Shown: in pieces, positions 1-64,000 of the stretch
Numbering within the stretch: position 1 is the stretch's first letter
Layout of the letters: each line of letters begins with the position of its first letter
Virus record (IMG/VR): IMGVR_UViG_3300046501_000552
Span: 1-64,000 of that record
DNA length: 64,000 bases
Reading direction: 5' to 3' (one strand)
Origin: an uncultured virus (IMG/VR IMGVR_UViG_3300046501_000552)
Taxonomy: Duplodnaviria; Heunggongvirae; Uroviricota; Caudoviricetes
The notes under the pieces: generated by a model
Seen by the model: only the letters and a program-made list of their open reading frames with translations
Database searches by the model: none
What the model was told of the DNA's origin: nothing
Program-made: the position numbers and the translations under genes

Positions 1-709
1 CCAGATCCTGGTAGGCCATGGCCGACTCACCGTCGAGCTTGATCGAGCCCTCCCAGTCGTCGCCTTCTTTCACGAGCCGTGGGTATTCCTTGCCCAGGTT
101 CTGTACGCGCTCTTCGTCTGACTTCACGTGACCACGCGGGAAGTCTTGCAGACCATCGACGAGAATCCCCTTGATCAACCGCATGCGTAGCTTCCACCAC
201 CAGCTGTTCGTACCGCGCCCGCCTGCACCAGATTCTTCGGCTAGACGCCGTAGGTATTGCTTGTACTCGACCGGGTTCACGTACTTCAGAATGCCGAGCT
301 CCTGCGTGATGTTGACTTCATCTTCGCTATGTACGGCCTGCGTGACCTTCATAAGCAACGCCGGAATGCTCTGCAGGTTCTTCAGCTGCATGAGTAGCCC
401 CTGCGAGAGCGTCGAGCGCAGCTTGAGCGTCTTGATCACGGCATACTCCTTCTCGCCGTTTTCCATGTCCTTCTTCACCAGCAGGTACTTCTTATCGAAG
501 TCTCCCCAGACCGGCGAGTCAAGCGGCACGGCTGCATCGATCTCGAAGTACACAGCCGTCTGTCCGACCTGATACAGGTCTTTCTCGACCACGCACTCCC
601 AACCCCCGACGACCGCGATCTCCAGCCGATCGGCCTTCTTGATCGGCTTGATCTCATCGATCTTGACGATACGGGCGAGCGCCCGCGTTTCTTCTTTTAC
701 GAACGGCAT
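1..709 (-). CDS. RNA ligase, DRB0094/Rnl5-like (truncated by window edge)
   Basis: Not in the ORF track. Manual translation from ATG at 709 gives MPFVKEETRALARIVKIDEIKPIKKADRLEIAVVGGWECVV...AVYFEIDA...KLRSTLSQGLL...FPRGHVKSDEERVQN...WEGSIKLDGES, i.e. an OB-like N-terminus and nucleotidyltransferase motif I KxDG. Confidence 0.85.
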   Translation of the reverse strand, partial: MPFVKEETRALARIVKIDEIKPIKKADRLEIAVVGGWECVVEKDLYQVGQTAVYFEIDAAVPLDSPVWGDFDKKYLLVKKDMENGEKEYAVIKTLKLRSTLSQGLLMQLKNLQSIPALLMKVTQAVHSEDEVNITQELGILKYVNPVEYKQYLRRLAEESGAGGRGTNSWWWKLRMRLIKGILVDGLQDFPRGHVKSDEERVQNLGKEYPRLVKEGDDWEGSIKLDGESAMAYQDL

Positions 710-720
710 TGTAATTCTCT

Positions 721-1122
721 TTAGATAAGTACGTCGCGAATAAACGGAACGCGAAACTGCGCCTGCTCTTTCAGCCAAGCGCGGGTCTGCCAGTAGTCCT
801 TGTGCCAGATCGAATCAATCTTACAATCGTGATCGACACTCAGCGTAAAGCCAAACTCATCCCCCGTCTCTAACACAAAGACGAGATGATAGCCGAGCTG
901 CCAGCATTGGTCCCACCATTCATCTTGCTGATCAATGATGGCGGGCGTGAAGTACCAGGAGGCGGCTTGCGCGCCAGAGTCAAACGACAGATGCAGTCGC
1001 TGAAGGGCGCGCAGATAACCCATCTGAATCTCGAGCATCATGAAGTTATACGTTGCTTCATCACGCGCATGGTGATGCAAGAATAACTGCAAACGAGTAT
1101 CGAGATTAAGATGACGTGCCAT
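721..1122 (-). CDS. hypothetical protein
   Basis: ORF from ATG at 1122 (MARHLNLDTRL...), tightly packed between neighbours in the same operon. Confidence 0.6.
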   Translation of the reverse strand: MARHLNLDTRLQLFLHHHARDEATYNFMMLEIQMGYLRALQRLHLSFDSGAQAASWYFTPAIIDQQDEWWDQCWQLGYHLVFVLETGDEFGFTLSVDHDCKIDSIWHKDYWQTRAWLKEQAQFRVPFIRDVLI

Positions 1123-1561
1123 CAGGGAGCTCCGGTTTCGGAAAATGATCTTTGGTGATCTCACCCATGATCCGTACGCGCCAACCCATGGATTCAAGAT
1201 GATTCTTCGCGTGCTGGATGAATAAGTGACGGTGGCAAAACACCCCCGCCGGGCAGTAGCACCCATACGCAGCGTATGGGTACACGGAGAGGCGATCCCA
1301 CACTGCTCGATGCAGGTCACGGGACTCCACCATCTTGTCTTCGTAAAGCTCCGTGTAGCTCTGCTCGTTCAGGCGCCCTTCCTTGTACGCCTTCACATTC
1401 TCCCAGTCGGGCGCAAATGCCAGGACCCCGTCCTTCGCAGTAGTATTAATGAGTTTTATTTTTTGCTTGCCACGAGCAGTTTCGATTTCCTCATTCTCGA
1501 TTCGTCGCCATTGGGCTATCTGAATCGTCCAGAGGAAGAACTGGGGAGGTTTCTCTTCCAT
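1106..1561 (-). CDS. DUF488-like protein (N-terminus supplied by the homing endonuclease cassette)
   Basis: FAPDW...YxxLY...AYGCYC..G.FCHRH pattern typical of DUF488-like proteins. Confidence 0.65.
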   Translation of the reverse strand: MEEKPPQFFLWTIQIAQWRRIENEEIETARGKQKIKLINTTAKDGVLAFAPDWENVKAYKEGRLNEQSYTELYEDKMVESRDLHRAVWDRLSVYPYAAYGCYCPAGVFCHRHLFIQHAKNHLESMGWRVRIMGEITKDHFPKPELPDGTSS

Positions 1562-2370
1562 TTAATTCCTTGTAGATCCCTGCGTTAACGCGATTGGTGA
1601 TCGTTGTGGTGGTTAGCCCAAGCTCTTTAGCGGCTAACCCTCGGCTGGCATAGACAACATCGTCTATAACGACTGGTTTAGCGCGATAAAGCATACCCAG
1701 GTGTTTGTTAAGCACAGTCTCAGGAGGATCTTTTCTCCCTAGGGCTACCTCACTCAGTTTCTTTTTGTGTTCTTCACTGAGATGACCACCAAGTTTTGCT
1801 TGTCGCATAACCTCTTTGGCTTCTGGCGAAACTACGTGCGTTCGGCCAGTACTGCTGAGTCTGAATTTTTCGATTGCTTCTGGAGAATGTCTGTAGCCTT
1901 TGTTGTAGCCGGGATTATTCTGATGCTCCTGAAGCAAAGCTTGTCGCAATTTCTCGACATGTTCAGGAGACAGTTTTCTTCCTACTAATTTCTCCTTCAT
2001 TCTTTTTATTGAATCCGGAGATTGGCCTACAGAACAATGCCGCGCATCATCAGACAAGTTCAAGAAAAGCGGACTCCCATAGAACTCATCAATGATAGAT
2101 TGTTCAAGGTCAAACGCCGCTTCTCTGTTCTCAACTTCTACAGACACGAAGTCAAAATTGGGATTACGATTATACGCTCGTTGAAATTTATAATTCGGAT
2201 GCCGCTTATTCCTCAGAGCACTCCTATGTTTACTCTCTCGATAAACATCATCTTTCGTACTACCCGCATAAACCTCGTCAGTCTCGGGATTGTGAAAGAT
2301 GTAGACTTTGTGGTTTTCTTCAGGCATCTCTCATAATCCCTTCTTAATGTCGGAACCCCAGCCCCACCCC
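1425..2370 (-). mobile_element. Free-standing GIY-YIG homing endonuclease cassette carrying a replacement 5' end of its target gene
   Basis: AT-rich block bounded by GGGGT (minus strand) at 2366-2370 and 1425-1429. Duplicated peptides PQFFLWTIQ and IKLI(D/N)TTAK(S/D)GV occur upstream of the insert and within its 3' end. Confidence 0.72.
1491..2327 (-). CDS. GIY-YIG homing endonuclease with NUMOD3-like repeats and C-terminal HTH-like domain
   Basis: KVYIFHN...VYAGST...YRESKH...LEQ...LN nuclease core; repeated (K/G)xxHSPE / HLSEEHKKKLS motifs; VVIDDVVYASRGLAAKELG C-terminal domain; AT-rich codons. Confidence 0.9.
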   Translation of the reverse strand: MPEENHKVYIFHNPETDEVYAGSTKDDVYRESKHRSALRNKRHPNYKFQRAYNRNPNFDFVSVEVENREAAFDLEQSIIDEFYGSPLFLNLSDDARHCSVGQSPDSIKRMKEKLVGRKLSPEHVEKLRQALLQEHQNNPGYNKGYRHSPEAIEKFRLSSTGRTHVVSPEAKEVMRQAKLGGHLSEEHKKKLSEVALGRKDPPETVLNKHLGMLYRAKPVVIDDVVYASRGLAAKELGLTTTTITNRVNAGIYKELNGRETSPVLPLDDSDSPMATNRE

Positions 2371-2673
2371 TGACTTGGCCGTGGTGTCAATCAGCTTGAT
2401 GTGATCCACATCCCGACCCATCAGGTAGGGGTTTTCAGCCCCAGCTGGGTCGGCGGTAGCCGGTGATGGGATCGATGACGTCGTGCTTGACGGTGCCGAA
2501 TCCGAGGGTGGGGTCGACGATGCCGTCGGGGTTGACGTCAACGCGGCGTTCGATGTCGCGCTTCGTGCGCGCAGCAGCCTGTGCTGCCCAAGCTGAATTG
2601 TCCAGAGAAAGAACTGCGGGGTAGGACTTGGGGATGCTGGTGTGTCGGTAGACGAGATGGCGGATGCGTCCAC
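2344..2673 (-). pseudogene. Displaced original 5' part of the DUF488-like gene
   Basis: GGAGG Shine-Dalgarno then GTG start. Encodes PQFFLWTIQLGQ...HIKLIDTTAKSGV, matching the N-terminus of 1106-1561, and stops 5 codons into the insert. Confidence 0.7.
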
Positions 2674-3208
2674 AGGTCGGACCTCCCGTACGGTAGTTAA
2701 GGGATTCCCAGTCCGTGCGCTCGAGCACGTAACCGTTTGCGTCCAGCGACGCTTCGTCGAAGAGGACCGCGCCGACGACCGCGCCTTCGGGGGCCTTCTG
2801 GTTAAAGAGCTGGGCGATGTGGATGCGGCTCGCGAAGCCCATCAGGCTCGGCGTATTACTGCGTTGCACCAGACGGTGGATCGCGCTGTGATGATAGTCG
2901 ACCATGAAGTGGCCGATCTCGTGGTTATGCAGCCCAGCCTGGTAATCGAAGTTGTCTTCCCGATACATCTTCGTGATGTCGTCGATATGACTTCCGTTCA
3001 TGTCCAGCAGATGCGGTGCAACGTGAAACTCTTTACAGGCGCTATACGCCTCTTCTGCGCAATGCAGCACCTGACCCTGCAAGACGTTCTTCAGACGGCT
3101 CAGAGCGTGGTTTAAGAGCGCCGGAGCACCATCCTTGTACACGGGGCGACCCGCTTGGTCCAAAGTGATGATCAACTGCACGTTTTCTTTGCGGTTTTGT
3201 TCTTTCAT
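2435..3208 (-). CDS. hypothetical protein
   Basis: ORF from ATG 3208 (MKEQNRKENVQLII...) with phage-like codon usage; its 3' end overlaps the remnant above. Confidence 0.65.
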   Translation of the reverse strand: MKEQNRKENVQLIITLDQAGRPVYKDGAPALLNHALSRLKNVLQGQVLHCAEEAYSACKEFHVAPHLLDMNGSHIDDITKMYREDNFDYQAGLHNHEIGHFMVDYHHSAIHRLVQRSNTPSLMGFASRIHIAQLFNQKAPEGAVVGAVLFDEASLDANGYVLERTDWESLNYRTGGPTCGRIRHLVYRHTSIPKSYPAVLSLDNSAWAAQAAARTKRDIERRVDVNPDGIVDPTLGFGTVKHDVIDPITGYRRPSWG

Positions 3209-3219
3209 GGTCCCTGCAA

Positions 3220-3270
3220 CAACAAAAAATAAAGATGTCACAAACTCCCAGGGGCCGAAACCCCTGGGAG
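3220..3270 (-). terminator. intrinsic terminator-like hairpin
   Basis: CTCCCAGGGG-ccgaaa-CCCCTGGGAG, followed on the minus strand by TTTGTGAC and a T-rich tract. Confidence 0.7.
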
Positions 3271-3311
3271 CGTTCTCAGCTACTGCCCCCATAAACGGAA
3301 GTGGCGCTCGC

Positions 3312-3797
3312 TTAGTCGCTCAGCGCCGACGCGGCGATGTCCGTCAGGTGATCGCGCACCTTCTTGAATTCGCCACGCGATTGCGACGCGCCGTAGAAGT
3401 CGAGCTTCATCGAGCCCGTGCCGAACTTGGTGGTCGGCTCTTGGCCCGGTGCACGCACTTGCGACGAGCGCTCGAAGACGCCTTCGAACTTCGACTTGCC
3501 GACCGTCGGGAACACAGCTTGCACTTCGTTGACGGTCTTGTGCTTCTTGAAGAAGTCGACGCCGGTTTCGCCGAGTGCCAGGAACGATGCTGCGGCGAAG
3601 CGCGTGTTGTGGTTGTCGATCGCGAGCACCGTGTCGGCGCTCACGCCTTCGGGCAGCAGTTCGACGTACACGCCCTTCAGCTTTTCCGGATCGGCCAAGC
3701 CAGTCTTCGGATCGAGGTGGATGTGCTTCTTGATCTTGTCGGCCAGTTCACGCGTTTCCGGCTTGAAGACGATGGATTCTTTAACAGTCGTGGTCAT
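3312..3797 (-). CDS. hypothetical protein (strong codon bias, probably abundant)
   Basis: 161-aa ORF, AAGGA Shine-Dalgarno, strongly biased codons. Confidence 0.8.
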   Translation of the reverse strand: MTTTVKESIVFKPETRELADKIKKHIHLDPKTGLADPEKLKGVYVELLPEGVSADTVLAIDNHNTRFAAASFLALGETGVDFFKKHKTVNEVQAVFPTVGKSKFEGVFERSSQVRAPGQEPTTKFGTGSMKLDFYGASQSRGEFKKVRDHLTDIAASALSD

Positions 3798-3865
3798 GAT
3801 ACGTTTCCTTGTTTATCGGATTTAAGAAAGAGAGTGACTACTGGAGTCCTTGAGCTCAAGAACTA

Positions 3866-4351
3866 CTATTTGCTTCGAGCGTACTGGTTGCCGCCGGAAG
3901 GCTGCCGAGAAATCGTCGGGCGGCTCCCGTACGGCTTCCGCGGCGTTCTCACCTCAGTGCGGTTGGAGGGCACCGAGTTGAACTTGTCGACCAATGCTTC
4001 CACTGCCGCCGGGGCTACTGCCACCGGCGTGTCGATGCGCGCAGCTTTGAGCGCGGGACTGGAAAGGATGTGGCCGGAGATGTGGGTTTTGCCCTTTTGC
4101 AGGTCGCGACTGACTTGATCGCGCCCGCCGAAGACGATGAACTTGCCTTCGAGTTTGAAGAAACTGATCGTGCCGCCATGGAACTGCGGACAGTCTTGCG
4201 AGAGGTCGATCATGGCAAGCGCTGCGTCGGAGAAGTTGATGTCTTTCACCGCGACAGAAGCGATGCTACCGGAGCCAGCTTTGGCCATGACTTTGGTCAG
4301 CGAGTACTGCTGGTCTTTGAAGGTCAGGATGACTTTCGAAATATCTTCCAT
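3866..4351 (-). CDS. hypothetical protein
   Basis: ORF from ATG 4351 (MEDISKVILTFK...) with a basic, disordered tail. Confidence 0.7.
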   Translation of the reverse strand: MEDISKVILTFKDQQYSLTKVMAKAGSGSIASVAVKDINFSDAALAMIDLSQDCPQFHGGTISFFKLEGKFIVFGGRDQVSRDLQKGKTHISGHILSSPALKAARIDTPVAVAPAAVEALVDKFNSVPSNRTEVRTPRKPYGSRPTISRQPSGGNQYARSK

Positions 4352-4460
4352 GATAGATGCAGAGAATTCCTCGTGTTTAGGGACGATACTGTTATCGCAT
4401 AGCAGGAGTCGCACACGTAAAATAATTCGCGTATTTGAATGCTTCTGTTTCTGCTCAATG

Positions 4461-4470
4461 TAGTAATATA
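4461..4470 (-). promoter_or_regulatory. putative early (virion RNAP) promoter TATATTACTA
   Basis: Exact phiKZ early-promoter core TATATTAC in AT-rich intergenic DNA upstream of a minus-strand operon; an identical 10-mer lies at 26163-26172. Confidence 0.65.
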
Positions 4471-4502
4471 GGTCCAACAAATCTTTGAATCATGCGGATC
4501 AA

Positions 4503-4532
4503 CGGCATAAGCCCCAGGGTTTCCCCTGGGGC
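4503..4532 (-). terminator. hairpin + TTATGCCG element
   Basis: GCCCCAGGG-tttc-CCCTGGGGC preceded by CGGCATAA, downstream of the protease gene. Confidence 0.7.
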
Positions 4533-4547
4533 TCGCTTACGGTGGTG

Positions 4548-5348
4548 TCACCACTGCAAGAAGGCGGGCTTCTTCGCCCCTTCGGTTTCGGTTGTGTCCC
4601 AGCCCATCGCTTGAAACAGTTCCTGTCCCGTCAAGATGGCTGATTCCTGAGCTACCCCGTACATCGAGTTACGCTTGATGCCGCGCTCGATCTGACCCCG
4701 GCTAAACAGGTGGTCGAAGTCCTGCGTGTTGCGATCGCTCGCGCCCACGTGGGCTCCTTCCAGTGCCGGTGCCTTGAACTTCTCCGCCGCTGCCAGTCCG
4801 GGTTCCAACACTTGGTCCCAGGTGACGATGGTGCGCAAAATGCGCTTGCAGGTGCCACGCTCCATGAAGTCGTCAGTGAACGCCCGGATCGAGAAGCAGA
4901 CGTTCTCGTTCGGATTGTCCAGCGATCGACGCAGCTGCTCGCCATGGGGACCCGACGGATAGACGCGCGAGATGATAGCGATCACGGGGTTCCCGTGGTC
5001 ATCTTTCACCCGATCGAAATCCAGGTAGATCTCCTTGTGGTGGCAGCACACGTTGTCTTCATAGATCGACATCACGCGCTGTGCAAACTGCTCTTCACTC
5101 ATGCCAGGCAGTGGCTTGGGATGACCCAGCTCACCACGCAGCACGCCGCGCTTCACGCGTCGCATGAAGGTGCTCGAGCCCTCGAACAGATCACGGGCTT
5201 GGTCGTACACGTAGTACTGACCAATTGAGTTGAAGACGTTCAGCGCCCCGACCACTAGCTCGTAGTAGCCGTTCTCGTCTTTCTTCAACACCCCGCTCTT
5301 GTTCGATGCCGCGAGTGCCGTACACGCGAATCGAATTTGATTGCCCAT
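4548..5348 (-). CDS. prohead/head maturation protease (phiKZ gp175 / T4 gp21-like)
   Basis: GELGHP (catalytic His), CFSIR (catalytic Ser), TWDQVLEPG; start ATG 5348 (MGNQIRF). Confidence 0.88.
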   Translation of the reverse strand: MGNQIRFACTALAASNKSGVLKKDENGYYELVVGALNVFNSIGQYYVYDQARDLFEGSSTFMRRVKRGVLRGELGHPKPLPGMSEEQFAQRVMSIYEDNVCCHHKEIYLDFDRVKDDHGNPVIAIISRVYPSGPHGEQLRRSLDNPNENVCFSIRAFTDDFMERGTCKRILRTIVTWDQVLEPGLAAAEKFKAPALEGAHVGASDRNTQDFDHLFSRGQIERGIKRNSMYGVAQESAILTGQELFQAMGWDTTETEGAKKPAFLQW

Positions 5349-5368
5349 TGTGTTCTCGACTTGTTGAC

Positions 5369-6094
5369 TTATGCTCGCAAGAGAGACTCGATGCGCTCCA
5401 CGCGATCCGCCGGATTCACGAGAGCAGACACCAGAGCATCTCCAAAGTACGACCCGGCGAGCTTGTTGGTCGTATTGGTCGCTGCGTACTGCACTGAGCG
5501 CAGCGGAATGAACGCAGGCTTCACGACGCTTAGCTGGGAGAGGTCTTCGATCGTGGTCCGGTAATACTGGTTGCGATCTTTCTCCGAGCGCGAGATCATC
5601 GAAATGATCAGCTCCGTGACTTCCTGGTTGGCCCCGATGTTGGCTCCGGCATGATACAGCGCCGTGTCGAAGATTTTCCCGAGCTCCAGATAGCCCAAGT
5701 ACCAAGGTACCCGACCCTTCGAGATGATCTCGTCGTAGATTTTGTACACCAACACGTCGGTCTTCACCAGATCCGTGCTTGTGACCACGACGCTACCCGC
5801 ATCGAAGCTGAACTCGTAATACTCATCCCCGTCGATTTGTATCTTCAGGGTCGCCGTCGGTTCGATGGGCAACATGGCATTCACCATGGAGACGCCATAG
5901 TACACATCCTCTACGACAATCGCATAGATTCCCACAATGTAGGTTTCAATGCCGATCTGAGCGAGGCCTCGTTCTGCGAAGCGCGCCGGAATATAGATCT
6001 TCACCGGTTTCTTGCAGACGAGGCTCCCATTTGGAAGTTCTTCGAGGTAAGCCTGGACCCGTTTGGGATCGCGAATGAGTTTACTCACGTCCAT
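5369..6094 (-). CDS. conserved jumbo-phage protein (positional equivalent of phiKZ gp176)
   Basis: 241-aa ORF between the protease and the vRNAP cluster; gene order as in phiKZ-like phages. Confidence 0.7.
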   Translation of the reverse strand: MDVSKLIRDPKRVQAYLEELPNGSLVCKKPVKIYIPARFAERGLAQIGIETYIVGIYAIVVEDVYYGVSMVNAMLPIEPTATLKIQIDGDEYYEFSFDAGSVVVTSTDLVKTDVLVYKIYDEIISKGRVPWYLGYLELGKIFDTALYHAGANIGANQEVTELIISMISRSEKDRNQYYRTTIEDLSQLSVVKPAFIPLRSVQYAATNTTNKLAGSYFGDALVSALVNPADRVERIESLLRA

Positions 6095-6109
6095 GACTTA
6101 CCCCCGCGC

Positions 6110-7564
6110 TTAGATGGATTGCTTGAAACCCGCGTCGACCACTTGCAGCTGCGAGCCGACCCACCAGGCGACGTATTCGATCACCGAGATAGCGGCCGCT
6201 TCACGCACTTCGAGCGACGGGTTCTTCTTCTTGATGCGATCGATCCCGGCGAGGATACGCTCGGCTTCGGTCTTCGAGAAACGCGAGCGGCACACGAGCT
6301 TCAGACCCAGCGTGTAGAGGCATTCCAGATCCGACTCGACCACCTCATCGAGCAGCTCATCGAACTTGGCCGTCGCTGCCCCCACGTCGAGGTTCGCGAG
6401 ATCTTCCTCGGTAAGCTCGCGCAGCTGACGACGAAATACCGTCGAGAGCGCTTCCTTGGTACGGGCGAACTTGCGGTTCGCTTCGACCGTGGCCGTCAGC
6501 GCAGCATGGTTGTCCCACGCACGCTTGAGCGTCCCGGCGTTAGCTTCGATGTCCTCGAGCATCACGTACGGGTTCGACTGCAGCAGGTTGCCGAAGAGCA
6601 CTTCGTTCTCGCCGCCGTTCTCGATGTACTGCTTGTAGAGCTGCGGGTTGACGACGATCTCGTTGCTGCTCAGGCTGATCACCAGCGCGCCTGCCGATTC
6701 GGCTTGCTCGTAGGCATTCAGTTCCCGGCACAGGAAGGCCGCGGCTTGATCACGGAAGTCCGCCATCAGCGTTTCGTACTGCTGCAGGCTCATCGTGATC
6801 CCGTCGAGCGGGTTGTCGATCAGCTTGCGTGCGAGCAAGAAGATGATGAGGGCGTTGTCCACGCCGCAGTCGGGCGAATTGAGCAGATCGACGAAGCGAT
6901 GCACCCGTGCGTCGTTGATGTCGGCTTGCTGTTGCTGGAAGGCTTTCGCCCACACGTCAATCAGGCAGCCGTCGCCCAGCGTTGCCGCAAACTGTTCGAT
7001 GTCAGCATCCAGCGAAGCCGACCCGGTCTTCATCAGTTCGACGATTTCCGCACCGGTTTGATCCGGCAGGTTGAAATTCAGCGCCGGGGAATCCAGCGGC
7101 GTTTCTTCGAACTTGCGCACCATCGCGTCGAATGCAGCGTTCGTGAGCGGCGCGGGCAGTTCGTCGATGCGCACTTCCATGCCGAGCAGTTGGCTCGGGG
7201 TGTGCTGCGACAGAATGTCAGTCACACGGGTCACCAGATCATCCACGGCCGGAGCCACGACTTCCTTGGCAAACTTCACATGCGATTGGACTGCCGGGAT
7301 ACAGACTTCGGCGATCTGGTCGAACACGTTGTCGTGATCCGAGTCCCCAAAGACCGGATCTTTGATCGCAGCCGAAGCCGCGAGTTGTTGCAGGTCGACC
7401 TTGATCGTCACGCCATCGTGCGAGGACGTGACGGTTTCGGGACTGCGGGTGCGGTTCACCAGCATTTCCAGCGGCGTGTCCGCACGCGGCAGCACCAGCA
7501 GCTTGCGCTGGTCGAAGCGTTCGGCCAGCGGCAATGCGCTCTCGAGGGCTTGAATGCTCAGCAT
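6110..7564 (-). CDS. putative virion/head protein (positional equivalent of phiKZ gp177)
   Basis: 484-aa ORF with an N-terminal A-L-E protease-type site and strong codon bias. Confidence 0.7.
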   Translation of the reverse strand: MLSIQALESALPLAERFDQRKLLVLPRADTPLEMLVNRTRSPETVTSSHDGVTIKVDLQQLAASAAIKDPVFGDSDHDNVFDQIAEVCIPAVQSHVKFAKEVVAPAVDDLVTRVTDILSQHTPSQLLGMEVRIDELPAPLTNAAFDAMVRKFEETPLDSPALNFNLPDQTGAEIVELMKTGSASLDADIEQFAATLGDGCLIDVWAKAFQQQQADINDARVHRFVDLLNSPDCGVDNALIIFLLARKLIDNPLDGITMSLQQYETLMADFRDQAAAFLCRELNAYEQAESAGALVISLSSNEIVVNPQLYKQYIENGGENEVLFGNLLQSNPYVMLEDIEANAGTLKRAWDNHAALTATVEANRKFARTKEALSTVFRRQLRELTEEDLANLDVGAATAKFDELLDEVVESDLECLYTLGLKLVCRSRFSKTEAERILAGIDRIKKKNPSLEVREAAAISVIEYVAWWVGSQLQVVDAGFKQSI

Positions 7565-7565
7565 G

Positions 7566-7763
7566 TTAATCAGCTCCCAGAACTTTGCCCGCGCTCTCTT
7601 GGAACTTGAGCTGAGCCAGATTGAAAATCGTGCCGCGCGTGAGGGGCGACCCGTCGATGGTGTCCGCTACGTCGTTACCGACGACTCCCTGGACAATAGC
7701 CGCAACCAACTCAGCGGCATTGCCAAGTGTTGCGACGGTCCGATGCGAATCTTGCAATTGCAT
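7566..7763 (-). CDS. small hypothetical protein
   Basis: 65-aa ORF with AGGA Shine-Dalgarno, 1 nt from the next start. Confidence 0.65.
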   Translation of the reverse strand: MQLQDSHRTVATLGNAAELVAAIVQGVVGNDVADTIDGSPLTRGTIFNLAQLKFQESAGKVLGAD

Positions 7764-7804
7764 AGCTTTTCCTGTCTAGTAGACGTAAACGTTGAAAGGA
7801 CGTG

Positions 7805-7854
7805 AAAAAAGGCCGAGTAGGTCACCCTCACCGCAATGAGGGCAACCACACTCA
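7805..7854 (-). terminator. intrinsic terminator after vRNAP beta gene
   Basis: Imperfect long hairpin (CCCTCA-ccgcaa-TGAGGG core) followed on the minus strand by TTTTTT. Confidence 0.65.
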
Positions 7855-7855
7855 G

Positions 7856-10800
7856 TTAGCTCTTGTAGGCAGCGACTGCTCGTTGGGCAATCACGTCCAG
7901 CAGGGTAGTGGTGGTGCCAATGATCGCAGGGCTATTCACAATACGATCGTAGACACTCTTGTAACCGAATACGCAGTCGATGACTGTGCCCGACTCCGTC
8001 TTCAGTTCGTTCTCCATCACCTTACCGAACACCGTCTTCATCTGGTTGGCAAACACACCCTTGTCACCGACCCCTGCGCTCACATCAGCCGTGATGTAGA
8101 TCTGAATCGCCACTGTATCCAACGCCAGTGGTTCTCCATCGACCCGGAAGCCCTCATCGGTACTTCCCGTGAAGCCCTTTCGTCCAGCGGACTTATGGCG
8201 CTTCGCCATCTCACGATCCGACATGTTCGTCAGTTGCCGCAGCGACTCCGACATGTCCTCTTTGTCCCCGTGATAGAAGACTTCAATACGCTCAACCACA
8301 CCCTTGGTCTTGGAGAGCGGCACCTGAGCAGACAGATTGCGCAAGGTGTCCAGCGACTCCTCATCAAAGAGGTGATTGTTCGCGGTGACCGCGTCCTCGA
8401 TTATGCATAAGATGTCCTCGCTGCCCACGCGCTGGCCGGTTTTCACCAACCGATGCACGGCTTGATCGAAGTTCACCACGATCTTACGCACCTTGGTGGT
8501 CTTCGTGGTCAAGAGACCCGACACCCGTTTGCTAATCGCCGAGGAGTCTTCCAGGGTATCGGTCGACTCCAACAGAACCGTCTTGACAATCGTCCCAGCC
8601 TTCCACACCACCTGATTCGGATTCAACGTATCGCGCTCGAAGAATCCGGTGTTGTGACACAAGAGGTCGCCTGCCTTAAACACTTGACCTTCAACGACGT
8701 CAGCGACTACTTCATGCGCGACGGTAAGACCCGCTGCGTTGCCATAACGACGACCCAGTTCGATCCCTTTGCGCGTACCATCGGCGTACTCGATCACCAT
8801 GCCGGTGTCCGAGACGCTGATCACCTTGCCGTCCTTCTTGGCCGTATAGGCGTAGAGGTCTGAAGTCCGATGCGCGAGCACCTGTTCATAGCCGGTACGC
8901 ACCGAGGCTTGCGTGTAACCCGCGCAGGCAATCCCGTGAGAATGCTGAATACCCACGAAGTTCACCCGCTTCGCATCATCGCGATCCGAGCCCGGTGACA
9001 AGAGCGCCGCAGTTGAGAGCAGGGCCGTCGCACCCGTCACTCCAATCTCGTACGGATTAGAGGTCCCGCGCAGTGAGTTAAACTGCGGGTCCGCCGACAG
9101 GTAGGTGTTGATCGCCACGTCGGAGGAGTCCTTGGTCGACTCGGAGATGGTCCCCATGTCGTTGCGATGGTACTGACGCGTGCGCTTGGTCATCGAGCGC
9201 GACCCCCGTCCACCGGTCCCCGAGAACGTGACGGCCTCGACGTCTTTCAGGTTTTCCACCGGATTGATGTCCGATACCTGGTTCTTGGCCGGGTCGGTCT
9301 GAATCGCCGTCCAGACAGCGTACGGGTTCAGGTCGATCGGATGCTTGTTCTTGCCCGGGCGGCCGTTATGAATCCGAATCGCCCGAATCAGTTCCGCATA
9401 CACCGCCCCTGCCATACGCTCGTAGCCCTTGATCCGCATGTACTTCGGATCGAGCTCGTCGGGGTGGGTATCCGAGAGTAGCATCTCCACCGAGCGCACC
9501 AACAGCCCCTGGAACGTCAGCGGCTCTTTCATGCCCTGCAAGATTTCCCGTGTGATCGGATCGATAAACATCTGGTACATCAAATCGATCTCACGCAGGT
9601 AACGCTCCGAGCGACCATTGCCTTCGAGGATGTTCAGATAGACGCCGCGCCGATCAAACTCGAACACACTGTAGTTACGGATCTGTCGATGGAACTCGTT
9701 AAAGCCGCCGAGGATCATCGCCGCGAAGGTGTTATCGCGCGGGAAGATCAGCGTCTCATCCGAGAACGCAATCGCGTACTCGTTATCTTGCAGGTTCAGA
9801 CGCTGGCCCGCGTTCACACGGCGTGCCGTCACCTTCAGCGCCCGCATGAGCTTTTCCAAGCCCATTTGGTAGCCCAATACCACCGCCAGCGGAATCGTCC
9901 GACCCAGTACCTTGAGCTCCGCAAACTCCACCGGGGCTTTCTTGGCTTCCAGATCCAGCAACTGCTCAAAGCCCGGCAGAGCGTCATCGGTATTCTGAAT
10001 CACACCATCGATCAAACCGACCAGGGCCATCGAGTTATCCGGATACATGACGATATACTCACCGCCTTCCGCCTGCCCGCAGATGATCTTACCTTCGCTT
10101 TCGAGCGCCGCCAAGACGTCCGGTCCGTAGAGCTTCTCACGCTTTGAGTGATCAAAGAGGAAGTTGAGCTTCTTCGAGAAATGGGCCGAATCCACCGTGA
10201 AACCCCGAAAGCCCATCGCCATGGATGAATACAGACGCGGCGCTTCAAAGAGGTTGTCGAACACGTCGCCCGGATGCAGATTCACCACCGTGGTGTTCTC
10301 GTTATCCAGTCCCATCGCCATGATCGCATTACGCATCCACTGCGAACGATCGTTCACGCGTTTTTCGCTCCGTGACACAAACACCTTACCGTAGTAAGAC
10401 GTCAGCGCCACCCGATCCGGTGCAATCTTACGAATCGGCATGTCACCCTTTTGCTTACGGATGCGATAGCGCGTACCGTTGGCCATGTAAGTGCCATCGT
10501 CTTGCAACAGCGGCAGCTTAAAGTGCAAGGTAGAGGCCGTGCCCTGCACCGGCACAATCCGTACGTGGTACATCACGTACGAGCCCATCACATCCTCCAC
10601 TTCTTCACGCTCGTAGGACGTCACGCAGATCCCGGCGTTTTGCAACGCCAGTACCATGCCTGCCACATCCTTTTCCAGCAGCGTCTCGATGTAGCGCTGG
10701 TCGAACTCCAGCAGCGACGATTTTAACATCGTCTTATCCAGCACGGTCGGAATGTCCTTGATGGCGGGCGATTCCACGATCTTGGTTTCGTGTGGCTGGA

Positions 10801-12394
10801 CTTGCGAGAAGTCGTGCAGGTTACCTTCGCCCTTGGGCGCAGGCAGGTTCTTGGGCGACTGTGCCAGTTGCGTGAAACGACGATACTCCGCCGCACTGAC
10901 CATCCCGTCATCCGCCAGGCGATTGAGCAAAGCAATCACGCCGTCTTCCGGTTGCGGCACGTCATTCAGCTCGACCACTTCCGCCGGATGCGGAATCTCA
11001 CCCGCGCTCACCGCGACGGCTTGACGACTGAGCTTATCGAGCGTTTGCAGATCCTTTTCAATCTGCGCGTCTTCAGTCGGATCAAAGACAAAGTCCTCGG
11101 CCTTCTCGGTCGGGGTGAATTCATCGGTCGGGGTGCTCTTGACCGAGTTGGTCTTCACTGCCGTCGGCTTCAGAATTGCTTCGCCCGTAATCGGATCGAC
11201 CTTGGGGAGACTGCCCGTTTGCTTGAAGGTCGGCAAGAGACTCTCGTCTTCCTCGTCGTCCTTGTTTGCATCGAACTGCTCATCGGGATCGTAATGCTGC
11301 GCTTCCGGTACGCCATCGGCGCTCGCGTCTTGCGCATCCGCCGCCTGGATCGACTCTTCGTCTTGGGCGGCGTCTTCAGCTTCCGGACCCACATCCGTTC
11401 GCACTTGGAAGAGCGACATCGACATGCGCAGCAAGCGACGCTGCATCTGCACCGGCGACAGTCCCTTTTGATTCGCCTGCGGATTCGCCGCGAGCTCTTC
11501 CTCGGTCGCCACGCGCCAGCGATTGATGACACCCAGATTCACCACGAACCACCGACCCGATTCCGTGAAGATCAGATTCACGCGATCCAGATGCTCATCA
11601 TTGACGTTGGCAATCAGCGAGCTATGGCGGGCGTCGCCTGCCCACTTCCACAGCTCGAGCAGCATCAGGGCTTCGGGCGTATGGAACACCTTGAGCGTAC
11701 GCTGGTTCATTGCTTCCATCGCTACGCTATCCACATAGTGGGGCGAGGCTTGCACCAGATCCAGATACTCCTGATCGACGGACTCTAGCGCCAGCTTGAT
11801 ACCTTCGGCGGCATGGCTCAGCACGTCGCCTTCGATAAGCGACTCCGAGGCAATGCGCAAATCCGTCAAGCCCGGCAAAATCTTCGGCAGCCGGATTTCG
11901 ATGAACTGATGCCGGGTCGAGTCTTTCGCCAGATCGCCAATGCGCTTCCAGACCGTGGCTGCAATATTGTACCAGCGGTTGTACTCCGCAAACATCGAGC
12001 GCTGATAACGGTAGAGCCCCGCCAGAAAGCCGTAGTTCATCACGAACGGGACATTCACATCGCGCAGCGCAGCGTTCAGGTTGATCTGACGACGAAACCG
12101 GCGATGATGCTGGTGGTACTTGCGAATCTCGGTTTCCACCGGCACTGCGACCCGCCGTGGCATGCCCTTGTCCGAGAGCAACTCGATCTGATGCATGATC
12201 GGGATGGGACGCGCCACATGCCGAAAGAGAAACTCATCCGAACGCGGGCCGATATCCACCGCGCTTTCACTCACGTAGTGAAAGATCGACTCACGCGGCA
12301 GCTCCAGCAAATCGAGCTTGGGCATGGGTGGGTTCGTCAACTGCGAAGCCGTGCGCACACCAAAGCGTCGAAAGAAGTTGTTGTAGAAAATCAT
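7856..12394 (-). CDS. rpoB: virion RNA polymerase beta-like subunit, large piece (phiKZ gp178-like)
   Basis: 1512 aa; beta-subunit motifs LPLLQDDGTYMANG, SDRDDAKRV, VRTGYE, EDSSAIS, GVGDKGVFANQMKTV. Confidence 0.9.
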   Translation of the reverse strand: MIFYNNFFRRFGVRTASQLTNPPMPKLDLLELPRESIFHYVSESAVDIGPRSDEFLFRHVARPIPIMHQIELLSDKGMPRRVAVPVETEIRKYHQHHRRFRRQINLNAALRDVNVPFVMNYGFLAGLYRYQRSMFAEYNRWYNIAATVWKRIGDLAKDSTRHQFIEIRLPKILPGLTDLRIASESLIEGDVLSHAAEGIKLALESVDQEYLDLVQASPHYVDSVAMEAMNQRTLKVFHTPEALMLLELWKWAGDARHSSLIANVNDEHLDRVNLIFTESGRWFVVNLGVINRWRVATEEELAANPQANQKGLSPVQMQRRLLRMSMSLFQVRTDVGPEAEDAAQDEESIQAADAQDASADGVPEAQHYDPDEQFDANKDDEEDESLLPTFKQTGSLPKVDPITGEAILKPTAVKTNSVKSTPTDEFTPTEKAEDFVFDPTEDAQIEKDLQTLDKLSRQAVAVSAGEIPHPAEVVELNDVPQPEDGVIALLNRLADDGMVSAAEYRRFTQLAQSPKNLPAPKGEGNLHDFSQVQPHETKIVESPAIKDIPTVLDKTMLKSSLLEFDQRYIETLLEKDVAGMVLALQNAGICVTSYEREEVEDVMGSYVMYHVRIVPVQGTASTLHFKLPLLQDDGTYMANGTRYRIRKQKGDMPIRKIAPDRVALTSYYGKVFVSRSEKRVNDRSQWMRNAIMAMGLDNENTTVVNLHPGDVFDNLFEAPRLYSSMAMGFRGFTVDSAHFSKKLNFLFDHSKREKLYGPDVLAALESEGKIICGQAEGGEYIVMYPDNSMALVGLIDGVIQNTDDALPGFEQLLDLEAKKAPVEFAELKVLGRTIPLAVVLGYQMGLEKLMRALKVTARRVNAGQRLNLQDNEYAIAFSDETLIFPRDNTFAAMILGGFNEFHRQIRNYSVFEFDRRGVYLNILEGNGRSERYLREIDLMYQMFIDPITREILQGMKEPLTFQGLLVRSVEMLLSDTHPDELDPKYMRIKGYERMAGAVYAELIRAIRIHNGRPGKNKHPIDLNPYAVWTAIQTDPAKNQVSDINPVENLKDVEAVTFSGTGGRGSRSMTKRTRQYHRNDMGTISESTKDSSDVAINTYLSADPQFNSLRGTSNPYEIGVTGATALLSTAALLSPGSDRDDAKRVNFVGIQHSHGIACAGYTQASVRTGYEQVLAHRTSDLYAYTAKKDGKVISVSDTGMVIEYADGTRKGIELGRRYGNAAGLTVAHEVVADVVEGQVFKAGDLLCHNTGFFERDTLNPNQVVWKAGTIVKTVLLESTDTLEDSSAISKRVSGLLTTKTTKVRKIVVNFDQAVHRLVKTGQRVGSEDILCIIEDAVTANNHLFDEESLDTLRNLSAQVPLSKTKGVVERIEVFYHGDKEDMSESLRQLTNMSDREMAKRHKSAGRKGFTGSTDEGFRVDGEPLALDTVAIQIYITADVSAGVGDKGVFANQMKTVFGKVMENELKTESGTVIDCVFGYKSVYDRIVNSPAIIGTTTTLLDVIAQRAVAAYKS

Positions 12395-14019
12395 GAATCG
12401 TAACCTGTCAGATTGTGGAACACCAAGGACACGGTCGAGACTTCGATACTGGACATGAAGGAGCCGTCGGTACCGACGTAGGCGCGCTTCTTACTCAGGT
12501 GTGCCTTGACTTCCGCGATGGATTCGTCCGAGTACGTGACGTTACCCGAAGCGGTATCGCCGTCAAAGTCCGCGCCCAGTTTGCCAAGCTTGGCTGAGTG
12601 CGGCACCAGCGAGTTGATAAACGCACCGCCCGTAATCGGGAACTGATACGCCACCGGCGCATCCAGTCGTAGTTGCCACTGCTCATCGAGCTCCTTGCGA
12701 ACCTCAGCCTTAATCGTCGTCTTCACATAGGCGAGCGACGGATAGATCGAGCCCACCCCGGTCACCGGGTAACGCGTCACAAAGAGCGGCAAGCCATTGA
12801 TGGCCTGGAAGGTCGACAGATAGAGCAGCTCACAAAAGGTGAGCGGCGTCACATCTTTGCGACTGCGCTCAATGGGCACATCACCAATGTCCTGGAAGAT
12901 CTTGTAGGTCCCGTCCGGGCCCTTGTAAATGAGACCGAGGTAATAGCCTTCAATCTCCAGCGGCTTATGGCGCAGGTCCTCGTCTCCAAACGACGTGATC
13001 ACCTTCTCGATGCCTTCGTTGGTCATCCAGCGATCGTAGCTTTGCGTCTTGAGTGTGACTTCGACTGGGCGCAGCGTCTTCTTGTCAATCAGCTTTACCG
13101 GCCGACCCACTTCAAAGAACACCTTGGAGAGAAAGCCGTTGCGAATGTTGTACATCGCAATCGGACGCGCCGCTTTCAACATCTGGTACAGGCCGATCAC
13201 GGTGTTATTAAAGCCCACCGCGTCGGGTGCCCCCAGATAGGGACTGGACGTATCCATCGCCGTAATCACGTTTCGCGTGCCGTCCTGAATCCGCCGACTG
13301 GCCCACTTGCCCATCAGCAGCTTCTTCTTGCCCTGCACCATGTTTTCCAGCATGTCGTACAACTGGTTAAAGGTGAGCTGCAAGTTGTAGCGTGCGGTGT
13401 TGATCACTTCCGGTGCAGTCTTGACCGACGCTTCGGAGATGGTGTTGGAGATCGCCAGCAGCTTGCGGTAAAAGGTGTTGATTTCATCCATCTGCACCCG
13501 ACCGCCATCGAGCTCCACGTCACGCATCCCCGCAGGCATCACAATCACTTTGCTGGTGAGCGCCACGCTCTGGAACTTCTTCAAGAGCGACACATTCATT
13601 TCCCGTGTCACACTCTTGGTGTCACCGAATTCGATGAGCTTCCAGTATTCCAGAAAGAATGCGTAGCCGGTACGGCCGGTAATTGAATTGCTGCGCTCAA
13701 AGTCTTTGGTTTCCGGATTCCACACCGCGTACTCAGTGCCTGCCATAATCGCAGCATAGAGGCGCTTGAGCTGGGCGAGTGCCCGATAGATCACCGGATG
13801 GAACACCGGGGCCTTGATGTCAACAAACGAAAAGCGCTGACTCCGGCGCTCATCCCCGACTTTGCCGAAGATGCTCACCGAGAAGAGTCCGCCTTCGTCG
13901 AAGTTGTGGGTCGCGCCATCGAAGATGTCTTGCTTCGTAACAGGTTTCACACCCACGAGCTTTTTCTCCGTGAGTTCAAGGATACTCACGTTAAATGGGA
14001 CTTCGCTTTTCTGGGGCAT
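12391..14019 (-). CDS. rpoC: virion RNA polymerase beta'-like catalytic subunit (phiKZ gp180-like)
   Basis: GADFDGD catalytic Mg-binding motif, GLFSVSIFG, TRYP; ATGA overlap with the beta gene. Confidence 0.92.
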   Translation of the reverse strand: MPQKSEVPFNVSILELTEKKLVGVKPVTKQDIFDGATHNFDEGGLFSVSIFGKVGDERRSQRFSFVDIKAPVFHPVIYRALAQLKRLYAAIMAGTEYAVWNPETKDFERSNSITGRTGYAFFLEYWKLIEFGDTKSVTREMNVSLLKKFQSVALTSKVIVMPAGMRDVELDGGRVQMDEINTFYRKLLAISNTISEASVKTAPEVINTARYNLQLTFNQLYDMLENMVQGKKKLLMGKWASRRIQDGTRNVITAMDTSSPYLGAPDAVGFNNTVIGLYQMLKAARPIAMYNIRNGFLSKVFFEVGRPVKLIDKKTLRPVEVTLKTQSYDRWMTNEGIEKVITSFGDEDLRHKPLEIEGYYLGLIYKGPDGTYKIFQDIGDVPIERSRKDVTPLTFCELLYLSTFQAINGLPLFVTRYPVTGVGSIYPSLAYVKTTIKAEVRKELDEQWQLRLDAPVAYQFPITGGAFINSLVPHSAKLGKLGADFDGDTASGNVTYSDESIAEVKAHLSKKRAYVGTDGSFMSSIEVSTVSLVFHNLTGYDS

Positions 14020-14096
14020 ATATCTTATCCTGCGGGTTTTAAGCCCAAACCTATGAGGGGCTCACGTGCAGCCCGACATCATTGGAGCCTGTGTTT

Positions 14097-17000
14097 ATGG
14101 CCAAGCAACAAAAATTCACGTTGAACGATTTCCAGTTCGACAAGAACCTTGACGTGCCTGATTTCGATTTCGATCTCAAGCCGCCGAAGGATAACCGCAA
14201 GCCGGTTACCAAAGTCGCTGCGGGCCTGAAAGAAGGCATCAGCCTGTCGGCGAAGAACTCCGAGTTTATCAAGGGCGTCATTGAGAAAGCACTGCCTCGG
14301 GGATACGGCTCCGCGTATGATCTCGCCGAGAAATCGTTCGGATCGATAAAAAGTCTATACGATGATACGACCAAGGAAATCCGGCCGTTCATGAACGACT
14401 TGAAGCGCACGACGGCACGCTTGCTCCCGAAGGTGGAGCAGGCGATGCCGGACAAGCTCAAGAAGCAAGTGAAGGACTGGACTGAGACGGCGGACGCCAA
14501 ACCGGGCAGCTCGAACTATGATCCTCGCGAAGCCGAGATCAGTGCGATGCTTGCAGGCTTCGCCCAGGTTCAGTCCGAACTCCAATACAAACAAACCACT
14601 GAATCAGACACCAAGGATCGACTCCGTGAAGGCCTCGAACAAGTCCGCCATCGGGACAAGCTTAAGCAGATGGACTCGCTGCGCGTTGGCATTGCTCAGC
14701 TTGTGGATTACCAGTCCAACGTTACCGCTAACTACCATCGCAAGTCGCTCGAGCTCCAGTACCGCCATTACTTCGTTGCTGTAGACGCACTGGAAGAAAC
14801 CAAGCGCAGCAACGCAGAGATGCGCCTGCTCTTGCAAAGCGTGGTGCACAATACGGCGCTACCCGAGCAAGCCAAGCTCAAGGCTTCGGACACCTTCAAG
14901 GACATGGCCAAGCAACAGGCCATGAAGCTGATTGGCGGCACCATTCTTGGGCGCGGCCAGGAGTTCTTGAACAATCTCACCGGGAACCTGAAGAAGAACG
15001 CCTTGCGCACGGTGAAGGGCGGGCTGGGTCATGGTCGCTCAGGGATGGACATGTTAAACGGCGTCCTGGATGCTGATGACATGGCGCGTGCAATGGGCAT
15101 GCAAACCGATCCGTATCATGCTGGCGGGATGGTGGCCGGTGCGTTTGGCACAGGCATCATCGGGCAGTGGCTCGCTAAGAAGATGGCGCCGCACTTGCAA
15201 AAGATGCCAGGTGTAAAGAAGTTCGGTAACAAATTGCAGTACGGCGTTGAGAACGTGCCGCAGATGCTCGGCGAATGGGCGCGCTCGAACAAGCACGAGA
15301 ATGGTGGCATCACCGACGGTCTGGTACGCTTCTTGAAGATGAACGTCAGGAGCTCGCAGAAGATGCAAACCGGTCTGCAAAAGGATACCGTTGAAGGCAT
15401 GGGGGAGCCGTCCTACTTTAGCCGTCAGTCGGCAAAGTCGTTGAACGAGATCATTCCTGGCTACCTCGCCCGGATTCTGCGTGAGTTGCAAGTCACCCGC
15501 ACCGGGGACCCGAACGTCGAGATGACGCATTATGACTACACCAAGAACAAGTTCGACACGCAAAGCAATGTGCGTACGAACGCGTTTAAGTCCCTGGTCA
15601 AAGACAACGAGCGCAAGTGGACCACCGAGTCGATCGATAGCCTGATCGATGAAGTTACCACTAAGACGGGCAAAACCCTCACCCCGGAACAGAAGAAGAT
15701 TCTCGGTAGTCAGCTCTTGCGTAACAACGTCAAGGGTCGCCTAGGTGGGGAAGAGGTGCTCGGTAACCGGCGCCGTTATGATGGTGATGCCGCACCGCAC
15801 GCTGATGCGTTTGCCGATCTGTTTAAGACGTACTTCCGCAACGATCACGATAACGAGCGCAAGCACTCGTTTGCCAATGCGTACAATGCATTTGGTCAGT
15901 ATGCGTCCGCCTCGCGTGAAAAGGTCCAGCATTTTTCCAATCTGGGCATGAACGACTTCTTGAATGAGGCGGGCCTGCTTAATGATGACGAAGATGGCGT
16001 GAAGCTCGAGCAGTTCTTTGACTACTATTACGGCAAGGACTTTAACCCGGCCGCGGGGAGTACTGCGAATGGTTTTCGTCCCGCTCAGGCTGGGGCAGCC
16101 GCGGCTGCTGTGGGTCCGCGTCGTCGTCGGCGGCGCGGCAATGCAGGCAGTATTGGTCGCGCAAATCGCGGTGGGGTGCATCAAGCCCTGTCTCAATTGG
16201 CAGCGGGTCCGGTCCCGTCCTTTGCAACGCCTGGTCTGATTACGCCGAGCTTTGTACCGACGACCGCTAATGCGGGTGCCTATAGCCCGCAACCGAACGC
16301 CGCCGTCGGCACGCCCAAGTATCGTCAGCAGTTGGCGAACTACTTGCAAAAGCTGGGAGTACCGGTTCAGCAAGTCAATGCGCTGGTGGAGCAAACTGTT
16401 TCTGCCATGGGAGCAACGGCGCACGGTGCAGTACAAGGTGCGGCAGGTTTGCAAGCCGCGGGTACGCAACGCGCTGGCGGGTTCTTTAGCAATGCACGAG
16501 ATCACGCGCGTGAGTTTGCTAACCGGACGGCTTCGGGTGCACGCGCGCTGCATGAGAATGCCAAGAACCACATCGAGACGTTGCTCGAGAAGCTCTCTGA
16601 AGGTGTAGGGTCCATTAGCGATGGGATCAAGGCCATCCAGGAACGTTTCGCCGAAGCGCTGCCAGTGATGGTGGTCGGTAACGCCGCAGATGGTTCGATC
16701 CCGACGGGTGCCGCAGGTACGGGTCGCAAGGTACGCTGGTGGAACAAGTCCATCAAGGACGGTGTCAAGAGCCTCGCCTCGGGCGCATGGGGCGGCATGA
16801 AGAGTGCAGGCAAGCTGGGTAACTGGTTGGTCGGCAGCAGCTTCGGTGGTCTCTTCGGCACGGCCAAGGCGGTGGGCGGTATGGCAACCGGTCTCGCAGG
16901 CAAGGTGATTGACAAGGCCCGCGGCTTTAAGGATGTGTATTCAGAAGAGACAGGTCCGCGTAAGGTCCTGCTCTATGCGGCACGTCTGAAGGCTGGTGAA

Positions 17001-20000
17001 TACTTCGATGTCAAGACGGGCAAACCCGTCAAGACCTGGCGAGATATTCAAGGCGCAGTGGCCGATGCCTCAGGCATTGTCATGACCGAGGAGCAAGCGT
17101 CGACCGCCTATGTGCGAGAAGGGCTCGCTAAGAAGGCCCTAAGGGGGCTGGGTGCCGGTGTCAAGGTCGCCAGCAAGCTCGGTAGCTTCCTCGGTGGCAA
17201 CCTCTTGGGTGGCCCTCTGGCGGGCTACAAAGCGATCGCTAAACTCGGTGAGCTGGCCATCAAAGGCGCGCTGGGTTATGCCAATGGTCCGCAAGATGTG
17301 TACGTATTCGACAAGGATCATCCGAAGCGACTGCGTAAGGCTCTGGACGCGAAGACCATGCGCGCAGGTGGCTATCACTCGGCAGTCAATGACAAAGCCA
17401 TCAAGAGTCCGAAAGACATTGATGGCGAAGTCTACAACTACAAGGGTGTTACGGTACTCGACGAAGAGGAATTCAAGCGCGGTCTCTATGACAAGAACGG
17501 CAACCCGCTCAAACACGGGGTGGCACGACTTCTGTCAGGCGCCACGAAGATTCTCGGCGGTGGGTTCGGCGCGCTTAAGTGGTTGGCTGGGGGTGTGAAC
17601 CAAGGTATCGGTCATGCGTTCGGCCTGGGCAAGGGCATGTTCAGTGGACTGGGTTCCCTCTTTGGCAAGACGGGGATTTTCTTTGGTGGTGGCAAGAAGT
17701 TGATGTCCGCTGTGGAAGAGATTCGTGACTTGCTCAAGGACCGGCTACCTGAACGGCACAGAATCCGCAAGGGTTCGATCGAGGACCAGCACAAGTCGCG
17801 TAAGGAACAGCTCGAAGAGGAATGGAAGAAGCACCTGGGTCAGAACGGCCAAGGTGATGACAGCCAGAAGAAGGGCGGTATTCTCAGCCTGCTCAGTGGT
17901 CTGTTCAAGCGCAAGAAAAAGAAGGACGATGACGAAGACGACTCCAAGGGTGGTCTGGTTGATGGGGTCGAGTCCGCAGTCGAACAAACGATTGCTGATA
18001 AGATCCTCGGCAAGATTCCTGGAGGCAAGCTCCTGCGCAAGATTCCGGGCCTAGGACGACTCTTCGGTAAGGGCGGCGCGGGTGCAGCAGCCGGTGCCGC
18101 TGAAAACATCGTGGGCGGCGCGGCTAAGCAGGGTCTCGGTACCCGCATCATGGGCGGTCTGAAGTGGGGCAAAGGCCTGGGTGCCGGTATGGCGCTCACG
18201 GGTGCCTCGGCGCTGGCCAATGCCACGGGCCACGATACCATTGGAAAGGGGTTGGGTTATGCAGGTGATGCTGCGACTGGGTGGTCTCTTGCTTCTGGGG
18301 CTGCTGGTCTACTCGGTGTTGAAGGTGGAGCATTGGGCCTTGCAGGCGCTGCAGGCGGGACACTCCTTACTGGACTTGGGGCGGTGCTTGCTTCGCCTGT
18401 GCTCTTGCCTGCTCTCGGTATTGCGGCTGCTGGGGCTGCAGTGTACAGCGGCTATCGGCTCCTGACCCGTAACAAGCTCGATGCGCTCTCAAAGATCCGT
18501 TACGCTCAGTATGGTTGGAAGCCCGAGGACGACGGCAATGTGCACAAGGTGTTTGCGTTGGAAAACGCACTGATGCCGGGTGTCACGTACGTCGGTGGTC
18601 AGGCGCAGATTGATCCCAAGAAGGTGGACATTAAGAGCGCAGTCGAAGGCCTGGGTGTCGATCTGAAGGATAAGGATCAGGTGCAGAACTTTGCCACCTG
18701 GTACGTGCGTCGCTTTAAGCCGGTCTTTATCACCCACCTGACCATCTTGAATAACATCAAGAAGGGTACGGCGTTGTCGGATGCCAACGACAAGCTGTCC
18801 TCAGCGGAGAAGAAGACTTTCCTGCAAGGGATTCGCATGCCTGCCGACCCGTATAACTCGATGGTCTCGCCGATTCCGGGCGAGAAGCAATTGAGTGCAG
18901 GGGCTGACGACGTGAAGGCCGTGATGGACGAGGTGCAAGCCGCCAACGATAAGGAGGTCGAGAAAGATAAGGACAAGAAGACCAACGACAAGGCGGACAA
19001 AGCCAAGGACGAGGCTAAGCACGACGCAGCGACGAAGGGCGATAACAAGCCTGAGCCGAGCTGGATGGATAATCTTAAGTCAGGGATCAGTAACGCCTGG
19101 GATAAGACCAAACAGTTTGCAGGCAATGCGTGGGACGCGACGAAGAGTGCTGCCAGCTCAGTAGGTTCGGCGGCGTCGAGTCTCATCTCGGGTGCAGGCG
19201 ATGCCCTGAAGTCCGGCTACCAAGCGGCGAAGGGAGCAGCGGGTAAGATTGGTGCCACCCTCACGGCTTCGGCCTCGGCTATTAAGGGTGCGTTGATTGC
19301 GGCGATGAAAACCGCAGGCATGAGTGACCCGACCGAGCAAGCGATGTTCATGGCACAGATGGACCACGAGAGTGGCGGCTTTAAGTCCCTCTCGGAAAAT
19401 CTGAACTATCGACCCTCGGTGCTCGCGAGTCTCTTTAAGTCGCACTTTAATGGCGAGGGGGATGCCGCTAATGTGGCTGCGGCCGGTCCGCAAGCGATTG
19501 CGAATCGGATCTACGGTGGTCGCATGGGGAACACGGGGCCTGATGATGGCTGGAACTATCGGGGTCGCGGGGTCGTCCAGTTGACGGGTAAAGCCAACTA
19601 CGCCAAGTACGGCAAGATGACTGGTCTGGATCTGGTGAACAATCCGGATCTCGCCTCTGACCCGGCCAATGCCGCTAAGATTGCGCTGGCGTACTGGAAG
19701 GATCGAGTGTCTTCAGCGGCTGCGAAAGCAGGCGATGTGCTCTCGGTCACCAAGGCGATCAACGGTGGCACGAACGGCCTGAGCGATCGGCAGGCGAAGT
19801 TCCAGGCTTACCTCGGTCAGGCGCAGCAAGGCCAGTTGGGTGGCAAACCGGACCCGAATGCCAAGGCAGGGGAGGCGGGTACCCAAGTCGCCTCGACCGG
19901 TGGTGCTCCGGCCACGGGTAGTGCAGGTGGTGCGGGCGCAGCGGGTGCGACAGGCGCAGCAGCAGGCGGGATCATCAAGGTCGCGGATCAGACTCCTGGT

Positions 20001-20411
20001 CCGGCTCCGGCACTGAAGTCAACCCCGGCAACTGCTCCGGATGCAGCGCCGGTGGATAATGGTGCGAGCGCAGCAGTTAGCGCCCTGCCTGACTCCATCA
20101 ATAGCCAAACCGCGGCAGCCATGGGGGGCTTCCAGAATCGCAGTAAGGATCTGGCAGCCCAAAGCCAAGCCCAGTCGCAAGATCTGGCCAAAACACTCGG
20201 CCCGGTCTCTGATGTGCTCAAGCAATCGCTCGATGTCCAAAAGCAGATGCTGACGGCGTTGCAACAACTCGTGGGTTTTGCCGGTAAGCAAGGGAGCAAT
20301 TCTCAAGCGAACGCGAAGACTCCGACGGGGACACTCTCGCCTGATGCTATGCAAAGGAAGACACCGCAGCCGATGACGTCTGCTCCGGTTTCCATGTCCA
20401 AAGTGGCTTAA
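14097..20411 (+). CDS. tape-measure / lytic tail protein (phiKZ gp181-like) with C-terminal GH19 lysozyme-like domain
   Basis: About 2100 aa, Gly/Ala-rich helical body and hydrophobic segments; MAQMDHESGGF..ENLNY..IANRIYGGRMGN..GWNYRGRGVVQLTGKANY..INGG..GL.DR is a GH19 signature. Divergent from vRNAP beta' as in phiKZ. Confidence 0.85.
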   Translation: MAKQQKFTLNDFQFDKNLDVPDFDFDLKPPKDNRKPVTKVAAGLKEGISLSAKNSEFIKGVIEKALPRGYGSAYDLAEKSFGSIKSLYDDTTKEIRPFMNDLKRTTARLLPKVEQAMPDKLKKQVKDWTETADAKPGSSNYDPREAEISAMLAGFAQVQSELQYKQTTESDTKDRLREGLEQVRHRDKLKQMDSLRVGIAQLVDYQSNVTANYHRKSLELQYRHYFVAVDALEETKRSNAEMRLLLQSVVHNTALPEQAKLKASDTFKDMAKQQAMKLIGGTILGRGQEFLNNLTGNLKKNALRTVKGGLGHGRSGMDMLNGVLDADDMARAMGMQTDPYHAGGMVAGAFGTGIIGQWLAKKMAPHLQKMPGVKKFGNKLQYGVENVPQMLGEWARSNKHENGGITDGLVRFLKMNVRSSQKMQTGLQKDTVEGMGEPSYFSRQSAKSLNEIIPGYLARILRELQVTRTGDPNVEMTHYDYTKNKFDTQSNVRTNAFKSLVKDNERKWTTESIDSLIDEVTTKTGKTLTPEQKKILGSQLLRNNVKGRLGGEEVLGNRRRYDGDAAPHADAFADLFKTYFRNDHDNERKHSFANAYNAFGQYASASREKVQHFSNLGMNDFLNEAGLLNDDEDGVKLEQFFDYYYGKDFNPAAGSTANGFRPAQAGAAAAAVGPRRRRRRGNAGSIGRANRGGVHQALSQLAAGPVPSFATPGLITPSFVPTTANAGAYSPQPNAAVGTPKYRQQLANYLQKLGVPVQQVNALVEQTVSAMGATAHGAVQGAAGLQAAGTQRAGGFFSNARDHAREFANRTASGARALHENAKNHIETLLEKLSEGVGSISDGIKAIQERFAEALPVMVVGNAADGSIPTGAAGTGRKVRWWNKSIKDGVKSLASGAWGGMKSAGKLGNWLVGSSFGGLFGTAKAVGGMATGLAGKVIDKARGFKDVYSEETGPRKVLLYAARLKAGEYFDVKTGKPVKTWRDIQGAVADASGIVMTEEQASTAYVREGLAKKALRGLGAGVKVASKLGSFLGGNLLGGPLAGYKAIAKLGELAIKGALGYANGPQDVYVFDKDHPKRLRKALDAKTMRAGGYHSAVNDKAIKSPKDIDGEVYNYKGVTVLDEEEFKRGLYDKNGNPLKHGVARLLSGATKILGGGFGALKWLAGGVNQGIGHAFGLGKGMFSGLGSLFGKTGIFFGGGKKLMSAVEEIRDLLKDRLPERHRIRKGSIEDQHKSRKEQLEEEWKKHLGQNGQGDDSQKKGGILSLLSGLFKRKKKKDDDEDDSKGGLVDGVESAVEQTIADKILGKIPGGKLLRKIPGLGRLFGKGGAGAAAGAAENIVGGAAKQGLGTRIMGGLKWGKGLGAGMALTGASALANATGHDTIGKGLGYAGDAATGWSLASGAAGLLGVEGGALGLAGAAGGTLLTGLGAVLASPVLLPALGIAAAGAAVYSGYRLLTRNKLDALSKIRYAQYGWKPEDDGNVHKVFALENALMPGVTYVGGQAQIDPKKVDIKSAVEGLGVDLKDKDQVQNFATWYVRRFKPVFITHLTILNNIKKGTALSDANDKLSSAEKKTFLQGIRMPADPYNSMVSPIPGEKQLSAGADDVKAVMDEVQAANDKEVEKDKDKKTNDKADKAKDEAKHDAATKGDNKPEPSWMDNLKSGISNAWDKTKQFAGNAWDATKSAASSVGSAASSLISGAGDALKSGYQAAKGAAGKIGATLTASASAIKGALIAAMKTAGMSDPTEQAMFMAQMDHESGGFKSLSENLNYRPSVLASLFKSHFNGEGDAANVAAAGPQAIANRIYGGRMGNTGPDDGWNYRGRGVVQLTGKANYAKYGKMTGLDLVNNPDLASDPANAAKIALAYWKDRVSSAAAKAGDVLSVTKAINGGTNGLSDRQAKFQAYLGQAQQGQLGGKPDPNAKAGEAGTQVASTGGAPATGSAGGAGAAGATGAAAGGIIKVADQTPGPAPALKSTPATAPDAAPVDNGASAAVSALPDSINSQTAAAMGGFQNRSKDLAAQSQAQSQDLAKTLGPVSDVLKQSLDVQKQMLTALQQLVGFAGKQGSNSQANAKTPTGTLSPDAMQRKTPQPMTSAPVSMSKVA

Positions 20412-20414
20412 CAC

Positions 20415-20443
20415 GAGGGGAGCTTCGGCTCCCCTCTTTATTT
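20415..20443 (+). terminator. intrinsic terminator
   Basis: GAGGGGAGC-TTCG-GCTCCCCTC-TTTATTT. Confidence 0.8.
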
Positions 20444-20456
20444 CGTAGGAGCAGCC

Positions 20457-22568
20457 GTGGCTTCAACAGTCTCGCTGAATAATCTTGAAAAAGACGCCTC
20501 GTGGGTACGGCAGTCTTTTCTGGTGAACCTGTCGCACCTGCAACCGGTGGATCAGCAAAACCGGATCTTCACGCCGGTGAGTCTGGACTTTCAGGACACC
20601 CGCCCAGGCGGGAGTTTGTGTATCAACCCGCCCCCGCAGTTTACCCGCAACGCGGATCTGAAACCCCGCGCGCCCAACGGGAGCTGGAACCCCAACCAGG
20701 TCAATCGGGCCGGGAATACTGGTTATGGTCGCTATTACGGGGAAGCCATCGCCGCGAACTCGCAGATCATCAATATCCGTTGTGGTCTGCCCTCGTTCAA
20801 TTCGTTGACGACCTTCTTCACGGGCTTCTATAACACCAGCGCAGGTACCCTGGCACGCACCGGACGAGCACCCTCAGCGTTTTATGAGCTGGGCCGCGCC
20901 GCAGGCTTTGTAGTCTCGATCCTGTCGTGGAAGTTGCTGGCCGTGACGCTCCTGGGTAATGCAGCACGCTTCTTCTTGCAAAAGCCCTCGAGCAAGTTCT
21001 ACTACTCGAAGCCTGCCATGCCACTTTACTGGAACGCGGTGCAAACCATCGTCAACCAGATTGCGGTGAACATGGGGATTGTGCCACGGATTGGCGGCAC
21101 CTCGCTTGCCCAACAACTGGGGGAAGGCTATCAGTTCGATGCTAAAGCACAAACGCAGCTGCATCAGCTCTTGCCCGACATCATCAACGAAGGCGGTTCG
21201 ATCAACGTCTACGCGATGGCCAACCGGGCGCAGCGCCTGGCGACCCTGCATCAGAACAACCTGAAGCAGGCGTTTAATGCCGATAACCTCGATCTAACGA
21301 GCGCGGTGCAGAAGGCCTATAGCCAGTCCTTGAAAGATAACGGTGGCACGGGTTGGAGTGATTACCTGAAGAAGTGGCTGGGTTCGTCTCAGGCCGTTCC
21401 GCAAGCCGCCGGGGGTGGGGGTGAGAGTTCGACCACGGAGTCGCTCAATAACGACGACAATGGCACGACCGCTCCGAATCAGGCTTACGATGCAGGCTTC
21501 TTCGAATTCCTTGGCTCAGAGATCAATGACGGCTCGGCCTTTGTGGGCTTTCGGGTCAATGCAACTGGTCCAGTGGGTGAGTCGTTTTCCAGTCAGGCGC
21601 AGGAATCGGAAATCGCGCAGAAGATCAATAGCATCTCCTCGCAGGCCCGCTCGGCTGAGTTTGATCTGGCCAATGGTAACCTGGGGGGTGGGGCGATCGG
21701 CGGCATGATCACCAGCGCCTTCGGTGCGGTGGGCAATTTCATCAAAGGCGGGCTGGACTCCTTGCATTTGTCGGGTCTGGCCGCTCTGGGCGGTGCAGCG
21801 TTTGTGGACATCCCGCGTTCCTGGCAGTCGTCCGCCGCGTCCTTGCCCCGTATGAGCTACACCATCAACTTGGTGAGCCCGTATGGCAATCGCGTCTCGC
21901 AGCTGCTTAATCTCTACGTGCCGCTGGCGATGCTGCTCGCCATGACCTTGCCGATTGCAACCGGTAAGCAGTCCTACACCAGTCCGTTCCTGTGTGAGAT
22001 CTTTGACCGGGGTCGTTGCCAGTCGCGTTTGTCCATGGTGGAGAGCTTGTCAATTACCCGCGGTACGGGCAACACAGGCTTTAACAACAAGGGCCACGCG
22101 ATGGGCATTGAAGTGAGCATTACGTTCATGGACATGTCCACGGTGCTCGCGATGCCGATCAGTCAGGGCTTCTCCTCCAATGCCATGGCAGCAGGCAGTG
22201 AGATTGGCGCCGTCGCAGGTGGGGTGGTGGGTGCAGGCGGGGGTCCGCTGACGGCGATCGGGGGTGCAGCACTCGGCGGGGCAGTCGGCGGCGCACTCGG
22301 TGCGGGTGCCGATGCCTTGAACAATGCCGCGCAAACCATCGGCTCGATGTTCGACGATGACAATACCTTCACGGATTACATGGCGGTGTTGTCAGGCATG
22401 GGTCTTACGGACCAGATCTACTCGATGAACAAGTTCAAGCTTAACTTGACTCGCGCCATGACGAGCTGGAAGACCTGGTATAGCACGGCGCATTTTGCCA
22501 GCTTTGCCGGAGATACCTTGCCGGGCAGTTTAGTTTCCGCGATCTTTGGTCGCACCGTCCGTAACTAA
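20457..22568 (+). CDS. virion baseplate/tail protein (phiKZ gp182-like position)
   Basis: 703 aa, AGGAG Shine-Dalgarno + GTG, directly downstream of the tape measure; P..WQSS...YTI.L.SPYGN tube/hub-like segment. Confidence 0.7.
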   Translation: MASTVSLNNLEKDASWVRQSFLVNLSHLQPVDQQNRIFTPVSLDFQDTRPGGSLCINPPPQFTRNADLKPRAPNGSWNPNQVNRAGNTGYGRYYGEAIAANSQIINIRCGLPSFNSLTTFFTGFYNTSAGTLARTGRAPSAFYELGRAAGFVVSILSWKLLAVTLLGNAARFFLQKPSSKFYYSKPAMPLYWNAVQTIVNQIAVNMGIVPRIGGTSLAQQLGEGYQFDAKAQTQLHQLLPDIINEGGSINVYAMANRAQRLATLHQNNLKQAFNADNLDLTSAVQKAYSQSLKDNGGTGWSDYLKKWLGSSQAVPQAAGGGGESSTTESLNNDDNGTTAPNQAYDAGFFEFLGSEINDGSAFVGFRVNATGPVGESFSSQAQESEIAQKINSISSQARSAEFDLANGNLGGGAIGGMITSAFGAVGNFIKGGLDSLHLSGLAALGGAAFVDIPRSWQSSAASLPRMSYTINLVSPYGNRVSQLLNLYVPLAMLLAMTLPIATGKQSYTSPFLCEIFDRGRCQSRLSMVESLSITRGTGNTGFNNKGHAMGIEVSITFMDMSTVLAMPISQGFSSNAMAAGSEIGAVAGGVVGAGGGPLTAIGGAALGGAVGGALGAGADALNNAAQTIGSMFDDDNTFTDYMAVLSGMGLTDQIYSMNKFKLNLTRAMTSWKTWYSTAHFASFAGDTLPGSLVSAIFGRTVRN

Positions 22569-22572
22569 TCGA

Positions 22573-22610
22573 CGGCATAGAGGCCAGGGGAAACCCTGGC
22601 CCTTATGACG
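22573..22610. terminator. bidirectional hairpin flanked by CGGCATA / TATGACG
   Basis: GGCCAGGG-gaaa-CCCTGGCC between convergent genes. Confidence 0.75.
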
Positions 22611-22629
22611 TTGAAATAGACGATGAAGC

Positions 22630-24156
22630 TTAGTCGAACGTAATGCTCTTAGCCACGTAGCCTTGGCCGGTATCCTTGTTCGTGTAGACCCCACCAATCT
22701 GCCAGTGACCGTCGGGCCAGATGTAGTAGCCGTTCTGGTTCTTGACACCCGGATCGCTCAGGTCATAAGCCTGACCGGTATCCGGATTGATCGTCTTCGG
22801 GTCCGGAGCCGGGTTGACCGTTTGTCCCGTATTGGGCGAAACATTCGAGTAGCCGGTCGGCACTGTGATCGGTTGAGCCCCCGAAGCCAGTGCCAAGGGG
22901 TCTTGTGTGGAGGCCGACTGACTGTTGCCCTCAAACACCGTCATCGGAAACTGCGAGGCCAGTTTGTCCGCCACGGTGGATTGCTGCACCACCCCTGCCA
23001 AAGCCATCACGTTGTTGGTGCGATCCGTGGTGCTCGTCACGCCCTGCTGAATCACCTTCTTAAAATCATCCGAGCCATTGGTGATCGCATTCAGATTAAA
23101 TGCCGGATCGTTTTGTGTCACGTCATTACCGTCGGCATCGGTAATGGTGGTTTCCCGATTCAGCGTGGCCCAGTCTGGATCAACGCTACTGTACGCACTG
23201 GTCAGATTGCTAAAACAGTCCGCATAATCCACCTGGTTCGTATTGGACGAGGGTGGCGGCAAATAGTACGACGAACTGAAGTCCGCCAGGATGTTCGGGT
23301 TATAGGCGTAGGCGCCACGCGCCCCCAGGCTCGCACCAATTGACATTAGGCTGTGCACATCACCACTGGCAATCACTGAAGGCAATACCCTGGCCGTAAT
23401 CTGCGCGAGCATGCCGCGATCCGTAATGGCTGCTGTGAGCGAGCCGAACGAATTCGGAATCCCGTAGCCGCACGAGGTTTGAATCAGGCCCGCATACAGA
23501 CCGACCTTCACCCCAACGTCGTTGATATTGAAGTTCGCACTGATACCCAGCGAGTTAATACATTCCCCGAGCGCCTGCATGCCGCCCGCGTACGCCTGGT
23601 CCACTTGCTGCATCACCCCGCCTAGCTCAGCGTAGATCTGACTACCTACCTGACCCACGGCCTGGCCTACTGCGCCCTCGGCTGCACCAATTCCGGCATT
23701 GATGGAACTGGCGATATTGTCTAGTCCTGCTAGACCGAGCGCATTGAGCGCCCCTTTGGTGACGAGCGACGCCCCGAGGATGCGCGCCATGATGTCACCC
23801 TTTTGCAGCATGGTGACACCGCGCTGAATCTGACCCGCTACGCGCAAGCCAGCGCGCAAGCCTGCCATCACCGCCCCGGCTTCCTGGGCGATAAACTTCC
23901 CCCCGCGCAAGACGTCGGAGATGGAGAAGTCAAACTTCTGAAACAGATTCTGGACGTCCGTGATGATGGCATTGCCACCAGGGGGATTGTAGACGTCCGC
24001 GGTAGCCAGCGCGTTATCCGCTGAGCCGACCCAGGCATTTTGCGCCAGCGCGGCTTGCTGCGCAGACATTGCACCATTGACACCCGTCAGTGCCGTGCTG
24101 GTGCTCGCGGCCACAGCGTTAGTAGCGCTCTGAACCGCATCGGTAATAGACGGCAT
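22630..24156 (-). CDS. putative virion structural protein
   Basis: 508-aa Ala/Gly/Ser/Thr-rich ORF with GAGGA Shine-Dalgarno. Confidence 0.6.
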   Translation of the reverse strand: MPSITDAVQSATNAVAASTSTALTGVNGAMSAQQAALAQNAWVGSADNALATADVYNPPGGNAIITDVQNLFQKFDFSISDVLRGGKFIAQEAGAVMAGLRAGLRVAGQIQRGVTMLQKGDIMARILGASLVTKGALNALGLAGLDNIASSINAGIGAAEGAVGQAVGQVGSQIYAELGGVMQQVDQAYAGGMQALGECINSLGISANFNINDVGVKVGLYAGLIQTSCGYGIPNSFGSLTAAITDRGMLAQITARVLPSVIASGDVHSLMSIGASLGARGAYAYNPNILADFSSSYYLPPPSSNTNQVDYADCFSNLTSAYSSVDPDWATLNRETTITDADGNDVTQNDPAFNLNAITNGSDDFKKVIQQGVTSTTDRTNNVMALAGVVQQSTVADKLASQFPMTVFEGNSQSASTQDPLALASGAQPITVPTGYSNVSPNTGQTVNPAPDPKTINPDTGQAYDLSDPGVKNQNGYYIWPDGHWQIGGVYTNKDTGQGYVAKSITFD

Positions 24157-24171
24157 GGTGGTCCTCGAAAC

Positions 24172-24212
24172 AAAAAAAGAAGAAGGGGCATAGGGGAGGC
24201 CGAAGCCTCCCC
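24172..24212 (-). terminator. hairpin + TATGCC + T-tract
   Basis: GGGGAGGC-cgaa-GCCTCCCC; the minus strand continues TATGCCCCTTCTTCTTTTTTT. Confidence 0.75.
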
Positions 24213-24234
24213 GAGCGATACAACGCGAACTGCG

Positions 24235-24948
24235 TTAGTGCCCGTTCCGTTCCGGATTGGGATTGAACACGTCGCTGTAGTCGGGTTTATCCGGACGACG
24301 CCCTTCCTTCATCAACGTCCGAATGCTCTCCATCCCACGGGTGAACCAGGGAGCAATCTGCGGACGAATCGGAAAACCGGGGTCGTTGGCGCTGGCTTCC
24401 TTACCACGAAAAATGTAGTAGTGATCGAACGGCAACTCAGAAGCCACAAAGAGCGCTTTGAGGTGGTCATTCTGTTCGATCTTGAAGTAGTTCGCCTCCA
24501 TAATGATCTGGTGAAAATTGGCGATCCAGCGCACACCCAAGTTGCGCGTCTCGCGCTTGGCCGTCATGCCGGAGACATAACGCCAGCGGTCATCGCGCGT
24601 TGTATCTCGCACATAGCCCCAGAATCCCTCGACTGAACGAAAGCGCCCAAACTGCGGGTGCTCGAACTTTGACGCGAACTGATGCACCAGCATGCGGCCC
24701 AATTCAGTCTGCGCAAACGCATCGATGTTGATATGCGTGTTACCGTCTTCCAGAACGAGCGGATGCACCGGCACCTGCACTTCCTCCGTTACTGCTTGCA
24801 TGACATTCTCCGCGGGTTTGGCTCCCGTCCTTGTATTGTCTTGTGCGTTTGCCCCAGCGCCCGACTTCTCCTGGGACGCTTCTCGGCGGCGTTCGTCACT
24901 AATGTTCGGGAAACGCACTCTTCCCTTGCGTTCACGATCATTGAACAT
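24235..24948 (-). CDS. NADAR-like (T4 gp30.3-like) protein
   Basis: HINI...TELGRML...F..P.FGRFRSVEGFW...R..SG..AK...K..QN..L..L...S.LPF.HYY resembles phage NADAR proteins; the N-terminal ~60 aa look disordered. Confidence 0.55.
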   Translation of the reverse strand: MFNDRERKGRVRFPNISDERRREASQEKSGAGANAQDNTRTGAKPAENVMQAVTEEVQVPVHPLVLEDGNTHINIDAFAQTELGRMLVHQFASKFEHPQFGRFRSVEGFWGYVRDTTRDDRWRYVSGMTAKRETRNLGVRWIANFHQIIMEANYFKIEQNDHLKALFVASELPFDHYYIFRGKEASANDPGFPIRPQIAPWFTRGMESIRTLMKEGRRPDKPDYSDVFNPNPERNGH

Positions 24949-25011
24949 TCCTTCTATCCTCGCGCTCGATTAGTTCAACCCGAGCTGACAGCACTCGGGA
25001 ACGAAGATGGC

Positions 25012-25437
25012 TCATTCGTCTCCCTTAGGTGTGTTGTCAGTCAACGTCTGAGTAGGCACCGTGCGGTCGCCCAGATTCACATCTGTGCTAAACGCAATTT
25101 CACGCCCGTGTTTATCGCGCGCGATGATGCACACCTCGAAGTGAACAAACTGCATGAACATCATGGCCTTGCAGAACACTTTCCACGTCATCTGCGGCCG
25201 GGCGAATTCCTTCGTCAAATTCCCCCGCATGCTGGTCTGATCCTTACGCGTATTCGGTACGCCGTTACGCGGATCGTTCAGGAACGCATGCATTAGGATG
25301 TTCCACCGGTTCTCATTGACGTTCATGGTCAGCAAGAGCTTCCGGAAGAGGCGAGAGAGCACCCCGTTCGGACCGTATGTGCCGCCTACGTCCTTGTCGG
25401 TTTTGGCGAGGATGTTCGCCATCTGATTCTTTGCCAT
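25012..25437 (-). CDS. conserved jumbo-phage hypothetical protein
   Basis: ATG 25437 with GAGG Shine-Dalgarno; GVLSRLFR...RGNLTKEFARPQMTWKVF. Confidence 0.7.
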   Translation of the reverse strand: MAKNQMANILAKTDKDVGGTYGPNGVLSRLFRKLLLTMNVNENRWNILMHAFLNDPRNGVPNTRKDQTSMRGNLTKEFARPQMTWKVFCKAMMFMQFVHFEVCIIARDKHGREIAFSTDVNLGDRTVPTQTLTDNTPKGDE

Positions 25438-25487
25438 TTGTACCTCGCGTTTCAATTGTAAATCGCTATTAAGTCCTGCGCCTTGTT

Positions 25488-26048
25488 TTACTTCTTGCCC
25501 TGCTCGAGCCCCACCTCCACCAATGCGGTGCTCAGTTCCCGCAACTGCACAAAGAGCCGTGACAGCATACGAAAGTTGTGCTCGTGGATACCGTGCGTCG
25601 CGGTGTCTGATTCACGCATCAGCTCACACAGTCGCAGGCCCGCTACCTTAAACTTCTGCACGCTTTGTGCCACGTCCAAGTAGTAGCCGCCACTTGCGAT
25701 AAAGAGCCGGTCAAACTGCACCAGCACTTCATCGGGTTTCATCCAGCCAGGCGGTATTGGCGTTTCTTTCAATACCATCGCCGAGGTATCCAGCAGACGT
25801 TTGGTGAACGCTTCCAGATTAGCGATGTCTTCACCGAGCTTCACCTGCTTGGCATAGTACGGTTGATAGCCAATGTACTTGTCCGGCTCCAGCAGGGTCA
25901 AAATTTCTTCGCAGCTCTGGCGATGCGGCTTCTTCTCCGGAATCTCCTTAAGCCGCCTCTTCAGTGCTTCGTACTGCGCGCGCGTGTTATGGTCACGCAG
26001 CCCCTGGCTGACCCGCATCACCCAGTTCTTCCAGCGATCAACGAACAT
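25488..26048 (-). CDS. hypothetical protein
   Basis: 186-aa ORF with GAGG Shine-Dalgarno, downstream of the putative early promoter. Confidence 0.7.
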   Translation of the reverse strand: MFVDRWKNWVMRVSQGLRDHNTRAQYEALKRRLKEIPEKKPHRQSCEEILTLLEPDKYIGYQPYYAKQVKLGEDIANLEAFTKRLLDTSAMVLKETPIPPGWMKPDEVLVQFDRLFIASGGYYLDVAQSVQKFKVAGLRLCELMRESDTATHGIHEHNFRMLSRLFVQLRELSTALVEVGLEQGKK

Positions 26049-26162
26049 AACGCCCTCTTTGTAAATTCGCCTATTTACGGTGCCTTTTGACCGATACTAT
26101 GACTCCAGCCCCCGTCAAGCATAGGGGCATTGGATAAGGACACCTTGTTACTTATCTCCAAT

Positions 26163-26172
26163 TAGTAATATA
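26163..26172 (-). promoter_or_regulatory. putative early promoter TATATTACTA
   Basis: phiKZ early-promoter core in a divergent intergenic region; identical to 4461-4470. Confidence 0.65.
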
Positions 26173-26198
26173 TCGCTGAGTTTTTTAAGGATACGACC

Positions 26199-26645
26199 AT
26201 GTCTGCACATCAGGAAGTCGAAGTCGTGGGGCCCGCCGATGCGGATGAGGCCGTACTCGACTATACCCAAGGAATGCGGAAGCAGATTGTTGGCGTGCTC
26301 GCTAAGAATCTGGAAAACCTCGCCGACCCCAAAATCGTGGGCACCATCTCCCAAGTGCTCGACGGCATGGACCGACAGGCGCTCGGTAAGATGAAGCTGC
26401 GCGTCGAAGAAGCGCAGGTGATGAATCAAGAAGGCATGGCGGCCAACATCGCGGAGATCTTGCGCCAGATGGGCAGCGGCGGTCATAACTTCCAAGCCGC
26501 TGAACCTGTTCCAAGGGAGGTTCCGAAGCTCGGAAGCGATGTACCCGACCCCGTCCTGGTGGAAGGGGAAGTTGCCACTACGCCGATTCAGCAAGACTTC
26601 GATTCGTTCCACGCTCAGTTTGCACCGGTGGACGGTGCAGACTAA
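26199..26645 (+). CDS. hypothetical protein
   Basis: 148-aa acidic ORF with AAGGA Shine-Dalgarno. Confidence 0.75.
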   Translation: MSAHQEVEVVGPADADEAVLDYTQGMRKQIVGVLAKNLENLADPKIVGTISQVLDGMDRQALGKMKLRVEEAQVMNQEGMAANIAEILRQMGSGGHNFQAAEPVPREVPKLGSDVPDPVLVEGEVATTPIQQDFDSFHAQFAPVDGAD

Positions 26646-26675
26646 CGGAAACCCGCTCCAAACCGTGACTGTGCT

Positions 26676-26733
26676 CCGCACCCACCTCGACCGCTCCAGA
26701 AGTGGGGTCGAGGGGTGCGGGGCGTTTATGCCG
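26676..26733. terminator. hairpin + TTTATGCCG between convergent genes
   Basis: CGCACCC-a-CCTCGACC...GGTCGAGG-GGTGCG followed by GGGCGTTTATGCCG. Confidence 0.6.
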
Positions 26734-27454
26734 GTTCGGAAGGTCGAATTATGCTGAAGTATTCGACATCGATCAAGTTCAGGCCGACGAGCGACCGTCC
26801 CAGGATCTCTACAGCTTGCAGTGGATGGGCTGCACGCTTGATGACTTGCTGCAATTCTTTGTCGCTTGGCTTATCCGCGAAGAATATCGCTGGCGCGAAT
26901 ATTGAGACATCTTGGATAGGCGTTGCTTGCTTCGATGTGGGTCCAAAATGCAGACTCATCCAAGGATCGTACTCGTACATCAACAAGCTCGAATACGACT
27001 GCTGTTTAACGTACAGAGGAGAAAGCTCTTGTGGGCGCATATGTACGAGCTCAACCGGTGCGAGCCCTGAAATCCAGGTCGCAATGACCTTGCCCAACTC
27101 AGCTTCTTCTTCGACGCTCAGCACGTAAGGGAACGTATTAATGACGACTTTTGCACTCTCGTGATACGGGCGTACAGTCGCCTGTTCCTTCAGATAACGC
27201 ACTAGCGAATTCAGGAGGAACACCGCTTTAGTCGCGCGTGAGAACTTGAGCGTCTCTACGTCGCGCTTGGAGTACAGGTCACGGTAGACCTGCATATCCA
27301 CGTCTGCGAACACGTCGCAGTCGCGTTTATGATAACTCCCGGACAACAATACAGCTTCGGCTACATGGTCGCCCATGCGTGCCAGGGTCCCGAGCCGTGT
27401 ATCGAGCAGAGCATCAAGCTCGGCGTATACGACGGCAACCGCTGATTGATCCAT
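26726..27454 (-). CDS. hypothetical protein (degenerate HAD-like N-terminus possible)
   Basis: 242-aa ORF; VYAELDALLDTR start motif. Confidence 0.7.
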   Translation of the reverse strand: MDQSAVAVVYAELDALLDTRLGTLARMGDHVAEAVLLSGSYHKRDCDVFADVDMQVYRDLYSKRDVETLKFSRATKAVFLLNSLVRYLKEQATVRPYHESAKVVINTFPYVLSVEEEAELGKVIATWISGLAPVELVHMRPQELSPLYVKQQSYSSLLMYEYDPWMSLHFGPTSKQATPIQDVSIFAPAIFFADKPSDKELQQVIKRAAHPLQAVEILGRSLVGLNLIDVEYFSIIRPSEPA

Positions 27455-27521
27455 TCATTCCTGCCAGGCTTATTGTTATTGACCTGGCGCCCCGTTAAAT
27501 ATCTGACATCGCCATCGGCCC

Positions 27522-28064
27522 TCAGGCCTCCGGCATTTGGCCGTGGATCGGTTTGACGAATAGCTTAATCAGCATCGCCACGACAACCCACTTATTGGCT
27601 CTGAGGTATTTTTTTACAGTATCAGTCGGTGATAGACGCGCGCTAAGGTCTTTCGACATTAGCACGTAACCTTTGTCCTCACCGTCTTCATCTGCCGCAC
27701 ATCCCCAGCTCAATGTATCTACCAGACCAGTAAATTTTACTTTTCCCTCACCCCAGCGGGCAAAAAAGGTGAAAGTGAGCAGCATGATAAAATCACGGGT
27801 GAACTCGTCGACCATGAAGAGATCATCGAGATGGGCTGGCCCTTCCGGCGAGACCCAGACCCAGGGTTTCTCTTGCACCACGATGTTGTTGATAAACATC
27901 AGGAGCTTTTCCCTGAGTGCCTCATCCCGGTACTGCTCCAGCACAGTTTTAATCGCCGCCTCGAAAGCCCCGGCGACGACTTCCATGTCATCGTTGGTGA
28001 ACACGTTCGGGTCGGCGACATCTTTCGGATTGCGCCATGCACTATCTGCTTTAAAACCACTCAC
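27522..28064 (-). CDS. hypothetical protein
   Basis: 180-aa ORF, GTGA-coupled to the upstream gene. Confidence 0.65.
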   Translation of the reverse strand: MSGFKADSAWRNPKDVADPNVFTNDDMEVVAGAFEAAIKTVLEQYRDEALREKLLMFINNIVVQEKPWVWVSPEGPAHLDDLFMVDEFTRDFIMLLTFTFFARWGEGKVKFTGLVDTLSWGCAADEDGEDKGYVLMSKDLSARLSPTDTVKKYLRANKWVVVAMLIKLFVKPIHGQMPEA

Positions 28065-28450
28065 TCCAACACCCCGTTATTTAGTAAAGTAGCGCAGTCT
28101 TTATAGGCTGCTAGAAATTGCTCGAGAAGGGCTCGCGCTTGCTCGCGACGTGACGTAACAATCGCGAAGAATAGGACCTTGCCTTCCGGATCGTCGTTGA
28201 AAGCTTGTTGTACAGCCGGGTTTTCATGACGTTGACAGCGAAGTTGATACAGGTGATGGGCTTTAGCGTGTTCCAGATCGCCTGCTTCTCCGAAATACAC
28301 GGCTTCATGCTCCGGAAAGTACAAGGCGTACATGCCTACGGCTTTACGAAGCTCGGGAAATAAAGGCCCGACTGGCTGAGGCTCCCGTGAGAGGGCCTGA
28401 GCCAGTTCGAGCGTGATCCACTTGTCGACGAAATAGGCGTCGATATTCAT
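28061..28450 (-). CDS. stand-alone degenerate GIY-YIG-like protein
   Basis: GMYALYFPEHEAVYFGE...HH..QL....HENPAVQQAFN...LLN aligns by eye with the nuclease domain at 1491-2327. Confidence 0.6.
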   Translation of the reverse strand: MNIDAYFVDKWITLELAQALSREPQPVGPLFPELRKAVGMYALYFPEHEAVYFGEAGDLEHAKAHHLYQLRCQRHENPAVQQAFNDDPEGKVLFFAIVTSRREQARALLEQFLAAYKDCATLLNNGVLE

Positions 28451-28548
28451 TGTTGTTTCGGTGTGACGATGACGCGACACGGCTGGGAGTCGTACATCAA
28501 CTTCCAGGCACGAATTTGCGCCATCACGCGTTTGTGTACTTCAGACAT
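28447..28548 (-). CDS. 33-aa micro-protein
   Basis: MSEVHKRVMAQIRAWKLMYDSQPCRVIVTPKQQ; fills the gap exactly, overlapping the upstream stop and ATGA-coupled to the downstream start. Confidence 0.45.
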   Translation of the reverse strand: MSEVHKRVMAQIRAWKLMYDSQPCRVIVTPKQQ

Positions 28549-28789
28549 GGCCGCTCCAGACGAAGTGATCACTCCAGATAATAGCAACTATCCCGATCAG
28601 ACCGATGAGGGCCAGAATCACGCAGATCCAGGCATCGATCGTCGTGAACCGAGACTCCTCGTCCCAGGGATAGTTGAGATCTGGCCGGTTGGTAAAGCCC
28701 AGACTTTCACCGGCTCGACCTTCGCGAATAAAGCGCGCTTGGCGCTCCTTGGCAAGCCGCTCGTAGCCGATGTTAGTAAAGAGTCCCAT
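28541..28789 (-). CDS. small membrane protein
   Basis: 82 aa with a C-terminal hydrophobic helix WICVILALIGLIGIVAIIW; AAGGA Shine-Dalgarno. Confidence 0.65.
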   Translation of the reverse strand: MGLFTNIGYERLAKERQARFIREGRAGESLGFTNRPDLNYPWDEESRFTTIDAWICVILALIGLIGIVAIIWSDHFVWSGHV

Positions 28790-28797
28790 GACGATCC

Positions 28798-29499
28798 TTA
28801 ATTAAGACCAGTATTGGCGAGGTGCATGCAGGTCAGAATGATGCTGAGGGTCTGCGTGGACTTCACCTGGGTGCCCAGCTTCTCGATCGACTTGAGCGAC
28901 ACCCCGCCAGTTTTGCTGATAGCGGAATTGAGCGCATCAAAGCCTTTCTCATCCCCGCCTCGATACTTGAGCATCTCGGTGAGGTTGGCGTCCAGATTAA
29001 GTGCGGCCATAATCTGCGTCTCTGGGTAGGAGATCTTCGATCCCTTGGACTTCCCGGTCGGCTGGCCTGTGAAATCGTCCACGGACTTAGAGTCTTCAGG
29101 AATCGAGATCTTCTTGACCAGCAGCTGCGCTTGACGGCGCAGGGGGAGATCAACCACCAGGTACGGAATCGGTGACAGATACGGTGGAATATCGTTGCCA
29201 TTGTCGATCCAGATCCTTTCAAAGAAGTTATGGCCCAGTTCATCAGCCAGCTTCAGGTTCCGTTCGATGTCTAGGCGCACCAGCTTCTTATCGCCGCCTT
29301 GCGGGTGTTCTGCGAGGTTAGGCGCAATCACCGCGAGTCGAATCTCCTGCCGCTCAAGCTTTTCCATCCATACGGCAAACGCCGCGTCGTCCATGCTGGC
29401 GAAGAGATTGCGGTAAATGTCAGTGTTACCTGACTCCGGGATCAACTTCTCGATCCATTCGTAGATAACCGCTTCAGCAGCTGCTCGGTTTCCTGCCAT
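28798..29499 (-). CDS. rpoB: virion RNA polymerase beta-like subunit, C-terminal piece (phiKZ gp149-like)
   Basis: DDFTGQPTGKSKGSKISYPETQIMAA...LTEMLKYRGGD parallels the bacterial RpoB C-terminus (TQQP..GK...GGQRFGEME...LQEMLT.KSDD). Confidence 0.8.
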   Translation of the reverse strand: MAGNRAAAEAVIYEWIEKLIPESGNTDIYRNLFASMDDAAFAVWMEKLERQEIRLAVIAPNLAEHPQGGDKKLVRLDIERNLKLADELGHNFFERIWIDNGNDIPPYLSPIPYLVVDLPLRRQAQLLVKKISIPEDSKSVDDFTGQPTGKSKGSKISYPETQIMAALNLDANLTEMLKYRGGDEKGFDALNSAISKTGGVSLKSIEKLGTQVKSTQTLSIILTCMHLANTGLN

Positions 29500-30032
29500 G
29501 ATGTTTTCCTAATCCGTTCAAGCCAGTCCTCGTCCGGTTCCACAAGGTTGATCGTCATCGCGAGCTGGTACTTCTTGCCCTGATCGATCATGTGTTTCGT
29601 GCCTCGTGATTCACCGTCCCAGAACGTGATGAGATGGGTTGCCACGCGTGCCATTTGAGTGTTGCGCACATAACCTGCGCTACGCCCGAGCCCGTCCCAG
29701 TCGGCAGGAAACTCTGCCCATGGGAAGCCGTTCTCTTTGCACCAGTGGATAATCATATCATCAGCGCCCTTGCTGGCCTTGCCGGATACAAAAACGATCC
29801 TGGGTAAGTCAACCAAATCCTCTTTCATGAGCCGCAACTCCAACCAGTGGACAAAGTCCTCGTAACGGTTATAGTTGCGACCCCCGGCGACCACAATGAT
29901 CGCGTCCCAGATCTCACGCGTTAACAGCTCATGCGGCACCACAAACTCTCGGCCCTTTACGATGGGCCACTCGTCGAGCAGATTTAAGCGCTCGCGTAGT
30001 GCGATTGCGGAATGCTGAATTTCATCATGCAT
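29442..30032 (-). CDS. SLOG-superfamily (YspA/DUF2493-like) nucleotide-binding protein
   Basis: IIVVAGGR...VSGKASKGAD...FPADW...GRSAGYVRNTQM...FWDGESRGTKHMI; start position uncertain. Confidence 0.85.
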   Translation of the reverse strand: MHDEIQHSAIALRERLNLLDEWPIVKGREFVVPHELLTREIWDAIIVVAGGRNYNRYEDFVHWLELRLMKEDLVDLPRIVFVSGKASKGADDMIIHWCKENGFPWAEFPADWDGLGRSAGYVRNTQMARVATHLITFWDGESRGTKHMIDQGKKYQLAMTINLVEPDEDWLERIRKTSWQETEQLLKRLSTNGSRS

Positions 30033-30352
30033 GGCAGGACCATCTGTTCGAAGAGACGCATCCAGTCGTCAGCCGTGCCCTGATCGACCAGGCAGAAACG
30101 AATCTGCGTGGTATTCGCGGGCACCGCACCGACGAGCTGACGCAGTTGGCGATTGACCAGGAAGCGATGACGGGGAAACTCGATCGTGGTGTAGGCGTCG
30201 CTATGGATGCCTTCGCCATAGGTCTGCCAGGCGCTCGGATTCGGGTGACCGGATTCGGCCAGCCGATTCGTCACGTACTCGATCAGGTTGGCTTCGAGTT
30301 GCGCGGGGGCTTCGCCGCCCACGATGTCAGTGGATTGAACTGCGGTATTCAT
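29984..30352 (-). CDS. hypothetical protein
   Basis: 122-aa ORF with AGGAG Shine-Dalgarno. Confidence 0.7.
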   Translation of the reverse strand: MNTAVQSTDIVGGEAPAQLEANLIEYVTNRLAESGHPNPSAWQTYGEGIHSDAYTTIEFPRHRFLVNRQLRQLVGAVPANTTQIRFCLVDQGTADDWMRLFEQMVLPCMMKFSIPQSHYASA

Positions 30353-30362
30353 GTTGGTACTC

Positions 30363-30653
30363 CTAGCCGCGCGTCATAAGCGGGCGTGTGGGTTCTTCGG
30401 GGTAGCCGAGTGCTTTGGCTCGGCCACGATAGACGAAACGACCGTCCTCGAACTCCGACTGACAGCGCATGCACATCCGACCGTCCTTCATCCGGTAAGC
30501 GTACGCGGGTTCACGCGTGTTCTCGAGAACGTACTCCGTGGGCAGTCCAGCGACCACGTACAGGCCGCCCGACTTAACATGTTCCACCACGTCGTTGATC
30601 ACAAACTTCACCGGCGAGACGACGGGGATTTCTTGTTGTTCAGTGGTGCTCAT
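30363..30653 (-). CDS. DUF1653-like protein
   Basis: HVKSGGLYVV...LENTREPAYAY....GRMCMR..SEF..GRF pattern. Confidence 0.65.
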   Translation of the reverse strand: MSTTEQQEIPVVSPVKFVINDVVEHVKSGGLYVVAGLPTEYVLENTREPAYAYRMKDGRMCMRCQSEFEDGRFVYRGRAKALGYPEEPTRPLMTRG

Positions 30654-30807
30654 GATAGCTCAGGACCTTAAAACCGTTGTAGGGTTCGACGAAATCTTTG
30701 CCACACCCCTTACAAACACGGTGGACCAATACGAGATCGGTCCGGACCATCTTCTTCTCGGGGTGCTTGCAAAGCGTCGCTCTAATCAAACGACGCAGGT
30801 ACTTCAT
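30640..30807 (-). CDS. 55-aa putative zinc-binding micro-protein
   Basis: MKYLRRLIRATLCKHPEKKMVRTDLVLVHRVCKGCGKDFVEPYNGFKVLSYHEHH; CxH...CxxC; ATGA-coupled to the recombinase stop; not in the ORF track. Confidence 0.6.
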   Translation of the reverse strand: MKYLRRLIRATLCKHPEKKMVRTDLVLVHRVCKGCGKDFVEPYNGFKVLSYHEHH

Positions 30808-32234
30808 GCTGCGGCCTTCAGGGCATCCACGCTGACCGGATACCAGTACGGATGGTACAACCCCTTACGCATCCGCAGCAAATCCATGGTCGAAAGGAAA
30901 GGCAACGGATGGTCTTCGTCCGTCGTCCACCAGCCGCGCGTATTGAGCAGCAGCTCCCAGTCGTAACCCTTGGCCTTCAGGTCGTTGTACAGCTCTTCCG
31001 GCGTGCACATCAGGTCGTCCAGGTGATGCCACATGTACGACATCTGGCACATTTCCGACGTGATGTTCAGCGCCCGACGCAGCTTCGCATCTTCGTCGAT
31101 CTTGCTACGCACGGTAGTGCGACCCAGCTTGCACTCCGGATAGAGCGCCAGTGCGTAGTTGATCTTGCTGCCCACCAGCCCGTAGTAATCCTGTTCACGG
31201 ATGTGATGGAACTCGGTCAGTGAGGGCAACACGCCTTCGGTTTGTGAGACGATCAAGGTGATCGCCATGCCCGAGGGCCCGGACTTGGAGCGCAGATTGC
31301 GCAGCTGCACGGTGTTCAAGTCCGTATCGAGCTTGACCTTGTCATCGGAATCGCGCGGATACTCCGGCCCGTTCTTGTCCGCCGCCATCAAAGGCGAGGC
31401 GTTATAAGCGTGCCAGCAGTTGTGCGTGATGAAGGTGAACTTGTCGGTCGTGCCCTTGATCTTGTCGCCGTTTTTCAGGTGCTTGAGCTTGACGATCGGC
31501 ACCGAACCGGCAGGCCCTGCGTTTTGCATCGTCGACTCTTTGCCGATGTGTGCGGTCATCAGCGAGTAGTTATTCGCCTGACCGTTCAGACGCGGCGCTT
31601 CCATCAGCAAGCGCAGCTTAGCCAGACCCTGACGCATGTGAATCGTGTTACCGCCCGATTCGCCCAGATCGTTCTTGTCCTGCATGTCCATCACGTCCGA
31701 GGTTTCGAATTCCGTGAAGGAGTCGATCTCATTGAACGTGGGGATGATCATGCGCAGCGGCCCGGAGCGATCCCGATTCCAGAACGGCGTATCCACCGAC
31801 CACTTGCCGACGTTCTTGGCTTTCTCTTCCAAGAACTCGCGCTGCTTGGCGTACCAGTCGTCGCCCGTGTGCATGGTCTTGTCGGTGATAATCCAGCGTC
31901 CCGTTTGCAGGACGTCTTCTTCGTGCAGACCTTCGACTCGACGGATCATCTCCATCAAGTGCCATTCCTGAATGTTGACTTCGGTATCGTAGGTGGAGGC
32001 CGAAGCCTGACGAAAACGCGACATCGCGGTGAGCATCTGGTAGTGCATCACCGTGGACTTGAAGTTGTTACCAATCCCCACGACCCCGGTGAGCGTAGCC
32101 AGGCCGCCGTTAAGGATGTGCTCACCCTTGCGCCCCTCGATATAGGTGCCGGTGGGGATGTCCATCAGTGCACCGATGTTAATCATCAGTTTCACGTTGG
32201 GCGCAGCGTTGATTTTAGGTTGAAGAAATTCCAT
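30804..32234 (-). CDS. uvsX: UvsX/RecA-like recombinase (phiKZ gp152-like)
   Basis: Start ATG 32234 (MEFLQPK); NIGALMDIPTG, Walker-A-like GIGNNFKST, YDTE, Walker-B-like IDSFT, RSKSGPSG. Confidence 0.8.
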   Translation of the reverse strand: MEFLQPKINAAPNVKLMINIGALMDIPTGTYIEGRKGEHILNGGLATLTGVVGIGNNFKSTVMHYQMLTAMSRFRQASASTYDTEVNIQEWHLMEMIRRVEGLHEEDVLQTGRWIITDKTMHTGDDWYAKQREFLEEKAKNVGKWSVDTPFWNRDRSGPLRMIIPTFNEIDSFTEFETSDVMDMQDKNDLGESGGNTIHMRQGLAKLRLLMEAPRLNGQANNYSLMTAHIGKESTMQNAGPAGSVPIVKLKHLKNGDKIKGTTDKFTFITHNCWHAYNASPLMAADKNGPEYPRDSDDKVKLDTDLNTVQLRNLRSKSGPSGMAITLIVSQTEGVLPSLTEFHHIREQDYYGLVGSKINYALALYPECKLGRTTVRSKIDEDAKLRRALNITSEMCQMSYMWHHLDDLMCTPEELYNDLKAKGYDWELLLNTRGWWTTDEDHPLPFLSTMDLLRMRKGLYHPYWYPVSVDALKAAA

Positions 32235-32375
32235 GTGCTTTGCTTTGGTCTTAAATGGAGAATGACGAAACACAGCCGTACAAATAATGGCGATAGTCGG
32301 TGAAAAATACCATCCCGCTATAGCTGCCACGCGCATGTTATGGCTTACAAACTTACCCCAGTCAGAAGGACACCT

Positions 32376-33203
32376 ATGGACTCGCTTCAAACTCTGCGTC
32401 ACCATCGTGACGTTGTGGCGCTGGAGACTTTCAGCGTCCAGGCACTCGATGTCACCGGCATGCTCAAACAGATCTTCCCGGACATCAAGAAACACTTCCT
32501 CGATTTCACACAGCGCTTCTCGGGCACCGACAAGCCGGTGCCGCTCTCGCGCCATCAGGCGAGCTTCATGAAGCTGCTGGAGCGTCACAACTACGTCGAC
32601 ATCAGCCCGCTTACCGTTTACTGCCCCGAAGGCATGAAGGGTACTTACCTGGAACTCGCCGCGGTGCTTAAGCGCGGTGCCGAGCATTCGGCCAAGGTGA
32701 TGGATCTGCTTAACCAGTACACCACGTACTTGGCGCTGCTGATCACCAACGAGTATCAACGCTTCTCGACGGAAAATTCGGCCAAGGTCTACCAGGGTCT
32801 GCAAGAAGCCCGCACGAGCCTCTTGAAGGACATCGGCGCCTGCTTCAATCCGGGTCGTCACGACACGACCATGAAGTACGGCGAGGCCGTCGCGCGCAAC
32901 AAGGACTGGGAGCTCGTGTTCGGTGAAGTCGACACGCTCTCCAAGCTGAGCAACAGCGTCTCGCGCGAGAAGCTCAATGCGAAGGTGAAGGAAGCCACCC
33001 AGTACATGGAAAAGATCGTCCAGATGCTCAAGGACGGCAAGATGGAAAGCACTGCGTACGAAGTCGCGCAAGAGCTCTCCGAGGGCGCCTACCAGATCGC
33101 CTGCGAGCTCGAGTTCTTCTCGACGATGTACTTTCGCGTGATGGCGTTTAACACGAGCATCAACGAATCGGTCGACAAGATTACCGATAACCTGAAGTCG
33201 TAA
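32376..33203 (+). CDS. putative virion (head) protein (phiKZ gp153-like position)
   Basis: ATG 32376 with AAGGA Shine-Dalgarno; N-terminal V-A-L-E protease-type site; divergent from uvsX. Confidence 0.7.
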   Translation: MDSLQTLRHHRDVVALETFSVQALDVTGMLKQIFPDIKKHFLDFTQRFSGTDKPVPLSRHQASFMKLLERHNYVDISPLTVYCPEGMKGTYLELAAVLKRGAEHSAKVMDLLNQYTTYLALLITNEYQRFSTENSAKVYQGLQEARTSLLKDIGACFNPGRHDTTMKYGEAVARNKDWELVFGEVDTLSKLSNSVSREKLNAKVKEATQYMEKIVQMLKDGKMESTAYEVAQELSEGAYQIACELEFFSTMYFRVMAFNTSINESVDKITDNLKS

Positions 33204-33218
33204 GCCCTTTCGCCAGAC

Positions 33219-33275
33219 CGGCATAAACCCACTAACCCGCCCGTACCACTGGGGAGGTTAGTGGGAATATGACCG
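33219..33275. terminator. bidirectional hairpin flanked by CGGCATA / TATGACCG
   Basis: CCCACTAACC...GGTTAGTGGG between convergent genes. Confidence 0.7.
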
Positions 33276-33283
33276 CGATGGCA

Positions 33284-33697
33284 CTAGCCCAAAACTTCGG
33301 ACTTATGACGGAACAACTTCTGCAGATCCGCATCGACCTCACCTTCACGACCGTAACGCAACCACGCTGGGATGCAGGCCTTGATCTGTTGTACGAGGTC
33401 ACCGATGGTGGATTCAGGAAGAGGACCTCCCTTGGATAGCAGCGCTATGGCATCGACCGAAGTCTTGCCGTCCCAGATGGCTTTGGAAAGCGACGCGGGC
33501 AAACCCATCGCTTTTTCCTCGCCAGCCAGGTCCATGAGATTGTTGAGCTTACGAATCGTCTGAACATCCAAGCTGCGCGTTTCCTTCGCCTGGGCGACGA
33601 TCGACGTCAACAAGATCAGTCGCTTCATCCGTCCAGGCAGTGACGATTCGAGGACCCCCGCCGCTGCAGATTTCAGACTTGCCGTTAACCGTAACAT
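33284..33697 (-). CDS. hypothetical protein
   Basis: 137-aa ORF with GGAG Shine-Dalgarno. Confidence 0.7.
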   Translation of the reverse strand: MLRLTASLKSAAAGVLESSLPGRMKRLILLTSIVAQAKETRSLDVQTIRKLNNLMDLAGEEKAMGLPASLSKAIWDGKTSVDAIALLSKGGPLPESTIGDLVQQIKACIPAWLRYGREGEVDADLQKLFRHKSEVLG

Positions 33698-33754
33698 GGA
33701 CAAAACTCCAATAATGGGCCGCCACTGACGGTAATAAGCAGCAACCCATCGAGG

Positions 33755-33796
33755 TTAGTGAGATTGCGGTGTCACAATCCGCACGTTACTGTACAT
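33755..33796 (-). pseudogene. displaced, synonymously recoded copy of the RNase H C-terminus
   Basis: Encodes MYSNVRIVTPQSH* versus the RNase H end VYSNVRIVTPAKA*. Confidence 0.75.
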
Positions 33797-33841
33797 CCGA
33801 CACATCTTCCCCGGAGCTCCAGACCTCGAACCCTGCCACCC

Positions 33842-35929
33842 TTACGCCTTGGCAGGCGTGACGATGCGCACGTTCGAATATACTCCGGCCCAGATCCCCA
33901 GATCCTCCTCGGTTTCAATCACCGTGGCGTAACGGAAAATGTGCGGGGCCTCCAGCCAGGTAATCAAACTGACTTTCGGGTGAGAATTCTCCAGGCGTTT
34001 CAGAGCGTTCCGATCGAGGAGGTCAATGCCAAGTGTCAGGGTCACTGACGCAGAGCCGATACCTTCATCGGTCTTATACTTAGCCTCAACATCCATGGCC
34101 GCAAACCCGACGTTGTACTTCGGATTTAGCGTGCAGACGTCGACCGTCTCTTTCTTGACGACCTTTTGACTCTTCTCATACAGAATATCGGTCAGATCCG
34201 TGACAACAATCTCCGGGTCCTTCGCCAGATACTGATTGAGCTTGTGCATCAGGAGCTCAATGGACTCCACGGCACGCATCGCCAGATGGGGCGGTTGGTG
34301 CTCGCGCGTGATGGGTTCCTTCTGCTTGTCCTTATCGAGACTGTGCAAATCGAAGGTGTCCAGCCGCCGCGGATTGTCCTGTACCATCACAAGCGGTCCA
34401 TGCTGCGAGAGCTTCTTGTGAATGTCGGGACGGTAGATGAAGTCGAGGCGCGCCGAGGCGAGCGCCATGACGTTATCAGCCAGCGTGCTCTGGTGACCGC
34501 GCACCAGTTCCAACACCGGGTCGGGTGTCTTCAGCTTGACAATCGCGTACGCACCGTCACTGATGCGCTTGCCCGGATGCTCTTCCTCGCGACCGTTACT
34601 GAGGTAGTACTCACCCGCACGGAAGTAATCCGTACAGGTGTTAAAGTACATGCGGGGCATCGAGATAAACGGATGCTTTTCCGTGTCGTACTTCCAGTAG
34701 CCGTCGGCTGGGGACGTGTCGATTGACGCGTAGGTGGTCGCCACCGGCCCGTCCGGATCGAAGCTCCACGACTTGCCGAACATCGCCCGTTGTGAGAGCA
34801 TCACGCCGATGGTCGCGGCCTGATCAGCCGTCTCGTTGCCCAGATGGTCGTTATGACCCTTGACCCAGTCAAAGCGCACTGTCACGCCGCGATTGGTCAA
34901 GATGTCGCGAGCGCTTACGAGCCTCTTCCAGTACTCAGCATTCTTCACGACCATGCCGTCGGACTTGATCCAGTTATTGCGAATCCAGGTCGGCACGTAA
35001 TCCATCAGGCCATTGCAGACGTACTTCGAATCGCAATGCACCTGCACAATCTTCACGTCGTACTGTGCGGCATGCTCCAGCGCTTGCGTCGCTGCCACCA
35101 GCTCGGCGATGTTGTTGGTGATTGCCGCGCTGAACGAGCCATACCCGTCGATGTAAGCAATCGGGGTGACTTCCATGTGCTTACGACGGGCAAGTGGGTT
35201 GCTCAACCATTCCTGGAAATCCGCGAGCGTCCAGTCATTGGTCTGCTTGTTGTACTCGACCTTGGTTACATAACCCGCAGCCGTTACGATGTGGTCCGGG
35301 TTGCCCGAACCTTTCTTCGGCTTCGCAGCCGCGTACAGATAGCCGTGAATGCCCCAGCCACCAGGGCCAGGATTCGGGCGGCAGCCCCCGTCAGTGTGAT
35401 ACACCACACCTTGCGGGGCATCGAGTAGTGCCGGTTGGCCTTTTGCAGGCTCAGCACCGACTTCTTCTACGCTTGACATACGCTGTAATCCTTTCTTTTC
35501 TATTCGTACCGAATCAGAGTGTTTCGGGCTCGTCAGAGTATCCCTCAGGGGAATATATTGTTTCTTGCGTGTCCGAGACGCCCTCGCCTGATTCAGTAGG
35601 TAAGGTTGTCCATGGTGCAGGTCTAAGTAGTCCTGCTCGACCTCTTTCGTCACCTCGACTGGGAGGTTGATGTAGTAGAAATCAAAGGTTCGCTTACCTT
35701 CTTTAAACGCACGTTGCAAACCCTTGTTTTCGGCTACACCCCGTTTAAGTGCACGTAAGTGTTTAATCCGACCTCGGTACAAGTGCTTGGTTTGTCCGAA
35801 GAAGACTTCATCGGTCTGGGGGAAATGAATCGCGTAGACGCCAGGCAAAGGAATGCGTTTGCGCAAATCCCCGTGGACATAAAGCGACAGATTGGTCTGA
35901 AGCCAATCTCGGATCGTAGATGGTGTCAT
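33842..35929 (-). CDS. rnhA: ribonuclease HI (phiKZ gp155-like) with in-frame N-terminal GIY-YIG-like domain; internal start at 35479 likely
   Basis: HTDGGCRPNPGPGGWG, TNNIAEL, CDSKYV, WVKGHNDHLGNETAD form the RNase HI active site. The upstream in-frame 150 codons (GVYAIHFPQTDEVFFGQT...EVEQ...LLN) are GIY-YIG-like. An AAAGGA Shine-Dalgarno precedes ATG 35479. Confidence 0.88.
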   Translation of the reverse strand: MTPSTIRDWLQTNLSLYVHGDLRKRIPLPGVYAIHFPQTDEVFFGQTKHLYRGRIKHLRALKRGVAENKGLQRAFKEGKRTFDFYYINLPVEVTKEVEQDYLDLHHGQPYLLNQARASRTRKKQYIPLRDTLTSPKHSDSVRIEKKGLQRMSSVEEVGAEPAKGQPALLDAPQGVVYHTDGGCRPNPGPGGWGIHGYLYAAAKPKKGSGNPDHIVTAAGYVTKVEYNKQTNDWTLADFQEWLSNPLARRKHMEVTPIAYIDGYGSFSAAITNNIAELVAATQALEHAAQYDVKIVQVHCDSKYVCNGLMDYVPTWIRNNWIKSDGMVVKNAEYWKRLVSARDILTNRGVTVRFDWVKGHNDHLGNETADQAATIGVMLSQRAMFGKSWSFDPDGPVATTYASIDTSPADGYWKYDTEKHPFISMPRMYFNTCTDYFRAGEYYLSNGREEEHPGKRISDGAYAIVKLKTPDPVLELVRGHQSTLADNVMALASARLDFIYRPDIHKKLSQHGPLVMVQDNPRRLDTFDLHSLDKDKQKEPITREHQPPHLAMRAVESIELLMHKLNQYLAKDPEIVVTDLTDILYEKSQKVVKKETVDVCTLNPKYNVGFAAMDVEAKYKTDEGIGSASVTLTLGIDLLDRNALKRLENSHPKVSLITWLEAPHIFRYATVIETEEDLGIWAGVYSNVRIVTPAKA

Positions 35930-35987
35930 GGAACTGCAGGGCAGGCATGTCGCAAAACATGAACCTACCCTGTCAAAATAACTTTTT

Positions 35988-36470
35988 TTACTGCTGATGG
36001 AGCATGACCCAGCGTTTGCATTCAGCCGCGTATTGACGCCGCTGACGCTCGCTCTGATCGCGCACCCGCGTGGCATACTGGTGCATCTGATCGATGTGAT
36101 CATTGAGTAGCTGGATGAGCGCATCCTTATCCTTGGGACTCAGTTGCCTGAGTTGATCCACTGGTACGGGCGGAGGCTGCGGCACCGGCACCAGTTTGAC
36201 GTAAGGACACAGCACATTACCAGCTTCGTCGCGTGTTGCAATGACGATCTCAGGCGCAGAAGCCGGTGAATCAACCGGTACTTCACTCGCGGCTTGATCG
36301 CCCTGATCGTCACTGCCAAACAGGAAGGAGAAAAAGCCTTTATCCTGCTTCTTAGGGGGGTCGCGCTGCTCTTGTCGACCGCGCGGCCCGTGGGGAGGCT
36401 CGTAGGTATTAAAGCTATTGCACCCCGTGAGGCCAATGGCCAGCACTACTGCGTATTTTAGCGATCTCAT
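35988..36470 (-). CDS. lipoprotein (o-spanin-like)
   Basis: MRSLKYAVVLAIGLTG-C lipobox; Pro-rich CPYVKLVPVPQPPPVP; C-terminal helix with Cys. Confidence 0.6.
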   Translation of the reverse strand: MRSLKYAVVLAIGLTGCNSFNTYEPPHGPRGRQEQRDPPKKQDKGFFSFLFGSDDQGDQAASEVPVDSPASAPEIVIATRDEAGNVLCPYVKLVPVPQPPPVPVDQLRQLSPKDKDALIQLLNDHIDQMHQYATRVRDQSERQRRQYAAECKRWVMLHQQ

Positions 36471-36474
36471 GAGT

Positions 36475-36939
36475 CTACCTGCTCTTATAACCGCCAGTCC
36501 GCTCACGCGCCTGGATTTGATTAAAACGCGCTACGGTGGCGTCGTAACTGGACCACTGCTGCACCGTAGCTTCCGGCACCACAGGTGCACTAGCGGGCGA
36601 CCGGGCGGACGCAGGCAGTGCATCTGTAATCTTGTCCGGCTGCACCATCGACGTGTATTTCTTCACGGGCGGCGGTGCAGGCGGCGGTGTGTCGACCTTA
36701 GGATGATCCTCGGCACTCGTCTTTAAATCATCATACTTGTGCTTGAGCTCCACATAGTCCGTGGAGATACGCACAATGTTGGGCACCAGCCATAAGTTCA
36801 TCACGACCGAACCGATGATGGCGGCGATCAGAAAGACGCGTCCTTTGTTGGTCTTCAGTGCCTCGCTCAGTGTTTTCTTTCCAAGGAAGAGCTCCTTCAG
36901 AAACGGCCACAAGAGAGTGATAGTTTTCCATGCCAGCAT
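36475..36939 (-). CDS. membrane protein (i-spanin-like or holin-like)
   Basis: TM helix VFLIAAIIGSVVMNLWLV followed by a short coiled coil and a Pro-rich segment; immediately upstream of the lipoprotein. Confidence 0.6.
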   Translation of the reverse strand: MLAWKTITLLWPFLKELFLGKKTLSEALKTNKGRVFLIAAIIGSVVMNLWLVPNIVRISTDYVELKHKYDDLKTSAEDHPKVDTPPPAPPPVKKYTSMVQPDKITDALPASARSPASAPVVPEATVQQWSSYDATVARFNQIQARERTGGYKSR

Positions 36940-37050
36940 GATAGCCCCTATTGCTTCATTTTATGCTTAGTCTTATTCTAATGGATTTCACGACACTTGG
37001 TCCATCCCACGGTGTCCACGACCTGTTGAAGAACAGCTGGAGATTACTCG

Positions 37051-38358
37051 ATGTACACACTTAAAGGTTTTGCGAGCCACGCCTTGTTCGCAAACAACAC
37101 GCCGGGTCAAGTCAATGCCGTCGGGGAACTCTCCACGGTGTCGCGGACTTACTCGCGCGAAATCGGCCTCTACACCGATGCGGCGGGTTCGCCCAACGTC
37201 ACGCTCTGGTCTTTCTTGAGCGCCACGGACGGCACAGCTCAAGTCGTCGATGCAGACCTCGCCAAGCGCGTGCTCACGATCTGTGCCTGGTTCTACAACC
37301 AGACCATTAACAATGCCGGTCAGCAATACGCAGACGTCCTCCTGGAAGGCGCCCTCACGCAGTTTGCTGCTACCGCTAACACTTTCGCCTCCGGCGCGAT
37401 GGTCACCGACGGCACGCGCTGGTTGCCCGAATGGGTCAGCTGGACCGACGTGGCCAACCCTGGTTCGTTTATCCGGATTTGGTTTGCAGATGCCAACTTC
37501 CAGAACGAATACGACGAATCGGCTTTTGTGATCGTGCCGCCGATCACTCCGCTTGACGACTTTTTCAAAGCCGCCACGCAAGTGCAAGCGGAAGTCAGTG
37601 CCGTCACCAAGCCGCAGTTGTTCCTGAACATCCAGGCAGCCAAGGCGAACAATCCGGAAACCGACATCATCGTCATGTCCTACGACTGGCATGATCCGGC
37701 CGGAACCGGCACGCTGATCTCGACGGACTGGACGCTGATTCTCTACGGCATGGCGGGCGACAATGTCGACTCGATCAGCGATGCGCTGGAAGCCTACATC
37801 CTCGCCAACAGCTCGCATTCGCGCGATGAGTGGGTCACGGTGTTTCCGGACATCTTCAAGCGCACCGAGTTTGTGCTCATCCCCCAGTGGAACAAAATGG
37901 CGATCGCTGATCGCGCTACGGGTCAAGCGGGCATATACTCTCCGATTACGAATCTGACGGATGCGCTCGCGCTGCTCCCCCAGTTCGCTAGTTATCCAAG
38001 TGCTCATATCAATGCGCACGGCACCGTCATGGGCCATCCGTACAAGTCGCTGGCCATTGCCATGATTGGTTCGGACCAGAACCGCAACAACCTGTACGAG
38101 CTCTCGGACGTGTTCCCCGATCTCATCTCGGTGAGCTCGACTTCGACGGACTTCGCCCGCATGAGCCAGGCCACGCAGGCGTTCCTGTCGGCATTGGCCA
38201 CGATGTTGCTGGTGGCGGAATCGATGACGCAGTATTCCAGCATTCCGCTGGGTTACACCAAGTTGATCCGGAACAACATTCTGTACCTGGTGTATAACTA
38301 CCAGACGATCGACTACCTTGTCGCTGCCAAGTCGAACCCGCAGTTCGCCGCGCCGTAA
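37051..38358 (+). CDS. putative virion structural protein
   Basis: 435 aa, GGAG Shine-Dalgarno, structural-type composition, position as phiKZ gp157. Confidence 0.65.
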   Translation: MYTLKGFASHALFANNTPGQVNAVGELSTVSRTYSREIGLYTDAAGSPNVTLWSFLSATDGTAQVVDADLAKRVLTICAWFYNQTINNAGQQYADVLLEGALTQFAATANTFASGAMVTDGTRWLPEWVSWTDVANPGSFIRIWFADANFQNEYDESAFVIVPPITPLDDFFKAATQVQAEVSAVTKPQLFLNIQAAKANNPETDIIVMSYDWHDPAGTGTLISTDWTLILYGMAGDNVDSISDALEAYILANSSHSRDEWVTVFPDIFKRTEFVLIPQWNKMAIADRATGQAGIYSPITNLTDALALLPQFASYPSAHINAHGTVMGHPYKSLAIAMIGSDQNRNNLYELSDVFPDLISVSSTSTDFARMSQATQAFLSALATMLLVAESMTQYSSIPLGYTKLIRNNILYLVYNYQTIDYLVAAKSNPQFAAP

Positions 38359-38370
38359 TAGGAGCACCGC

Positions 38371-39648
38371 ATGACCGTTATCACCACCAATCTGATTCCG
38401 GAGCTGGGGGCAGCCGGAGTCTTTACGCTCACCGCGCCGTTTAACAACGCGCTGATGGCGAACGCGTCGTACACCTGTATTGCGATCCGGCAGCTTGAGG
38501 ACATCATCGCTGCAGGTGGCGACCCCTACACCCAGTACTACCAACCGCGCGAACAAACCTCGGGTGACCTGCAAGCCCAGTACCAAGCAGACCTCGGCAA
38601 CGGCGTGTGCATCATCACGCTGCAGCAGTCATCGGGGGCGGTTGCTTATGTGCCGTCGAGCTTTGTGGCCAGCTACCCGTCTAAGGGCGGTGTCCCCTAC
38701 ACCAACCTGATGATGGCAGTCGACCTGGGTGCGATGCCCACCTACGTGGACCTCACGTTTTTGAAGCAACAGATCGCCAATCTGGTGAAGACGACCGTGG
38801 GGTTGACGAGCGTGTTGATTCAGACGGTGGTGGTGTCGCCGACGACCAATCTCTCGGCGTCCGACCATGCCCGTGCTGAGGCGGCCCGGCAGGCTAACAT
38901 CACCATCACCAACACGCCCGAGTCGCAGGTGATTGCGCTGACCAAACAACTCCAGACCCTGCAAGGTCAGTACGCTAATCTGGAGGCGTTTGTGAATGCG
39001 AACATCGATAAACTCACGGGCACGACACCTCCGACCGATCCGGTGGATCAACTGGATGCAGCCTTGAGTCCAGCAGGCATCACGCTGAGCAACAACAACC
39101 TCACCGCCACCAGTACAGTAGTGGGTTGGCAATCGGCTCGCGGCACTGTCGGTCATCAGGCAGGCAAGTTCTACGCGGAAGCTACGCTCAACACGTTGGC
39201 CGGGGCAGTGGGCTTTGGCGTCTGTAACGCCAGTCAGCTCAACAACCAGCGAATCGGTACCGACACCAACGGCATGATGATCTTTACCGAAGCCGATGGG
39301 GCAACGGCCGGGATCTTCTACAACGGTGGCAATGCCCAGACGATCGGCACGGCTCCGCAGCAAGGGGACGTGGTGGGGATTGCCATCGACCTGAACGCCA
39401 AGCTCGGTTGGTTCTACAATCCGCAGACGCAGCAGTGGAATGGCGATGTGTTGGCTAACCAGAACCCGGCCACAGGTCTTGGTGGTCTGCCGCTCGCGGC
39501 GATTGCGGTTCCAGGCGGTACTGCAGGACTGGTCTACCTCGGCGTGTCACTGGATGCCAAGACGGATGCCGTGACGATCAACGCAGGTGCGACCAACTTC
39601 GTGCACACGGCGCCCACTGGCTTTAACAAGTGGAACACCGCAGTTTAA
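38371..39648 (+). CDS. putative virion protein with C-terminal SPRY/ConA-like domain
   Basis: ITLSNNNLTAT...SARGT....GKFYAE...GFGV...GDVVGIAIDL...GWF is a SPRY-like pattern following a coiled coil. Confidence 0.65.
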   Translation: MTVITTNLIPELGAAGVFTLTAPFNNALMANASYTCIAIRQLEDIIAAGGDPYTQYYQPREQTSGDLQAQYQADLGNGVCIITLQQSSGAVAYVPSSFVASYPSKGGVPYTNLMMAVDLGAMPTYVDLTFLKQQIANLVKTTVGLTSVLIQTVVVSPTTNLSASDHARAEAARQANITITNTPESQVIALTKQLQTLQGQYANLEAFVNANIDKLTGTTPPTDPVDQLDAALSPAGITLSNNNLTATSTVVGWQSARGTVGHQAGKFYAEATLNTLAGAVGFGVCNASQLNNQRIGTDTNGMMIFTEADGATAGIFYNGGNAQTIGTAPQQGDVVGIAIDLNAKLGWFYNPQTQQWNGDVLANQNPATGLGGLPLAAIAVPGGTAGLVYLGVSLDAKTDAVTINAGATNFVHTAPTGFNKWNTAV

Positions 39649-39665
39649 CAAGTGGAACACCGCAG
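39622..39665 (+). repeat. perfect 22-bp tandem duplication
   Basis: TTTAACAAGTGGAACACCGCAG x2 spanning the stop codon of 38371-39648. Confidence 0.95.
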
Positions 39666-39678
39666 GCTGAAGCAACAA

Positions 39679-39713
39679 CGGCATAGAGGGAGGCTTCGGC
39701 CTCCCCTTATGTC
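39679..39713. terminator. bidirectional hairpin flanked by CGGCATA / TTATGTC
   Basis: GGGAGGC-ttcg-GCCTCCC between convergent genes. Confidence 0.75.
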
Positions 39714-39722
39714 CCTACTTTT

Positions 39723-40739
39723 TTAATTGTACTTGAGGTTCGGTGCCATGATCGATTCGGTCGCCTCGATCGTCACTGCCGTCATGTTGCCCCGCACGTC
39801 GAGGTCGCCCAAGAGCTCAGCCTCGCCCTTGATGCTGATCTTACCCGTACCTGCGTTACCCGGTGCCGTAGTCAGGTCACCATTCAGGCCGATGTTACCG
39901 TTGTGCGTGGTGTCACCGGTGTGGGTAGTTTCTGCCGTCACGGATTCGGTAGTAGCTTTGACCGTGCGTGTCTCGGTGGTTTCACTGGTGCTGTTCGAGG
40001 CCTCGACCGACCAGTCCTTGGTGGTCCACTTAATCGAGTCATCCGCATGGCCCGAGATCGCTTTCTTGGTCATGTCGAAAAACGACCCATCGGCGTTCTC
40101 GATATGCCACTGGTGCTGCTGCGAGTCGAGGAACATCGCGTTACCGATGTCGTCTTCTAGTTGCACCTTGCCGTTACCGGTATCGAACTGGAACGAATAG
40201 GCGTAGGGCTCCCCATTGGCCTTGGTGGTGATAAGCGTGATCGACTTCTTGTGCGAACTGAATTCCACGTAGTACGTGTTGGTCTGGTCCGGGCTCGCGC
40301 CTTCCACCGCGGTGGCGCTGATGCCAAACACTACCGTCTCAAGCTTACGGAAGTTCAGGTCATTGCGCATCGTATTCCAGTAATACTTGTCGGTGTCGCC
40401 GTAGCGGTAAATGATCACCTGTTCACCGCGCCGCACATCAGGCGCAGTCAACCGGTTAGCCTGACCCACCGGTAACCAGGTCGCCTTGATGGTGCCCGAA
40501 GAGGTCATGTTCGTCTGGTACTGCTGGCCCGAGAGGTCGGTGCCTGACGCTTGCTCGGTGTTGGCATTGGTGGAGAGCTCCCCATCGACCATCGGCGTAT
40601 CCTCGATTGGCGTAATCTCCAGATCGAAGGAATTCAGGGCTTTGTTCTGAGCAGCATGGCCCAGCGAGTACACATGAAACTTACTGACGGTACCCTGCGG
40701 GCTTTCGTGACCCGCGAATTGCGCGGCAAGGTGATCCAT
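39723..40739 (-). CDS. baseplate central spike / tail-tip protein (phiKZ gp164-like)
   Basis: N-terminal OB-like region (ATWLP...NRLTAPDVRRGEQVIIYRYGD..KYYW) then a Thr/Gly-rich beta-helix-like C-terminus; divergent from SbcC as in phiKZ. Confidence 0.7.
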   Translation of the reverse strand: MDHLAAQFAGHESPQGTVSKFHVYSLGHAAQNKALNSFDLEITPIEDTPMVDGELSTNANTEQASGTDLSGQQYQTNMTSSGTIKATWLPVGQANRLTAPDVRRGEQVIIYRYGDTDKYYWNTMRNDLNFRKLETVVFGISATAVEGASPDQTNTYYVEFSSHKKSITLITTKANGEPYAYSFQFDTGNGKVQLEDDIGNAMFLDSQQHQWHIENADGSFFDMTKKAISGHADDSIKWTTKDWSVEASNSTSETTETRTVKATTESVTAETTHTGDTTHNGNIGLNGDLTTAPGNAGTGKISIKGEAELLGDLDVRGNMTAVTIEATESIMAPNLKYN

Positions 40740-40816
40740 TTTATCGGGTCCTGTTAAAAAACACAGAGCTCAACCATCGTCTGACGACAGAATCAAGCTG
40801 TGATTAGAAGGCTTAC

Positions 40817-43303
40817 ATGCTCATTAACTCATTAGAGCTGGTCGGATATAAGCGGATCGCGCTCAATGGGCACACCCGCTTTATGATCCGTCCGGCTGAA
40901 CGCATTCAACTCATTCTCGGCACCAACGGCTCTGGCAAATCCTCCTTGGTAAAGGAATTGACCCCGTTGCCTGCTGAGCCTAAGGAATACAGTAAAGATG
41001 GCTCTAAAACCATAACGATTACTCACCGTGGCAACACCTTTGTGCTCAAGAGCTGGTTCTCAGAAGGCAATAAGCACAGCTTCCTGAAGAACGGCCAGGA
41101 GCTTAACGATGGCCACACCATCACCGTGCAACGCAAGCTGGTGATGACCGAGTTCGGTGTCAACGATGACATCCATGAGCTGCTGCGCAATGCGATCCGT
41201 TTCCACACCATGGGACCGACCGATCGCCGCAAGTGGTTTACGATGCTCTCGGACGTGGACTACACCTACGCCATCGGTTTGTTCATGCGTCTGAAAGAAG
41301 CCGCCACGGTGACTTCGGGTGCGTTGAAGATGGCCAAGAACAAGCTGGTGGCAGAAACCAGTAAGATCGTCACCGAGGAAGAGGAACGCAAGCTTAGTCA
41401 GGAAGTCGAAACCCTGATTGGGGAGATTGAACGGCTGCAGCGTCAGCGTGCCCCGTTGCCACGGCCCGTGTCGTCGTTTATGACGGAGCAGGAAGAGATT
41501 TTATCTGAGCTCTACACCATCTCGGATAATCTGCTGCGCCATCGTACCTCCTTCTTTGGTTGGAAGGGATATGACTCAGTCGAACAGATCACTGAGGACA
41601 TCGATACGACCAAGCAAGAGATTGCGGCCACTGAAGCGCTCCTCAATAAAGCGGTGGAAGAGCACGGCAAGCTGAAGGAAAAGCAGGACTTACTGAAGAA
41701 GACCGGCGCCCAAGGTGTCGATGCACTCCTGCGACGGCTGCACCTTGCTCAGGAAACCCGCAACAAGCTTCTCTCAGCCCGTGTGTTGGGCTTGGAAGGC
41801 TTCAGTGCATCCCAGGCAGCGGCGGCACTCGAATCGGTCTACGGGGTGCTCTTTGCGTGCTTCTCGGAGATCCCCTCCAATGAGGATCGCCGCTTCAGTC
41901 AGACGAAGAATAACGAGAACCGTCAGAAGGTGCTCGAGCGGCGTGACCTGATCCTGCAAAAGGAAAAGGAGATTGCCCACTTCGCCGGGAAGAAGCAGCA
42001 CATGGAGTCCCATAAGCAAGCCGGGAACATCGAGTGCCCGAAGTGTCATCACCTGTGGGTGGTGGGCTACGATCCGGAGGTGATCCAGAAGTACGACGCA
42101 GCGATTGAATCGCGCGGCGAAGAGATCACCAAGCTCAAGGCCGAGATCAAGGCACTCGAAGAAGAGATGGAGGCGTTTCAGACCTACCTCAATCTCTACA
42201 TGGACTTTAACCGCTGTGTGAAGAACTGGCCTGCGCTGCAACCGTTCTGGGATCACCTCTTGCATCACGAGATGGTCATCAAGACGCCGCGCGTCGCGCT
42301 CATGCAACTCGACCTGCTTAAACAGGATCTGGTGCAAGAGCTCGCCGCTGAGCGACAGGAGCGGGAAATCGCTGACATCAAGGAACTCATCAAACAAGCT
42401 GAACAGCTCGGTGATGCGAACCTGAACGAAGTGACGGAGTCGTTGGTCAAGGTAACGGGCACGGTCGAAGAGCTCACGGGCAAGCTGAACCGACTCAATA
42501 AGCATCTGCAACAAACGATGGCCTACCGGCGTCAGATGTCAGACGTGCAGTCGACCGGGCAGCGCCTGGAGCAGATGATCGGTCAAGCGGAAGACGCCAC
42601 CAAAGAACTGGTGGAGATGCTGCGTCGCGAAGCGATCCAAAATGCAATCAATGCGCTGCAACTGTCGCTCGCCCACAAGAACTCGGCCTTGCAGGAGATG
42701 AAGCTCCAAAAGGGCATCATCGCCGAGTTAGAAAAGACGATTGCGCAGTATGCCTTGCGTGACGAAACCTTAAAGCTGATGGTCAAGGAGATGTCGCCGA
42801 CCGATGGCTTGATTGCCGAAGGGCTGCTTGGTTTCATTCGGCGCTTTGTGCGGGAGATGAACCATCTCATCAAGAAGATCTGGGCCTATCCGCTGGAGAT
42901 TCAACCCTGCGGCGTAGCGACGGATCGTGGCGCGGAGCTCGACTACAAGTTCCCGCTGATGGTGCAGGACCGTGCCAATATTCGCGACGATGTCAAGAAT
43001 GGCAGTAGTGGCATGCAGGAAGTCGTCGACCTGGCCTTTAAGGTGGTCGCCATGAAGTATCTGGGCTTAGGCGAAGCACCGTTGTTGCTGGACGAATTCG
43101 GCGCGAGCTTTGACCTGGAGCACCGCACCGCTGCATCGAGCTGTATTAAGAACCTGATGGATACACAGCACTTCTCGCAGTTGTACATGATCTCGCACTA
43201 CGAAAGTGGTTACGGGTCGTTTACCAATGCGCAGACCTGTGTCTTGGATGCCCGCAACATCACGGTACCGAGCGTGTACAATCAGCACGTCACTATGCAG
43301 TAA
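40817..43303 (+). CDS. sbcC: SbcC/Rad50-like SMC ATPase
   Basis: Walker A GTNGSGKSS, long coiled coils with a central CPKC zinc hook, signature SSGMQ, Walker B LLLDE, ISH. Confidence 0.9.
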   Translation: MLINSLELVGYKRIALNGHTRFMIRPAERIQLILGTNGSGKSSLVKELTPLPAEPKEYSKDGSKTITITHRGNTFVLKSWFSEGNKHSFLKNGQELNDGHTITVQRKLVMTEFGVNDDIHELLRNAIRFHTMGPTDRRKWFTMLSDVDYTYAIGLFMRLKEAATVTSGALKMAKNKLVAETSKIVTEEEERKLSQEVETLIGEIERLQRQRAPLPRPVSSFMTEQEEILSELYTISDNLLRHRTSFFGWKGYDSVEQITEDIDTTKQEIAATEALLNKAVEEHGKLKEKQDLLKKTGAQGVDALLRRLHLAQETRNKLLSARVLGLEGFSASQAAAALESVYGVLFACFSEIPSNEDRRFSQTKNNENRQKVLERRDLILQKEKEIAHFAGKKQHMESHKQAGNIECPKCHHLWVVGYDPEVIQKYDAAIESRGEEITKLKAEIKALEEEMEAFQTYLNLYMDFNRCVKNWPALQPFWDHLLHHEMVIKTPRVALMQLDLLKQDLVQELAAERQEREIADIKELIKQAEQLGDANLNEVTESLVKVTGTVEELTGKLNRLNKHLQQTMAYRRQMSDVQSTGQRLEQMIGQAEDATKELVEMLRREAIQNAINALQLSLAHKNSALQEMKLQKGIIAELEKTIAQYALRDETLKLMVKEMSPTDGLIAEGLLGFIRRFVREMNHLIKKIWAYPLEIQPCGVATDRGAELDYKFPLMVQDRANIRDDVKNGSSGMQEVVDLAFKVVAMKYLGLGEAPLLLDEFGASFDLEHRTAASSCIKNLMDTQHFSQLYMISHYESGYGSFTNAQTCVLDARNITVPSVYNQHVTMQ

Positions 43304-43326
43304 CTTAATGAGGAAAGAAAAGAAAC

Positions 43327-44313
43327 ATGAACCAGCAAGAGATCATCATCCATCCCGAACAAGACGAGCTGTCGATGTCGCCGACCGAGCTCCTGGAAAA
43401 GCGCCTGAACCGCGTGAACCTGGCGCTCTCGCAATTGCAGCAACTGCACATGAACACCATCACCGAGATGCAGAAGGACGTGGTGTTCTCGCTGCACGTG
43501 ATCGAGGCCCTGAAGGGCTTCCTGCCTGGTGCCGTGGTGGACGACGCTGTCGCAGCGGCCACGGCCGCCACCGCTTCGGTGGGTGCTTACCGGCAGCAGC
43601 CTGCGGCAACCAATGCAGGTGCTTCAGCACAGCGCCCGGCACCGGGCAAGCTGCCGATCACGCCCGCCGGTACGCAGGCTAATCCGGCGTTGCCGCCGGT
43701 GCGCCATCCGGGTCACAGCAGCATCAATGCCGCAGCGGAAGCCGCCAAGAATGCCGTCGAAACACTCGGCGAGAACATTCGCACGCACTTGCAACACCCG
43801 GCACCGGAAACCCCGGCGCGTCAACCGCGCTCGCTGCAAACCCTGCATCGTCCGACGCCCAAGCAAAAGCACGTGGGTGAGCCGGTCAGCGAAGCGGCGA
43901 GCGCGGCCGATTACCTCGGTCACTTCGTCGGCTCGGGTTCGGTGTTTGCCAAGTACTTCTCGCCGGAAGTCTACATCCTCGGGCGCGGCTTCGTGAAACC
44001 GGGCTACGGTGGCTTCGGGGAATACGAAGAAGACGTGCTGCGTATCGCGCCCCAGCAGTTGCGCGAGTACGACTACCCGAGCGGCTTTTACACCGATGAA
44101 GCGACCAAGCTCTTGCAGTTCTATCTCGGCAACGCCAAGATGCAAGTGACGGTGAGCAACTTGCCGAATACGGAGATCGACGTGTGGGTGTCGTTCGCCC
44201 CGTTCAACGATCGTCAGCACATCCGTTCGCTGAACCCGCAAGCAATGCAGCTGGTGTTCGGCACGGTGAGCGCGATCTTCAACGCCGGTGAGCGACTGGC
44301 GAGCCAGCAGTAA
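43327..44313 (+). CDS. hypothetical protein
   Basis: 328 aa: N-terminal helix, Pro/Ala-rich linker, folded C-terminal domain. Confidence 0.75.
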   Translation: MNQQEIIIHPEQDELSMSPTELLEKRLNRVNLALSQLQQLHMNTITEMQKDVVFSLHVIEALKGFLPGAVVDDAVAAATAATASVGAYRQQPAATNAGASAQRPAPGKLPITPAGTQANPALPPVRHPGHSSINAAAEAAKNAVETLGENIRTHLQHPAPETPARQPRSLQTLHRPTPKQKHVGEPVSEAASAADYLGHFVGSGSVFAKYFSPEVYILGRGFVKPGYGGFGEYEEDVLRIAPQQLREYDYPSGFYTDEATKLLQFYLGNAKMQVTVSNLPNTEIDVWVSFAPFNDRQHIRSLNPQAMQLVFGTVSAIFNAGERLASQQ

Positions 44314-44329
44314 GCCCGTGTTGTACCCT

Positions 44330-44395
44330 CGGTCATAAACCCCCGTGCCTATCCTCTTCACAGGGGACGGGCCGGGGGTTTATGCCGTTATGACG
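44330..44395. terminator. bidirectional hairpin flanked by CGGTCATA / TATGCCG
   Basis: CATAAACCCCCG...CGGGGGTTTATG, then a second TTATGACG. Confidence 0.7.
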
Positions 44396-45665
44396 TCGAG
44401 CCGCTCGTGCCGCTATCGAAGTCAGTACCGATCTTTAGGAAGAAGGCCCGTGACGGAATCGAGACTTCCTGGCTTGTACGGGCGCTATTCACGCAGTCCG
44501 CATTGCGCCAGTCGACCGTATTGTAAGTGCGCTGGTTCCAACGGTTATCGTACACCGTCAGGGCCCAGCGACCATCTTCTTGCACCGACCAGTAATCCGC
44601 CAGCTTGCCATGGCCGTTCACTAGCGGGTACTTCGGCTCCTGGTTCGACACCAAGATATTGGTGAGCTTACCCGTGTAGACCTTCTCGGTTTCGATGAAG
44701 ACTTCCGGGTTATCCAGAATCACAAAGAACGACTGGCTCATCGTCGCATACGCCACCAGGTTCTCGTCGGACAAGAAGTCCGCCACATTAATCTTGGACG
44801 GATCATGCGCATCGCGATCAAAAGGTAGACCCGAGAAGTCGAGGTATTGCATCGACTCGTGGTAGCGCTCGAGAATCGGCAGATTGTTAAAGTTAATCCC
44901 CACCGACGTCGCACTGACCCGGAAGAAAGTCTGCGGATCGAGAATGTGCAAGTAGCCACCCAGCACCAACATCACGGTTTTATTCGTGATGTCCACTCCC
45001 AGATTCACGTACATCTGGTTGCGATAGGCTTGGTTGCTATTTTGCTTGTAGATCATTGACGGCTGAATCGCCACGTACTGCAAGCTACCGAGCTTCTGGA
45101 AGTTCAGCAGACCAAACTGATTCTGCTTGGAGAGGTTGCGGCTCACCATCCCGTCCATCACCCAGGCAGCGGTGGGGACCGCGTCGATATTGTGGAAGTA
45201 ACCATTGATCGTCACCATGCAGCTCTTATAAAAGAGCTCAAAGTCGATCGAGTTCCCCTCGGCGTCGGTCTTGGTGAGATACAGCCAGGTCTTCTCCGAC
45301 ATCGGCAACTGCGCATCGGGCGCAGCCAACTTATTGACGGGCTGCACTTTGTAGCCTGCGCGAAAGCCATCCTTGTACTCGGCGTACTGCGGCTTAAGCG
45401 TGGGGATGGTGGTAGACGTCGGTAACGCCGCGTCACCGTTTTGGGTGAGAAACTCATTGAACGTCATCGACAAGCCACCATCGGCAGCTTGGATTTGCGA
45501 GAGGTCCAAACTGACCTGACCGCTCACATACGGATTGGTCAGGACTGCGTACACCTTCAGGTAGCTGGAATAGATCTGGCTCAAGGGCATCGCGCCAATG
45601 TCCACACTTTCCCATCGACCTGCGCTCGCAAACGATTTACCGATAGCTGAGACTAACGTATACAT
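44388..45665 (-). CDS. putative virion structural protein
   Basis: 425 aa, GGAG Shine-Dalgarno, within the tail gene cluster. Confidence 0.65.
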   Translation of the reverse strand: MYTLVSAIGKSFASAGRWESVDIGAMPLSQIYSSYLKVYAVLTNPYVSGQVSLDLSQIQAADGGLSMTFNEFLTQNGDAALPTSTTIPTLKPQYAEYKDGFRAGYKVQPVNKLAAPDAQLPMSEKTWLYLTKTDAEGNSIDFELFYKSCMVTINGYFHNIDAVPTAAWVMDGMVSRNLSKQNQFGLLNFQKLGSLQYVAIQPSMIYKQNSNQAYRNQMYVNLGVDITNKTVMLVLGGYLHILDPQTFFRVSATSVGINFNNLPILERYHESMQYLDFSGLPFDRDAHDPSKINVADFLSDENLVAYATMSQSFFVILDNPEVFIETEKVYTGKLTNILVSNQEPKYPLVNGHGKLADYWSVQEDGRWALTVYDNRWNQRTYNTVDWRNADCVNSARTSQEVSIPSRAFFLKIGTDFDSGTSGSTS

Positions 45666-45776
45666 GCCGTGGCTCCGGGGAAAAATCTTTTGAATACTAT
45701 GATTGTAGCTTTGTTGTAGTCTTGGAAGATAGACTAAAACCTATAGAATATCGCCTTCACCCGCTGGGAGAAAAGA

Positions 45777-47606
45777 ATGGCATTGAATTTGAATGACCTC
45801 GCTTACCCGTTTGATCCCACGGGCTCGCTTGCGTCGAACAAGATCACCAACGAGCAGCAAATCCTGACGGCGGTGAATTGGACCGATTACCAGATCATCG
45901 TGCCGCGCTGGGCGCCGTTCTTTGACGCAAGTGTGAGCCTGACCATCACGGACGCCCAAGGCAACGTCACGCCGCTACAACGCGGTAAGGACTGGTATCC
46001 GTGTTTTGAATTTATCTCCGCCTCGCGCGCCTGCGCCGCCCCCATCTGGGGTGGCATCCAGTTTGTCAATCCGCTCCTGGCTGGGGTGGTCAAGGTCAGC
46101 TATCAGACGCTCGGCGGCATGTGGACGCTGGATGAGGCAGGCGTCTCGGCCCTGCTTGCGGATCGTACAGCTAATCCGCGAATCACAGCTTGGGAGCAAG
46201 TCGTCGACCAACCGGTGATGTTCCCGGTGATCGATCACGAGTGGGATCTCGTGGACATGGTCGGGGCGACAGACCTGGTCAACGCACTCGGCGACATCGA
46301 AACCGCATTGCGTCAAACGGGTTCCACGGGCCTGGCGGCCCACTTGGCGGACTTCACCAACCCGCACCGGGTAACGGCCACGCAAGTCGGCCTGGGTAAT
46401 GTACAGAACTACGGCATCGCGCAAGCGGCTGACCTGGCAGCTGGGACGAGCAACAGCGTCTACATTACGCCGGGTGGCGTGACGACGATGATGAACGCGG
46501 GTCCGAATGCAGCGATTGCTGCGCACGCGGCACGTACTGACAACCCGCATGCGACCACCGCGCATGAAGTAGGAGCGTACACGCAAGCGGAAGTCGATCA
46601 GCTGCTATCGGGCTATACGCCTTCCGGCGGATCGGCAGCAGATTCGCTGCTCTTTGACGGCATGGATGCAACGACCTATCGGGACTGGGCACTCTCCACC
46701 GGCGTGGCTTCGAACTCGTCGAAGTTTGGCGGTCAAACCCCGGCTGACTTCACGGCCGCTGTGCTCGGCGGGACTGCTGCGAACGCCAATCAGCTCGCAG
46801 GCCATACCTACGCCCAAGTGCTCTCGGATGCGTTGGCGGGTAAAGCGGCCGACACGTTTGAATTTAACGGCATGGACCCTGCCACGTTTGCGGCGTGGGT
46901 GCTCAACAATGGTGCCGCTTCGAACGCGTTGAAAGTTAACGGCATGACCCCGGCGGACTTTGCGACCTGGGTGCTGAATAACAACGGTCCGGCGGCAGAC
47001 TCCAGCATGCTCGGCGGTTACACGCTTGCGCAGGTGTTGGCCCAAGCCGGTTCGGGCGCAGGCACGGCCTTTGCTCCGCAGGTGCTCTTTAATCCGACCA
47101 GCAGCGAAACCGGTACGGATTACTGGAGTGAGCTCGGTCAGATCCCGCTGCCGTCGGCGACCGACCCGGAACTCTCGGGCTACAACGATATTCGTTGGTT
47201 GCTCTCGGGCGGGGATTCGAATGGTCAGCTGGTGTCGGGTGCTTACCTGATCTGCTTTAACATCCGGGGACCCTCGGGCAGTCAAGTGACAATGAGCGTC
47301 ACCAACATGGTGGCGAGCGATCCGGGTGCCCAGTTTGGCTACACGATCGAGAACGTCACGGTGGGCGGCACGGCTGTCCCGACCATTCGCGTCTGGATGA
47401 AGACGGGTCCGAACCTGAACGCCTACACGGTCACGCAGCTCTCCGATGATTCGTCCAAGCTCGTGACGAATAGCCGGGTGGCGGTGGCGCCTGCCAGCAT
47501 CGTCTACGCGACGACGGATCGGTTTGCCCTGGAGTCAGAAGTCGTCAACATGGTGGACACACTGACCACATTGTTCAACCAGCTGGCCGCTTCGATTAGC
47601 AGCTGA
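45777..47606 (+). CDS. tail fibre / baseplate-attached protein
   Basis: YPFDPTG N-terminal domain shared with the next gene; H..D..NPH.VT..QVG fibre repeats; six ~24-aa internal repeats. Confidence 0.75.
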   Translation: MALNLNDLAYPFDPTGSLASNKITNEQQILTAVNWTDYQIIVPRWAPFFDASVSLTITDAQGNVTPLQRGKDWYPCFEFISASRACAAPIWGGIQFVNPLLAGVVKVSYQTLGGMWTLDEAGVSALLADRTANPRITAWEQVVDQPVMFPVIDHEWDLVDMVGATDLVNALGDIETALRQTGSTGLAAHLADFTNPHRVTATQVGLGNVQNYGIAQAADLAAGTSNSVYITPGGVTTMMNAGPNAAIAAHAARTDNPHATTAHEVGAYTQAEVDQLLSGYTPSGGSAADSLLFDGMDATTYRDWALSTGVASNSSKFGGQTPADFTAAVLGGTAANANQLAGHTYAQVLSDALAGKAADTFEFNGMDPATFAAWVLNNGAASNALKVNGMTPADFATWVLNNNGPAADSSMLGGYTLAQVLAQAGSGAGTAFAPQVLFNPTSSETGTDYWSELGQIPLPSATDPELSGYNDIRWLLSGGDSNGQLVSGAYLICFNIRGPSGSQVTMSVTNMVASDPGAQFGYTIENVTVGGTAVPTIRVWMKTGPNLNAYTVTQLSDDSSKLVTNSRVAVAPASIVYATTDRFALESEVVNMVDTLTTLFNQLAASISS

Positions 47607-47696
47607 TAAATAGCGCGATGCAACACACCTCTGGCTGGGGTCATCCTGGCCAGAGGTGATTGTGTCGTTCGGACAAGATTAGGAGTTAGTAAACAA

Positions 47697-49190
47697 ATGA
47701 CGCCGCTTCTCATTCGGTATCCGCTGGACCCGACGGGCGTAAGCCCTAACAATCTGGTCACGGGCGAAATTCAAAACCTGACCGCTAACCGTAATGTGCG
47801 CGCAATCGCGCCGTTCTACGGAGCCTTCTTTACCGAGTCGCTGGTCATCACGGACATGGCGACCAACCAGCCGCTCACCACCAGCCAGTACTATGCAGCA
47901 GAAATGTACGAGCTGCCGACCGCGCGTTACGGTAAGGAGATCTGTGCGGTCATCCTGATCACCGACCCCACGGTCAGCAATCAGGTGTCGCTGCAGTATC
48001 AAACGCTCGGTGGTCCGTACGGTACCTCCGCGCAAGCGATTATCCAGCAGATCGAAAACCTGCAACTGGATACCCGGCCGGTGGCCTGGGGTGATATCCT
48101 GGGTCGTCCGAGCGCGTTCCCGCCTGCGTTCCACTTGCACGACATTGGTGACGTGTACGGCTTCGAGTACTTGGTGCATGCGATTGACCGTCTGCGCGAC
48201 GCGATTGAAGTGGGCGATAGTGCTCAGTACGATCAGATTTACGCGTACATCGATCACGTGCAGCAAGTGCTGCAAGCGGAAATCGATTCGGGTAATACTG
48301 CTTTCAACGCCCACTTGACGGACTTCAACAATCCGCACAAGGTCAGTGCTGCACAGCTGAACGTCTACACCAAGCCGCAGGCCGATGCGATCACCACGCC
48401 GATCAATACGGCCGTGACCAATCACATCGCCAACCGGAACAACCCGCACGGCGTGACAGTCGCGCAGCTCAATACGTACGATGGCCCGACCATCGACACG
48501 AAGATCGCCAACGCGACCAATGCCGTGAAGATCGGTTTCACGCCGGTGCAGCAAGGCGGTGGGGCCAATCAGGGCAGCAACAAGATCTATCTGGGCTGGG
48601 ATGGTTCGCGCTTGCGCCTGCAGGTGGACTCGACCGACATCGGTGGCATCGTGTCGTACAGCGAGCTGCAATCGAACGTCAGCAATCTGCAGAACCAGAT
48701 CAATGCGCGGGTGGTGATCGGTAACACGATCGCTTACACGGGGATTAACCAGTCGGTGAGCTTCTGGGACGTCACAGCCAACGGCACGCTGTACTCGGCC
48801 CATGACATCTGGGCCTTCTGGTCCGATGAACGCCTGAAAGAGAACATTCGTCAGATCGAGCTGCCGTTGGAGAAGATCCGTCAGCTGATGGGTATTCTCT
48901 ACACCCACAACCAGCTTGCGCATGACCTCACGGGTTGCGATACCGAAACCGAGCATATGGGTCTGCTCGCGCAGCAAGTCTTCGCCGTGTGTCCGCAGTT
49001 GGTCGGCCCAGCACCGTTTGACCTGGTCTACGACGACGAGGGTAACGTGATTCCGGGCGTGTCGAAGTCGGGTGAGTTCTACATCACGATCAAGTACGAT
49101 AAGCTCGTGGCCTTGCTGGTCGAAGGGGTCAAGGCTCTGGACGGTCAGGTGCGGGATCACGAAGCGCGCTTGCAAGCACTGGGGGTGTAA
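47697..49190 (+). CDS. tail fibre with C-terminal intramolecular chaperone (peptidase S74-like)
   Basis: YPLDPTG N-domain, NPH repeats, FTPVQQGGG motif, then WSDERLKENI...GLLAQ...Y..L..LLVEGVKAL. Confidence 0.85.
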   Translation: MTPLLIRYPLDPTGVSPNNLVTGEIQNLTANRNVRAIAPFYGAFFTESLVITDMATNQPLTTSQYYAAEMYELPTARYGKEICAVILITDPTVSNQVSLQYQTLGGPYGTSAQAIIQQIENLQLDTRPVAWGDILGRPSAFPPAFHLHDIGDVYGFEYLVHAIDRLRDAIEVGDSAQYDQIYAYIDHVQQVLQAEIDSGNTAFNAHLTDFNNPHKVSAAQLNVYTKPQADAITTPINTAVTNHIANRNNPHGVTVAQLNTYDGPTIDTKIANATNAVKIGFTPVQQGGGANQGSNKIYLGWDGSRLRLQVDSTDIGGIVSYSELQSNVSNLQNQINARVVIGNTIAYTGINQSVSFWDVTANGTLYSAHDIWAFWSDERLKENIRQIELPLEKIRQLMGILYTHNQLAHDLTGCDTETEHMGLLAQQVFAVCPQLVGPAPFDLVYDDEGNVIPGVSKSGEFYITIKYDKLVALLVEGVKALDGQVRDHEARLQALGV

Positions 49191-49193
49191 ACC

Positions 49194-49703
49194 ATGACGA
49201 TGCAATCCTCTGGCGCGATCAGTATCGGACAGGCGATGGCAGAGTGTGGGATTGGCCAGCAGCAGTACGACGCAGCTGGCGTACCGATCTCGATGCTCGC
49301 AGGCGTGGGTTCGGGGGCGCAATACGCCTGGTCGTATTGGTACGGAAAGTCGAACCTGACCACCTACAACAATGCGCTCTTTGCCCAGTACGCGATGTAC
49401 ATTGACCGCAACGGTTATCTGTCGCTTAACTTCCGTACCGGAGCGTATAACGGGTATGGCTTTAACGGGGATCACGGCCCGCATTTGTCGTTCTGTAATT
49501 TGCAGATGGCGCCGATTGATAAGATCGCGCAGTACCGCACCGTGCAGTGTACGCCGCAAAAGTACGCCGGTCGTTCGAACGTGTCGTTGCAACAAGCACC
49601 GAACGCAAGCAACGACTGGACGGCCATCTTCTACAACGACGATAACCCTTGGGGTGGTGCGACCGATGTCGGGGTGAATGTACTGATCACCGCGATTCCT
49701 TAA
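49194..49703 (+). CDS. putative fibre-tip adhesin / receptor-binding protein
   Basis: MTMQSSGAISIG...S.WYGKSN N-terminus typical of small proteins following tail fibres. Confidence 0.55.
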   Translation: MTMQSSGAISIGQAMAECGIGQQQYDAAGVPISMLAGVGSGAQYAWSYWYGKSNLTTYNNALFAQYAMYIDRNGYLSLNFRTGAYNGYGFNGDHGPHLSFCNLQMAPIDKIAQYRTVQCTPQKYAGRSNVSLQQAPNASNDWTAIFYNDDNPWGGATDVGVNVLITAIP

Positions 49704-49712
49704 GGACTCACG

Positions 49713-50162
49713 ATGAAGCTTAATCTGAACCAACCCGCTGCGCAGATTCTGTTGGATCTGATCTGGCGCAGTAACGGCCTCTGGTTGCAACAGGACTACA
49801 TGGAGTTCGGCACGCCGGTGGCGATCGGCAATGCAGCTTCCTGTGGTCCGGATACCTTGATTACGGTCACTGCTGACCAGATCGAGGATAACCGCTTCGA
49901 AGGCAGTCAGCAGATTCTGTATCGACGCTTGCCGCTGGATGAAGTGTTGCTGCCTGCAGTGTCGTTGACGGTCGCAGCTTTGCCGTTTAACCTCGTCGAT
50001 CTGCTCCCGGCGATCAATCAAGCCTATCAGCTGCAACTCACCGCAGCCGATATCGTGAATACCCAGTATGCGGACCTCACCCAGCCTGTCGTACTGGCTG
50101 CTGCGCCTGAATCGCTCTGTTATAGCGGCCAAGTGCAACTGACCGTCGTAACGGTACCTTAG
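49713..50162 (+). CDS. hypothetical (tail-associated) protein
   Basis: 149 aa, AAGGA Shine-Dalgarno, last gene of the fibre operon. Confidence 0.65.
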   Translation: MKLNLNQPAAQILLDLIWRSNGLWLQQDYMEFGTPVAIGNAASCGPDTLITVTADQIEDNRFEGSQQILYRRLPLDEVLLPAVSLTVAALPFNLVDLLPAINQAYQLQLTAADIVNTQYADLTQPVVLAAAPESLCYSGQVQLTVVTVP

Positions 50163-50176
50163 AAGCCTTCAGTTAA

Positions 50177-50242
50177 CGTCATAGAGGCCTTTCCCGCCCC
50201 TCGCAACCATGAGGGTAGGGAAAGGCCTTATGCCGCTATGAC
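50177..50242. terminator. bidirectional hairpin flanked by CGTCATA / TATGCCG
   Basis: AGGCCTTTCCC..CCCTC...GAGGG..GGGAAAGGCCT, then TATGCCG and CTATGAC. Confidence 0.75.
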
Positions 50243-50278
50243 AACGCCTCTGAGAGGCTCTCAGTGCGTTTACTGCAT

Positions 50279-52162
50279 TTACTGCGCTTGGGCTTCGAGC
50301 TTACGCTTGTCCTGATCGTTCTCCGGCGGAATCTCATCGGTCTCGGCCTTGGACGGCACGTTCGCTACCCCTGCTTGTTCACCATTGGCTTGGTCGATGT
50401 CTTCGCCCGAACCATTGTTGCCTTCAGCGGTCCCCGAGGTGGAAGTCGGTACGGTACCTTCTTCACTGGCCGGGTCAGTCGCATCCGCGCTGGTCAAATC
50501 CAGTGCGTCGTCGTCCGTGCCCGTGGTGCCTGCACCGTCTGCCAGTTCACCACCCAGTCCATCACCGGTGCCTGCACCGTTCTCGTCCGGGTTGGTGCCA
50601 TCAGTCGCACCTGTGACGTTGCCGCCATTGGCGGTTTCTTCGCCTGCCCCTTCCGGATTGTCTTGGTCATCGGGCTTCATCATCGACGGGTCCCCAGCGG
50701 GGTTATCGATGAGGTCCACCGGCACCTTGCCATCTTCGGTCGGATCGAGCTTGCCTTGGGATTCGGCTTCGGCCTTCTTCTGTTGCTGAATGGCTTCGAC
50801 TTTATCTTCGGTTTGCTCTTGGGTCTGTTCTTCCTGTTGTTCTTGTTGCTCTTCAGGCGTAGATGCCGTGGAGCTATTGTCCTCAACAGGCGCTTCGTTC
50901 CCGGCTTGCGGCTTGGTTGCCAACTCATCCGGCGTGTCGCTAGGCGCGCTCACATCCGGCTGCTCAGGTTGCTCCAGTGGCGTACCCTCGGCTTGAGCGG
51001 CTTCGGCTTCGGGCTGTTCAGCTTGCGCCGGAGCTTCGTTCGGCGCAGGCGTCTGCGCAACGGTGGAATCGACCTGGGCCGGTTCTTCAGCTTGAGCCTG
51101 TTGCGGCAGTTCAGCCGTTACGGGTTCTTGCACTTCCGGTTCCGGTTGCACCTGCAGGTTATCCGGAATACCTTGATTGAGCGCCTGATCCAGTTGCTGC
51201 TGGGGATTCTGCGCCGTCGACGCAGCGGGCCGGGGTGCGATGTCTTGCACTGCCGGGGCCGGTGCTTCATCGCTCGCACTGGTGTGGGTGTCGAGCTGTT
51301 GCGGTTCGGCCGTATCGTTGGGCAAAGCCGGAACCGCGGTCGCGAGACCCTGATCACCTGCGCTCGTCGAACCGACGGCTGGCGCTGCGTCCCCGCGCGG
51401 CAAGAACTGGTTCTTGAGCAGGAAGAACTGATCGTAGAGCTGGGTGATCTGGTTCTGTACTTCCCCGCCCCCAGTGCGACCGTAGCCTTCGGGCAGAATC
51501 ACGTCTTCCAGTGGAATCGGAAACTCAGGAATCGGCTGTTCGCGGTTCTGCACTTCCAGATCGATCTTGCACCACTCGAAGAACCCGTCGCCATCGGGCT
51601 TGGGGAACATGTCGATTTCCCACTTCAGGTTCGTGCCGATGATCGGGAAGGTGTAGCGCACCTTGCGCATGCCTTGGGCGGCGAGGAACTTGAAGATGGT
51701 GAACTCGTCCTTATTGGACGGCATGGGCAACTCAATCTTGTCGCCCTTTTCGTTCATCACGACTTTCGAGGTACGGACGAACGAGGCTTCTTCTTCCTTG
51801 CCATCGAGCCAGGTCTTGCGCACGCGCATCGAGCCCTTCCCGGCGATCTTCTCGGTCTTCTCGATCCGGATTTCCCACTGTTCCTGGTTTTCCTTCGACG
51901 CAGCCTGCTCGAGGTCAGAGAAGTTCACCACGCGCGCGTAGATCGTGTGCTCGATTTCGTTGACCGGCTGACCATTGGCGATTTCTTCCATGGCCAGATA
52001 GGGTCGACCAATCGGGTTGTGCTCGATCACGACAGGCGGGCTCGGATACAGGTGACCGAACTCCTTGCGAAATGACATGATCAACGCGTCTTCATGCGAA
52101 GGCGGTTGGTTCACGTTGATAAACGCATTCTCGAGGGCCAGTCGCATCAGTTGACGGCGCAT
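50279..52162 (-). CDS. CYTH/triphosphate-tunnel-like protein with long acidic disordered tail
   Basis: Start ATG 52162 (GGAG Shine-Dalgarno); EIEH...MRVRK...TSK...IEL...KVRY...WEIDMF...IDLEV follow CYTH motif order; roughly 370 aa of Q/E/D/P/G/T-rich tail. Confidence 0.7.
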   Translation of the reverse strand: MRRQLMRLALENAFINVNQPPSHEDALIMSFRKEFGHLYPSPPVVIEHNPIGRPYLAMEEIANGQPVNEIEHTIYARVVNFSDLEQAASKENQEQWEIRIEKTEKIAGKGSMRVRKTWLDGKEEEASFVRTSKVVMNEKGDKIELPMPSNKDEFTIFKFLAAQGMRKVRYTFPIIGTNLKWEIDMFPKPDGDGFFEWCKIDLEVQNREQPIPEFPIPLEDVILPEGYGRTGGGEVQNQITQLYDQFFLLKNQFLPRGDAAPAVGSTSAGDQGLATAVPALPNDTAEPQQLDTHTSASDEAPAPAVQDIAPRPAASTAQNPQQQLDQALNQGIPDNLQVQPEPEVQEPVTAELPQQAQAEEPAQVDSTVAQTPAPNEAPAQAEQPEAEAAQAEGTPLEQPEQPDVSAPSDTPDELATKPQAGNEAPVEDNSSTASTPEEQQEQQEEQTQEQTEDKVEAIQQQKKAEAESQGKLDPTEDGKVPVDLIDNPAGDPSMMKPDDQDNPEGAGEETANGGNVTGATDGTNPDENGAGTGDGLGGELADGAGTTGTDDDALDLTSADATDPASEEGTVPTSTSGTAEGNNGSGEDIDQANGEQAGVANVPSKAETDEIPPENDQDKRKLEAQAQ

Positions 52163-52190
52163 TGTATTACTCCAATTGTTACACGCTGGT

Positions 52191-52682
52191 TTACTCTTCT
52201 CCGCCAGTGATGACGGTAAGCACTTCTTTGGCAGTGTGCCAGAGTGCGACCAGAGCGGGGTTGTTGGCAGCATGACCTTCACGGATGGCGACCATCGCCG
52301 TAGCCCCGGTCACGATCAGGATGACAGCCGCGGCGAGCAGAAAGGCTCCCTTCATGAAGAAGATCTTCAGCTTGTGCTCTTCCTGATCCTCCGTCTCGGC
52401 CTCCGGCTTCGGTACTGGGGCACCCGGCAGGGGACCAGGAAGCTCACCGCTTGCTTGCAGGTACACATACAGCAGTTCGACTTGGTCTTCGGAGTCCATC
52501 GCGAGAATGGCCTCCTTCAACTCTCGTCCGGTTGACAGAGGTGTCATGTTCGGTAGTTCATCGACATGCGCAACCTTCTTGTTGTAGGCTTCTACCAAGA
52601 CATCCACCGGCAGACGTCCTGGCTTGTGATCCGAAACCGCTCGCGTGTCGCTGATCCCCTTAAGGACGCGTTCCACTAACAT
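52191..52682 (-). CDS. membrane protein (holin/antiholin candidate)
   Basis: ATG 52682; C-terminal TM helix GAFLLAAAVILIVTGATAMVAI; directly after the spanin-like pair. Confidence 0.55.
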   Translation of the reverse strand: MLVERVLKGISDTRAVSDHKPGRLPVDVLVEAYNKKVAHVDELPNMTPLSTGRELKEAILAMDSEDQVELLYVYLQASGELPGPLPGAPVPKPEAETEDQEEHKLKIFFMKGAFLLAAAVILIVTGATAMVAIREGHAANNPALVALWHTAKEVLTVITGGEE

Positions 52683-52992
52683 TGCTTGCCCCTTGCGGAG
52701 ATGCCGCAAAGACGGCGTTGTTCTGTGTTTTCCAGTCCTGCAAGGAACTGATGTGACGATTGGCCGTGGCAACGTTTGCCGTTTGCGCATCGTACTTCGA
52801 TTCCCACAGGTCGCTGCGCTGCTTCCAGGAGAGCGTGCCATAGCTCGTTTGATCAGGCGGGGCTTCCACCGTGGCCTTCACAAGCAGTGCGTCGGGTGGC
52901 GCGACGTACAGGTTCTTCAGTTCCGGTACACCGGTTTGTGCACACCCCGCCAGGCTTGCTGTCACCAGCACAGCCAGGATTGTCTTTTTCAT
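52660..52992 (-). CDS. outer-membrane spanin (Rz1-like lipoprotein)
   Basis: MKKTILAVLVTASLAG-C lipobox; YVAPPDALL Pro-rich motif. Confidence 0.7.
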   Translation of the reverse strand: MKKTILAVLVTASLAGCAQTGVPELKNLYVAPPDALLVKATVEAPPDQTSYGTLSWKQRSDLWESKYDAQTANVATANRHISSLQDWKTQNNAVFAASPQGASNVSGTRP

Positions 52993-53008
52993 GATGGTCT
53001 CTCGCTTC

Positions 53009-53554
53009 TTACTGAGCTTGCGGCAGTGCTGTGCACTTGGCATCAGCGTTGTCAATGGCCGCACAATACTTCATCCAACTCCCCGTGAGCTGAACGGCAC
53101 TTACTTCGGCGTCACGCCCCACGGGCACAACGTCACCGGCTTGATCACTGGTAATGGTCTTGACCGGCACAACTGGTTTAGGCTTAACTGTGTTCGAGGG
53201 CGTGCTTGTCGCCGACGTCGCCGGAGCGACAACACTTGTCGTCGGATTGGCGTACTTCGAATCGATCTGCTTGGTCTGGTCTGCGACCCAGGCGTCGATC
53301 TTGCTACCCGTGGCAGCCGCTGCTTGATCGGCCTTCACCGACGAAGCCACCACCGCATCGGTCACTGCAGCGGTACTCGCCTGCTGAACGATCGTGGTTG
53401 CCTGGCCTTTGATGACCACAGCGTCTGAACCGATCTTCTGGTTATCACTGAGCACGGTGTGATACTCGTGCACCGCGAACCAGCCGAGCAGTCCGATAAC
53501 CGCGATAATTGCTGCCCCGATCGCGAGTTTGATTTGCCATGTGAGGGTGCTCAT
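53009..53554 (-). CDS. inner-membrane spanin (Rz-like)
   Basis: N-terminal TM LAIGAAIIAVIGLLGWFAV, Ala-rich periplasmic helix, two C-terminal Cys; upstream of the lipoprotein. Confidence 0.65.
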   Translation of the reverse strand: MSTLTWQIKLAIGAAIIAVIGLLGWFAVHEYHTVLSDNQKIGSDAVVIKGQATTIVQQASTAAVTDAVVASSVKADQAAAATGSKIDAWVADQTKQIDSKYANPTTSVVAPATSATSTPSNTVKPKPVVPVKTITSDQAGDVVPVGRDAEVSAVQLTGSWMKYCAAIDNADAKCTALPQAQ

Positions 53555-54129
53555 CTGTGTTGCTCCCGTAGGATTTTAAGTCGACAGTACGCCACGGCGA
53601 GCGCGTCGATCGAGTGCTCATCCAGCATCTCAAGCGCAACCGGTCCGTTATAGTTTAAATCCGGTAGACGCATCAGTGCTGCCTTGACTTCATCCTTCTT
53701 GGCGTGTGAGGTTGCCCCCACGGCCTTCTTGACGCTGGGCGGGTCGATCATAAAGAGCGACAGCCAGCAGTCGTATCGCCATAAGGCACTCCGGATCGCA
53801 TCGACAGTCTCTGTCAATGCGCCGTATGCCTGAGGTCGAAATTGACTGTAAAACGGAGACTCTGATGCAACCAGGTTAGGACGGTAATACTCGAAGATTT
53901 CCACCAGGTTATCTTCGTGGGCTGCAATACGCTCAGCCCGTGCACCATGGGTGTCGCCAAACCAGGTGTCTTTCGCCAGTTTCGACCCGACGAAAGTAAA
54001 CGCAGTGCTCTCGATGATTTCGAGCTTCACTACGTCTACTCTCAAGGCACCCATTCCAAGTGTCTCGCTCCCAGGGTCGATACCGACGATGCATCCGATG
54101 GGGGATGCACCTTCCGGTATTACTAACAT
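53551..54129 (-). CDS. ruvC: RuvC-like Holliday junction resolvase
   Basis: IVGIDPGS..LG, ESPF, P.SVKKAVG...AKKDEV, DEHSIDALAVA. Confidence 0.9.
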   Translation of the reverse strand: MLVIPEGASPIGCIVGIDPGSETLGMGALRVDVVKLEIIESTAFTFVGSKLAKDTWFGDTHGARAERIAAHEDNLVEIFEYYRPNLVASESPFYSQFRPQAYGALTETVDAIRSALWRYDCWLSLFMIDPPSVKKAVGATSHAKKDEVKAALMRLPDLNYNGPVALEMLDEHSIDALAVAYCRLKILREQHR

Positions 54130-54138
54130 GCCTTAGCC

Positions 54139-55023
54139 TCAGCTGGTGGTAGTCTGCGAACCCGATGTCGTGCCCGTCCCGGAGGTGAGCTTGTACAGGG
54201 GTTCCACCGCGCCACAGTCGACCACGTTCTCGACGCCGTCCTGGCTAAAGTTCAGCGCATAGAAGGTGTTGATAAACGTGTCCACTTGCGCGGCGATGAC
54301 TTCCTTGAAGTTGAACGTGGGTTGCCCCGACCCACCCACTGCAATGACCTTGTCCACGCCGGAGACCAGCGCAATTTCGGAAACGATCGCAGCGTTCGGA
54401 TCACCATAAATGATGTTAGCGACGTTCAAAATTTCCGTGACGTCATCGGCGGTGAGCGTAATCGGTACCGGCGCCGAGGCCATTACGTAGTCGCCAGTGG
54501 CCACATTCACGCCGGTGGGCGAGAGGGCTTGCGGGTTCGGATTCAGATTCGACGTATCGGGCTGGAACGGCGTGGTGGTGACCGAGCCATCCGCATTAAC
54601 CGTCTTGTACTGCATCGAAACCGCTACACCCGTAAAGTCGATGCGCTTCAGGTAGTAGGCGATGTAGTTGACGCCGTTGTGCGTTTCCGCCACGCGCAGA
54701 CCGTACGCGGCTTGTTGGGCCGACGTCAAATCGTTGGTGGGTTCACGCAGCACGAACGGCAGGTGGTTGTAGAGCGCTGCGTCGGTCGTCAAGTGCTGGA
54801 TCGGCTCAGGGATGTACAACCCATTGGTGATGTTCAGCTTGTGACCACCATTACCGATCGCAAAGTAACGGCAGGTCGGCAGCACCCCGGAGTTGGGCAG
54901 AACGCCCGGCTGCACTTGAAACTTTTCATTCAGCGTGCTGTTGGTAGCCAGTGCAAACGGCAGCCCCAAGAGCTGGCACGACTGCAGATAGCTGCCGTAC
55001 ACGGTGCGTACGATATTGTCCAT
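54139..55023 (-). CDS. putative virion structural (baseplate) protein
   Basis: 294 aa; YFAIGNGGH, LPFVLR, YYLKRID motifs; structural operon. Confidence 0.65.
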   Translation of the reverse strand: MDNIVRTVYGSYLQSCQLLGLPFALATNSTLNEKFQVQPGVLPNSGVLPTCRYFAIGNGGHKLNITNGLYIPEPIQHLTTDAALYNHLPFVLREPTNDLTSAQQAAYGLRVAETHNGVNYIAYYLKRIDFTGVAVSMQYKTVNADGSVTTTPFQPDTSNLNPNPQALSPTGVNVATGDYVMASAPVPITLTADDVTEILNVANIIYGDPNAAIVSEIALVSGVDKVIAVGGSGQPTFNFKEVIAAQVDTFINTFYALNFSQDGVENVVDCGAVEPLYKLTSGTGTTSGSQTTTS

Positions 55024-55089
55024 TCTCTTACCTGAAAAAGGGTGTCACAGATTACTTAATCACACTATTTGCGATCAATTGGCCCGTGC

Positions 55090-57450
55090 TTAAAAGCCAT
55101 CGAGGTCGAGCTGTGGAATGACGTTAATCGTTCCATCGGGCTGGTGGTAAATCAGACCGGTGAGATAGCCGGTACGAATTACGCTCGACAGCATCGTCGT
55201 TTGGTTATCCGGCACCGTGGGTTGGAAGTCATTGCCCCAGATGTCCGTGATCTTTTGCTGCTCGCCTGCAGGCAGATTCAGCCAGTTACACAAGCCCGGT
55301 ACCACAATCGCCTGGCTGGGGTTAGGCGCCGCGCACTCGCAGTCGTGCATCCTAAAGCGCACCTTACCTGCATTGAGGAAGGTGTGCTGCACGTTGCTGC
55401 TGACTTCGTGCCACGGATTCTTGATCGCCAGTTTCACGTGGTTGGCCATGGACACATGTCGATCATGGATCGGCGTGTACTTGGTCACCTGGTTCTCCAG
55501 CGAATTCTTGAAGTGCGGGTGTTGATCGAGCGCCCGCACACCAAGATCCGTTGCATCCATCTCATTGGCCTGATGACCGCGCGCATCCCCGACCCGAATC
55601 GCGGCCCACTCACCCGGCACGATGGTCGAATCGTTAATGGTCGACATGAATTGAATCGAGTAGCTCGAGAGCTGCTCCATCATGCCAATCATCGCCTTCT
55701 GGATGTTCGCTACGCTCGGCGTCGTGATGAGATCCTGACCCGTGGCGTGAGCGACGATCTCCGCGTAGAGTGAACCCCACTCGGTTTGCGTGAATGCCGC
55801 CACGTCCAGGTTGCGCGCTGCAAACCAAGCCGAGTAGTTATCCCCCGGATCAGCGACGTAGCACAAATTGTCGCTCCACAAGAGTGAGGTGGCGTTCTTC
55901 ACATAGCCACGCACTTCCATGTGTTCCTGGTACGACACCAGGCCGTCTTGCTGATTGGCTGCGGTATAGATCTGCTGACACAGGCTATAGAACGCTTCGG
56001 TCGAGAGGAAGGTCGATGACGGCTTGATCAACGGCATCAAGTCATGGATCTCCTGCAACGTCGCTCGATCCACCTTGCTCATGTCACACACTGCTGCCAT
56101 CGCGTCGACACTGGGCGTCGGCAAGCGTGGCACGCGCTGCGCGAACATCGGTGGGATCACATCCAGCGTAATCCCAATCGAAGCGTTAAGCGCATACCAG
56201 GCCAGACAGAACGCATCCTTCGCAAACAAGGGTACCGTTTCACCGGTGGCTGGATTGGTGAACTGCACGGCCGAGTTGTAATACCCGAGACTTGAGAGCC
56301 ACAACCAGTTATTGACCAGGATCTCAGAGAGCGGATACTTGACGCTACCCGTGTAGTCGATCATCGACGACTCAAGCGCCTTGGTCGGCAACTCATTGGA
56401 GAGCGAATTTTGCATCGCCTCCAGAATCTTCGGCTCGTAGTCGCCCTCGTACTTCTCATTGTCGCGCGCAACGGGCCGTTCCTTGATCAGCATCTCGTCC
56501 AAGGTGATCTCGTTGATGCTATCCAGGTTGTAGCCCAGATTGACCGGATCGCGCGTAAACGTAATGGTCGGATAGAGATCCGTGGGCATCTGAGACACGT
56601 CATGGCGCATGGTGTACTTTGCCAGGGGCAAATTACGCTCGGTCATGATATGGTCCACGAGCCACTCGAAGATCTCCGACTGCCCGGCGTTACGCTCCAG
56701 GTAGTTGATGTTCCGATATAGCTCGAGCGACTGCTTGGTCGTCAGCTGATCGAGGTACAGATCCAGCAGGCCATGACTCAGGAGGTACTGACGCACGTGA
56801 AAGCTATGCGCCTCATTAGTCTTGCAAGCTTCCAGGCGCAGCGACAAAATCACCTGCGGCAGCAACGCGTACATGATCCCCAGGGTGAAGGGGGTATACA
56901 TGTCGTCTGAGACCGTGTAGGCGAGATTCACCCAGCGCGTTTTGAATCCATCGATCCAGCGCTGCAGCTTGTCGATGAGGCTGTACTCATTGAATTCGAC
57001 CAGGCTGCTCGGGTAGGCCAAGATCTTCCCATCGGCGGCGCTGATGGCATCGTCGATGTCAACCGGATTCAAGATCCCGTTGATGAGAGTGACCTGGGTC
57101 GGATACTGGGCCACCAGCGCCAGATAGTCACGTTGGCCAAACTGGTAGGCCTTGGCAGTGGCGCGGTGTAGCGCCAGATTCTCGACCGTGAATTCGATCG
57201 TTTCTAGCGTATCCATCGAGACGACATACATCATCGTGTCGGCGAAGTGATACTGGCCAGACAAATTCATATAGTAGCGCCACGTCGTGGGGTCCAGGTC
57301 ATTGACCTGATCTGCCCCATACACGCCGCTGATATACGTGTTGATTGCATCAGCCGTGGCTGACGACTTGACGACAATGTATCGGGCCAACGCGAGTACA
57401 CTGTCGAGATAGACCTGATACTGATTCGAGGTACTAGTTGTCGCGGCCAT
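55090..57450 (-). CDS. putative virion structural (baseplate) protein (phiKZ gp128-like position)
   Basis: 786 aa; WRYYMNLSGQYH; divergent from the portal-like gene. Confidence 0.7.
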   Translation of the reverse strand: MAATTSTSNQYQVYLDSVLALARYIVVKSSATADAINTYISGVYGADQVNDLDPTTWRYYMNLSGQYHFADTMMYVVSMDTLETIEFTVENLALHRATAKAYQFGQRDYLALVAQYPTQVTLINGILNPVDIDDAISAADGKILAYPSSLVEFNEYSLIDKLQRWIDGFKTRWVNLAYTVSDDMYTPFTLGIMYALLPQVILSLRLEACKTNEAHSFHVRQYLLSHGLLDLYLDQLTTKQSLELYRNINYLERNAGQSEIFEWLVDHIMTERNLPLAKYTMRHDVSQMPTDLYPTITFTRDPVNLGYNLDSINEITLDEMLIKERPVARDNEKYEGDYEPKILEAMQNSLSNELPTKALESSMIDYTGSVKYPLSEILVNNWLWLSSLGYYNSAVQFTNPATGETVPLFAKDAFCLAWYALNASIGITLDVIPPMFAQRVPRLPTPSVDAMAAVCDMSKVDRATLQEIHDLMPLIKPSSTFLSTEAFYSLCQQIYTAANQQDGLVSYQEHMEVRGYVKNATSLLWSDNLCYVADPGDNYSAWFAARNLDVAAFTQTEWGSLYAEIVAHATGQDLITTPSVANIQKAMIGMMEQLSSYSIQFMSTINDSTIVPGEWAAIRVGDARGHQANEMDATDLGVRALDQHPHFKNSLENQVTKYTPIHDRHVSMANHVKLAIKNPWHEVSSNVQHTFLNAGKVRFRMHDCECAAPNPSQAIVVPGLCNWLNLPAGEQQKITDIWGNDFQPTVPDNQTTMLSSVIRTGYLTGLIYHQPDGTINVIPQLDLDGF

Positions 57451-57518
57451 AACGGCGCCCCTTATTTCAATAACATGCAGTCCTTGTTTTTCAAGGGCTA
57501 TCTTTCGTTGAGGTTCAA

Positions 57519-60383
57519 ATGTCCAAAGCGTTGAAGGAAGCCATTGCGCTTGCTGGCAGTGGCAAACGCTACTCGGCGATGTCCCTGGTTCGTCAAGACC
57601 CAGGCATGGCCGCCACCATCAGCAAGATGGTCCATGGCAAAACGCCTCCCCGGTACGACAGCTCTGGAAACATGACGACGGACAATCCGTCGATCCAGGC
57701 ATTGAAGAACGTCTCGGATAATACGGTTCAAAACATCTCGGACGCACAGACTGTGCTCCAGACGTTGCCTGAACTCGAACTGGCGATCCAGATCCTCGTG
57801 TCCTCGGTACTTTCACCGAAAGACATGATGACCGTGGAGCTGACATATAAAGCTCCGGAGAACCTGGTCCCGCCGGAAGTGAACACGGCAATGACCAATC
57901 GTGTTCGCGTCCATTTTGAACAGAACTATAAAATAAAGCAGGTCCTTCCTCGGATGCTGCGTGACGTTCTGGCTGAGACGGGCTCGTATCCGGTCGCGGT
58001 GATTCCCGAGAACTCGATTGACGATGTGATCAACTCCAATCGTAAAGTGTCGATGGAGTCGCTCGTCGAGCACTTTCACAACGATGGTCGGATTAAGCCG
58101 CTGGGTCTGCTCGGTCCGGTCACCAAGACCAAGCCCACGCAAGTGCGTCAGGGTGCCGCACTCTCGATGGAGTCGCTCGAGACGTTCAAGTTCGACACGA
58201 CCTATCGCACCGATGTGACGCTTGAGAAAGCGTTCGATAACGTCGCGCAGGAAACCTATACGACGGTGACCGATAACCCGTCGTTGCTCAAGGTGCCAAT
58301 GCTGCACCAGAAGATCCGCGAAAGCCGGGTGATGGATCTGTTGGGTGCCCGTAACGGTCTGTCGCGCGGGATGAAGCTGGCGAGCGAAGCGTACGGCGCG
58401 CAGAACCCGACGCATCAGGTGCAACAGCATAAGCCCAATGACCGGGAACTGGCGGGGATGATCTATCGGGATCGCAACTACCAGTACAAACCGATCACTA
58501 CGCTGAAAACCCAAGAGCAGCTTAATCGCCGCACGGTGGGTGCGCCGCTCATCATGCACTTGCCCTCGGAAGCGGTGATTCCGGTGTTTGTGCCGGGTAA
58601 CGTTGAGCAGCACGTGGGCTTCTTCATTCTGATCGATGAAGACGGTCACCCGATCCAGCGTATTGCCGACATCGATTACTACCAGCAACTGAACGCGCGG
58701 ATGAATTCCGGTGGTTCGTTCCCTTCGGCCATGCTGCAAAAGGTCAAGGCGAACATGCAGGGGTTCGATAACACCAATAACGCCCACCTCGATTACTCGG
58801 CACGCGTGTACGGTGAAATGATCGAGCAGGATCTGCTCGCTCGCCTGCGTAATGGCGTGTACGGCAACGGCGTGGCACTGGCTAAGCGCGAAGAAGTGTA
58901 CCGCATCATGTTTGCACGAGCGCTCGCTAAGCAACACACGCAGCTGCTCTTCATGCCGATCGAGTTCATGACGTACTTCGCGCTGCGCTATAACGGCGAC
59001 GGCATGGGTAAGTCGATGCTCGATGACTTGAAGATCATCAATTCGCTGCGCTCGATGCTCTTGTTTGCCAACGTGATGGCGGCCGTCAAGAACTCGATGG
59101 GTCGCACCGAGGTCAAGATCAAGATGGATGAGCACGATCCTGATCCGCAGAAGACCTTTGAGCGCGTGGTGCATGAAATCTTGCGCAGCCGTCAGCAAGC
59201 ATTCCCGGTGGGCACCAACTCGCCGATGGACATCGTTGACTGGGTGCAGCGTGCGGGCTTTGAGTTTGTACCGGAAGGTCATCCTGGACTCCCGGACATG
59301 ACGGTGGAGTTTGGGGAAAAGAACACCAGCTACGTGAAGCCTGATACGGAGCTCGATGATGATCTGCGTAAGCGCTCGATCATGGGCCTGGGTCTTACGC
59401 CGCAGTCCGTTGATGCGGCCTTCGAAGCGGAGTTCGCCACCTCGGTCCTGACTAACAACATCCTCTTGTCCAAGCGGGTGATGAACATTCAAGAAGTGAT
59501 TGAGCCGCAACTGGCCGATCACGTGCGTAAGGTCATGATGAACGATGAAGAGCTCGTTCGTGATCTGCGGGCGATTCTGGAGGCGAGCGCCGATAAGCTG
59601 CTTGAGCGCTTGAAGAAGCAAGACGAGGCCCATAAGGACGATCCGACGTACCGCTCGCATCTGGGCGGTCAGCCGAAGGAATTGGTGATTCAGCAGCTCC
59701 TGTACGACTTTGTGATGGGCCTGGAAGTCAGCCTGCCGAAGCCGAACAGCGTGACGCTGGAGAACCAGCTGGCGGCAATGGATACGTACTCGAAGTCGCT
59801 CGATCAGGGGCTCGACTACTACATCTCGACGAACTTCCTCACGTCCGACACCGCGGGCGATCTCGGTAACTACGCGGGTTCGCTCAAGGAGATGGCCAAG
59901 GCCTACTTCATGCGTAAGTGGATGGGTGAGAATGGCGTGCTGCCGGAGCTCTCCGATCTGAACACGCTCGACGATGACGGCAAGCCGAAGCTCAACCTGT
60001 GGGACGCGTTCCAGGATCACACCAGCAACATGATCCTGAGCATGGACCACTTCATGAACGGCATGAAGCCGATCAAGGATGCAGCGGGGCTAAACAACGC
60101 CAAGCGTCAAGCAACCGACCAGAACAGCGGTGGGATGGGAGGCGGGATGGGTGACATGGGTGGCGGCAGCATGGGTGGCGGCATGTCCATGGGTGGTGAC
60201 ACCGGTTTGGGTGGGTTGGGTGGCGGTGATGACTTTGGGGGCGGTGGTTTCAACATGGGTGGTGCAGGGGGCGGTGACGATCCCTTTAACCTCGGTGGCG
60301 GAGCCAGCACGACCGATGAGTCGCCTTTGAATCCGGAAGATGACAAGCCGGAAGATCAGGGTGCTGCAGAACCGCAAGTCTAA
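57519..60383 (+). CDS. portal protein (phiKZ gp129-like)
   Basis: 954 aa, GAGG Shine-Dalgarno; LPELELAIQILVSSVLSPKDM, FFILIDEDGHP, YFAL.YN..G.GKSML recalled as phiKZ-like portal motifs; internal S-M-E sites; Gly/Met-rich tail. Confidence 0.7.
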   Translation: MSKALKEAIALAGSGKRYSAMSLVRQDPGMAATISKMVHGKTPPRYDSSGNMTTDNPSIQALKNVSDNTVQNISDAQTVLQTLPELELAIQILVSSVLSPKDMMTVELTYKAPENLVPPEVNTAMTNRVRVHFEQNYKIKQVLPRMLRDVLAETGSYPVAVIPENSIDDVINSNRKVSMESLVEHFHNDGRIKPLGLLGPVTKTKPTQVRQGAALSMESLETFKFDTTYRTDVTLEKAFDNVAQETYTTVTDNPSLLKVPMLHQKIRESRVMDLLGARNGLSRGMKLASEAYGAQNPTHQVQQHKPNDRELAGMIYRDRNYQYKPITTLKTQEQLNRRTVGAPLIMHLPSEAVIPVFVPGNVEQHVGFFILIDEDGHPIQRIADIDYYQQLNARMNSGGSFPSAMLQKVKANMQGFDNTNNAHLDYSARVYGEMIEQDLLARLRNGVYGNGVALAKREEVYRIMFARALAKQHTQLLFMPIEFMTYFALRYNGDGMGKSMLDDLKIINSLRSMLLFANVMAAVKNSMGRTEVKIKMDEHDPDPQKTFERVVHEILRSRQQAFPVGTNSPMDIVDWVQRAGFEFVPEGHPGLPDMTVEFGEKNTSYVKPDTELDDDLRKRSIMGLGLTPQSVDAAFEAEFATSVLTNNILLSKRVMNIQEVIEPQLADHVRKVMMNDEELVRDLRAILEASADKLLERLKKQDEAHKDDPTYRSHLGGQPKELVIQQLLYDFVMGLEVSLPKPNSVTLENQLAAMDTYSKSLDQGLDYYISTNFLTSDTAGDLGNYAGSLKEMAKAYFMRKWMGENGVLPELSDLNTLDDDGKPKLNLWDAFQDHTSNMILSMDHFMNGMKPIKDAAGLNNAKRQATDQNSGGMGGGMGDMGGGSMGGGMSMGGDTGLGGLGGGDDFGGGGFNMGGAGGGDDPFNLGGGASTTDESPLNPEDDKPEDQGAAEPQV

Positions 60384-60399
60384 GACCAAAAAAAAAGAG

Positions 60400-60439
60400 C
60401 GTCATAAGCCCCCAGGCTTTCGCCTGGGGGTCTATGCCG
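60400..60439. terminator. bidirectional hairpin flanked by CGTCATA / TATGCCG
   Basis: CCCCCAGGC-tttc-GCCTGGGGG with an A9 run to the left; convergent genes. Confidence 0.8.
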
Positions 60440-60502
60440 TCTTTAAGACGTGTCGAGCACGCCGTTTGGATTTGTTATTATTGGCCCCATCGCACGGCCC
60501 CG

Positions 60503-61972
60503 TTAATCACCCGTCTTAGGCAAATCCACCTGTCCGTTGTTGTTTACATCGGCGACCCTGGTCAGGTTCTGTGACAGCATCATCTCTTCGGCTTGAAGCA
60601 ACGCCTCCGCTGGTTTGCAGATGGTCATCCCACGGCGGGAATCCGGGTAGCTCTTCCACACGTCGAGATCAGCGATGCGTTCCATCTGATCTTTCAACAC
60701 CGGATCAGCAGGCGAAGCTATGGGTGCAACACCGCCCGGCCACAGTCCTGCGTCGTCGATGTGCATGACGGAGCGGCTCATCCCACGTGGTTGCTTGACA
60801 ACCGTATCGCCTTGAGCCTGTTCGAAGATGGTGTCGACTTCTTGTTGGGTCTGGAGCATTTCGGCTTCTATCTTCCAGCGCACCCCGCACTGCTCATCGA
60901 ACACCAGATCGACTGGGAGGTTCGAATAGTCCAACGCCAAGTGGCCGCCGAGGTGAGCCGTACGAATGAACGGACGTGCGCGTACCAGCATCTGATTACG
61001 CGTTTCACCGGTGAGCGGATGGATCTGCATCTGGTACTTGAAACCCGACTCCAGTTCGCCATTGTGATCCCCGTTATCTTGCCCCAGCGGATGACCCAGG
61101 ACAGTACCACCGAACTCTGCAGGCCACCCTCCTTCAGGCCTGAAAACACGCGCATCGGTGGCCCGCACCGCGAAGTGGTTCTTGGTGATGTCTTCCAAGG
61201 TTTCCAGGATCGGTGAAGACTCCCGGACTTGTTGGCTCGTCATGGTCAGCAACGCATCCCCACCGGCTGAAGCCAGCGCACCATGGGTTTTCCGATCGAA
61301 GAGTGGTGTGCCAATGCGCAGTTCATCGTCTTTAGCAGCTTCTGCCAACCCCAGGAAGCTCTGCACGCTTCGATCCGCGTAATCATCCCCCTTCAGGCGA
61401 GCTTCAGCTTCCGCGATCATTTCGTCACGCGTCTTGTGCGGCAACAATGCAGCGCTCGCGTTCAGGGCGTTGGGATTAGCTTGCCGAGCTTGCTCCAGAA
61501 TTTCCCTGGTGCTGGGGCGCAAACGCAACTTTGCTGGCAGCTTGGCTGAACCGAGCCCGTAATGGCGCTCCATGACCTCGGCAGTTGAGAAGCCATGCGG
61601 TTCATCAGTCATCGGTTGCCCCCGACCCATTTCGTAGTCAATGTGCTCCTGGTTGGAGAATATCGGCGTGTACTGGTCCGGCTTGGCTTTCCAGCGACGT
61701 GGGTTTTCGGACACGCCTTCTGCGATGAAGGGCCGTGGCGTGTTGCGCTCGACGAACACAAACTCAGTGTCCTTCCAGAAGTTGTGAGCGACGGCCTCTT
61801 CGATGATGCGCCGCCCTTCAGCTTCTTCGAACTGAATACCACTGTCGTTGAGGAAGGTGATCTGGGCGTCTTCGATGCCGTTCTGCTTGAGGAAGTCAGC
61901 GAAGGCAAATGCCAGCAGCGTCTTGCCTGTGCCGCAGAAACCATCGATGGTGATACGGATTTCCTTTTTCAT
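60503..61972 (-). CDS. hypothetical protein with N-terminal P-loop
   Basis: RITIDGFCGTGKT Walker A at the N-terminus; remainder unrecognised. Confidence 0.65.
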   Translation of the reverse strand: MKKEIRITIDGFCGTGKTLLAFAFADFLKQNGIEDAQITFLNDSGIQFEEAEGRRIIEEAVAHNFWKDTEFVFVERNTPRPFIAEGVSENPRRWKAKPDQYTPIFSNQEHIDYEMGRGQPMTDEPHGFSTAEVMERHYGLGSAKLPAKLRLRPSTREILEQARQANPNALNASAALLPHKTRDEMIAEAEARLKGDDYADRSVQSFLGLAEAAKDDELRIGTPLFDRKTHGALASAGGDALLTMTSQQVRESSPILETLEDITKNHFAVRATDARVFRPEGGWPAEFGGTVLGHPLGQDNGDHNGELESGFKYQMQIHPLTGETRNQMLVRARPFIRTAHLGGHLALDYSNLPVDLVFDEQCGVRWKIEAEMLQTQQEVDTIFEQAQGDTVVKQPRGMSRSVMHIDDAGLWPGGVAPIASPADPVLKDQMERIADLDVWKSYPDSRRGMTICKPAEALLQAEEMMLSQNLTRVADVNNNGQVDLPKTGD

Positions 61973-61995
61973 CCTGTTCTCCTGAAAGCGTTACG

Positions 61996-62499
61996 TTAAG
62001 CGGTGGCGTGCTCGATCTCTTGCAACAAGGCGCGGTCCCCGAGGCGAAAGCCCGCGTTGATGATAAGACCTAGCACGCTGTTGGGCGTCGGTTCCCCCAC
62101 GCCGTCGAGCCAGCGCTGATACTCGGCGGCCCCTTCGGTGTATTCTTGCGTGAGCTCGCCGTAGCCGAGCCAGCTAATCATGTCCGCCAGGGCACGCTCC
62201 TGTTCCCGCGCACGATTGTAAAAACGCGGGGCGTACTCTTGCGAGGCCGAGCGCATAAAGCGCACTTCAAAGAAGCCCGTGAACTGCCGCGCCCGGATAC
62301 GCACCTCGCGTTCAGCGGCTTCGCTGCCCGAGGTTGCGCCGAAGCGAATTTCCATATCACCCCATCCCGTCGAGGCATACAGCTTTTCCTTTACCGTGCC
62401 CAAGGGGAAGACCTTCTTCGAGATGATCTGGGAGTTCAAAGCCTCGATCAGCTTGACGCCGAATTCGTTACCGGCATTGGTGAAATCAAAGAGTTCCAT
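61996..62499 (-). CDS. hypothetical protein
   Basis: ORF from ATG 62499 (alternative TTG at 62511). Confidence 0.65.
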   Translation of the reverse strand: MELFDFTNAGNEFGVKLIEALNSQIISKKVFPLGTVKEKLYASTGWGDMEIRFGATSGSEAAEREVRIRARQFTGFFEVRFMRSASQEYAPRFYNRAREQERALADMISWLGYGELTQEYTEGAAEYQRWLDGVGEPTPNSVLGLIINAGFRLGDRALLQEIEHATA

Positions 62500-62575
62500 G
62501 TTTTTATTCAACTAAGACATAAGCGTTATAAGTAGCGAGGAAGCCGTAGCCTCCTCGCCGGTAAGAAAAGCAGGG

Positions 62576-62989
62576 TTACAGCGCGCGGGCTGGTTCGACA
62601 ATACAGCCGTCGAGGACCAGCGCTTCTTCAGCCGTGATGCCTTCCTGACCGATCGCACCCAGTGAAAGCGGGCGTGGTTCGGACAAAAAGCCCATGCCGT
62701 CGGTGTTGATCTCAGCCACGTTGGCATTTTCCCGACTGACCACCGTGACCGGTGCATCAAACAACTGCGGATTCGCATCCCGCATGGCGTCAAGCAGCGT
62801 GTCAGGCTGCTCGTCTATCCCTTGGGTGCTGGTCCAGGCTCTAAAGCCAGGCGTATCGGCCTGAATGTTGGCCACGGTGACATTATTAAAGCCATACGTG
62901 TCCTTCAGTGCTTGACCAATTGCCCGACCCACAAGCTCCGCAGCCTTGCCATCGGGGCTTTCCACCACGATGTTCACAGGTGCGTCCAT
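62576..62989 (-). CDS. small acidic protein, paralogue 3 of tandem family
   Basis: GF.NV.V and LL.AM...NP.LF motifs; GGAGG Shine-Dalgarno. Confidence 0.8.
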   Translation of the reverse strand: MDAPVNIVVESPDGKAAELVGRAIGQALKDTYGFNNVTVANIQADTPGFRAWTSTQGIDEQPDTLLDAMRDANPQLFDAPVTVVSRENANVAEINTDGMGFLSEPRPLSLGAIGQEGITAEEALVLDGCIVEPARAL

Positions 62990-63001
62990 TTTCCCTCCCT
63001 T

Positions 63002-63370
63002 TTAATCGCGTTCGTTCACCTCGTCACGATCCAGTTCGAGCGCGACTTCCAGATCCGCCGCTTCGTTGGGTGGCAGATCCATCTCCACTTCGAGCTCCGG
63101 CTCCAGACACGCACTCACCACTTCGATACGACGATGGAAGAGCGCCGGATTGGCGTCTGCCATCGCATCGAGCAACGACTTACCTTGCTCGAAGTCCGTT
63201 TGCGGGTCACCCACGGCTTCGCTACTCACATCCGCATGATGAGTAACGGTGACGTTGGTGAAGCCGACGTTCTGGATCGCGTGTCCCACCACCTTACCGA
63301 GCGCCAGCGCGAGTTCGTTGTTATCCGACTCGATGACTACGCTGGCAACCGCGTCTTCTTGCTGTTCCAT
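63002..63370 (-). CDS. small acidic protein, paralogue 2 of tandem family
   Basis: GFTNVTV and SLLDAMADANPALF; GGAGG Shine-Dalgarno. Confidence 0.8.
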   Translation of the reverse strand: MEQQEDAVASVVIESDNNELALALGKVVGHAIQNVGFTNVTVTHHADVSSEAVGDPQTDFEQGKSLLDAMADANPALFHRRIEVVSACLEPELEVEMDLPPNEAADLEVALELDRDEVNERD

Positions 63371-63400
63371 GTCCTTCCTCCTTGTTTTTACTGCGTCATT

Positions 63401-63814
63401 TTACTGCACGATGACCGTAGCTGCTTCGGGCTTGCTCACCCGGATCGCATCGTTCAGACCTGCGCCGTCGCCGAGTTCTTCCTTGGCGTCTTCAATCATG
63501 TCCGTGACGAGATCCAGTGCTGCACTGCCGCCCGCGGTGGCAATGACGGCGATGGGTGCATCGAAGAGCTGCGGGTTTAGGGCCTTCATCGAGCCGAGGA
63601 GCGTGTCCGCGTTCGAGAGGTCCACATCCACACGCGTCGGATCGTCGCTCTTGTCGACATGGATCGCCACGTTGGTGAAACCTGCGTCCGAGAGGCCTTT
63701 ATTGACCGCGACGGCAATCGCCTGTCGCTGGCTGATGTTGTCTGACGCGATGATGACACCCGCACCGCTGTCATTCTTGGTTACGTCGTTCATAATGCGA
63801 GCAAATTCCTTCAT
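63401..63814 (-). CDS. small acidic protein, paralogue 1 of tandem family
   Basis: GFTNVAI and TLLGSMKALNPQLFDAP; AGGA Shine-Dalgarno. Confidence 0.8.
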   Translation of the reverse strand: MKEFARIMNDVTKNDSGAGVIIASDNISQRQAIAVAVNKGLSDAGFTNVAIHVDKSDDPTRVDVDLSNADTLLGSMKALNPQLFDAPIAVIATAGGSAALDLVTDMIEDAKEELGDGAGLNDAIRVSKPEAATVIVQ

Positions 63815-63845
63815 GATACCGTTCCTGTTCGTGATGGGTTTTTTG

Positions 63846-64000
63846 TTAGACGAGAACTTCGTCGAGTAGCACTGCTTTTGGTGCTACAAACGTGGCGAGG
63901 TCAATGATCGTGCCATCTTTCAGACGACCTTGACCGGGCTGGAGTTCGGGCGCATCGCCCGAGAGTTCTGTCATGTCGATGTGGTCAGCCATCGTGCTCA
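63846..64000 (-). CDS. 3' end of hypothetical protein (runs off window)
   Basis: Open frame ...MADHIDMTELSGDAPELQPGQGRLKDGTIIDLATFVAPKAVLLDEVLV*. Confidence 0.5.
   Translation of the reverse strand, partial: STMADHIDMTELSGDAPELQPGQGRLKDGTIIDLATFVAPKAVLLDEVLV

Follow-up and report, generated by a model that had tools for sequence, protein, structure and literature searches.

A candidate intron-free homing endonuclease cassette with its own replacement gene start in a DUF488-N3 gene of a jumbo phage

Gene content of the locus

The window analysed here, by which we mean the whole stretch of 64,000 nucleotides from an uncultured virus of the Caudoviricetes (positions 1 to 64,000 of IMG/VR record IMGVR_UViG_3300046501_000552), carries three open reading frames on its minus strand at 2673-2344 (109 aa, GTG start), 2327-1491 (278 aa) and 1561-1106 (151 aa). 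The 109-aa and 151-aa frames have two peptide blocks in common, PQFFLWTIQ and IKLI[DN]TTAK[SD]GV, and these ORF coordinates confirm an earlier sequence-only reading which held that the start of a DUF488-like gene occurs twice on this strand. The two PQFFLWTIQ blocks are identical at 28/36 nt, and the linker is S/T/P-rich and 60 aa long in the upstream copy vs 16 aa in the replacement copy. The sequence GGGGT is found at 2370-2366 and again at 1429-1425 and, as had been predicted, in silico deletion of 1425-2365 yields a single open frame, which is 208 codons long. At the left junction the upstream frame runs through six sense codons of the insert, not five as had been counted, before it is ended by TAA at 2346-2344. 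The GC content of the insert is 0.45 vs 0.57 for the window, and GC3 rises from 0.35 in the portion of the replacement N-terminus not shared with the nuclease gene, and 0.41 in that gene, to 0.69 in the DUF488-N3 body, in agreement with the shift from AT-rich to GC-rich codons that had been noted at the junction. The coordinates of the features are collected in Table 1.

Table 1. Features of the DUF488-N3 locus, in minus-strand order
Feature	Coordinates	Strand	Supporting observation
Upstream host gene, no assigned function, 257 aa from ATG 3208 (ORF open from 3292)	2435..3208	-	Gene and overlap shared by empty alleles L001, L005-L009, L089, L119
Shine-Dalgarno-like GGAGG, 8 nt ahead of the native GTG	2682..2686	-	GGAGG also before GTG/TTG in L001, L005-L008
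Native DUF488-N3 5' end, now stranded: WTIQ block 2619-2584, 60-aa linker, IKLIDTTAKS 2400-2371	2366..2673	-	294/303 nt identical to L006, 287/303 to L007
Left GGGGT microhomology, 5 nt (Gly codon + 2 nt)	2366..2370	-	Joint 1424->2366, 5 letters fit either side
Candidate mobile cassette, 941 nt: spacer, nuclease and replacement start	1425..2365	-	Absent from 8 related records; skipped exactly in X3, X4 and X6 contigs; GC 0.45
Spacer, 38 nt: six read-through codons, TAA 2346-2344, purine-rich SD-like stretch before the nuclease ATG	2328..2365	-	
Putative GIY-YIG homing endonuclease, 278 aa	1491..2327	-	Pfam GIY-YIG E 1.8e-5; phrog_314 E 9.6e-32
Shine-Dalgarno-like AAGGA, 5 nt ahead of the new ATG, within the nuclease gene	1567..1571	-	
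44-codon replacement N-terminus: WTIQ block, 16-aa linker and IKLINTTAKD; shares its first 71 nt with the nuclease gene	1430..1561	-	19-21/33 nt identical to 7/7 empty alleles just before the junction
Right GGGGT microhomology	1425..1429	-	
Native DUF488-N3 body with CYC...FCHRH motif	1106..1424	-	269/297 nt identical to L006, with 24 codons changed synonymously and 2 non-synonymously

The stranded DUF488 start and the preceding gene share the final 239 nt of the latter, read in different frames; neither this overlap nor the long linker had been mentioned in the sequence-only reading. The upstream gene matches no Pfam or PHROG family. Throughout the clade formed by the window (2673-2435, minus strand), L001, L005-L009, L089 and L119, DUF488 and the upstream gene share about 240 nt read in different frames, and the overlap encodes a 47-60-aa S/T/P-rich linker that is absent from distant homologs. 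In the record of Burkholderia phage FLC9 (L001), only the last 88 aa of the protein are annotated (gp32) and the conserved start is missed. The small gene that follows DUF488 in the window (1133-720, minus strand) is present in L005 and L007 and absent in L006, L008 and the public run X6 (joint 719->1134), and DUF488 gains an 8-aa tail where this gene is present. A search of 1000-3400 for sigma-70-type promoters, with phage promoters outside its scope, found none.

The 278-aa protein matches the Pfam GIY-YIG family above its cut-off and is laid out as a catalytic domain (aa 6-95), a helical NUMOD3-like middle, an I-TevI-like HTH (aa 216-250) and a 24-aa tail that overlaps the new DUF488 start. 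A profile built from seven homologs of the nuclease matches both the I-TevI catalytic domain (1mk0, E 3e-10) and the I-TevI DNA-binding domain (1i3j, E 0.0037). When the protein is aligned to I-TevI (1mk0/1ln0), Y9, Y20, G22, R30, H34, E75 and N90, which we take to be the catalytic residues of the GIY-YIG domain, are all present, and Y9, G22, R30, H34, E75 and N90 are invariant across the seven homologs. The sequence-only reading had assigned NUMOD3 as well as GIY-YIG to this protein; the GIY-YIG assignment stands, but the NUMOD3 match (16.7 bits vs a Pfam cut-off of 20.4) falls short, as does the match to I-TevI_DNA-bd. P0159, a 56% homolog of the window nuclease which lacks the overlapping tail, has a NUMOD3 match at E 1.4e-9. 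In the predicted structure the catalytic domain is compact, the middle is helical and an HTH lies at the end. Judged by its profile matches and predicted structure, the protein qualifies as an I-TevI-like GIY-YIG homing endonuclease with a modular C-terminal DNA-binding region, and its gene is present or absent at one site among close relatives, as expected where a cognate empty allele exists.

Elsewhere in the window, the minus-strand stretch 36124-33842 contains a GIY-YIG-like domain at aa 95-198 (E 7e-15 with the nuclease profile), which precedes an RNase H gene in the same frame; this stretch is also found in FLC9 (73%), and other jumbo phages match from aa 239 only. A 129-aa ORF at 28450-28061 (minus strand) matches the GIY-YIG part alone of the nuclease profile (E 1.4e-12), has no Pfam match and is possibly a remnant or a stand-alone nuclease.

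The 151-aa protein scores 25.5 bits against DUF488-N3a (cut-off 27, E 1.7e-5; family PF22751), and its close homologs pass the DUF488-N3 (PF22751) cut-off. Homologs occur in 60 phage records, the best being that of FLC9 (62.5%), a phage that has been placed in a genome-based family with Chimalliviridae members (PMC12388082). The window itself belongs to an FLC9-like jumbo phage. Residues C101, C103, C109, H110 and R111 are invariant in 82 DUF488 sequences, and the model of the 151-aa protein has a mean pLDDT of 95.3. In this predicted model the replaced segment supplies strands E8-14 and E36-39 and the nearly invariant T12 and T41; because these core strands and residues come from the replaced part, the DUF488 body is unlikely to work without an N-terminus. 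Judged from its codon changes relative to the empty allele L006 (Table 1), the body is under purifying selection. The model has no Foldseek match at E<=0.001, and its best VIA structure matches, to the RapZ C-terminal domain (Z 6.5, rmsd 3.8, 108 aligned) and to 3g5j (5.1), are below a meaningful level; one paper is said to have placed DUF488 in the rhodanese-phosphatase superfamily. The DUF488-N3 homologs P0018, P0028, P0030 and P0108 are fused to SLOG (YAcAr), NADAR or Nlig-Ia domains, and these fusions hint at a nucleotide or ADP-ribose-related repair or conflict role for DUF488-N3.

Empty and occupied alleles

One uninterrupted long-linker frame with the same upstream overlap is found in FLC9, L005-L009, L089 and L119 (8 records, 7 distinct). 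These relatives, which lack the nuclease, carry one N-terminus and not two, and together with the exact 941-nt DNA joints described below they supply the empty allele that had been anticipated among related jumbo phages. The upstream copy in the window closely resembles the corresponding part of the empty alleles L006 and L007 (Table 1). Just before the Gly codon, the native copy matches the empty alleles at 25-32/33 nt vs 19-21/33 for the replacement copy, a result that was obtained with 7/7 alleles. When the downstream gene is compared with L006, identity is 21/33 nt before the junction and 26-29/30 in the first five blocks after it. By these identities the upstream copy is the native start of the gene and the downstream copy is foreign. 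The replacement had previously been described as recoded; it is indeed divergent, but the term may overstate design, and with a linker 44 aa shorter it could as easily be a piece from a divergent phage. We also considered whether the gene continues, in decayed form, into the 24 nt that follow the left junction, and the resemblance was not significant (p 0.05-0.41, 7 alleles).

Contigs from three of four public runs contain a DNA joint that skips 941 nt, at 1424->2366 in X3 and X6 and of equal size in X4. Given that these joints come from DNA contigs, the empty form exists as DNA. Run X3 also yielded a perfect contig over the whole insert and both junctions at a depth of 15.8, together with the empty form at a depth of 16; carriers and empty targets meet in this one sample. 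An assembly artefact is ruled out by the X3 contig, which spans the insert and both junctions without a difference, and by the IMG/VR record L004, which differs from the window at 1 of 6561 nt. The source sample itself may be represented by X1, X2 and L004, and X1 was not included in the count. The occupied copies (window, L004, X1 and X3) are identical or nearly so. In the window, a 941-nt unit consisting of the GIY-YIG gene and a divergent version of the first 44 host codons occupies the Gly codon of T-x-K-S-G in the DUF488-N3 gene.

The L101 locus and the K-S-G motif

We screened 125 fetched loci for the presence of both genes and obtained two positives, the window's own contig and L101. 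The L101 nuclease is the closest homolog with known context, being 50% identical to that of the window overall and 67% over aa 1-95, and it directly precedes a DUF488 gene that is only 41% identical. The L101 phage is syntenic but distant, with neighbouring proteins that are 29, 36, 41 and 52% identical; set beside the 50% of the nuclease, these values are suggestive, and only suggestive, of the nuclease having passed between the two phages by horizontal transfer. In L101 the nuclease lies between a terminator and a whole DUF488 gene, into which it runs in frame with an SD-like AGGA and an ATG at the seam, and the product bears the NCBI name 'GIY-YIG catalytic domain protein'. Comparison of L101 with its empty relative L102 gives identities of 17-18/30 in three blocks before the Gly codon and 23-25/30 in nine blocks after it, which by sequence comparison places the L101 breakpoint at the same Gly codon as in the window. 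Likewise, the 19 nt before the L101 nuclease ATG match the left half-site of the empty alleles L113 (0/2000 shuffles) and L102 (p 0.003) and end at the Gly codon. The L101 stub (2167-2184) also matches the replacement junction of the window at 14/15 nt, which could be due to chance, to a K-T-G allele or to a history shared by the cassettes.

The second Tyr of the GIY-YIG motif is important, and the L101 nuclease has Asn in its place; with this substitution and the in-frame fusion, the L101 locus may be decayed. The replacement N-termini of the window and L101 have no specific resemblance to each other, indicating that the cassette carries no one fixed N-terminus. Gp150 of Erwinia phage Wellington (L002 3016-3366) and the corresponding protein of phage Kwan are plain DUF488 proteins labelled 'GIY-YIG catalytic domain protein'. 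This label was probably transferred from the L101 fusion protein of the same name, which would explain an annotation artefact in these phages.

Scans of IMG/VR for this nuclease subfamily found two loci, both beside DUF488. Searches for further occupied loci that used the A2 alignment, a degenerate DNA pattern and P0159 as queries returned the two known loci or none; one metagenome scan and one genome scan used the DUF488 alignment as query. A search for longer fusions returned two proteins, neither of them GIY-YIG, and it also missed the known fusion P0160.

The K-S that precedes the Gly codon is kept in 31/34 de-duplicated nuclease-free loci and in 0/2 occupied loci (Fisher p 0.016, a post hoc test on related rows), in a set that left out six distant or partial loci (L114-L118, L132) and did not include L134. 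The occupied alleles alter these residues to K-D in the window and to R-S in L101. Among cluster representatives of unknown genomic context, K-S occurs in 105/152, K-D in 2 and R-S in 1.

Proposed mechanism and relation to known elements

We think it likely that the locus holds an intron-free, self-neutralising homing cassette, with cleavage and immunity as we infer them from the sequence. During co-infection, the nuclease would cut the empty allele at or near the T-x-K-S-G motif, and repair that uses the native 5' end as its left arm and the gene body as its right arm would copy in exactly the 941-nt cassette, as in intron homing. The native start of the recipient would thereby become a stub, and the start carried by the cassette would complete the gene. 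The left junction would then consist of the native half of the site and the spacer, and the right junction of the foreign half (S->D) and the native half; since neither would be a full site, the carrier would be protected. The replacement N-terminus would have arrived with the nuclease from an unsampled divergent phage and not have been recoded in place. Such an origin is probable because of the low GC3 of the replacement and its shorter linker, which is nearer the 8-9 aa of distant homologs. Its composition and divergence are foreign-like, and its nearest blocks belong to the host's own clade: a search for a donor with the same compact N-terminus found none, the nearest 23-aa blocks being those of FLC9-clade alleles (17-19/23) and L092 (17/23).

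The stub would persist because it encodes the end of the overlapping upstream gene, and it would be renewed at each homing event; at L101, where the site follows a terminator, it would have shrunk to about 19 nt. The stop of the window stub lies 17 nt before the nuclease ATG, which falls within the distance over which T4 nucleases are thought to re-initiate (PMC2988022). Re-initiation coupled to the stub, and an operator role for the half-site, are speculation by analogy. A broader proposal, possible but in our view doubtful, is that a distinct and active class of phage homing elements replaces splicing by a DNA-level fix. Members of such a class would target a conserved catalytic-region motif and escape through S->D (here) or K->R (L101) in the N-terminus that they carry, and the left half-site would serve both as an I-TevI-like operator and as short homology for jumps between jumbo phages whose genes are 30-50% alike, swapping N-termini.

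The same anatomy could also be the product of a one-off accident of ordinary intronless homing, an explanation that differs from a homing cassette in history and present activity and that we consider rather unlikely. In this case a free-standing nuclease upstream of an immune DUF488 in a divergent donor would have been captured by repair that relied on homology with the body alone and closed the opposite side by an illegitimate joint; the duplication would be a scar, and the cassette would have ceased to spread as a unit. Homing of this one-sided type, with joints at microhomologies, has been described for T4 (PMC2988022), L101 resembles the layout of such a donor in having almost no stub between the terminator and the nuclease, and the near identity of the occupied copies means that repeated spread is not evident. 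However, the half-site stub of L101 ends at the same Gly codon, which fits the same type of insertion having occurred twice, and the window has an intact nuclease and two arms that match empty alleles occurring alongside it, so that the homing cassette we favour appears equipped to home.

It is highly improbable that the 5' end was instead duplicated locally around a nuclease that targets another site, with the downstream copy drifting and taking over without any role in cleavage resistance. T4 free-standing nucleases do cleave at distances of hundreds to thousands of bp from the gene that encodes them (PMC2988022), and in the PQFFLWTIQ block the highest identity of the new copy is to its own subclade (28/36 vs 23-27/36). 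Before the junction, however, the new copy (19-21/33) lies beyond any sampled clade member when set against the native copy (25-32/33); it also shares the low GC3 of the nuclease, and the same nuclease subfamily is found at the same codon in a distant phage. It is scarcely credible that the insert is removed or skipped in RNA or protein, as a group I intron, an intein or a gene-60-type bypass between matched GGG codons with the second start incidental: although precise deletion restores the frame and matched Gly codons flank the insert, the three Rfam matches are at chance level (E 2.3-7.1) and include no intron, exon-U and intron-G cannot both be had wherever the boundary is placed in the 5-nt microhomology, non-coding DNA amounts to just the 38-nt spacer, whose fold is no better than shuffles (z +1.39), the nuclease is a separate ORF out of frame with the host gene and preceded by the stop at 2346-2344, and the second start with its own SD would be left unexplained by any of the three. 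A ribosome bypass fails on anatomy, a 941-nt hop far exceeding the 50 nt spanned in T4 gene 60, and the earlier view that neither an intron nor an intein is present is upheld.

If the homing cassette reading is true, it adds to introns, inteins, intergenic sites and split genes another means by which a homing nuclease can occupy its target at no cost, and chimeric phage proteins would arise as a by-product. The locus makes a strong test case: both alleles, empty and occupied, are present in the same sample, the breakpoint is known to within 5 nt, and the second natural insertion, at L101, points to the same few codons as recognition determinant. Passages of a T4 review describe intergenic nucleases and gene-splitting insertions and contain no 'duplicat' wording (PMC2988022), and those of Barth et al. 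(PMC10448857), the CB7 paper (PMC7344957) and a review of nucleus-forming phages (PMC12908238) describe free-standing, intron, intein and split forms only. In literature searches that covered few subscription journals, no description of a gene-end-replacing layout in phages was found.

The T4 seg genes resemble the present element in being intron-free and GIY-YIG, in their I-TevI-like modules, in the conversion of a neighbouring target to the donor allele and in their overlap with adjacent ORFs (PMC2988022). Those genes occupy intergenic positions and their products cleave hundreds to thousands of bp away, whereas relative to the empty alleles the insert described here lies inside a gene, its presumed target, part of which is duplicated. 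Likewise, mobE in Aeh1 nrdA, mobA in T4 gene 60/39 and seg43 of phage 25 are nucleases within a coding region without splicing (PMC2988022), but such splits give two complementary polypeptides, whereas in the window the upstream piece is redundant beside a complete downstream gene. I-TevI in the T4 td intron and the intron endonuclease of PhiPA3 share with our nuclease the domain layout, the insertion at a conserved motif and a host gene that is kept functional (PMC2988022; PMC12908238), and the I-TevI operator, a homing-site-like sequence upstream of its ORF, may be paralleled by the half-site stubs. Unlike these introns, the cassette has no ribozyme, and its neutrality would come from a replacement start at the DNA level.

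The endonuclease ORF of Allomyces macrogynus atp6 is reportedly an element that carries a duplicated foreign gene end. In the mitochondria of Tremella fuciformis, 'introns with N-terminal duplication' have been described and foreign N-terminal replacement has been proposed (PMC7315562; cited in PMC8393795). As in these fungal mitochondrial elements, a mobile element would here have brought in an exogenous homolog of a host-gene end, with the native end displaced and the gene made chimeric. Unlike the fungal elements, this one resides in a bacteriophage, has no intron and places an SD and start of its own within the nuclease gene; in addition, the stranded piece is dual-coding, and two distant hosts have the insertion at the same codon. 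The observation is real and well supported, and the organellar precedent tempers the surprise.

What the first reader, a model, noticed from the sequence alone, without database searches (positions are those of the whole stretch)
4503..60439. Family of gene-end hairpins followed by a conserved TATG(C/A)CG motif: candidate phage-RNAP-specific termination or processing code
Seen: at least nine GC hairpins with unrelated stems and loops share a flanking motif: 4503, 22573/22604, 24187, 26727, 33219/33268, 39679/39708, 44330/44381, 50177/50229 and 60400/60433. Read along the terminated transcript, the stem is followed within a few nt by (T)TATGCCG or TATGAC(C)G, often with no immediate U-tract. 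At most convergent junctions both arms carry the motif and are asymmetric: one TATGCCG, the other TATGAC(C)G or TATGTC. At co-directional sites (4503, 24187) only the downstream arm has it. At 44381 and 50229 it is doubled (TATGCCG-n-TATGAC). Established: phiKZ late promoters have a TATG core at the start site. Inference: a sequence-specific terminator for the phage RNAPs, an RNase or protein recognition site, or late promoters firing antisense into convergent genes.
Basis: partly seen in the sequence, partly recalled or inferred. Interest (0 to 1): 0.8.

Follow-up and report, generated by a model that had tools for sequence, protein, structure and literature searches.

The report
phiKZ-type hairpin-TATG transcription terminators
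These gene-end hairpins are this giant bacterial virus's copies of a stop signal already mapped in its relatives phiKZ and 201phi2-1, so the element is known; what stands out here is that the usual run of U's is almost gone and the two ends of two-way stop signals are almost never spelled alike.

Summary
In detail: 8 of 9 TATGCCG in the window directly follow a GC hairpin, and 13 of 14 convergent gene ends carry hairpin+TATG. The window is 99.97-100% identical to a complete 310,654-bp chimallin- and nvRNAP-encoding jumbo phage (G001), where TATGCCG is the top hairpin-following 7-mer (43 of 62; background 1%). The element is the terminator motif published for phiKZ and 201phi2-1. On their tables, RNA 3' ends map at 36 of 86 and 41 of 83 hairpin-TATG sites but at 5 of 2524 and 1 of 1902 hairpin-less TATG; start sites are not enriched, so the antisense-promoter idea fails. 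'Phage-RNAP-specific' is unproven: U-richer 201phi2-1 copies also worked in uninfected host cells. Two features I found in no paper searched: the U-tract is nearly lost here (3.2 U in 8 nt), and the arms of two-sided elements avoid identity (motif positions 5-7 identical in 2 of 191 pairs over 13 phages; 24.8 expected). Best reading: a hairpin plus a sequence-defined pause/release site for the phage polymerases, with symmetry broken on purpose. This scan noted the same kind of element before on other DNA (54 findings, at least 38 genomes).

The parts
4503..4533 (-). One-sided element: hairpin 4510-4533, then TATGCCG (4509-4503), after the head-maturation-protease gene
   Evidence: z -4.4
22573..22610 (.). 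Two-sided element at convergent junction: hairpin 22582-22601; plus arm TATGACG (22604), minus arm TATGCCG (22579)
24186..24212 (-). One-sided element: hairpin 24193-24212, then TATGCCC (24192) with no spacer, U-run further on
26673..26733 (+). Long hairpin 26673-26723 at a convergent junction; only the plus arm has TATGCCG (26727), which overlaps the stop codon of the minus gene; FLC9 has TGTGTCG here
33219..33275 (.). Two-sided element: hairpin 33228-33265; plus arm TATGACC (33268), minus arm TATGCCG (33225)
39679..39714 (.). Two-sided element: hairpin 39688-39705; plus arm TATGTCC (39708), minus arm TATGCCG (39685)
44330..44395 (.). Two-sided element: hairpin 44340-44378; plus arm TATGCCG (44381) with second TATGACG (44389, over the opposite gene's stop codon), minus arm TATGACC (44337)
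   Evidence: z -7.2
50177..50243 (.). Two-sided element: hairpin 50185-50228; plus arm TATGCCG (50229) with second TATGACA (50237), minus arm TATGACG (50183)
   Evidence: z -7.1
60400..60439 (.). Two-sided element: hairpin 60409-60430; plus arm TATGCCG (60433), minus arm TATGACG (60406)
7856..14019 (-). Context: two phiKZ-type RNA polymerase subunit genes (7856-12394, 12391-14019), upstream neighbours of the tail-fibre/endolysin gene; one of the enzymes inferred to read the element
   Evidence: phrog_3148 E=0; phrog_2986 E=2e-201; assignment to the virion enzyme is recalled from phiKZ gene order

Best explanation
The elements are the transcription terminators of a nucleus-forming (Chimalliviridae) jumbo phage, of the kind published for phiKZ and 201phi2-1. 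Shown here: a GC hairpin of free sequence sits just after stop codons and is followed at 0-2 nt by TATG-(C/A/T)-(C/T)-G. Shown in relatives (published data, re-analysed): RNA 3' ends fall inside this tail, always on a pyrimidine, most often just before the conserved G (8 nt from the stem) or two to three nt earlier. Inferred: the phage's own multisubunit polymerases pause on the tail, whose Y-then-G end matches the downstream part of the bacterial elemental pause signal, and the hairpin then releases the RNA as in intrinsic termination, but with the tail sequence replacing the U-tract. At convergent genes one hairpin serves both strands. Inferred: the two tails are kept different (here mostly C against A at position 5) so that the inverted repeat does not run on past the shared CAUA/UAUG pairs; the A form is a tolerated second-best spelling rather than a second code.
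For: Same motif published at 61 mapped phiKZ ends and 59 201phi2-1 ends. 3' ends at 36 of 86 and 41 of 83 hairpin-TATG sites versus 5 of 2524 and 1 of 1902 hairpin-less TATG; last base T or C in 36 of 36 and 39 of 39; modes at motif +5 and +2. 201phi2-1 efficiency in infection: median 0.977 for 39 hairpin-TATG ends, above 20 other hairpin ends (p=6e-5); higher when the seventh base is G (30 vs 9 sites, p=0.016); the 16 without TT before TATG still reach 0.907 or more. In G001, 71 of 102 sites follow a same-strand stop and 4 lie in sense coding sequence; 31 of 35 hairpin-bearing convergent ends carry TATG. TATG dominates hairpin tails in 13 of 20 other phiKZ-like phages of 37-58% GC; the GC-matched control RSL1 has 3 of 42 and uses U-runs. 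G001 encodes chimallin and an nvRNAP subunit; phiKZ transcription is described as relying only on phage polymerases. Pause signal G-10, Y-1, G+1; at motif +5 G001 has Y in 96 of 102 and next G in 68 of 102. Asymmetry: position 5 identical in 44 of 191 pairs (82 expected), positions 5-7 in 2 of 191 (24.8 expected), 0 of 3000 shuffles as low; spacer position -2 also avoids identity (41 vs 65). In FLC9 A at position 5 is in 18 of 36 two-sided arms but 9 of 63 unpaired sites.
Against: No RNA data for this phage. The published ends are steady-state long-read ends, so trimming or processing could set them; offsets are multimodal. About half of hairpin-TATG sites have no mapped end (50 of 86, 42 of 83; many face away from the flanking gene). 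G at -10 is not enriched in G001 (36 of 102; 52 of 64 in 201phi2-1). With 0-2 nt spacers the +5 end would lie only 6-8 nt from the stem, and the predicted 8-nt hybrid is far more stable than a U-tract (-5.9 vs -0.4 to -1.6 kcal/mol), so release needs something a canonical terminator does not. Efficiency in 201phi2-1 still rises with U count (rho 0.39, p=0.013). No purified-polymerase termination test was found. The reason for the asymmetry is untested, and pairs within and between related phages are not independent.
Confidence: 0.8

Rival explanations
1. Ordinary relaxed intrinsic terminator: any bacterial-type polymerase, host included, stops here; the tail is only a weak-hybrid UAU start plus a generic pause, with no phage-specific reading. 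(Overlaps the best explanation on function, differs on specificity.)
For: Eight 201phi2-1 terminators were functional in uninfected P. chlororaphis; four beat lambda T0 and two equalled it; five of those six have TTTATG tails including TATGCCG and TATGACG. Efficiency tracks U count. phiKZ nvRNAP keeps a bacterial-like lid, flap and RNA exit channel.
Against: A fixed TATG across 37-58% GC is not needed for a weak hybrid; here only 3.2 U in 8 nt and 26 of 102 sites with TT before TATG. The canonical scan flagged none of the eight elements in 21001-41000 and 42001-62000. The two tested terminators not listed as matching T0 (189851, 289834) lack the TTT run yet have 0.986 and 0.9996 efficiency in infection (n=2, Figure 3 not seen). 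A two-reporter ratio can also reflect RNA stabilisation (inference).
Confidence: 0.35
2. RNA processing or protein-binding site: transcripts run on and a nuclease or binding protein that recognises hairpin plus UAUG sets the 3' end.
For: Ends are spread over motif 0, +2, +4, +5, only on pyrimidines; the hybrid is too stable for textbook release; the flanks pair into a CAUA/UAUG helix with a fixed mismatch that a protein could read.
Against: Read-through drops by over 95% at 28 of 39 sites in primary-transcript-enriched data; the main mode is stem +8, as expected for termination; ChmC binds near start codons with no motif found; one-sided elements lack the extra helix yet use the same tail.
Confidence: 0.1
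3. The TATG is a late/middle promoter core (TATG, G = +1) that fires antisense into convergent genes or restarts transcription at co-directional genes.
For: The core is the same four letters. A second TATG just after a terminator is a mapped start site at 2 phiKZ and 2 201phi2-1 loci.
Against: No first hairpin-adjacent TATG is a mapped start: 2 of 86 and 1 of 83 hits are all second copies; hairpin-less TATG give 64 of 2524 and 20 of 1902. The hairpin lies upstream, where it would not be transcribed from such a promoter.
Confidence: 0.04
4. The two spellings (TATGCCG, TATGAC) are separate codes for the virion and non-virion polymerases or for early and late genes.
For: The side carrying C is the same at 5 of 6 orthologous junctions in FLC9 (the sixth has T) although several stems have turned over.
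Against: No fixed strand: C is on plus in 3 and on minus in 3 window junctions; A is concentrated in two-sided elements (18 of 36 vs 9 of 63 in FLC9); other phages break symmetry with C/T or at position 6 instead.
Confidence: 0.08

Closest known systems
Conserved phiKZ terminator motif (Putzeys et al. 2024, PMC10914365): hairpin followed by TTAT-K-Y-Y-G-T, 61 regions, 6 bidirectional regions
   Same: Hairpin, TAT-G-Y-Y-G tail, position after stop codons, shared hairpins at convergent genes.
   Different: Stems here are unrelated and partly long (up to 51 nt); spacer 0-2 nt with few U; A at position 5 is common. The paper files the motif as ARNold-predicted intrinsic terminators and, in the passages read, does not test the tail.
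Motifs A and A/B of phage 201phi2-1 (Poppeliers et al. 2024, PMC11512511)
   Same: Same tail, including exact TATGCCG and TATGACG at mapped ends with efficiency above 0.99; the A/B rows carry the reverse-complement flank upstream, as the two-sided elements here do.
   Different: The paper reads A/B as stem elongation against antitermination; it does not, in the passages read, note that the two arms avoid identity. 32 of 64 of its sites have TT before TATG against 26 of 102 in G001.
Canonical bacterial intrinsic terminator (GC hairpin plus U-rich tract; PMC12288461)
   Same: GC hairpin; main 3' end about 8 nt past the stem in relatives.
   Different: No U-tract: 3.2 U in 8 nt, predicted hybrid -5.9 kcal/mol; missed by the consensus scan.
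phiKZ nvRNAP late promoter core (-3 TATG +1; PMC7618050, PMC5312081)
   Same: Same four letters.
   Different: Marks 3' ends, not starts, when it directly follows a hairpin.

Membership tests
phiKZ/201phi2-1 hairpin-TTATKYYGT terminator | GC-rich stem-loop directly followed by TAT-K-Y-Y-G | tested here: met
   16 of 19 TAT-bearing tails on the contig have G fourth, C sixth in 15 of 16; the A form at position 5 departs from the printed Y but occurs at mapped ends of both reference phages
phiKZ/201phi2-1 hairpin-TTATKYYGT terminator | Lies after stop codons, shared between convergent genes | tested here: met
   13 of 14 convergent ends in the window; 71 of 102 G001 sites after a same-strand stop
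phiKZ/201phi2-1 hairpin-TTATKYYGT terminator | Host genome is a phiKZ-like phage with its own multisubunit polymerases | tested here: met
   RNAP subunit genes in the window; chimallin E=2e-28 and nvRNAP subunit E=2e-93 in G001; window 99.97-100% identical to G001
phiKZ/201phi2-1 hairpin-TTATKYYGT terminator | RNA 3' ends map in the tail | not testable with these tools
   No RNA data for this phage; met in phiKZ and 201phi2-1 on published tables
Canonical intrinsic terminator | GC-rich hairpin | tested here: met
   z -3.2 to -7.2 in 10 of 10 folds
Canonical intrinsic terminator | U-rich tract directly after the stem | tested here: not met
   3.2 U in 8 nt over 16 tails; none of eight elements flagged
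Canonical intrinsic terminator | Release by polymerase alone, no factor | not testable with these tools
   Only a reporter assay in uninfected cells for U-richer 201phi2-1 copies
phiKZ late promoter | Transcripts start at the G of TATG | tested here: not met
   Tested on relatives only: no first hairpin-adjacent TATG is a mapped start; 2 of 86 and 1 of 83 are second copies
Bacterial elemental pause (G-10, Y-1, G+1) | Y at the 3' end, G next, G ten upstream | tested here: inconclusive
   At motif +5 in G001: Y 96 of 102, next G 68 of 102, G-10 only 36 of 102; register taken from relatives

The most novel reading that the evidence does not exclude
Chimalliviridae polymerases use a sequence-specific termination code: they read the TATG tail itself (the same four letters that form their promoter core), so hairpin+TATGCCG stops them without a U-tract while host polymerase largely reads through the U-poor form found here; and two-way terminators are under selection to keep one mismatch at the RNA's last paired position. 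That would be an orthogonal terminator class for a multisubunit polymerase, with this GC-rich phage as the cleanest natural test set.
Probability: 0.35. Interest if true: 0.62.

Novelty: new member of a known kind. Interest (0 to 1): 0.3.

Why it matters
As a feature it is known and needs only correct annotation: U-tract scanners miss these terminators, so operon maps of GC-rich nucleus-forming phages are incomplete without a hairpin+TATG rule. If the tail is read as sequence, it opens how jumbo-phage polymerases terminate, for which my searches found no biochemical study, and offers terminators that could be orthogonal to host polymerase. The U-poor copies and the measured arm asymmetry give sharp, cheap tests.

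Tried and rejected
Antisense or restart promoter: rejected on published start-site tables. Doubled motif as a design rule: 6 of 96 sites in G001, 1-7 per phage in nine others; not pursued. Avoidance of the bare motif in sense coding sequence: 3 seen vs 19.7 expected in G001 and 5 vs 19.6 in FLC9, but all TATG is depleted about twofold, mostly in one frame, and phiKZ, 201phi2-1 and Noxifer show none: inconclusive. A back-up site at 26487 (minus, inside the opposite gene) for the one-sided junction: not kept in FLC9, probably chance. Co-evolution with the polymerase: a 26-marker tree groups 11 TATG-type phages (support 0.999) but Goslar, Deimos-Minion and OBP fall among non-G phages, and the root rests on 2 markers: no conclusion. 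Perfect-palindrome avoidance as sole cause of the asymmetry: it persists in 176 pairs whose inner part is already imperfect, so simple cruciform avoidance is not shown. Rfam: no match in the window. Sequencing runs: no RNA holder listed. ChmC and Rhc papers: no link to terminators in the passages seen. First gene caller and first hairpin-core rule were inaccurate and replaced.
Full report
OBSERVATION. All nine elements are present as described. Eight of the nine exact TATGCCG in the window follow a strong hairpin within 1-5 nt; the one at 445 does not. Ten folds covering all nine elements have z -3.2 to -7.2. I called genes with my own script, which recovered 40 of 40 annotated FLC9 stops in a test stretch, and scored hairpins with a simplified nearest-neighbour model with a length penalty; the cut-offs (-7, -8) were set by eye. 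On the 71,392-bp contig, 28 of 61 gene ends have a hairpin and 16 of these carry TATG, against 1.6 (max 3) for the 11 permutations of TATG; 13 of 14 convergent ends carry it.

THE GENOME. The window encodes phiKZ-type polymerase subunits, head protease, SbcC, RNase H and UvsX homologues; the only DNA-level match among 50,697 phage records was Burkholderia phage FLC9 (76%). It is 99.97-100% identical to G001, a 310,654-bp record with terminal repeats that encodes chimallin and an nvRNAP subunit, so this is a nucleus-forming jumbo phage. In an unbiased scan of G001, TATG is the top 4-mer after hairpins (103 of 819) and TATGCCG the top 7-mer (43 of 62; background 1.0%); FLC9 gives 32 of 49; the GC-matched control RSL1, in which neither protein was found, gives TTTT. 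Of 102 hairpin-TATG sites in G001, 71 follow a same-strand stop, 4 are in sense coding sequence, 3 antisense inside genes, 24 elsewhere.

WHAT IS KNOWN. Putzeys et al. 2024 (PMC10914365; seen: abstract, passages, supplement parts 3, 4, 6, 7) mapped 133 phiKZ ends and report a stem-loop followed by TTAT-K-Y-Y-G-T at 61 of them, predicted as intrinsic terminators, with 6 bidirectional regions. Poppeliers et al. 2024 (PMC11512511; seen: passages, section 15, Tables S1 and S2 whole, no figures) found the same motif at 59 of 132 ends in 201phi2-1 and report eight terminators functional in uninfected P. chlororaphis. The element is therefore known. This scan also noted it before: 54 findings in at least 38 genomes (unchecked AI notes, read after I had formed the same view).

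ENDS, NOT STARTS. Using 129 of 133 phiKZ ends, 147 of 149 phiKZ starts, and all 132 ends and 67 starts of 201phi2-1: a mapped end lies within -10..+12 of 36 of 86 and 41 of 83 hairpin-TATG sites, but of only 5 of 2524 and 1 of 1902 TATG without a hairpin. Many unmatched sites face away from the flanking gene. Starts coincide with 2 of 86 and 1 of 83 sites, each a second TATG of a tandem, against 64 of 2524 and 20 of 1902 hairpin-less TATG. The promoter core is the same four letters (PMC7618050 and PMC5312081, passages), but the hairpin-adjacent copy is an end. The last base is T or C in all 75 cases; the modes are motif +5 (just before the conserved G, 8 nt from the stem) and +2. In 201phi2-1 the 39 hairpin-TATG ends have median efficiency 0.977, above 20 ends with other hairpin tails (p=6e-5) and 26 with TAT(T/A)Y tails (0.95, p=0.005).

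SPREAD. In 140-322 kb from each of 20 other phiKZ-like phages, TATG follows 39-63% of hairpin-bearing gene ends in 13 (FLC9, RP12, LucasX, RSL2, Xoo-sp14, phiKZ, 201phi2-1, Noxifer, SNUABM_54, Deimos-Minion, Goslar, OBP, Moabite; 37-58% GC) and 2-23% in 7 (Yong XC32, D6, Asesino, pTD1, an EL-like phage, BONAISHI, PBS1), which use TAT(T/A/C) or U-rich tails; RSL1 has 3 of 42. The tree does not show that the G form tracks polymerase descent.

WHAT DIFFERS HERE. First, the U-tract is nearly gone: 3.2 U in the 8 nt after the stem, predicted RNA:DNA hybrid -5.9 kcal/mol (16 tails; FLC9 -6.3, phiKZ -3.9, U-tract tails -0.4 to -1.6 in most phages). TT precedes TATG at 26 of 102 G001 sites against 32 of 64 in 201phi2-1. 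The consensus terminator scan flagged none of the eight elements in the two 20-kb stretches scanned. Second, arms of two-sided elements avoid identity. Over 13 phages (contig excluded as homologous to FLC9), position 5 is identical in 44 of 191 pairs (82 expected) and positions 5-7 in 2 of 191 (24.8 expected; 0 of 3000 shuffles as low); position 8 and 10 show no effect, spacer position -2 does (41 vs 65). It is significant separately in FLC9, phiKZ, 201phi2-1, Noxifer, Xoo-sp14 and G001 at position 5, not in RP12, LucasX, RSL2 or the five phages with under ten pairs. Here it is mostly C against A (15 of 21 G001 pairs), a mismatch in both transcripts. Pairs are not independent: only identical sequences were removed.

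MECHANISM. Shown: anatomy, enrichment, placement, and in relatives the ends. From established knowledge: phiKZ transcription relies on phage polymerases, whose exit channel resembles the bacterial one; intrinsic termination uses a hairpin and a weak hybrid, and elemental pausing uses G-10, Y-1, G+1 (PMC12288461, passages). Inferred: the polymerase pauses with the tail in the hybrid, ending on Y before G, and the hairpin, helped at two-sided sites by CAUA pairing with UAUG, releases the RNA. Against a pure sequence code: efficiency still rises with U count (rho 0.39, p=0.013), G-10 is not enriched in G001, and U-richer copies work in uninfected cells. For it: 16 ends without TT before TATG keep 0.907 or more in infection, and the two trap-tested terminators not listed as matching T0 are the two without a TTT run (n=2). 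The asymmetry is most simply a limit on the length of the inverted repeat, at DNA or RNA level; the A form is concentrated in two-sided elements (18 of 36 arms vs 9 of 63 unpaired sites in FLC9) and has no fixed strand.

NOT IN PRINT, AS FAR AS SEARCHED. Searches (listings) and passages of PMC7598289, PMC8244752, PMC13648698 (abstract and term search) and the ChmC preprint 10.1101/2023.09.22.559000 gave no purified-enzyme termination study for phiKZ-like polymerases and no mention of arm asymmetry. The library lacks most subscription papers; the original phiKZ genome and transcription papers were not read, and bioRxiv supplements were closed.

VERDICT. Real, far beyond chance, and a new member of a published terminator class. 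It works like an intrinsic terminator but fails the U-tract criterion, so I do not file it as canonical. Interest 0.3; the open and testable part is whether the tail is a polymerase-specific code.

Noticed in passing
window 47626-47669 (+) and 3245-3270 (-): Gene-end hairpins followed by TGTG instead of TATG (TGTGTCG, TGTGAC); FLC9 also has TGTGTCG where the window has TATGCCG at 26727. Looks like a tolerated variant; TGTG also ends some listed 201phi2-1 promoters.
   Followed up: partly
window 20415-20447 (+), 7813-7855 (-), 62535-62558 (-): Further gene-end hairpins with TATTTCG, U-run and TATAACG tails; the first matches a common phiKZ/201phi2-1 tail form.
   Followed up: partly
contig G000 64310, 66774/66807, 66939, 65162 (outside the window): More hairpin-TATG elements; 66939 faces away from its gene while the sense side has a U-tract; 65162 lies in sense coding sequence and could be an internal stop.
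   Followed up: no
window 30804-33224 (-) and 33842-36124 (-): UvsX-like (806 aa from the longest start) and RNase H (760 aa) frames are longer than their FLC9 counterparts (about 460 and 680 aa); part is an upstream-start artefact overlapping the plus gene, but an insertion was not checked.
   Followed up: no
window 39628-39664 (+): An 18-nt direct repeat at the end of the gene just before the 39679 element.
   Followed up: no
window 1491-2327 (-): Homing-endonuclease-like frame (phrog_314, E=1e-31) that my gene caller skipped; possible intron or free-standing endonuclease.
   Followed up: no
phiKZ 94321, 145655; 201phi2-1 99521, 159078 (records W02, W03): A second TATG 5-8 nt after a terminator tail is a mapped late start site: rare true terminator-promoter junctions.
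   Followed up: partly
201phi2-1 Table S2, motif C rows: These ends lie just before A-runs upstream of hairpins; they may be poly(A)-priming or trimming artefacts rather than terminators (inference).
   Followed up: no
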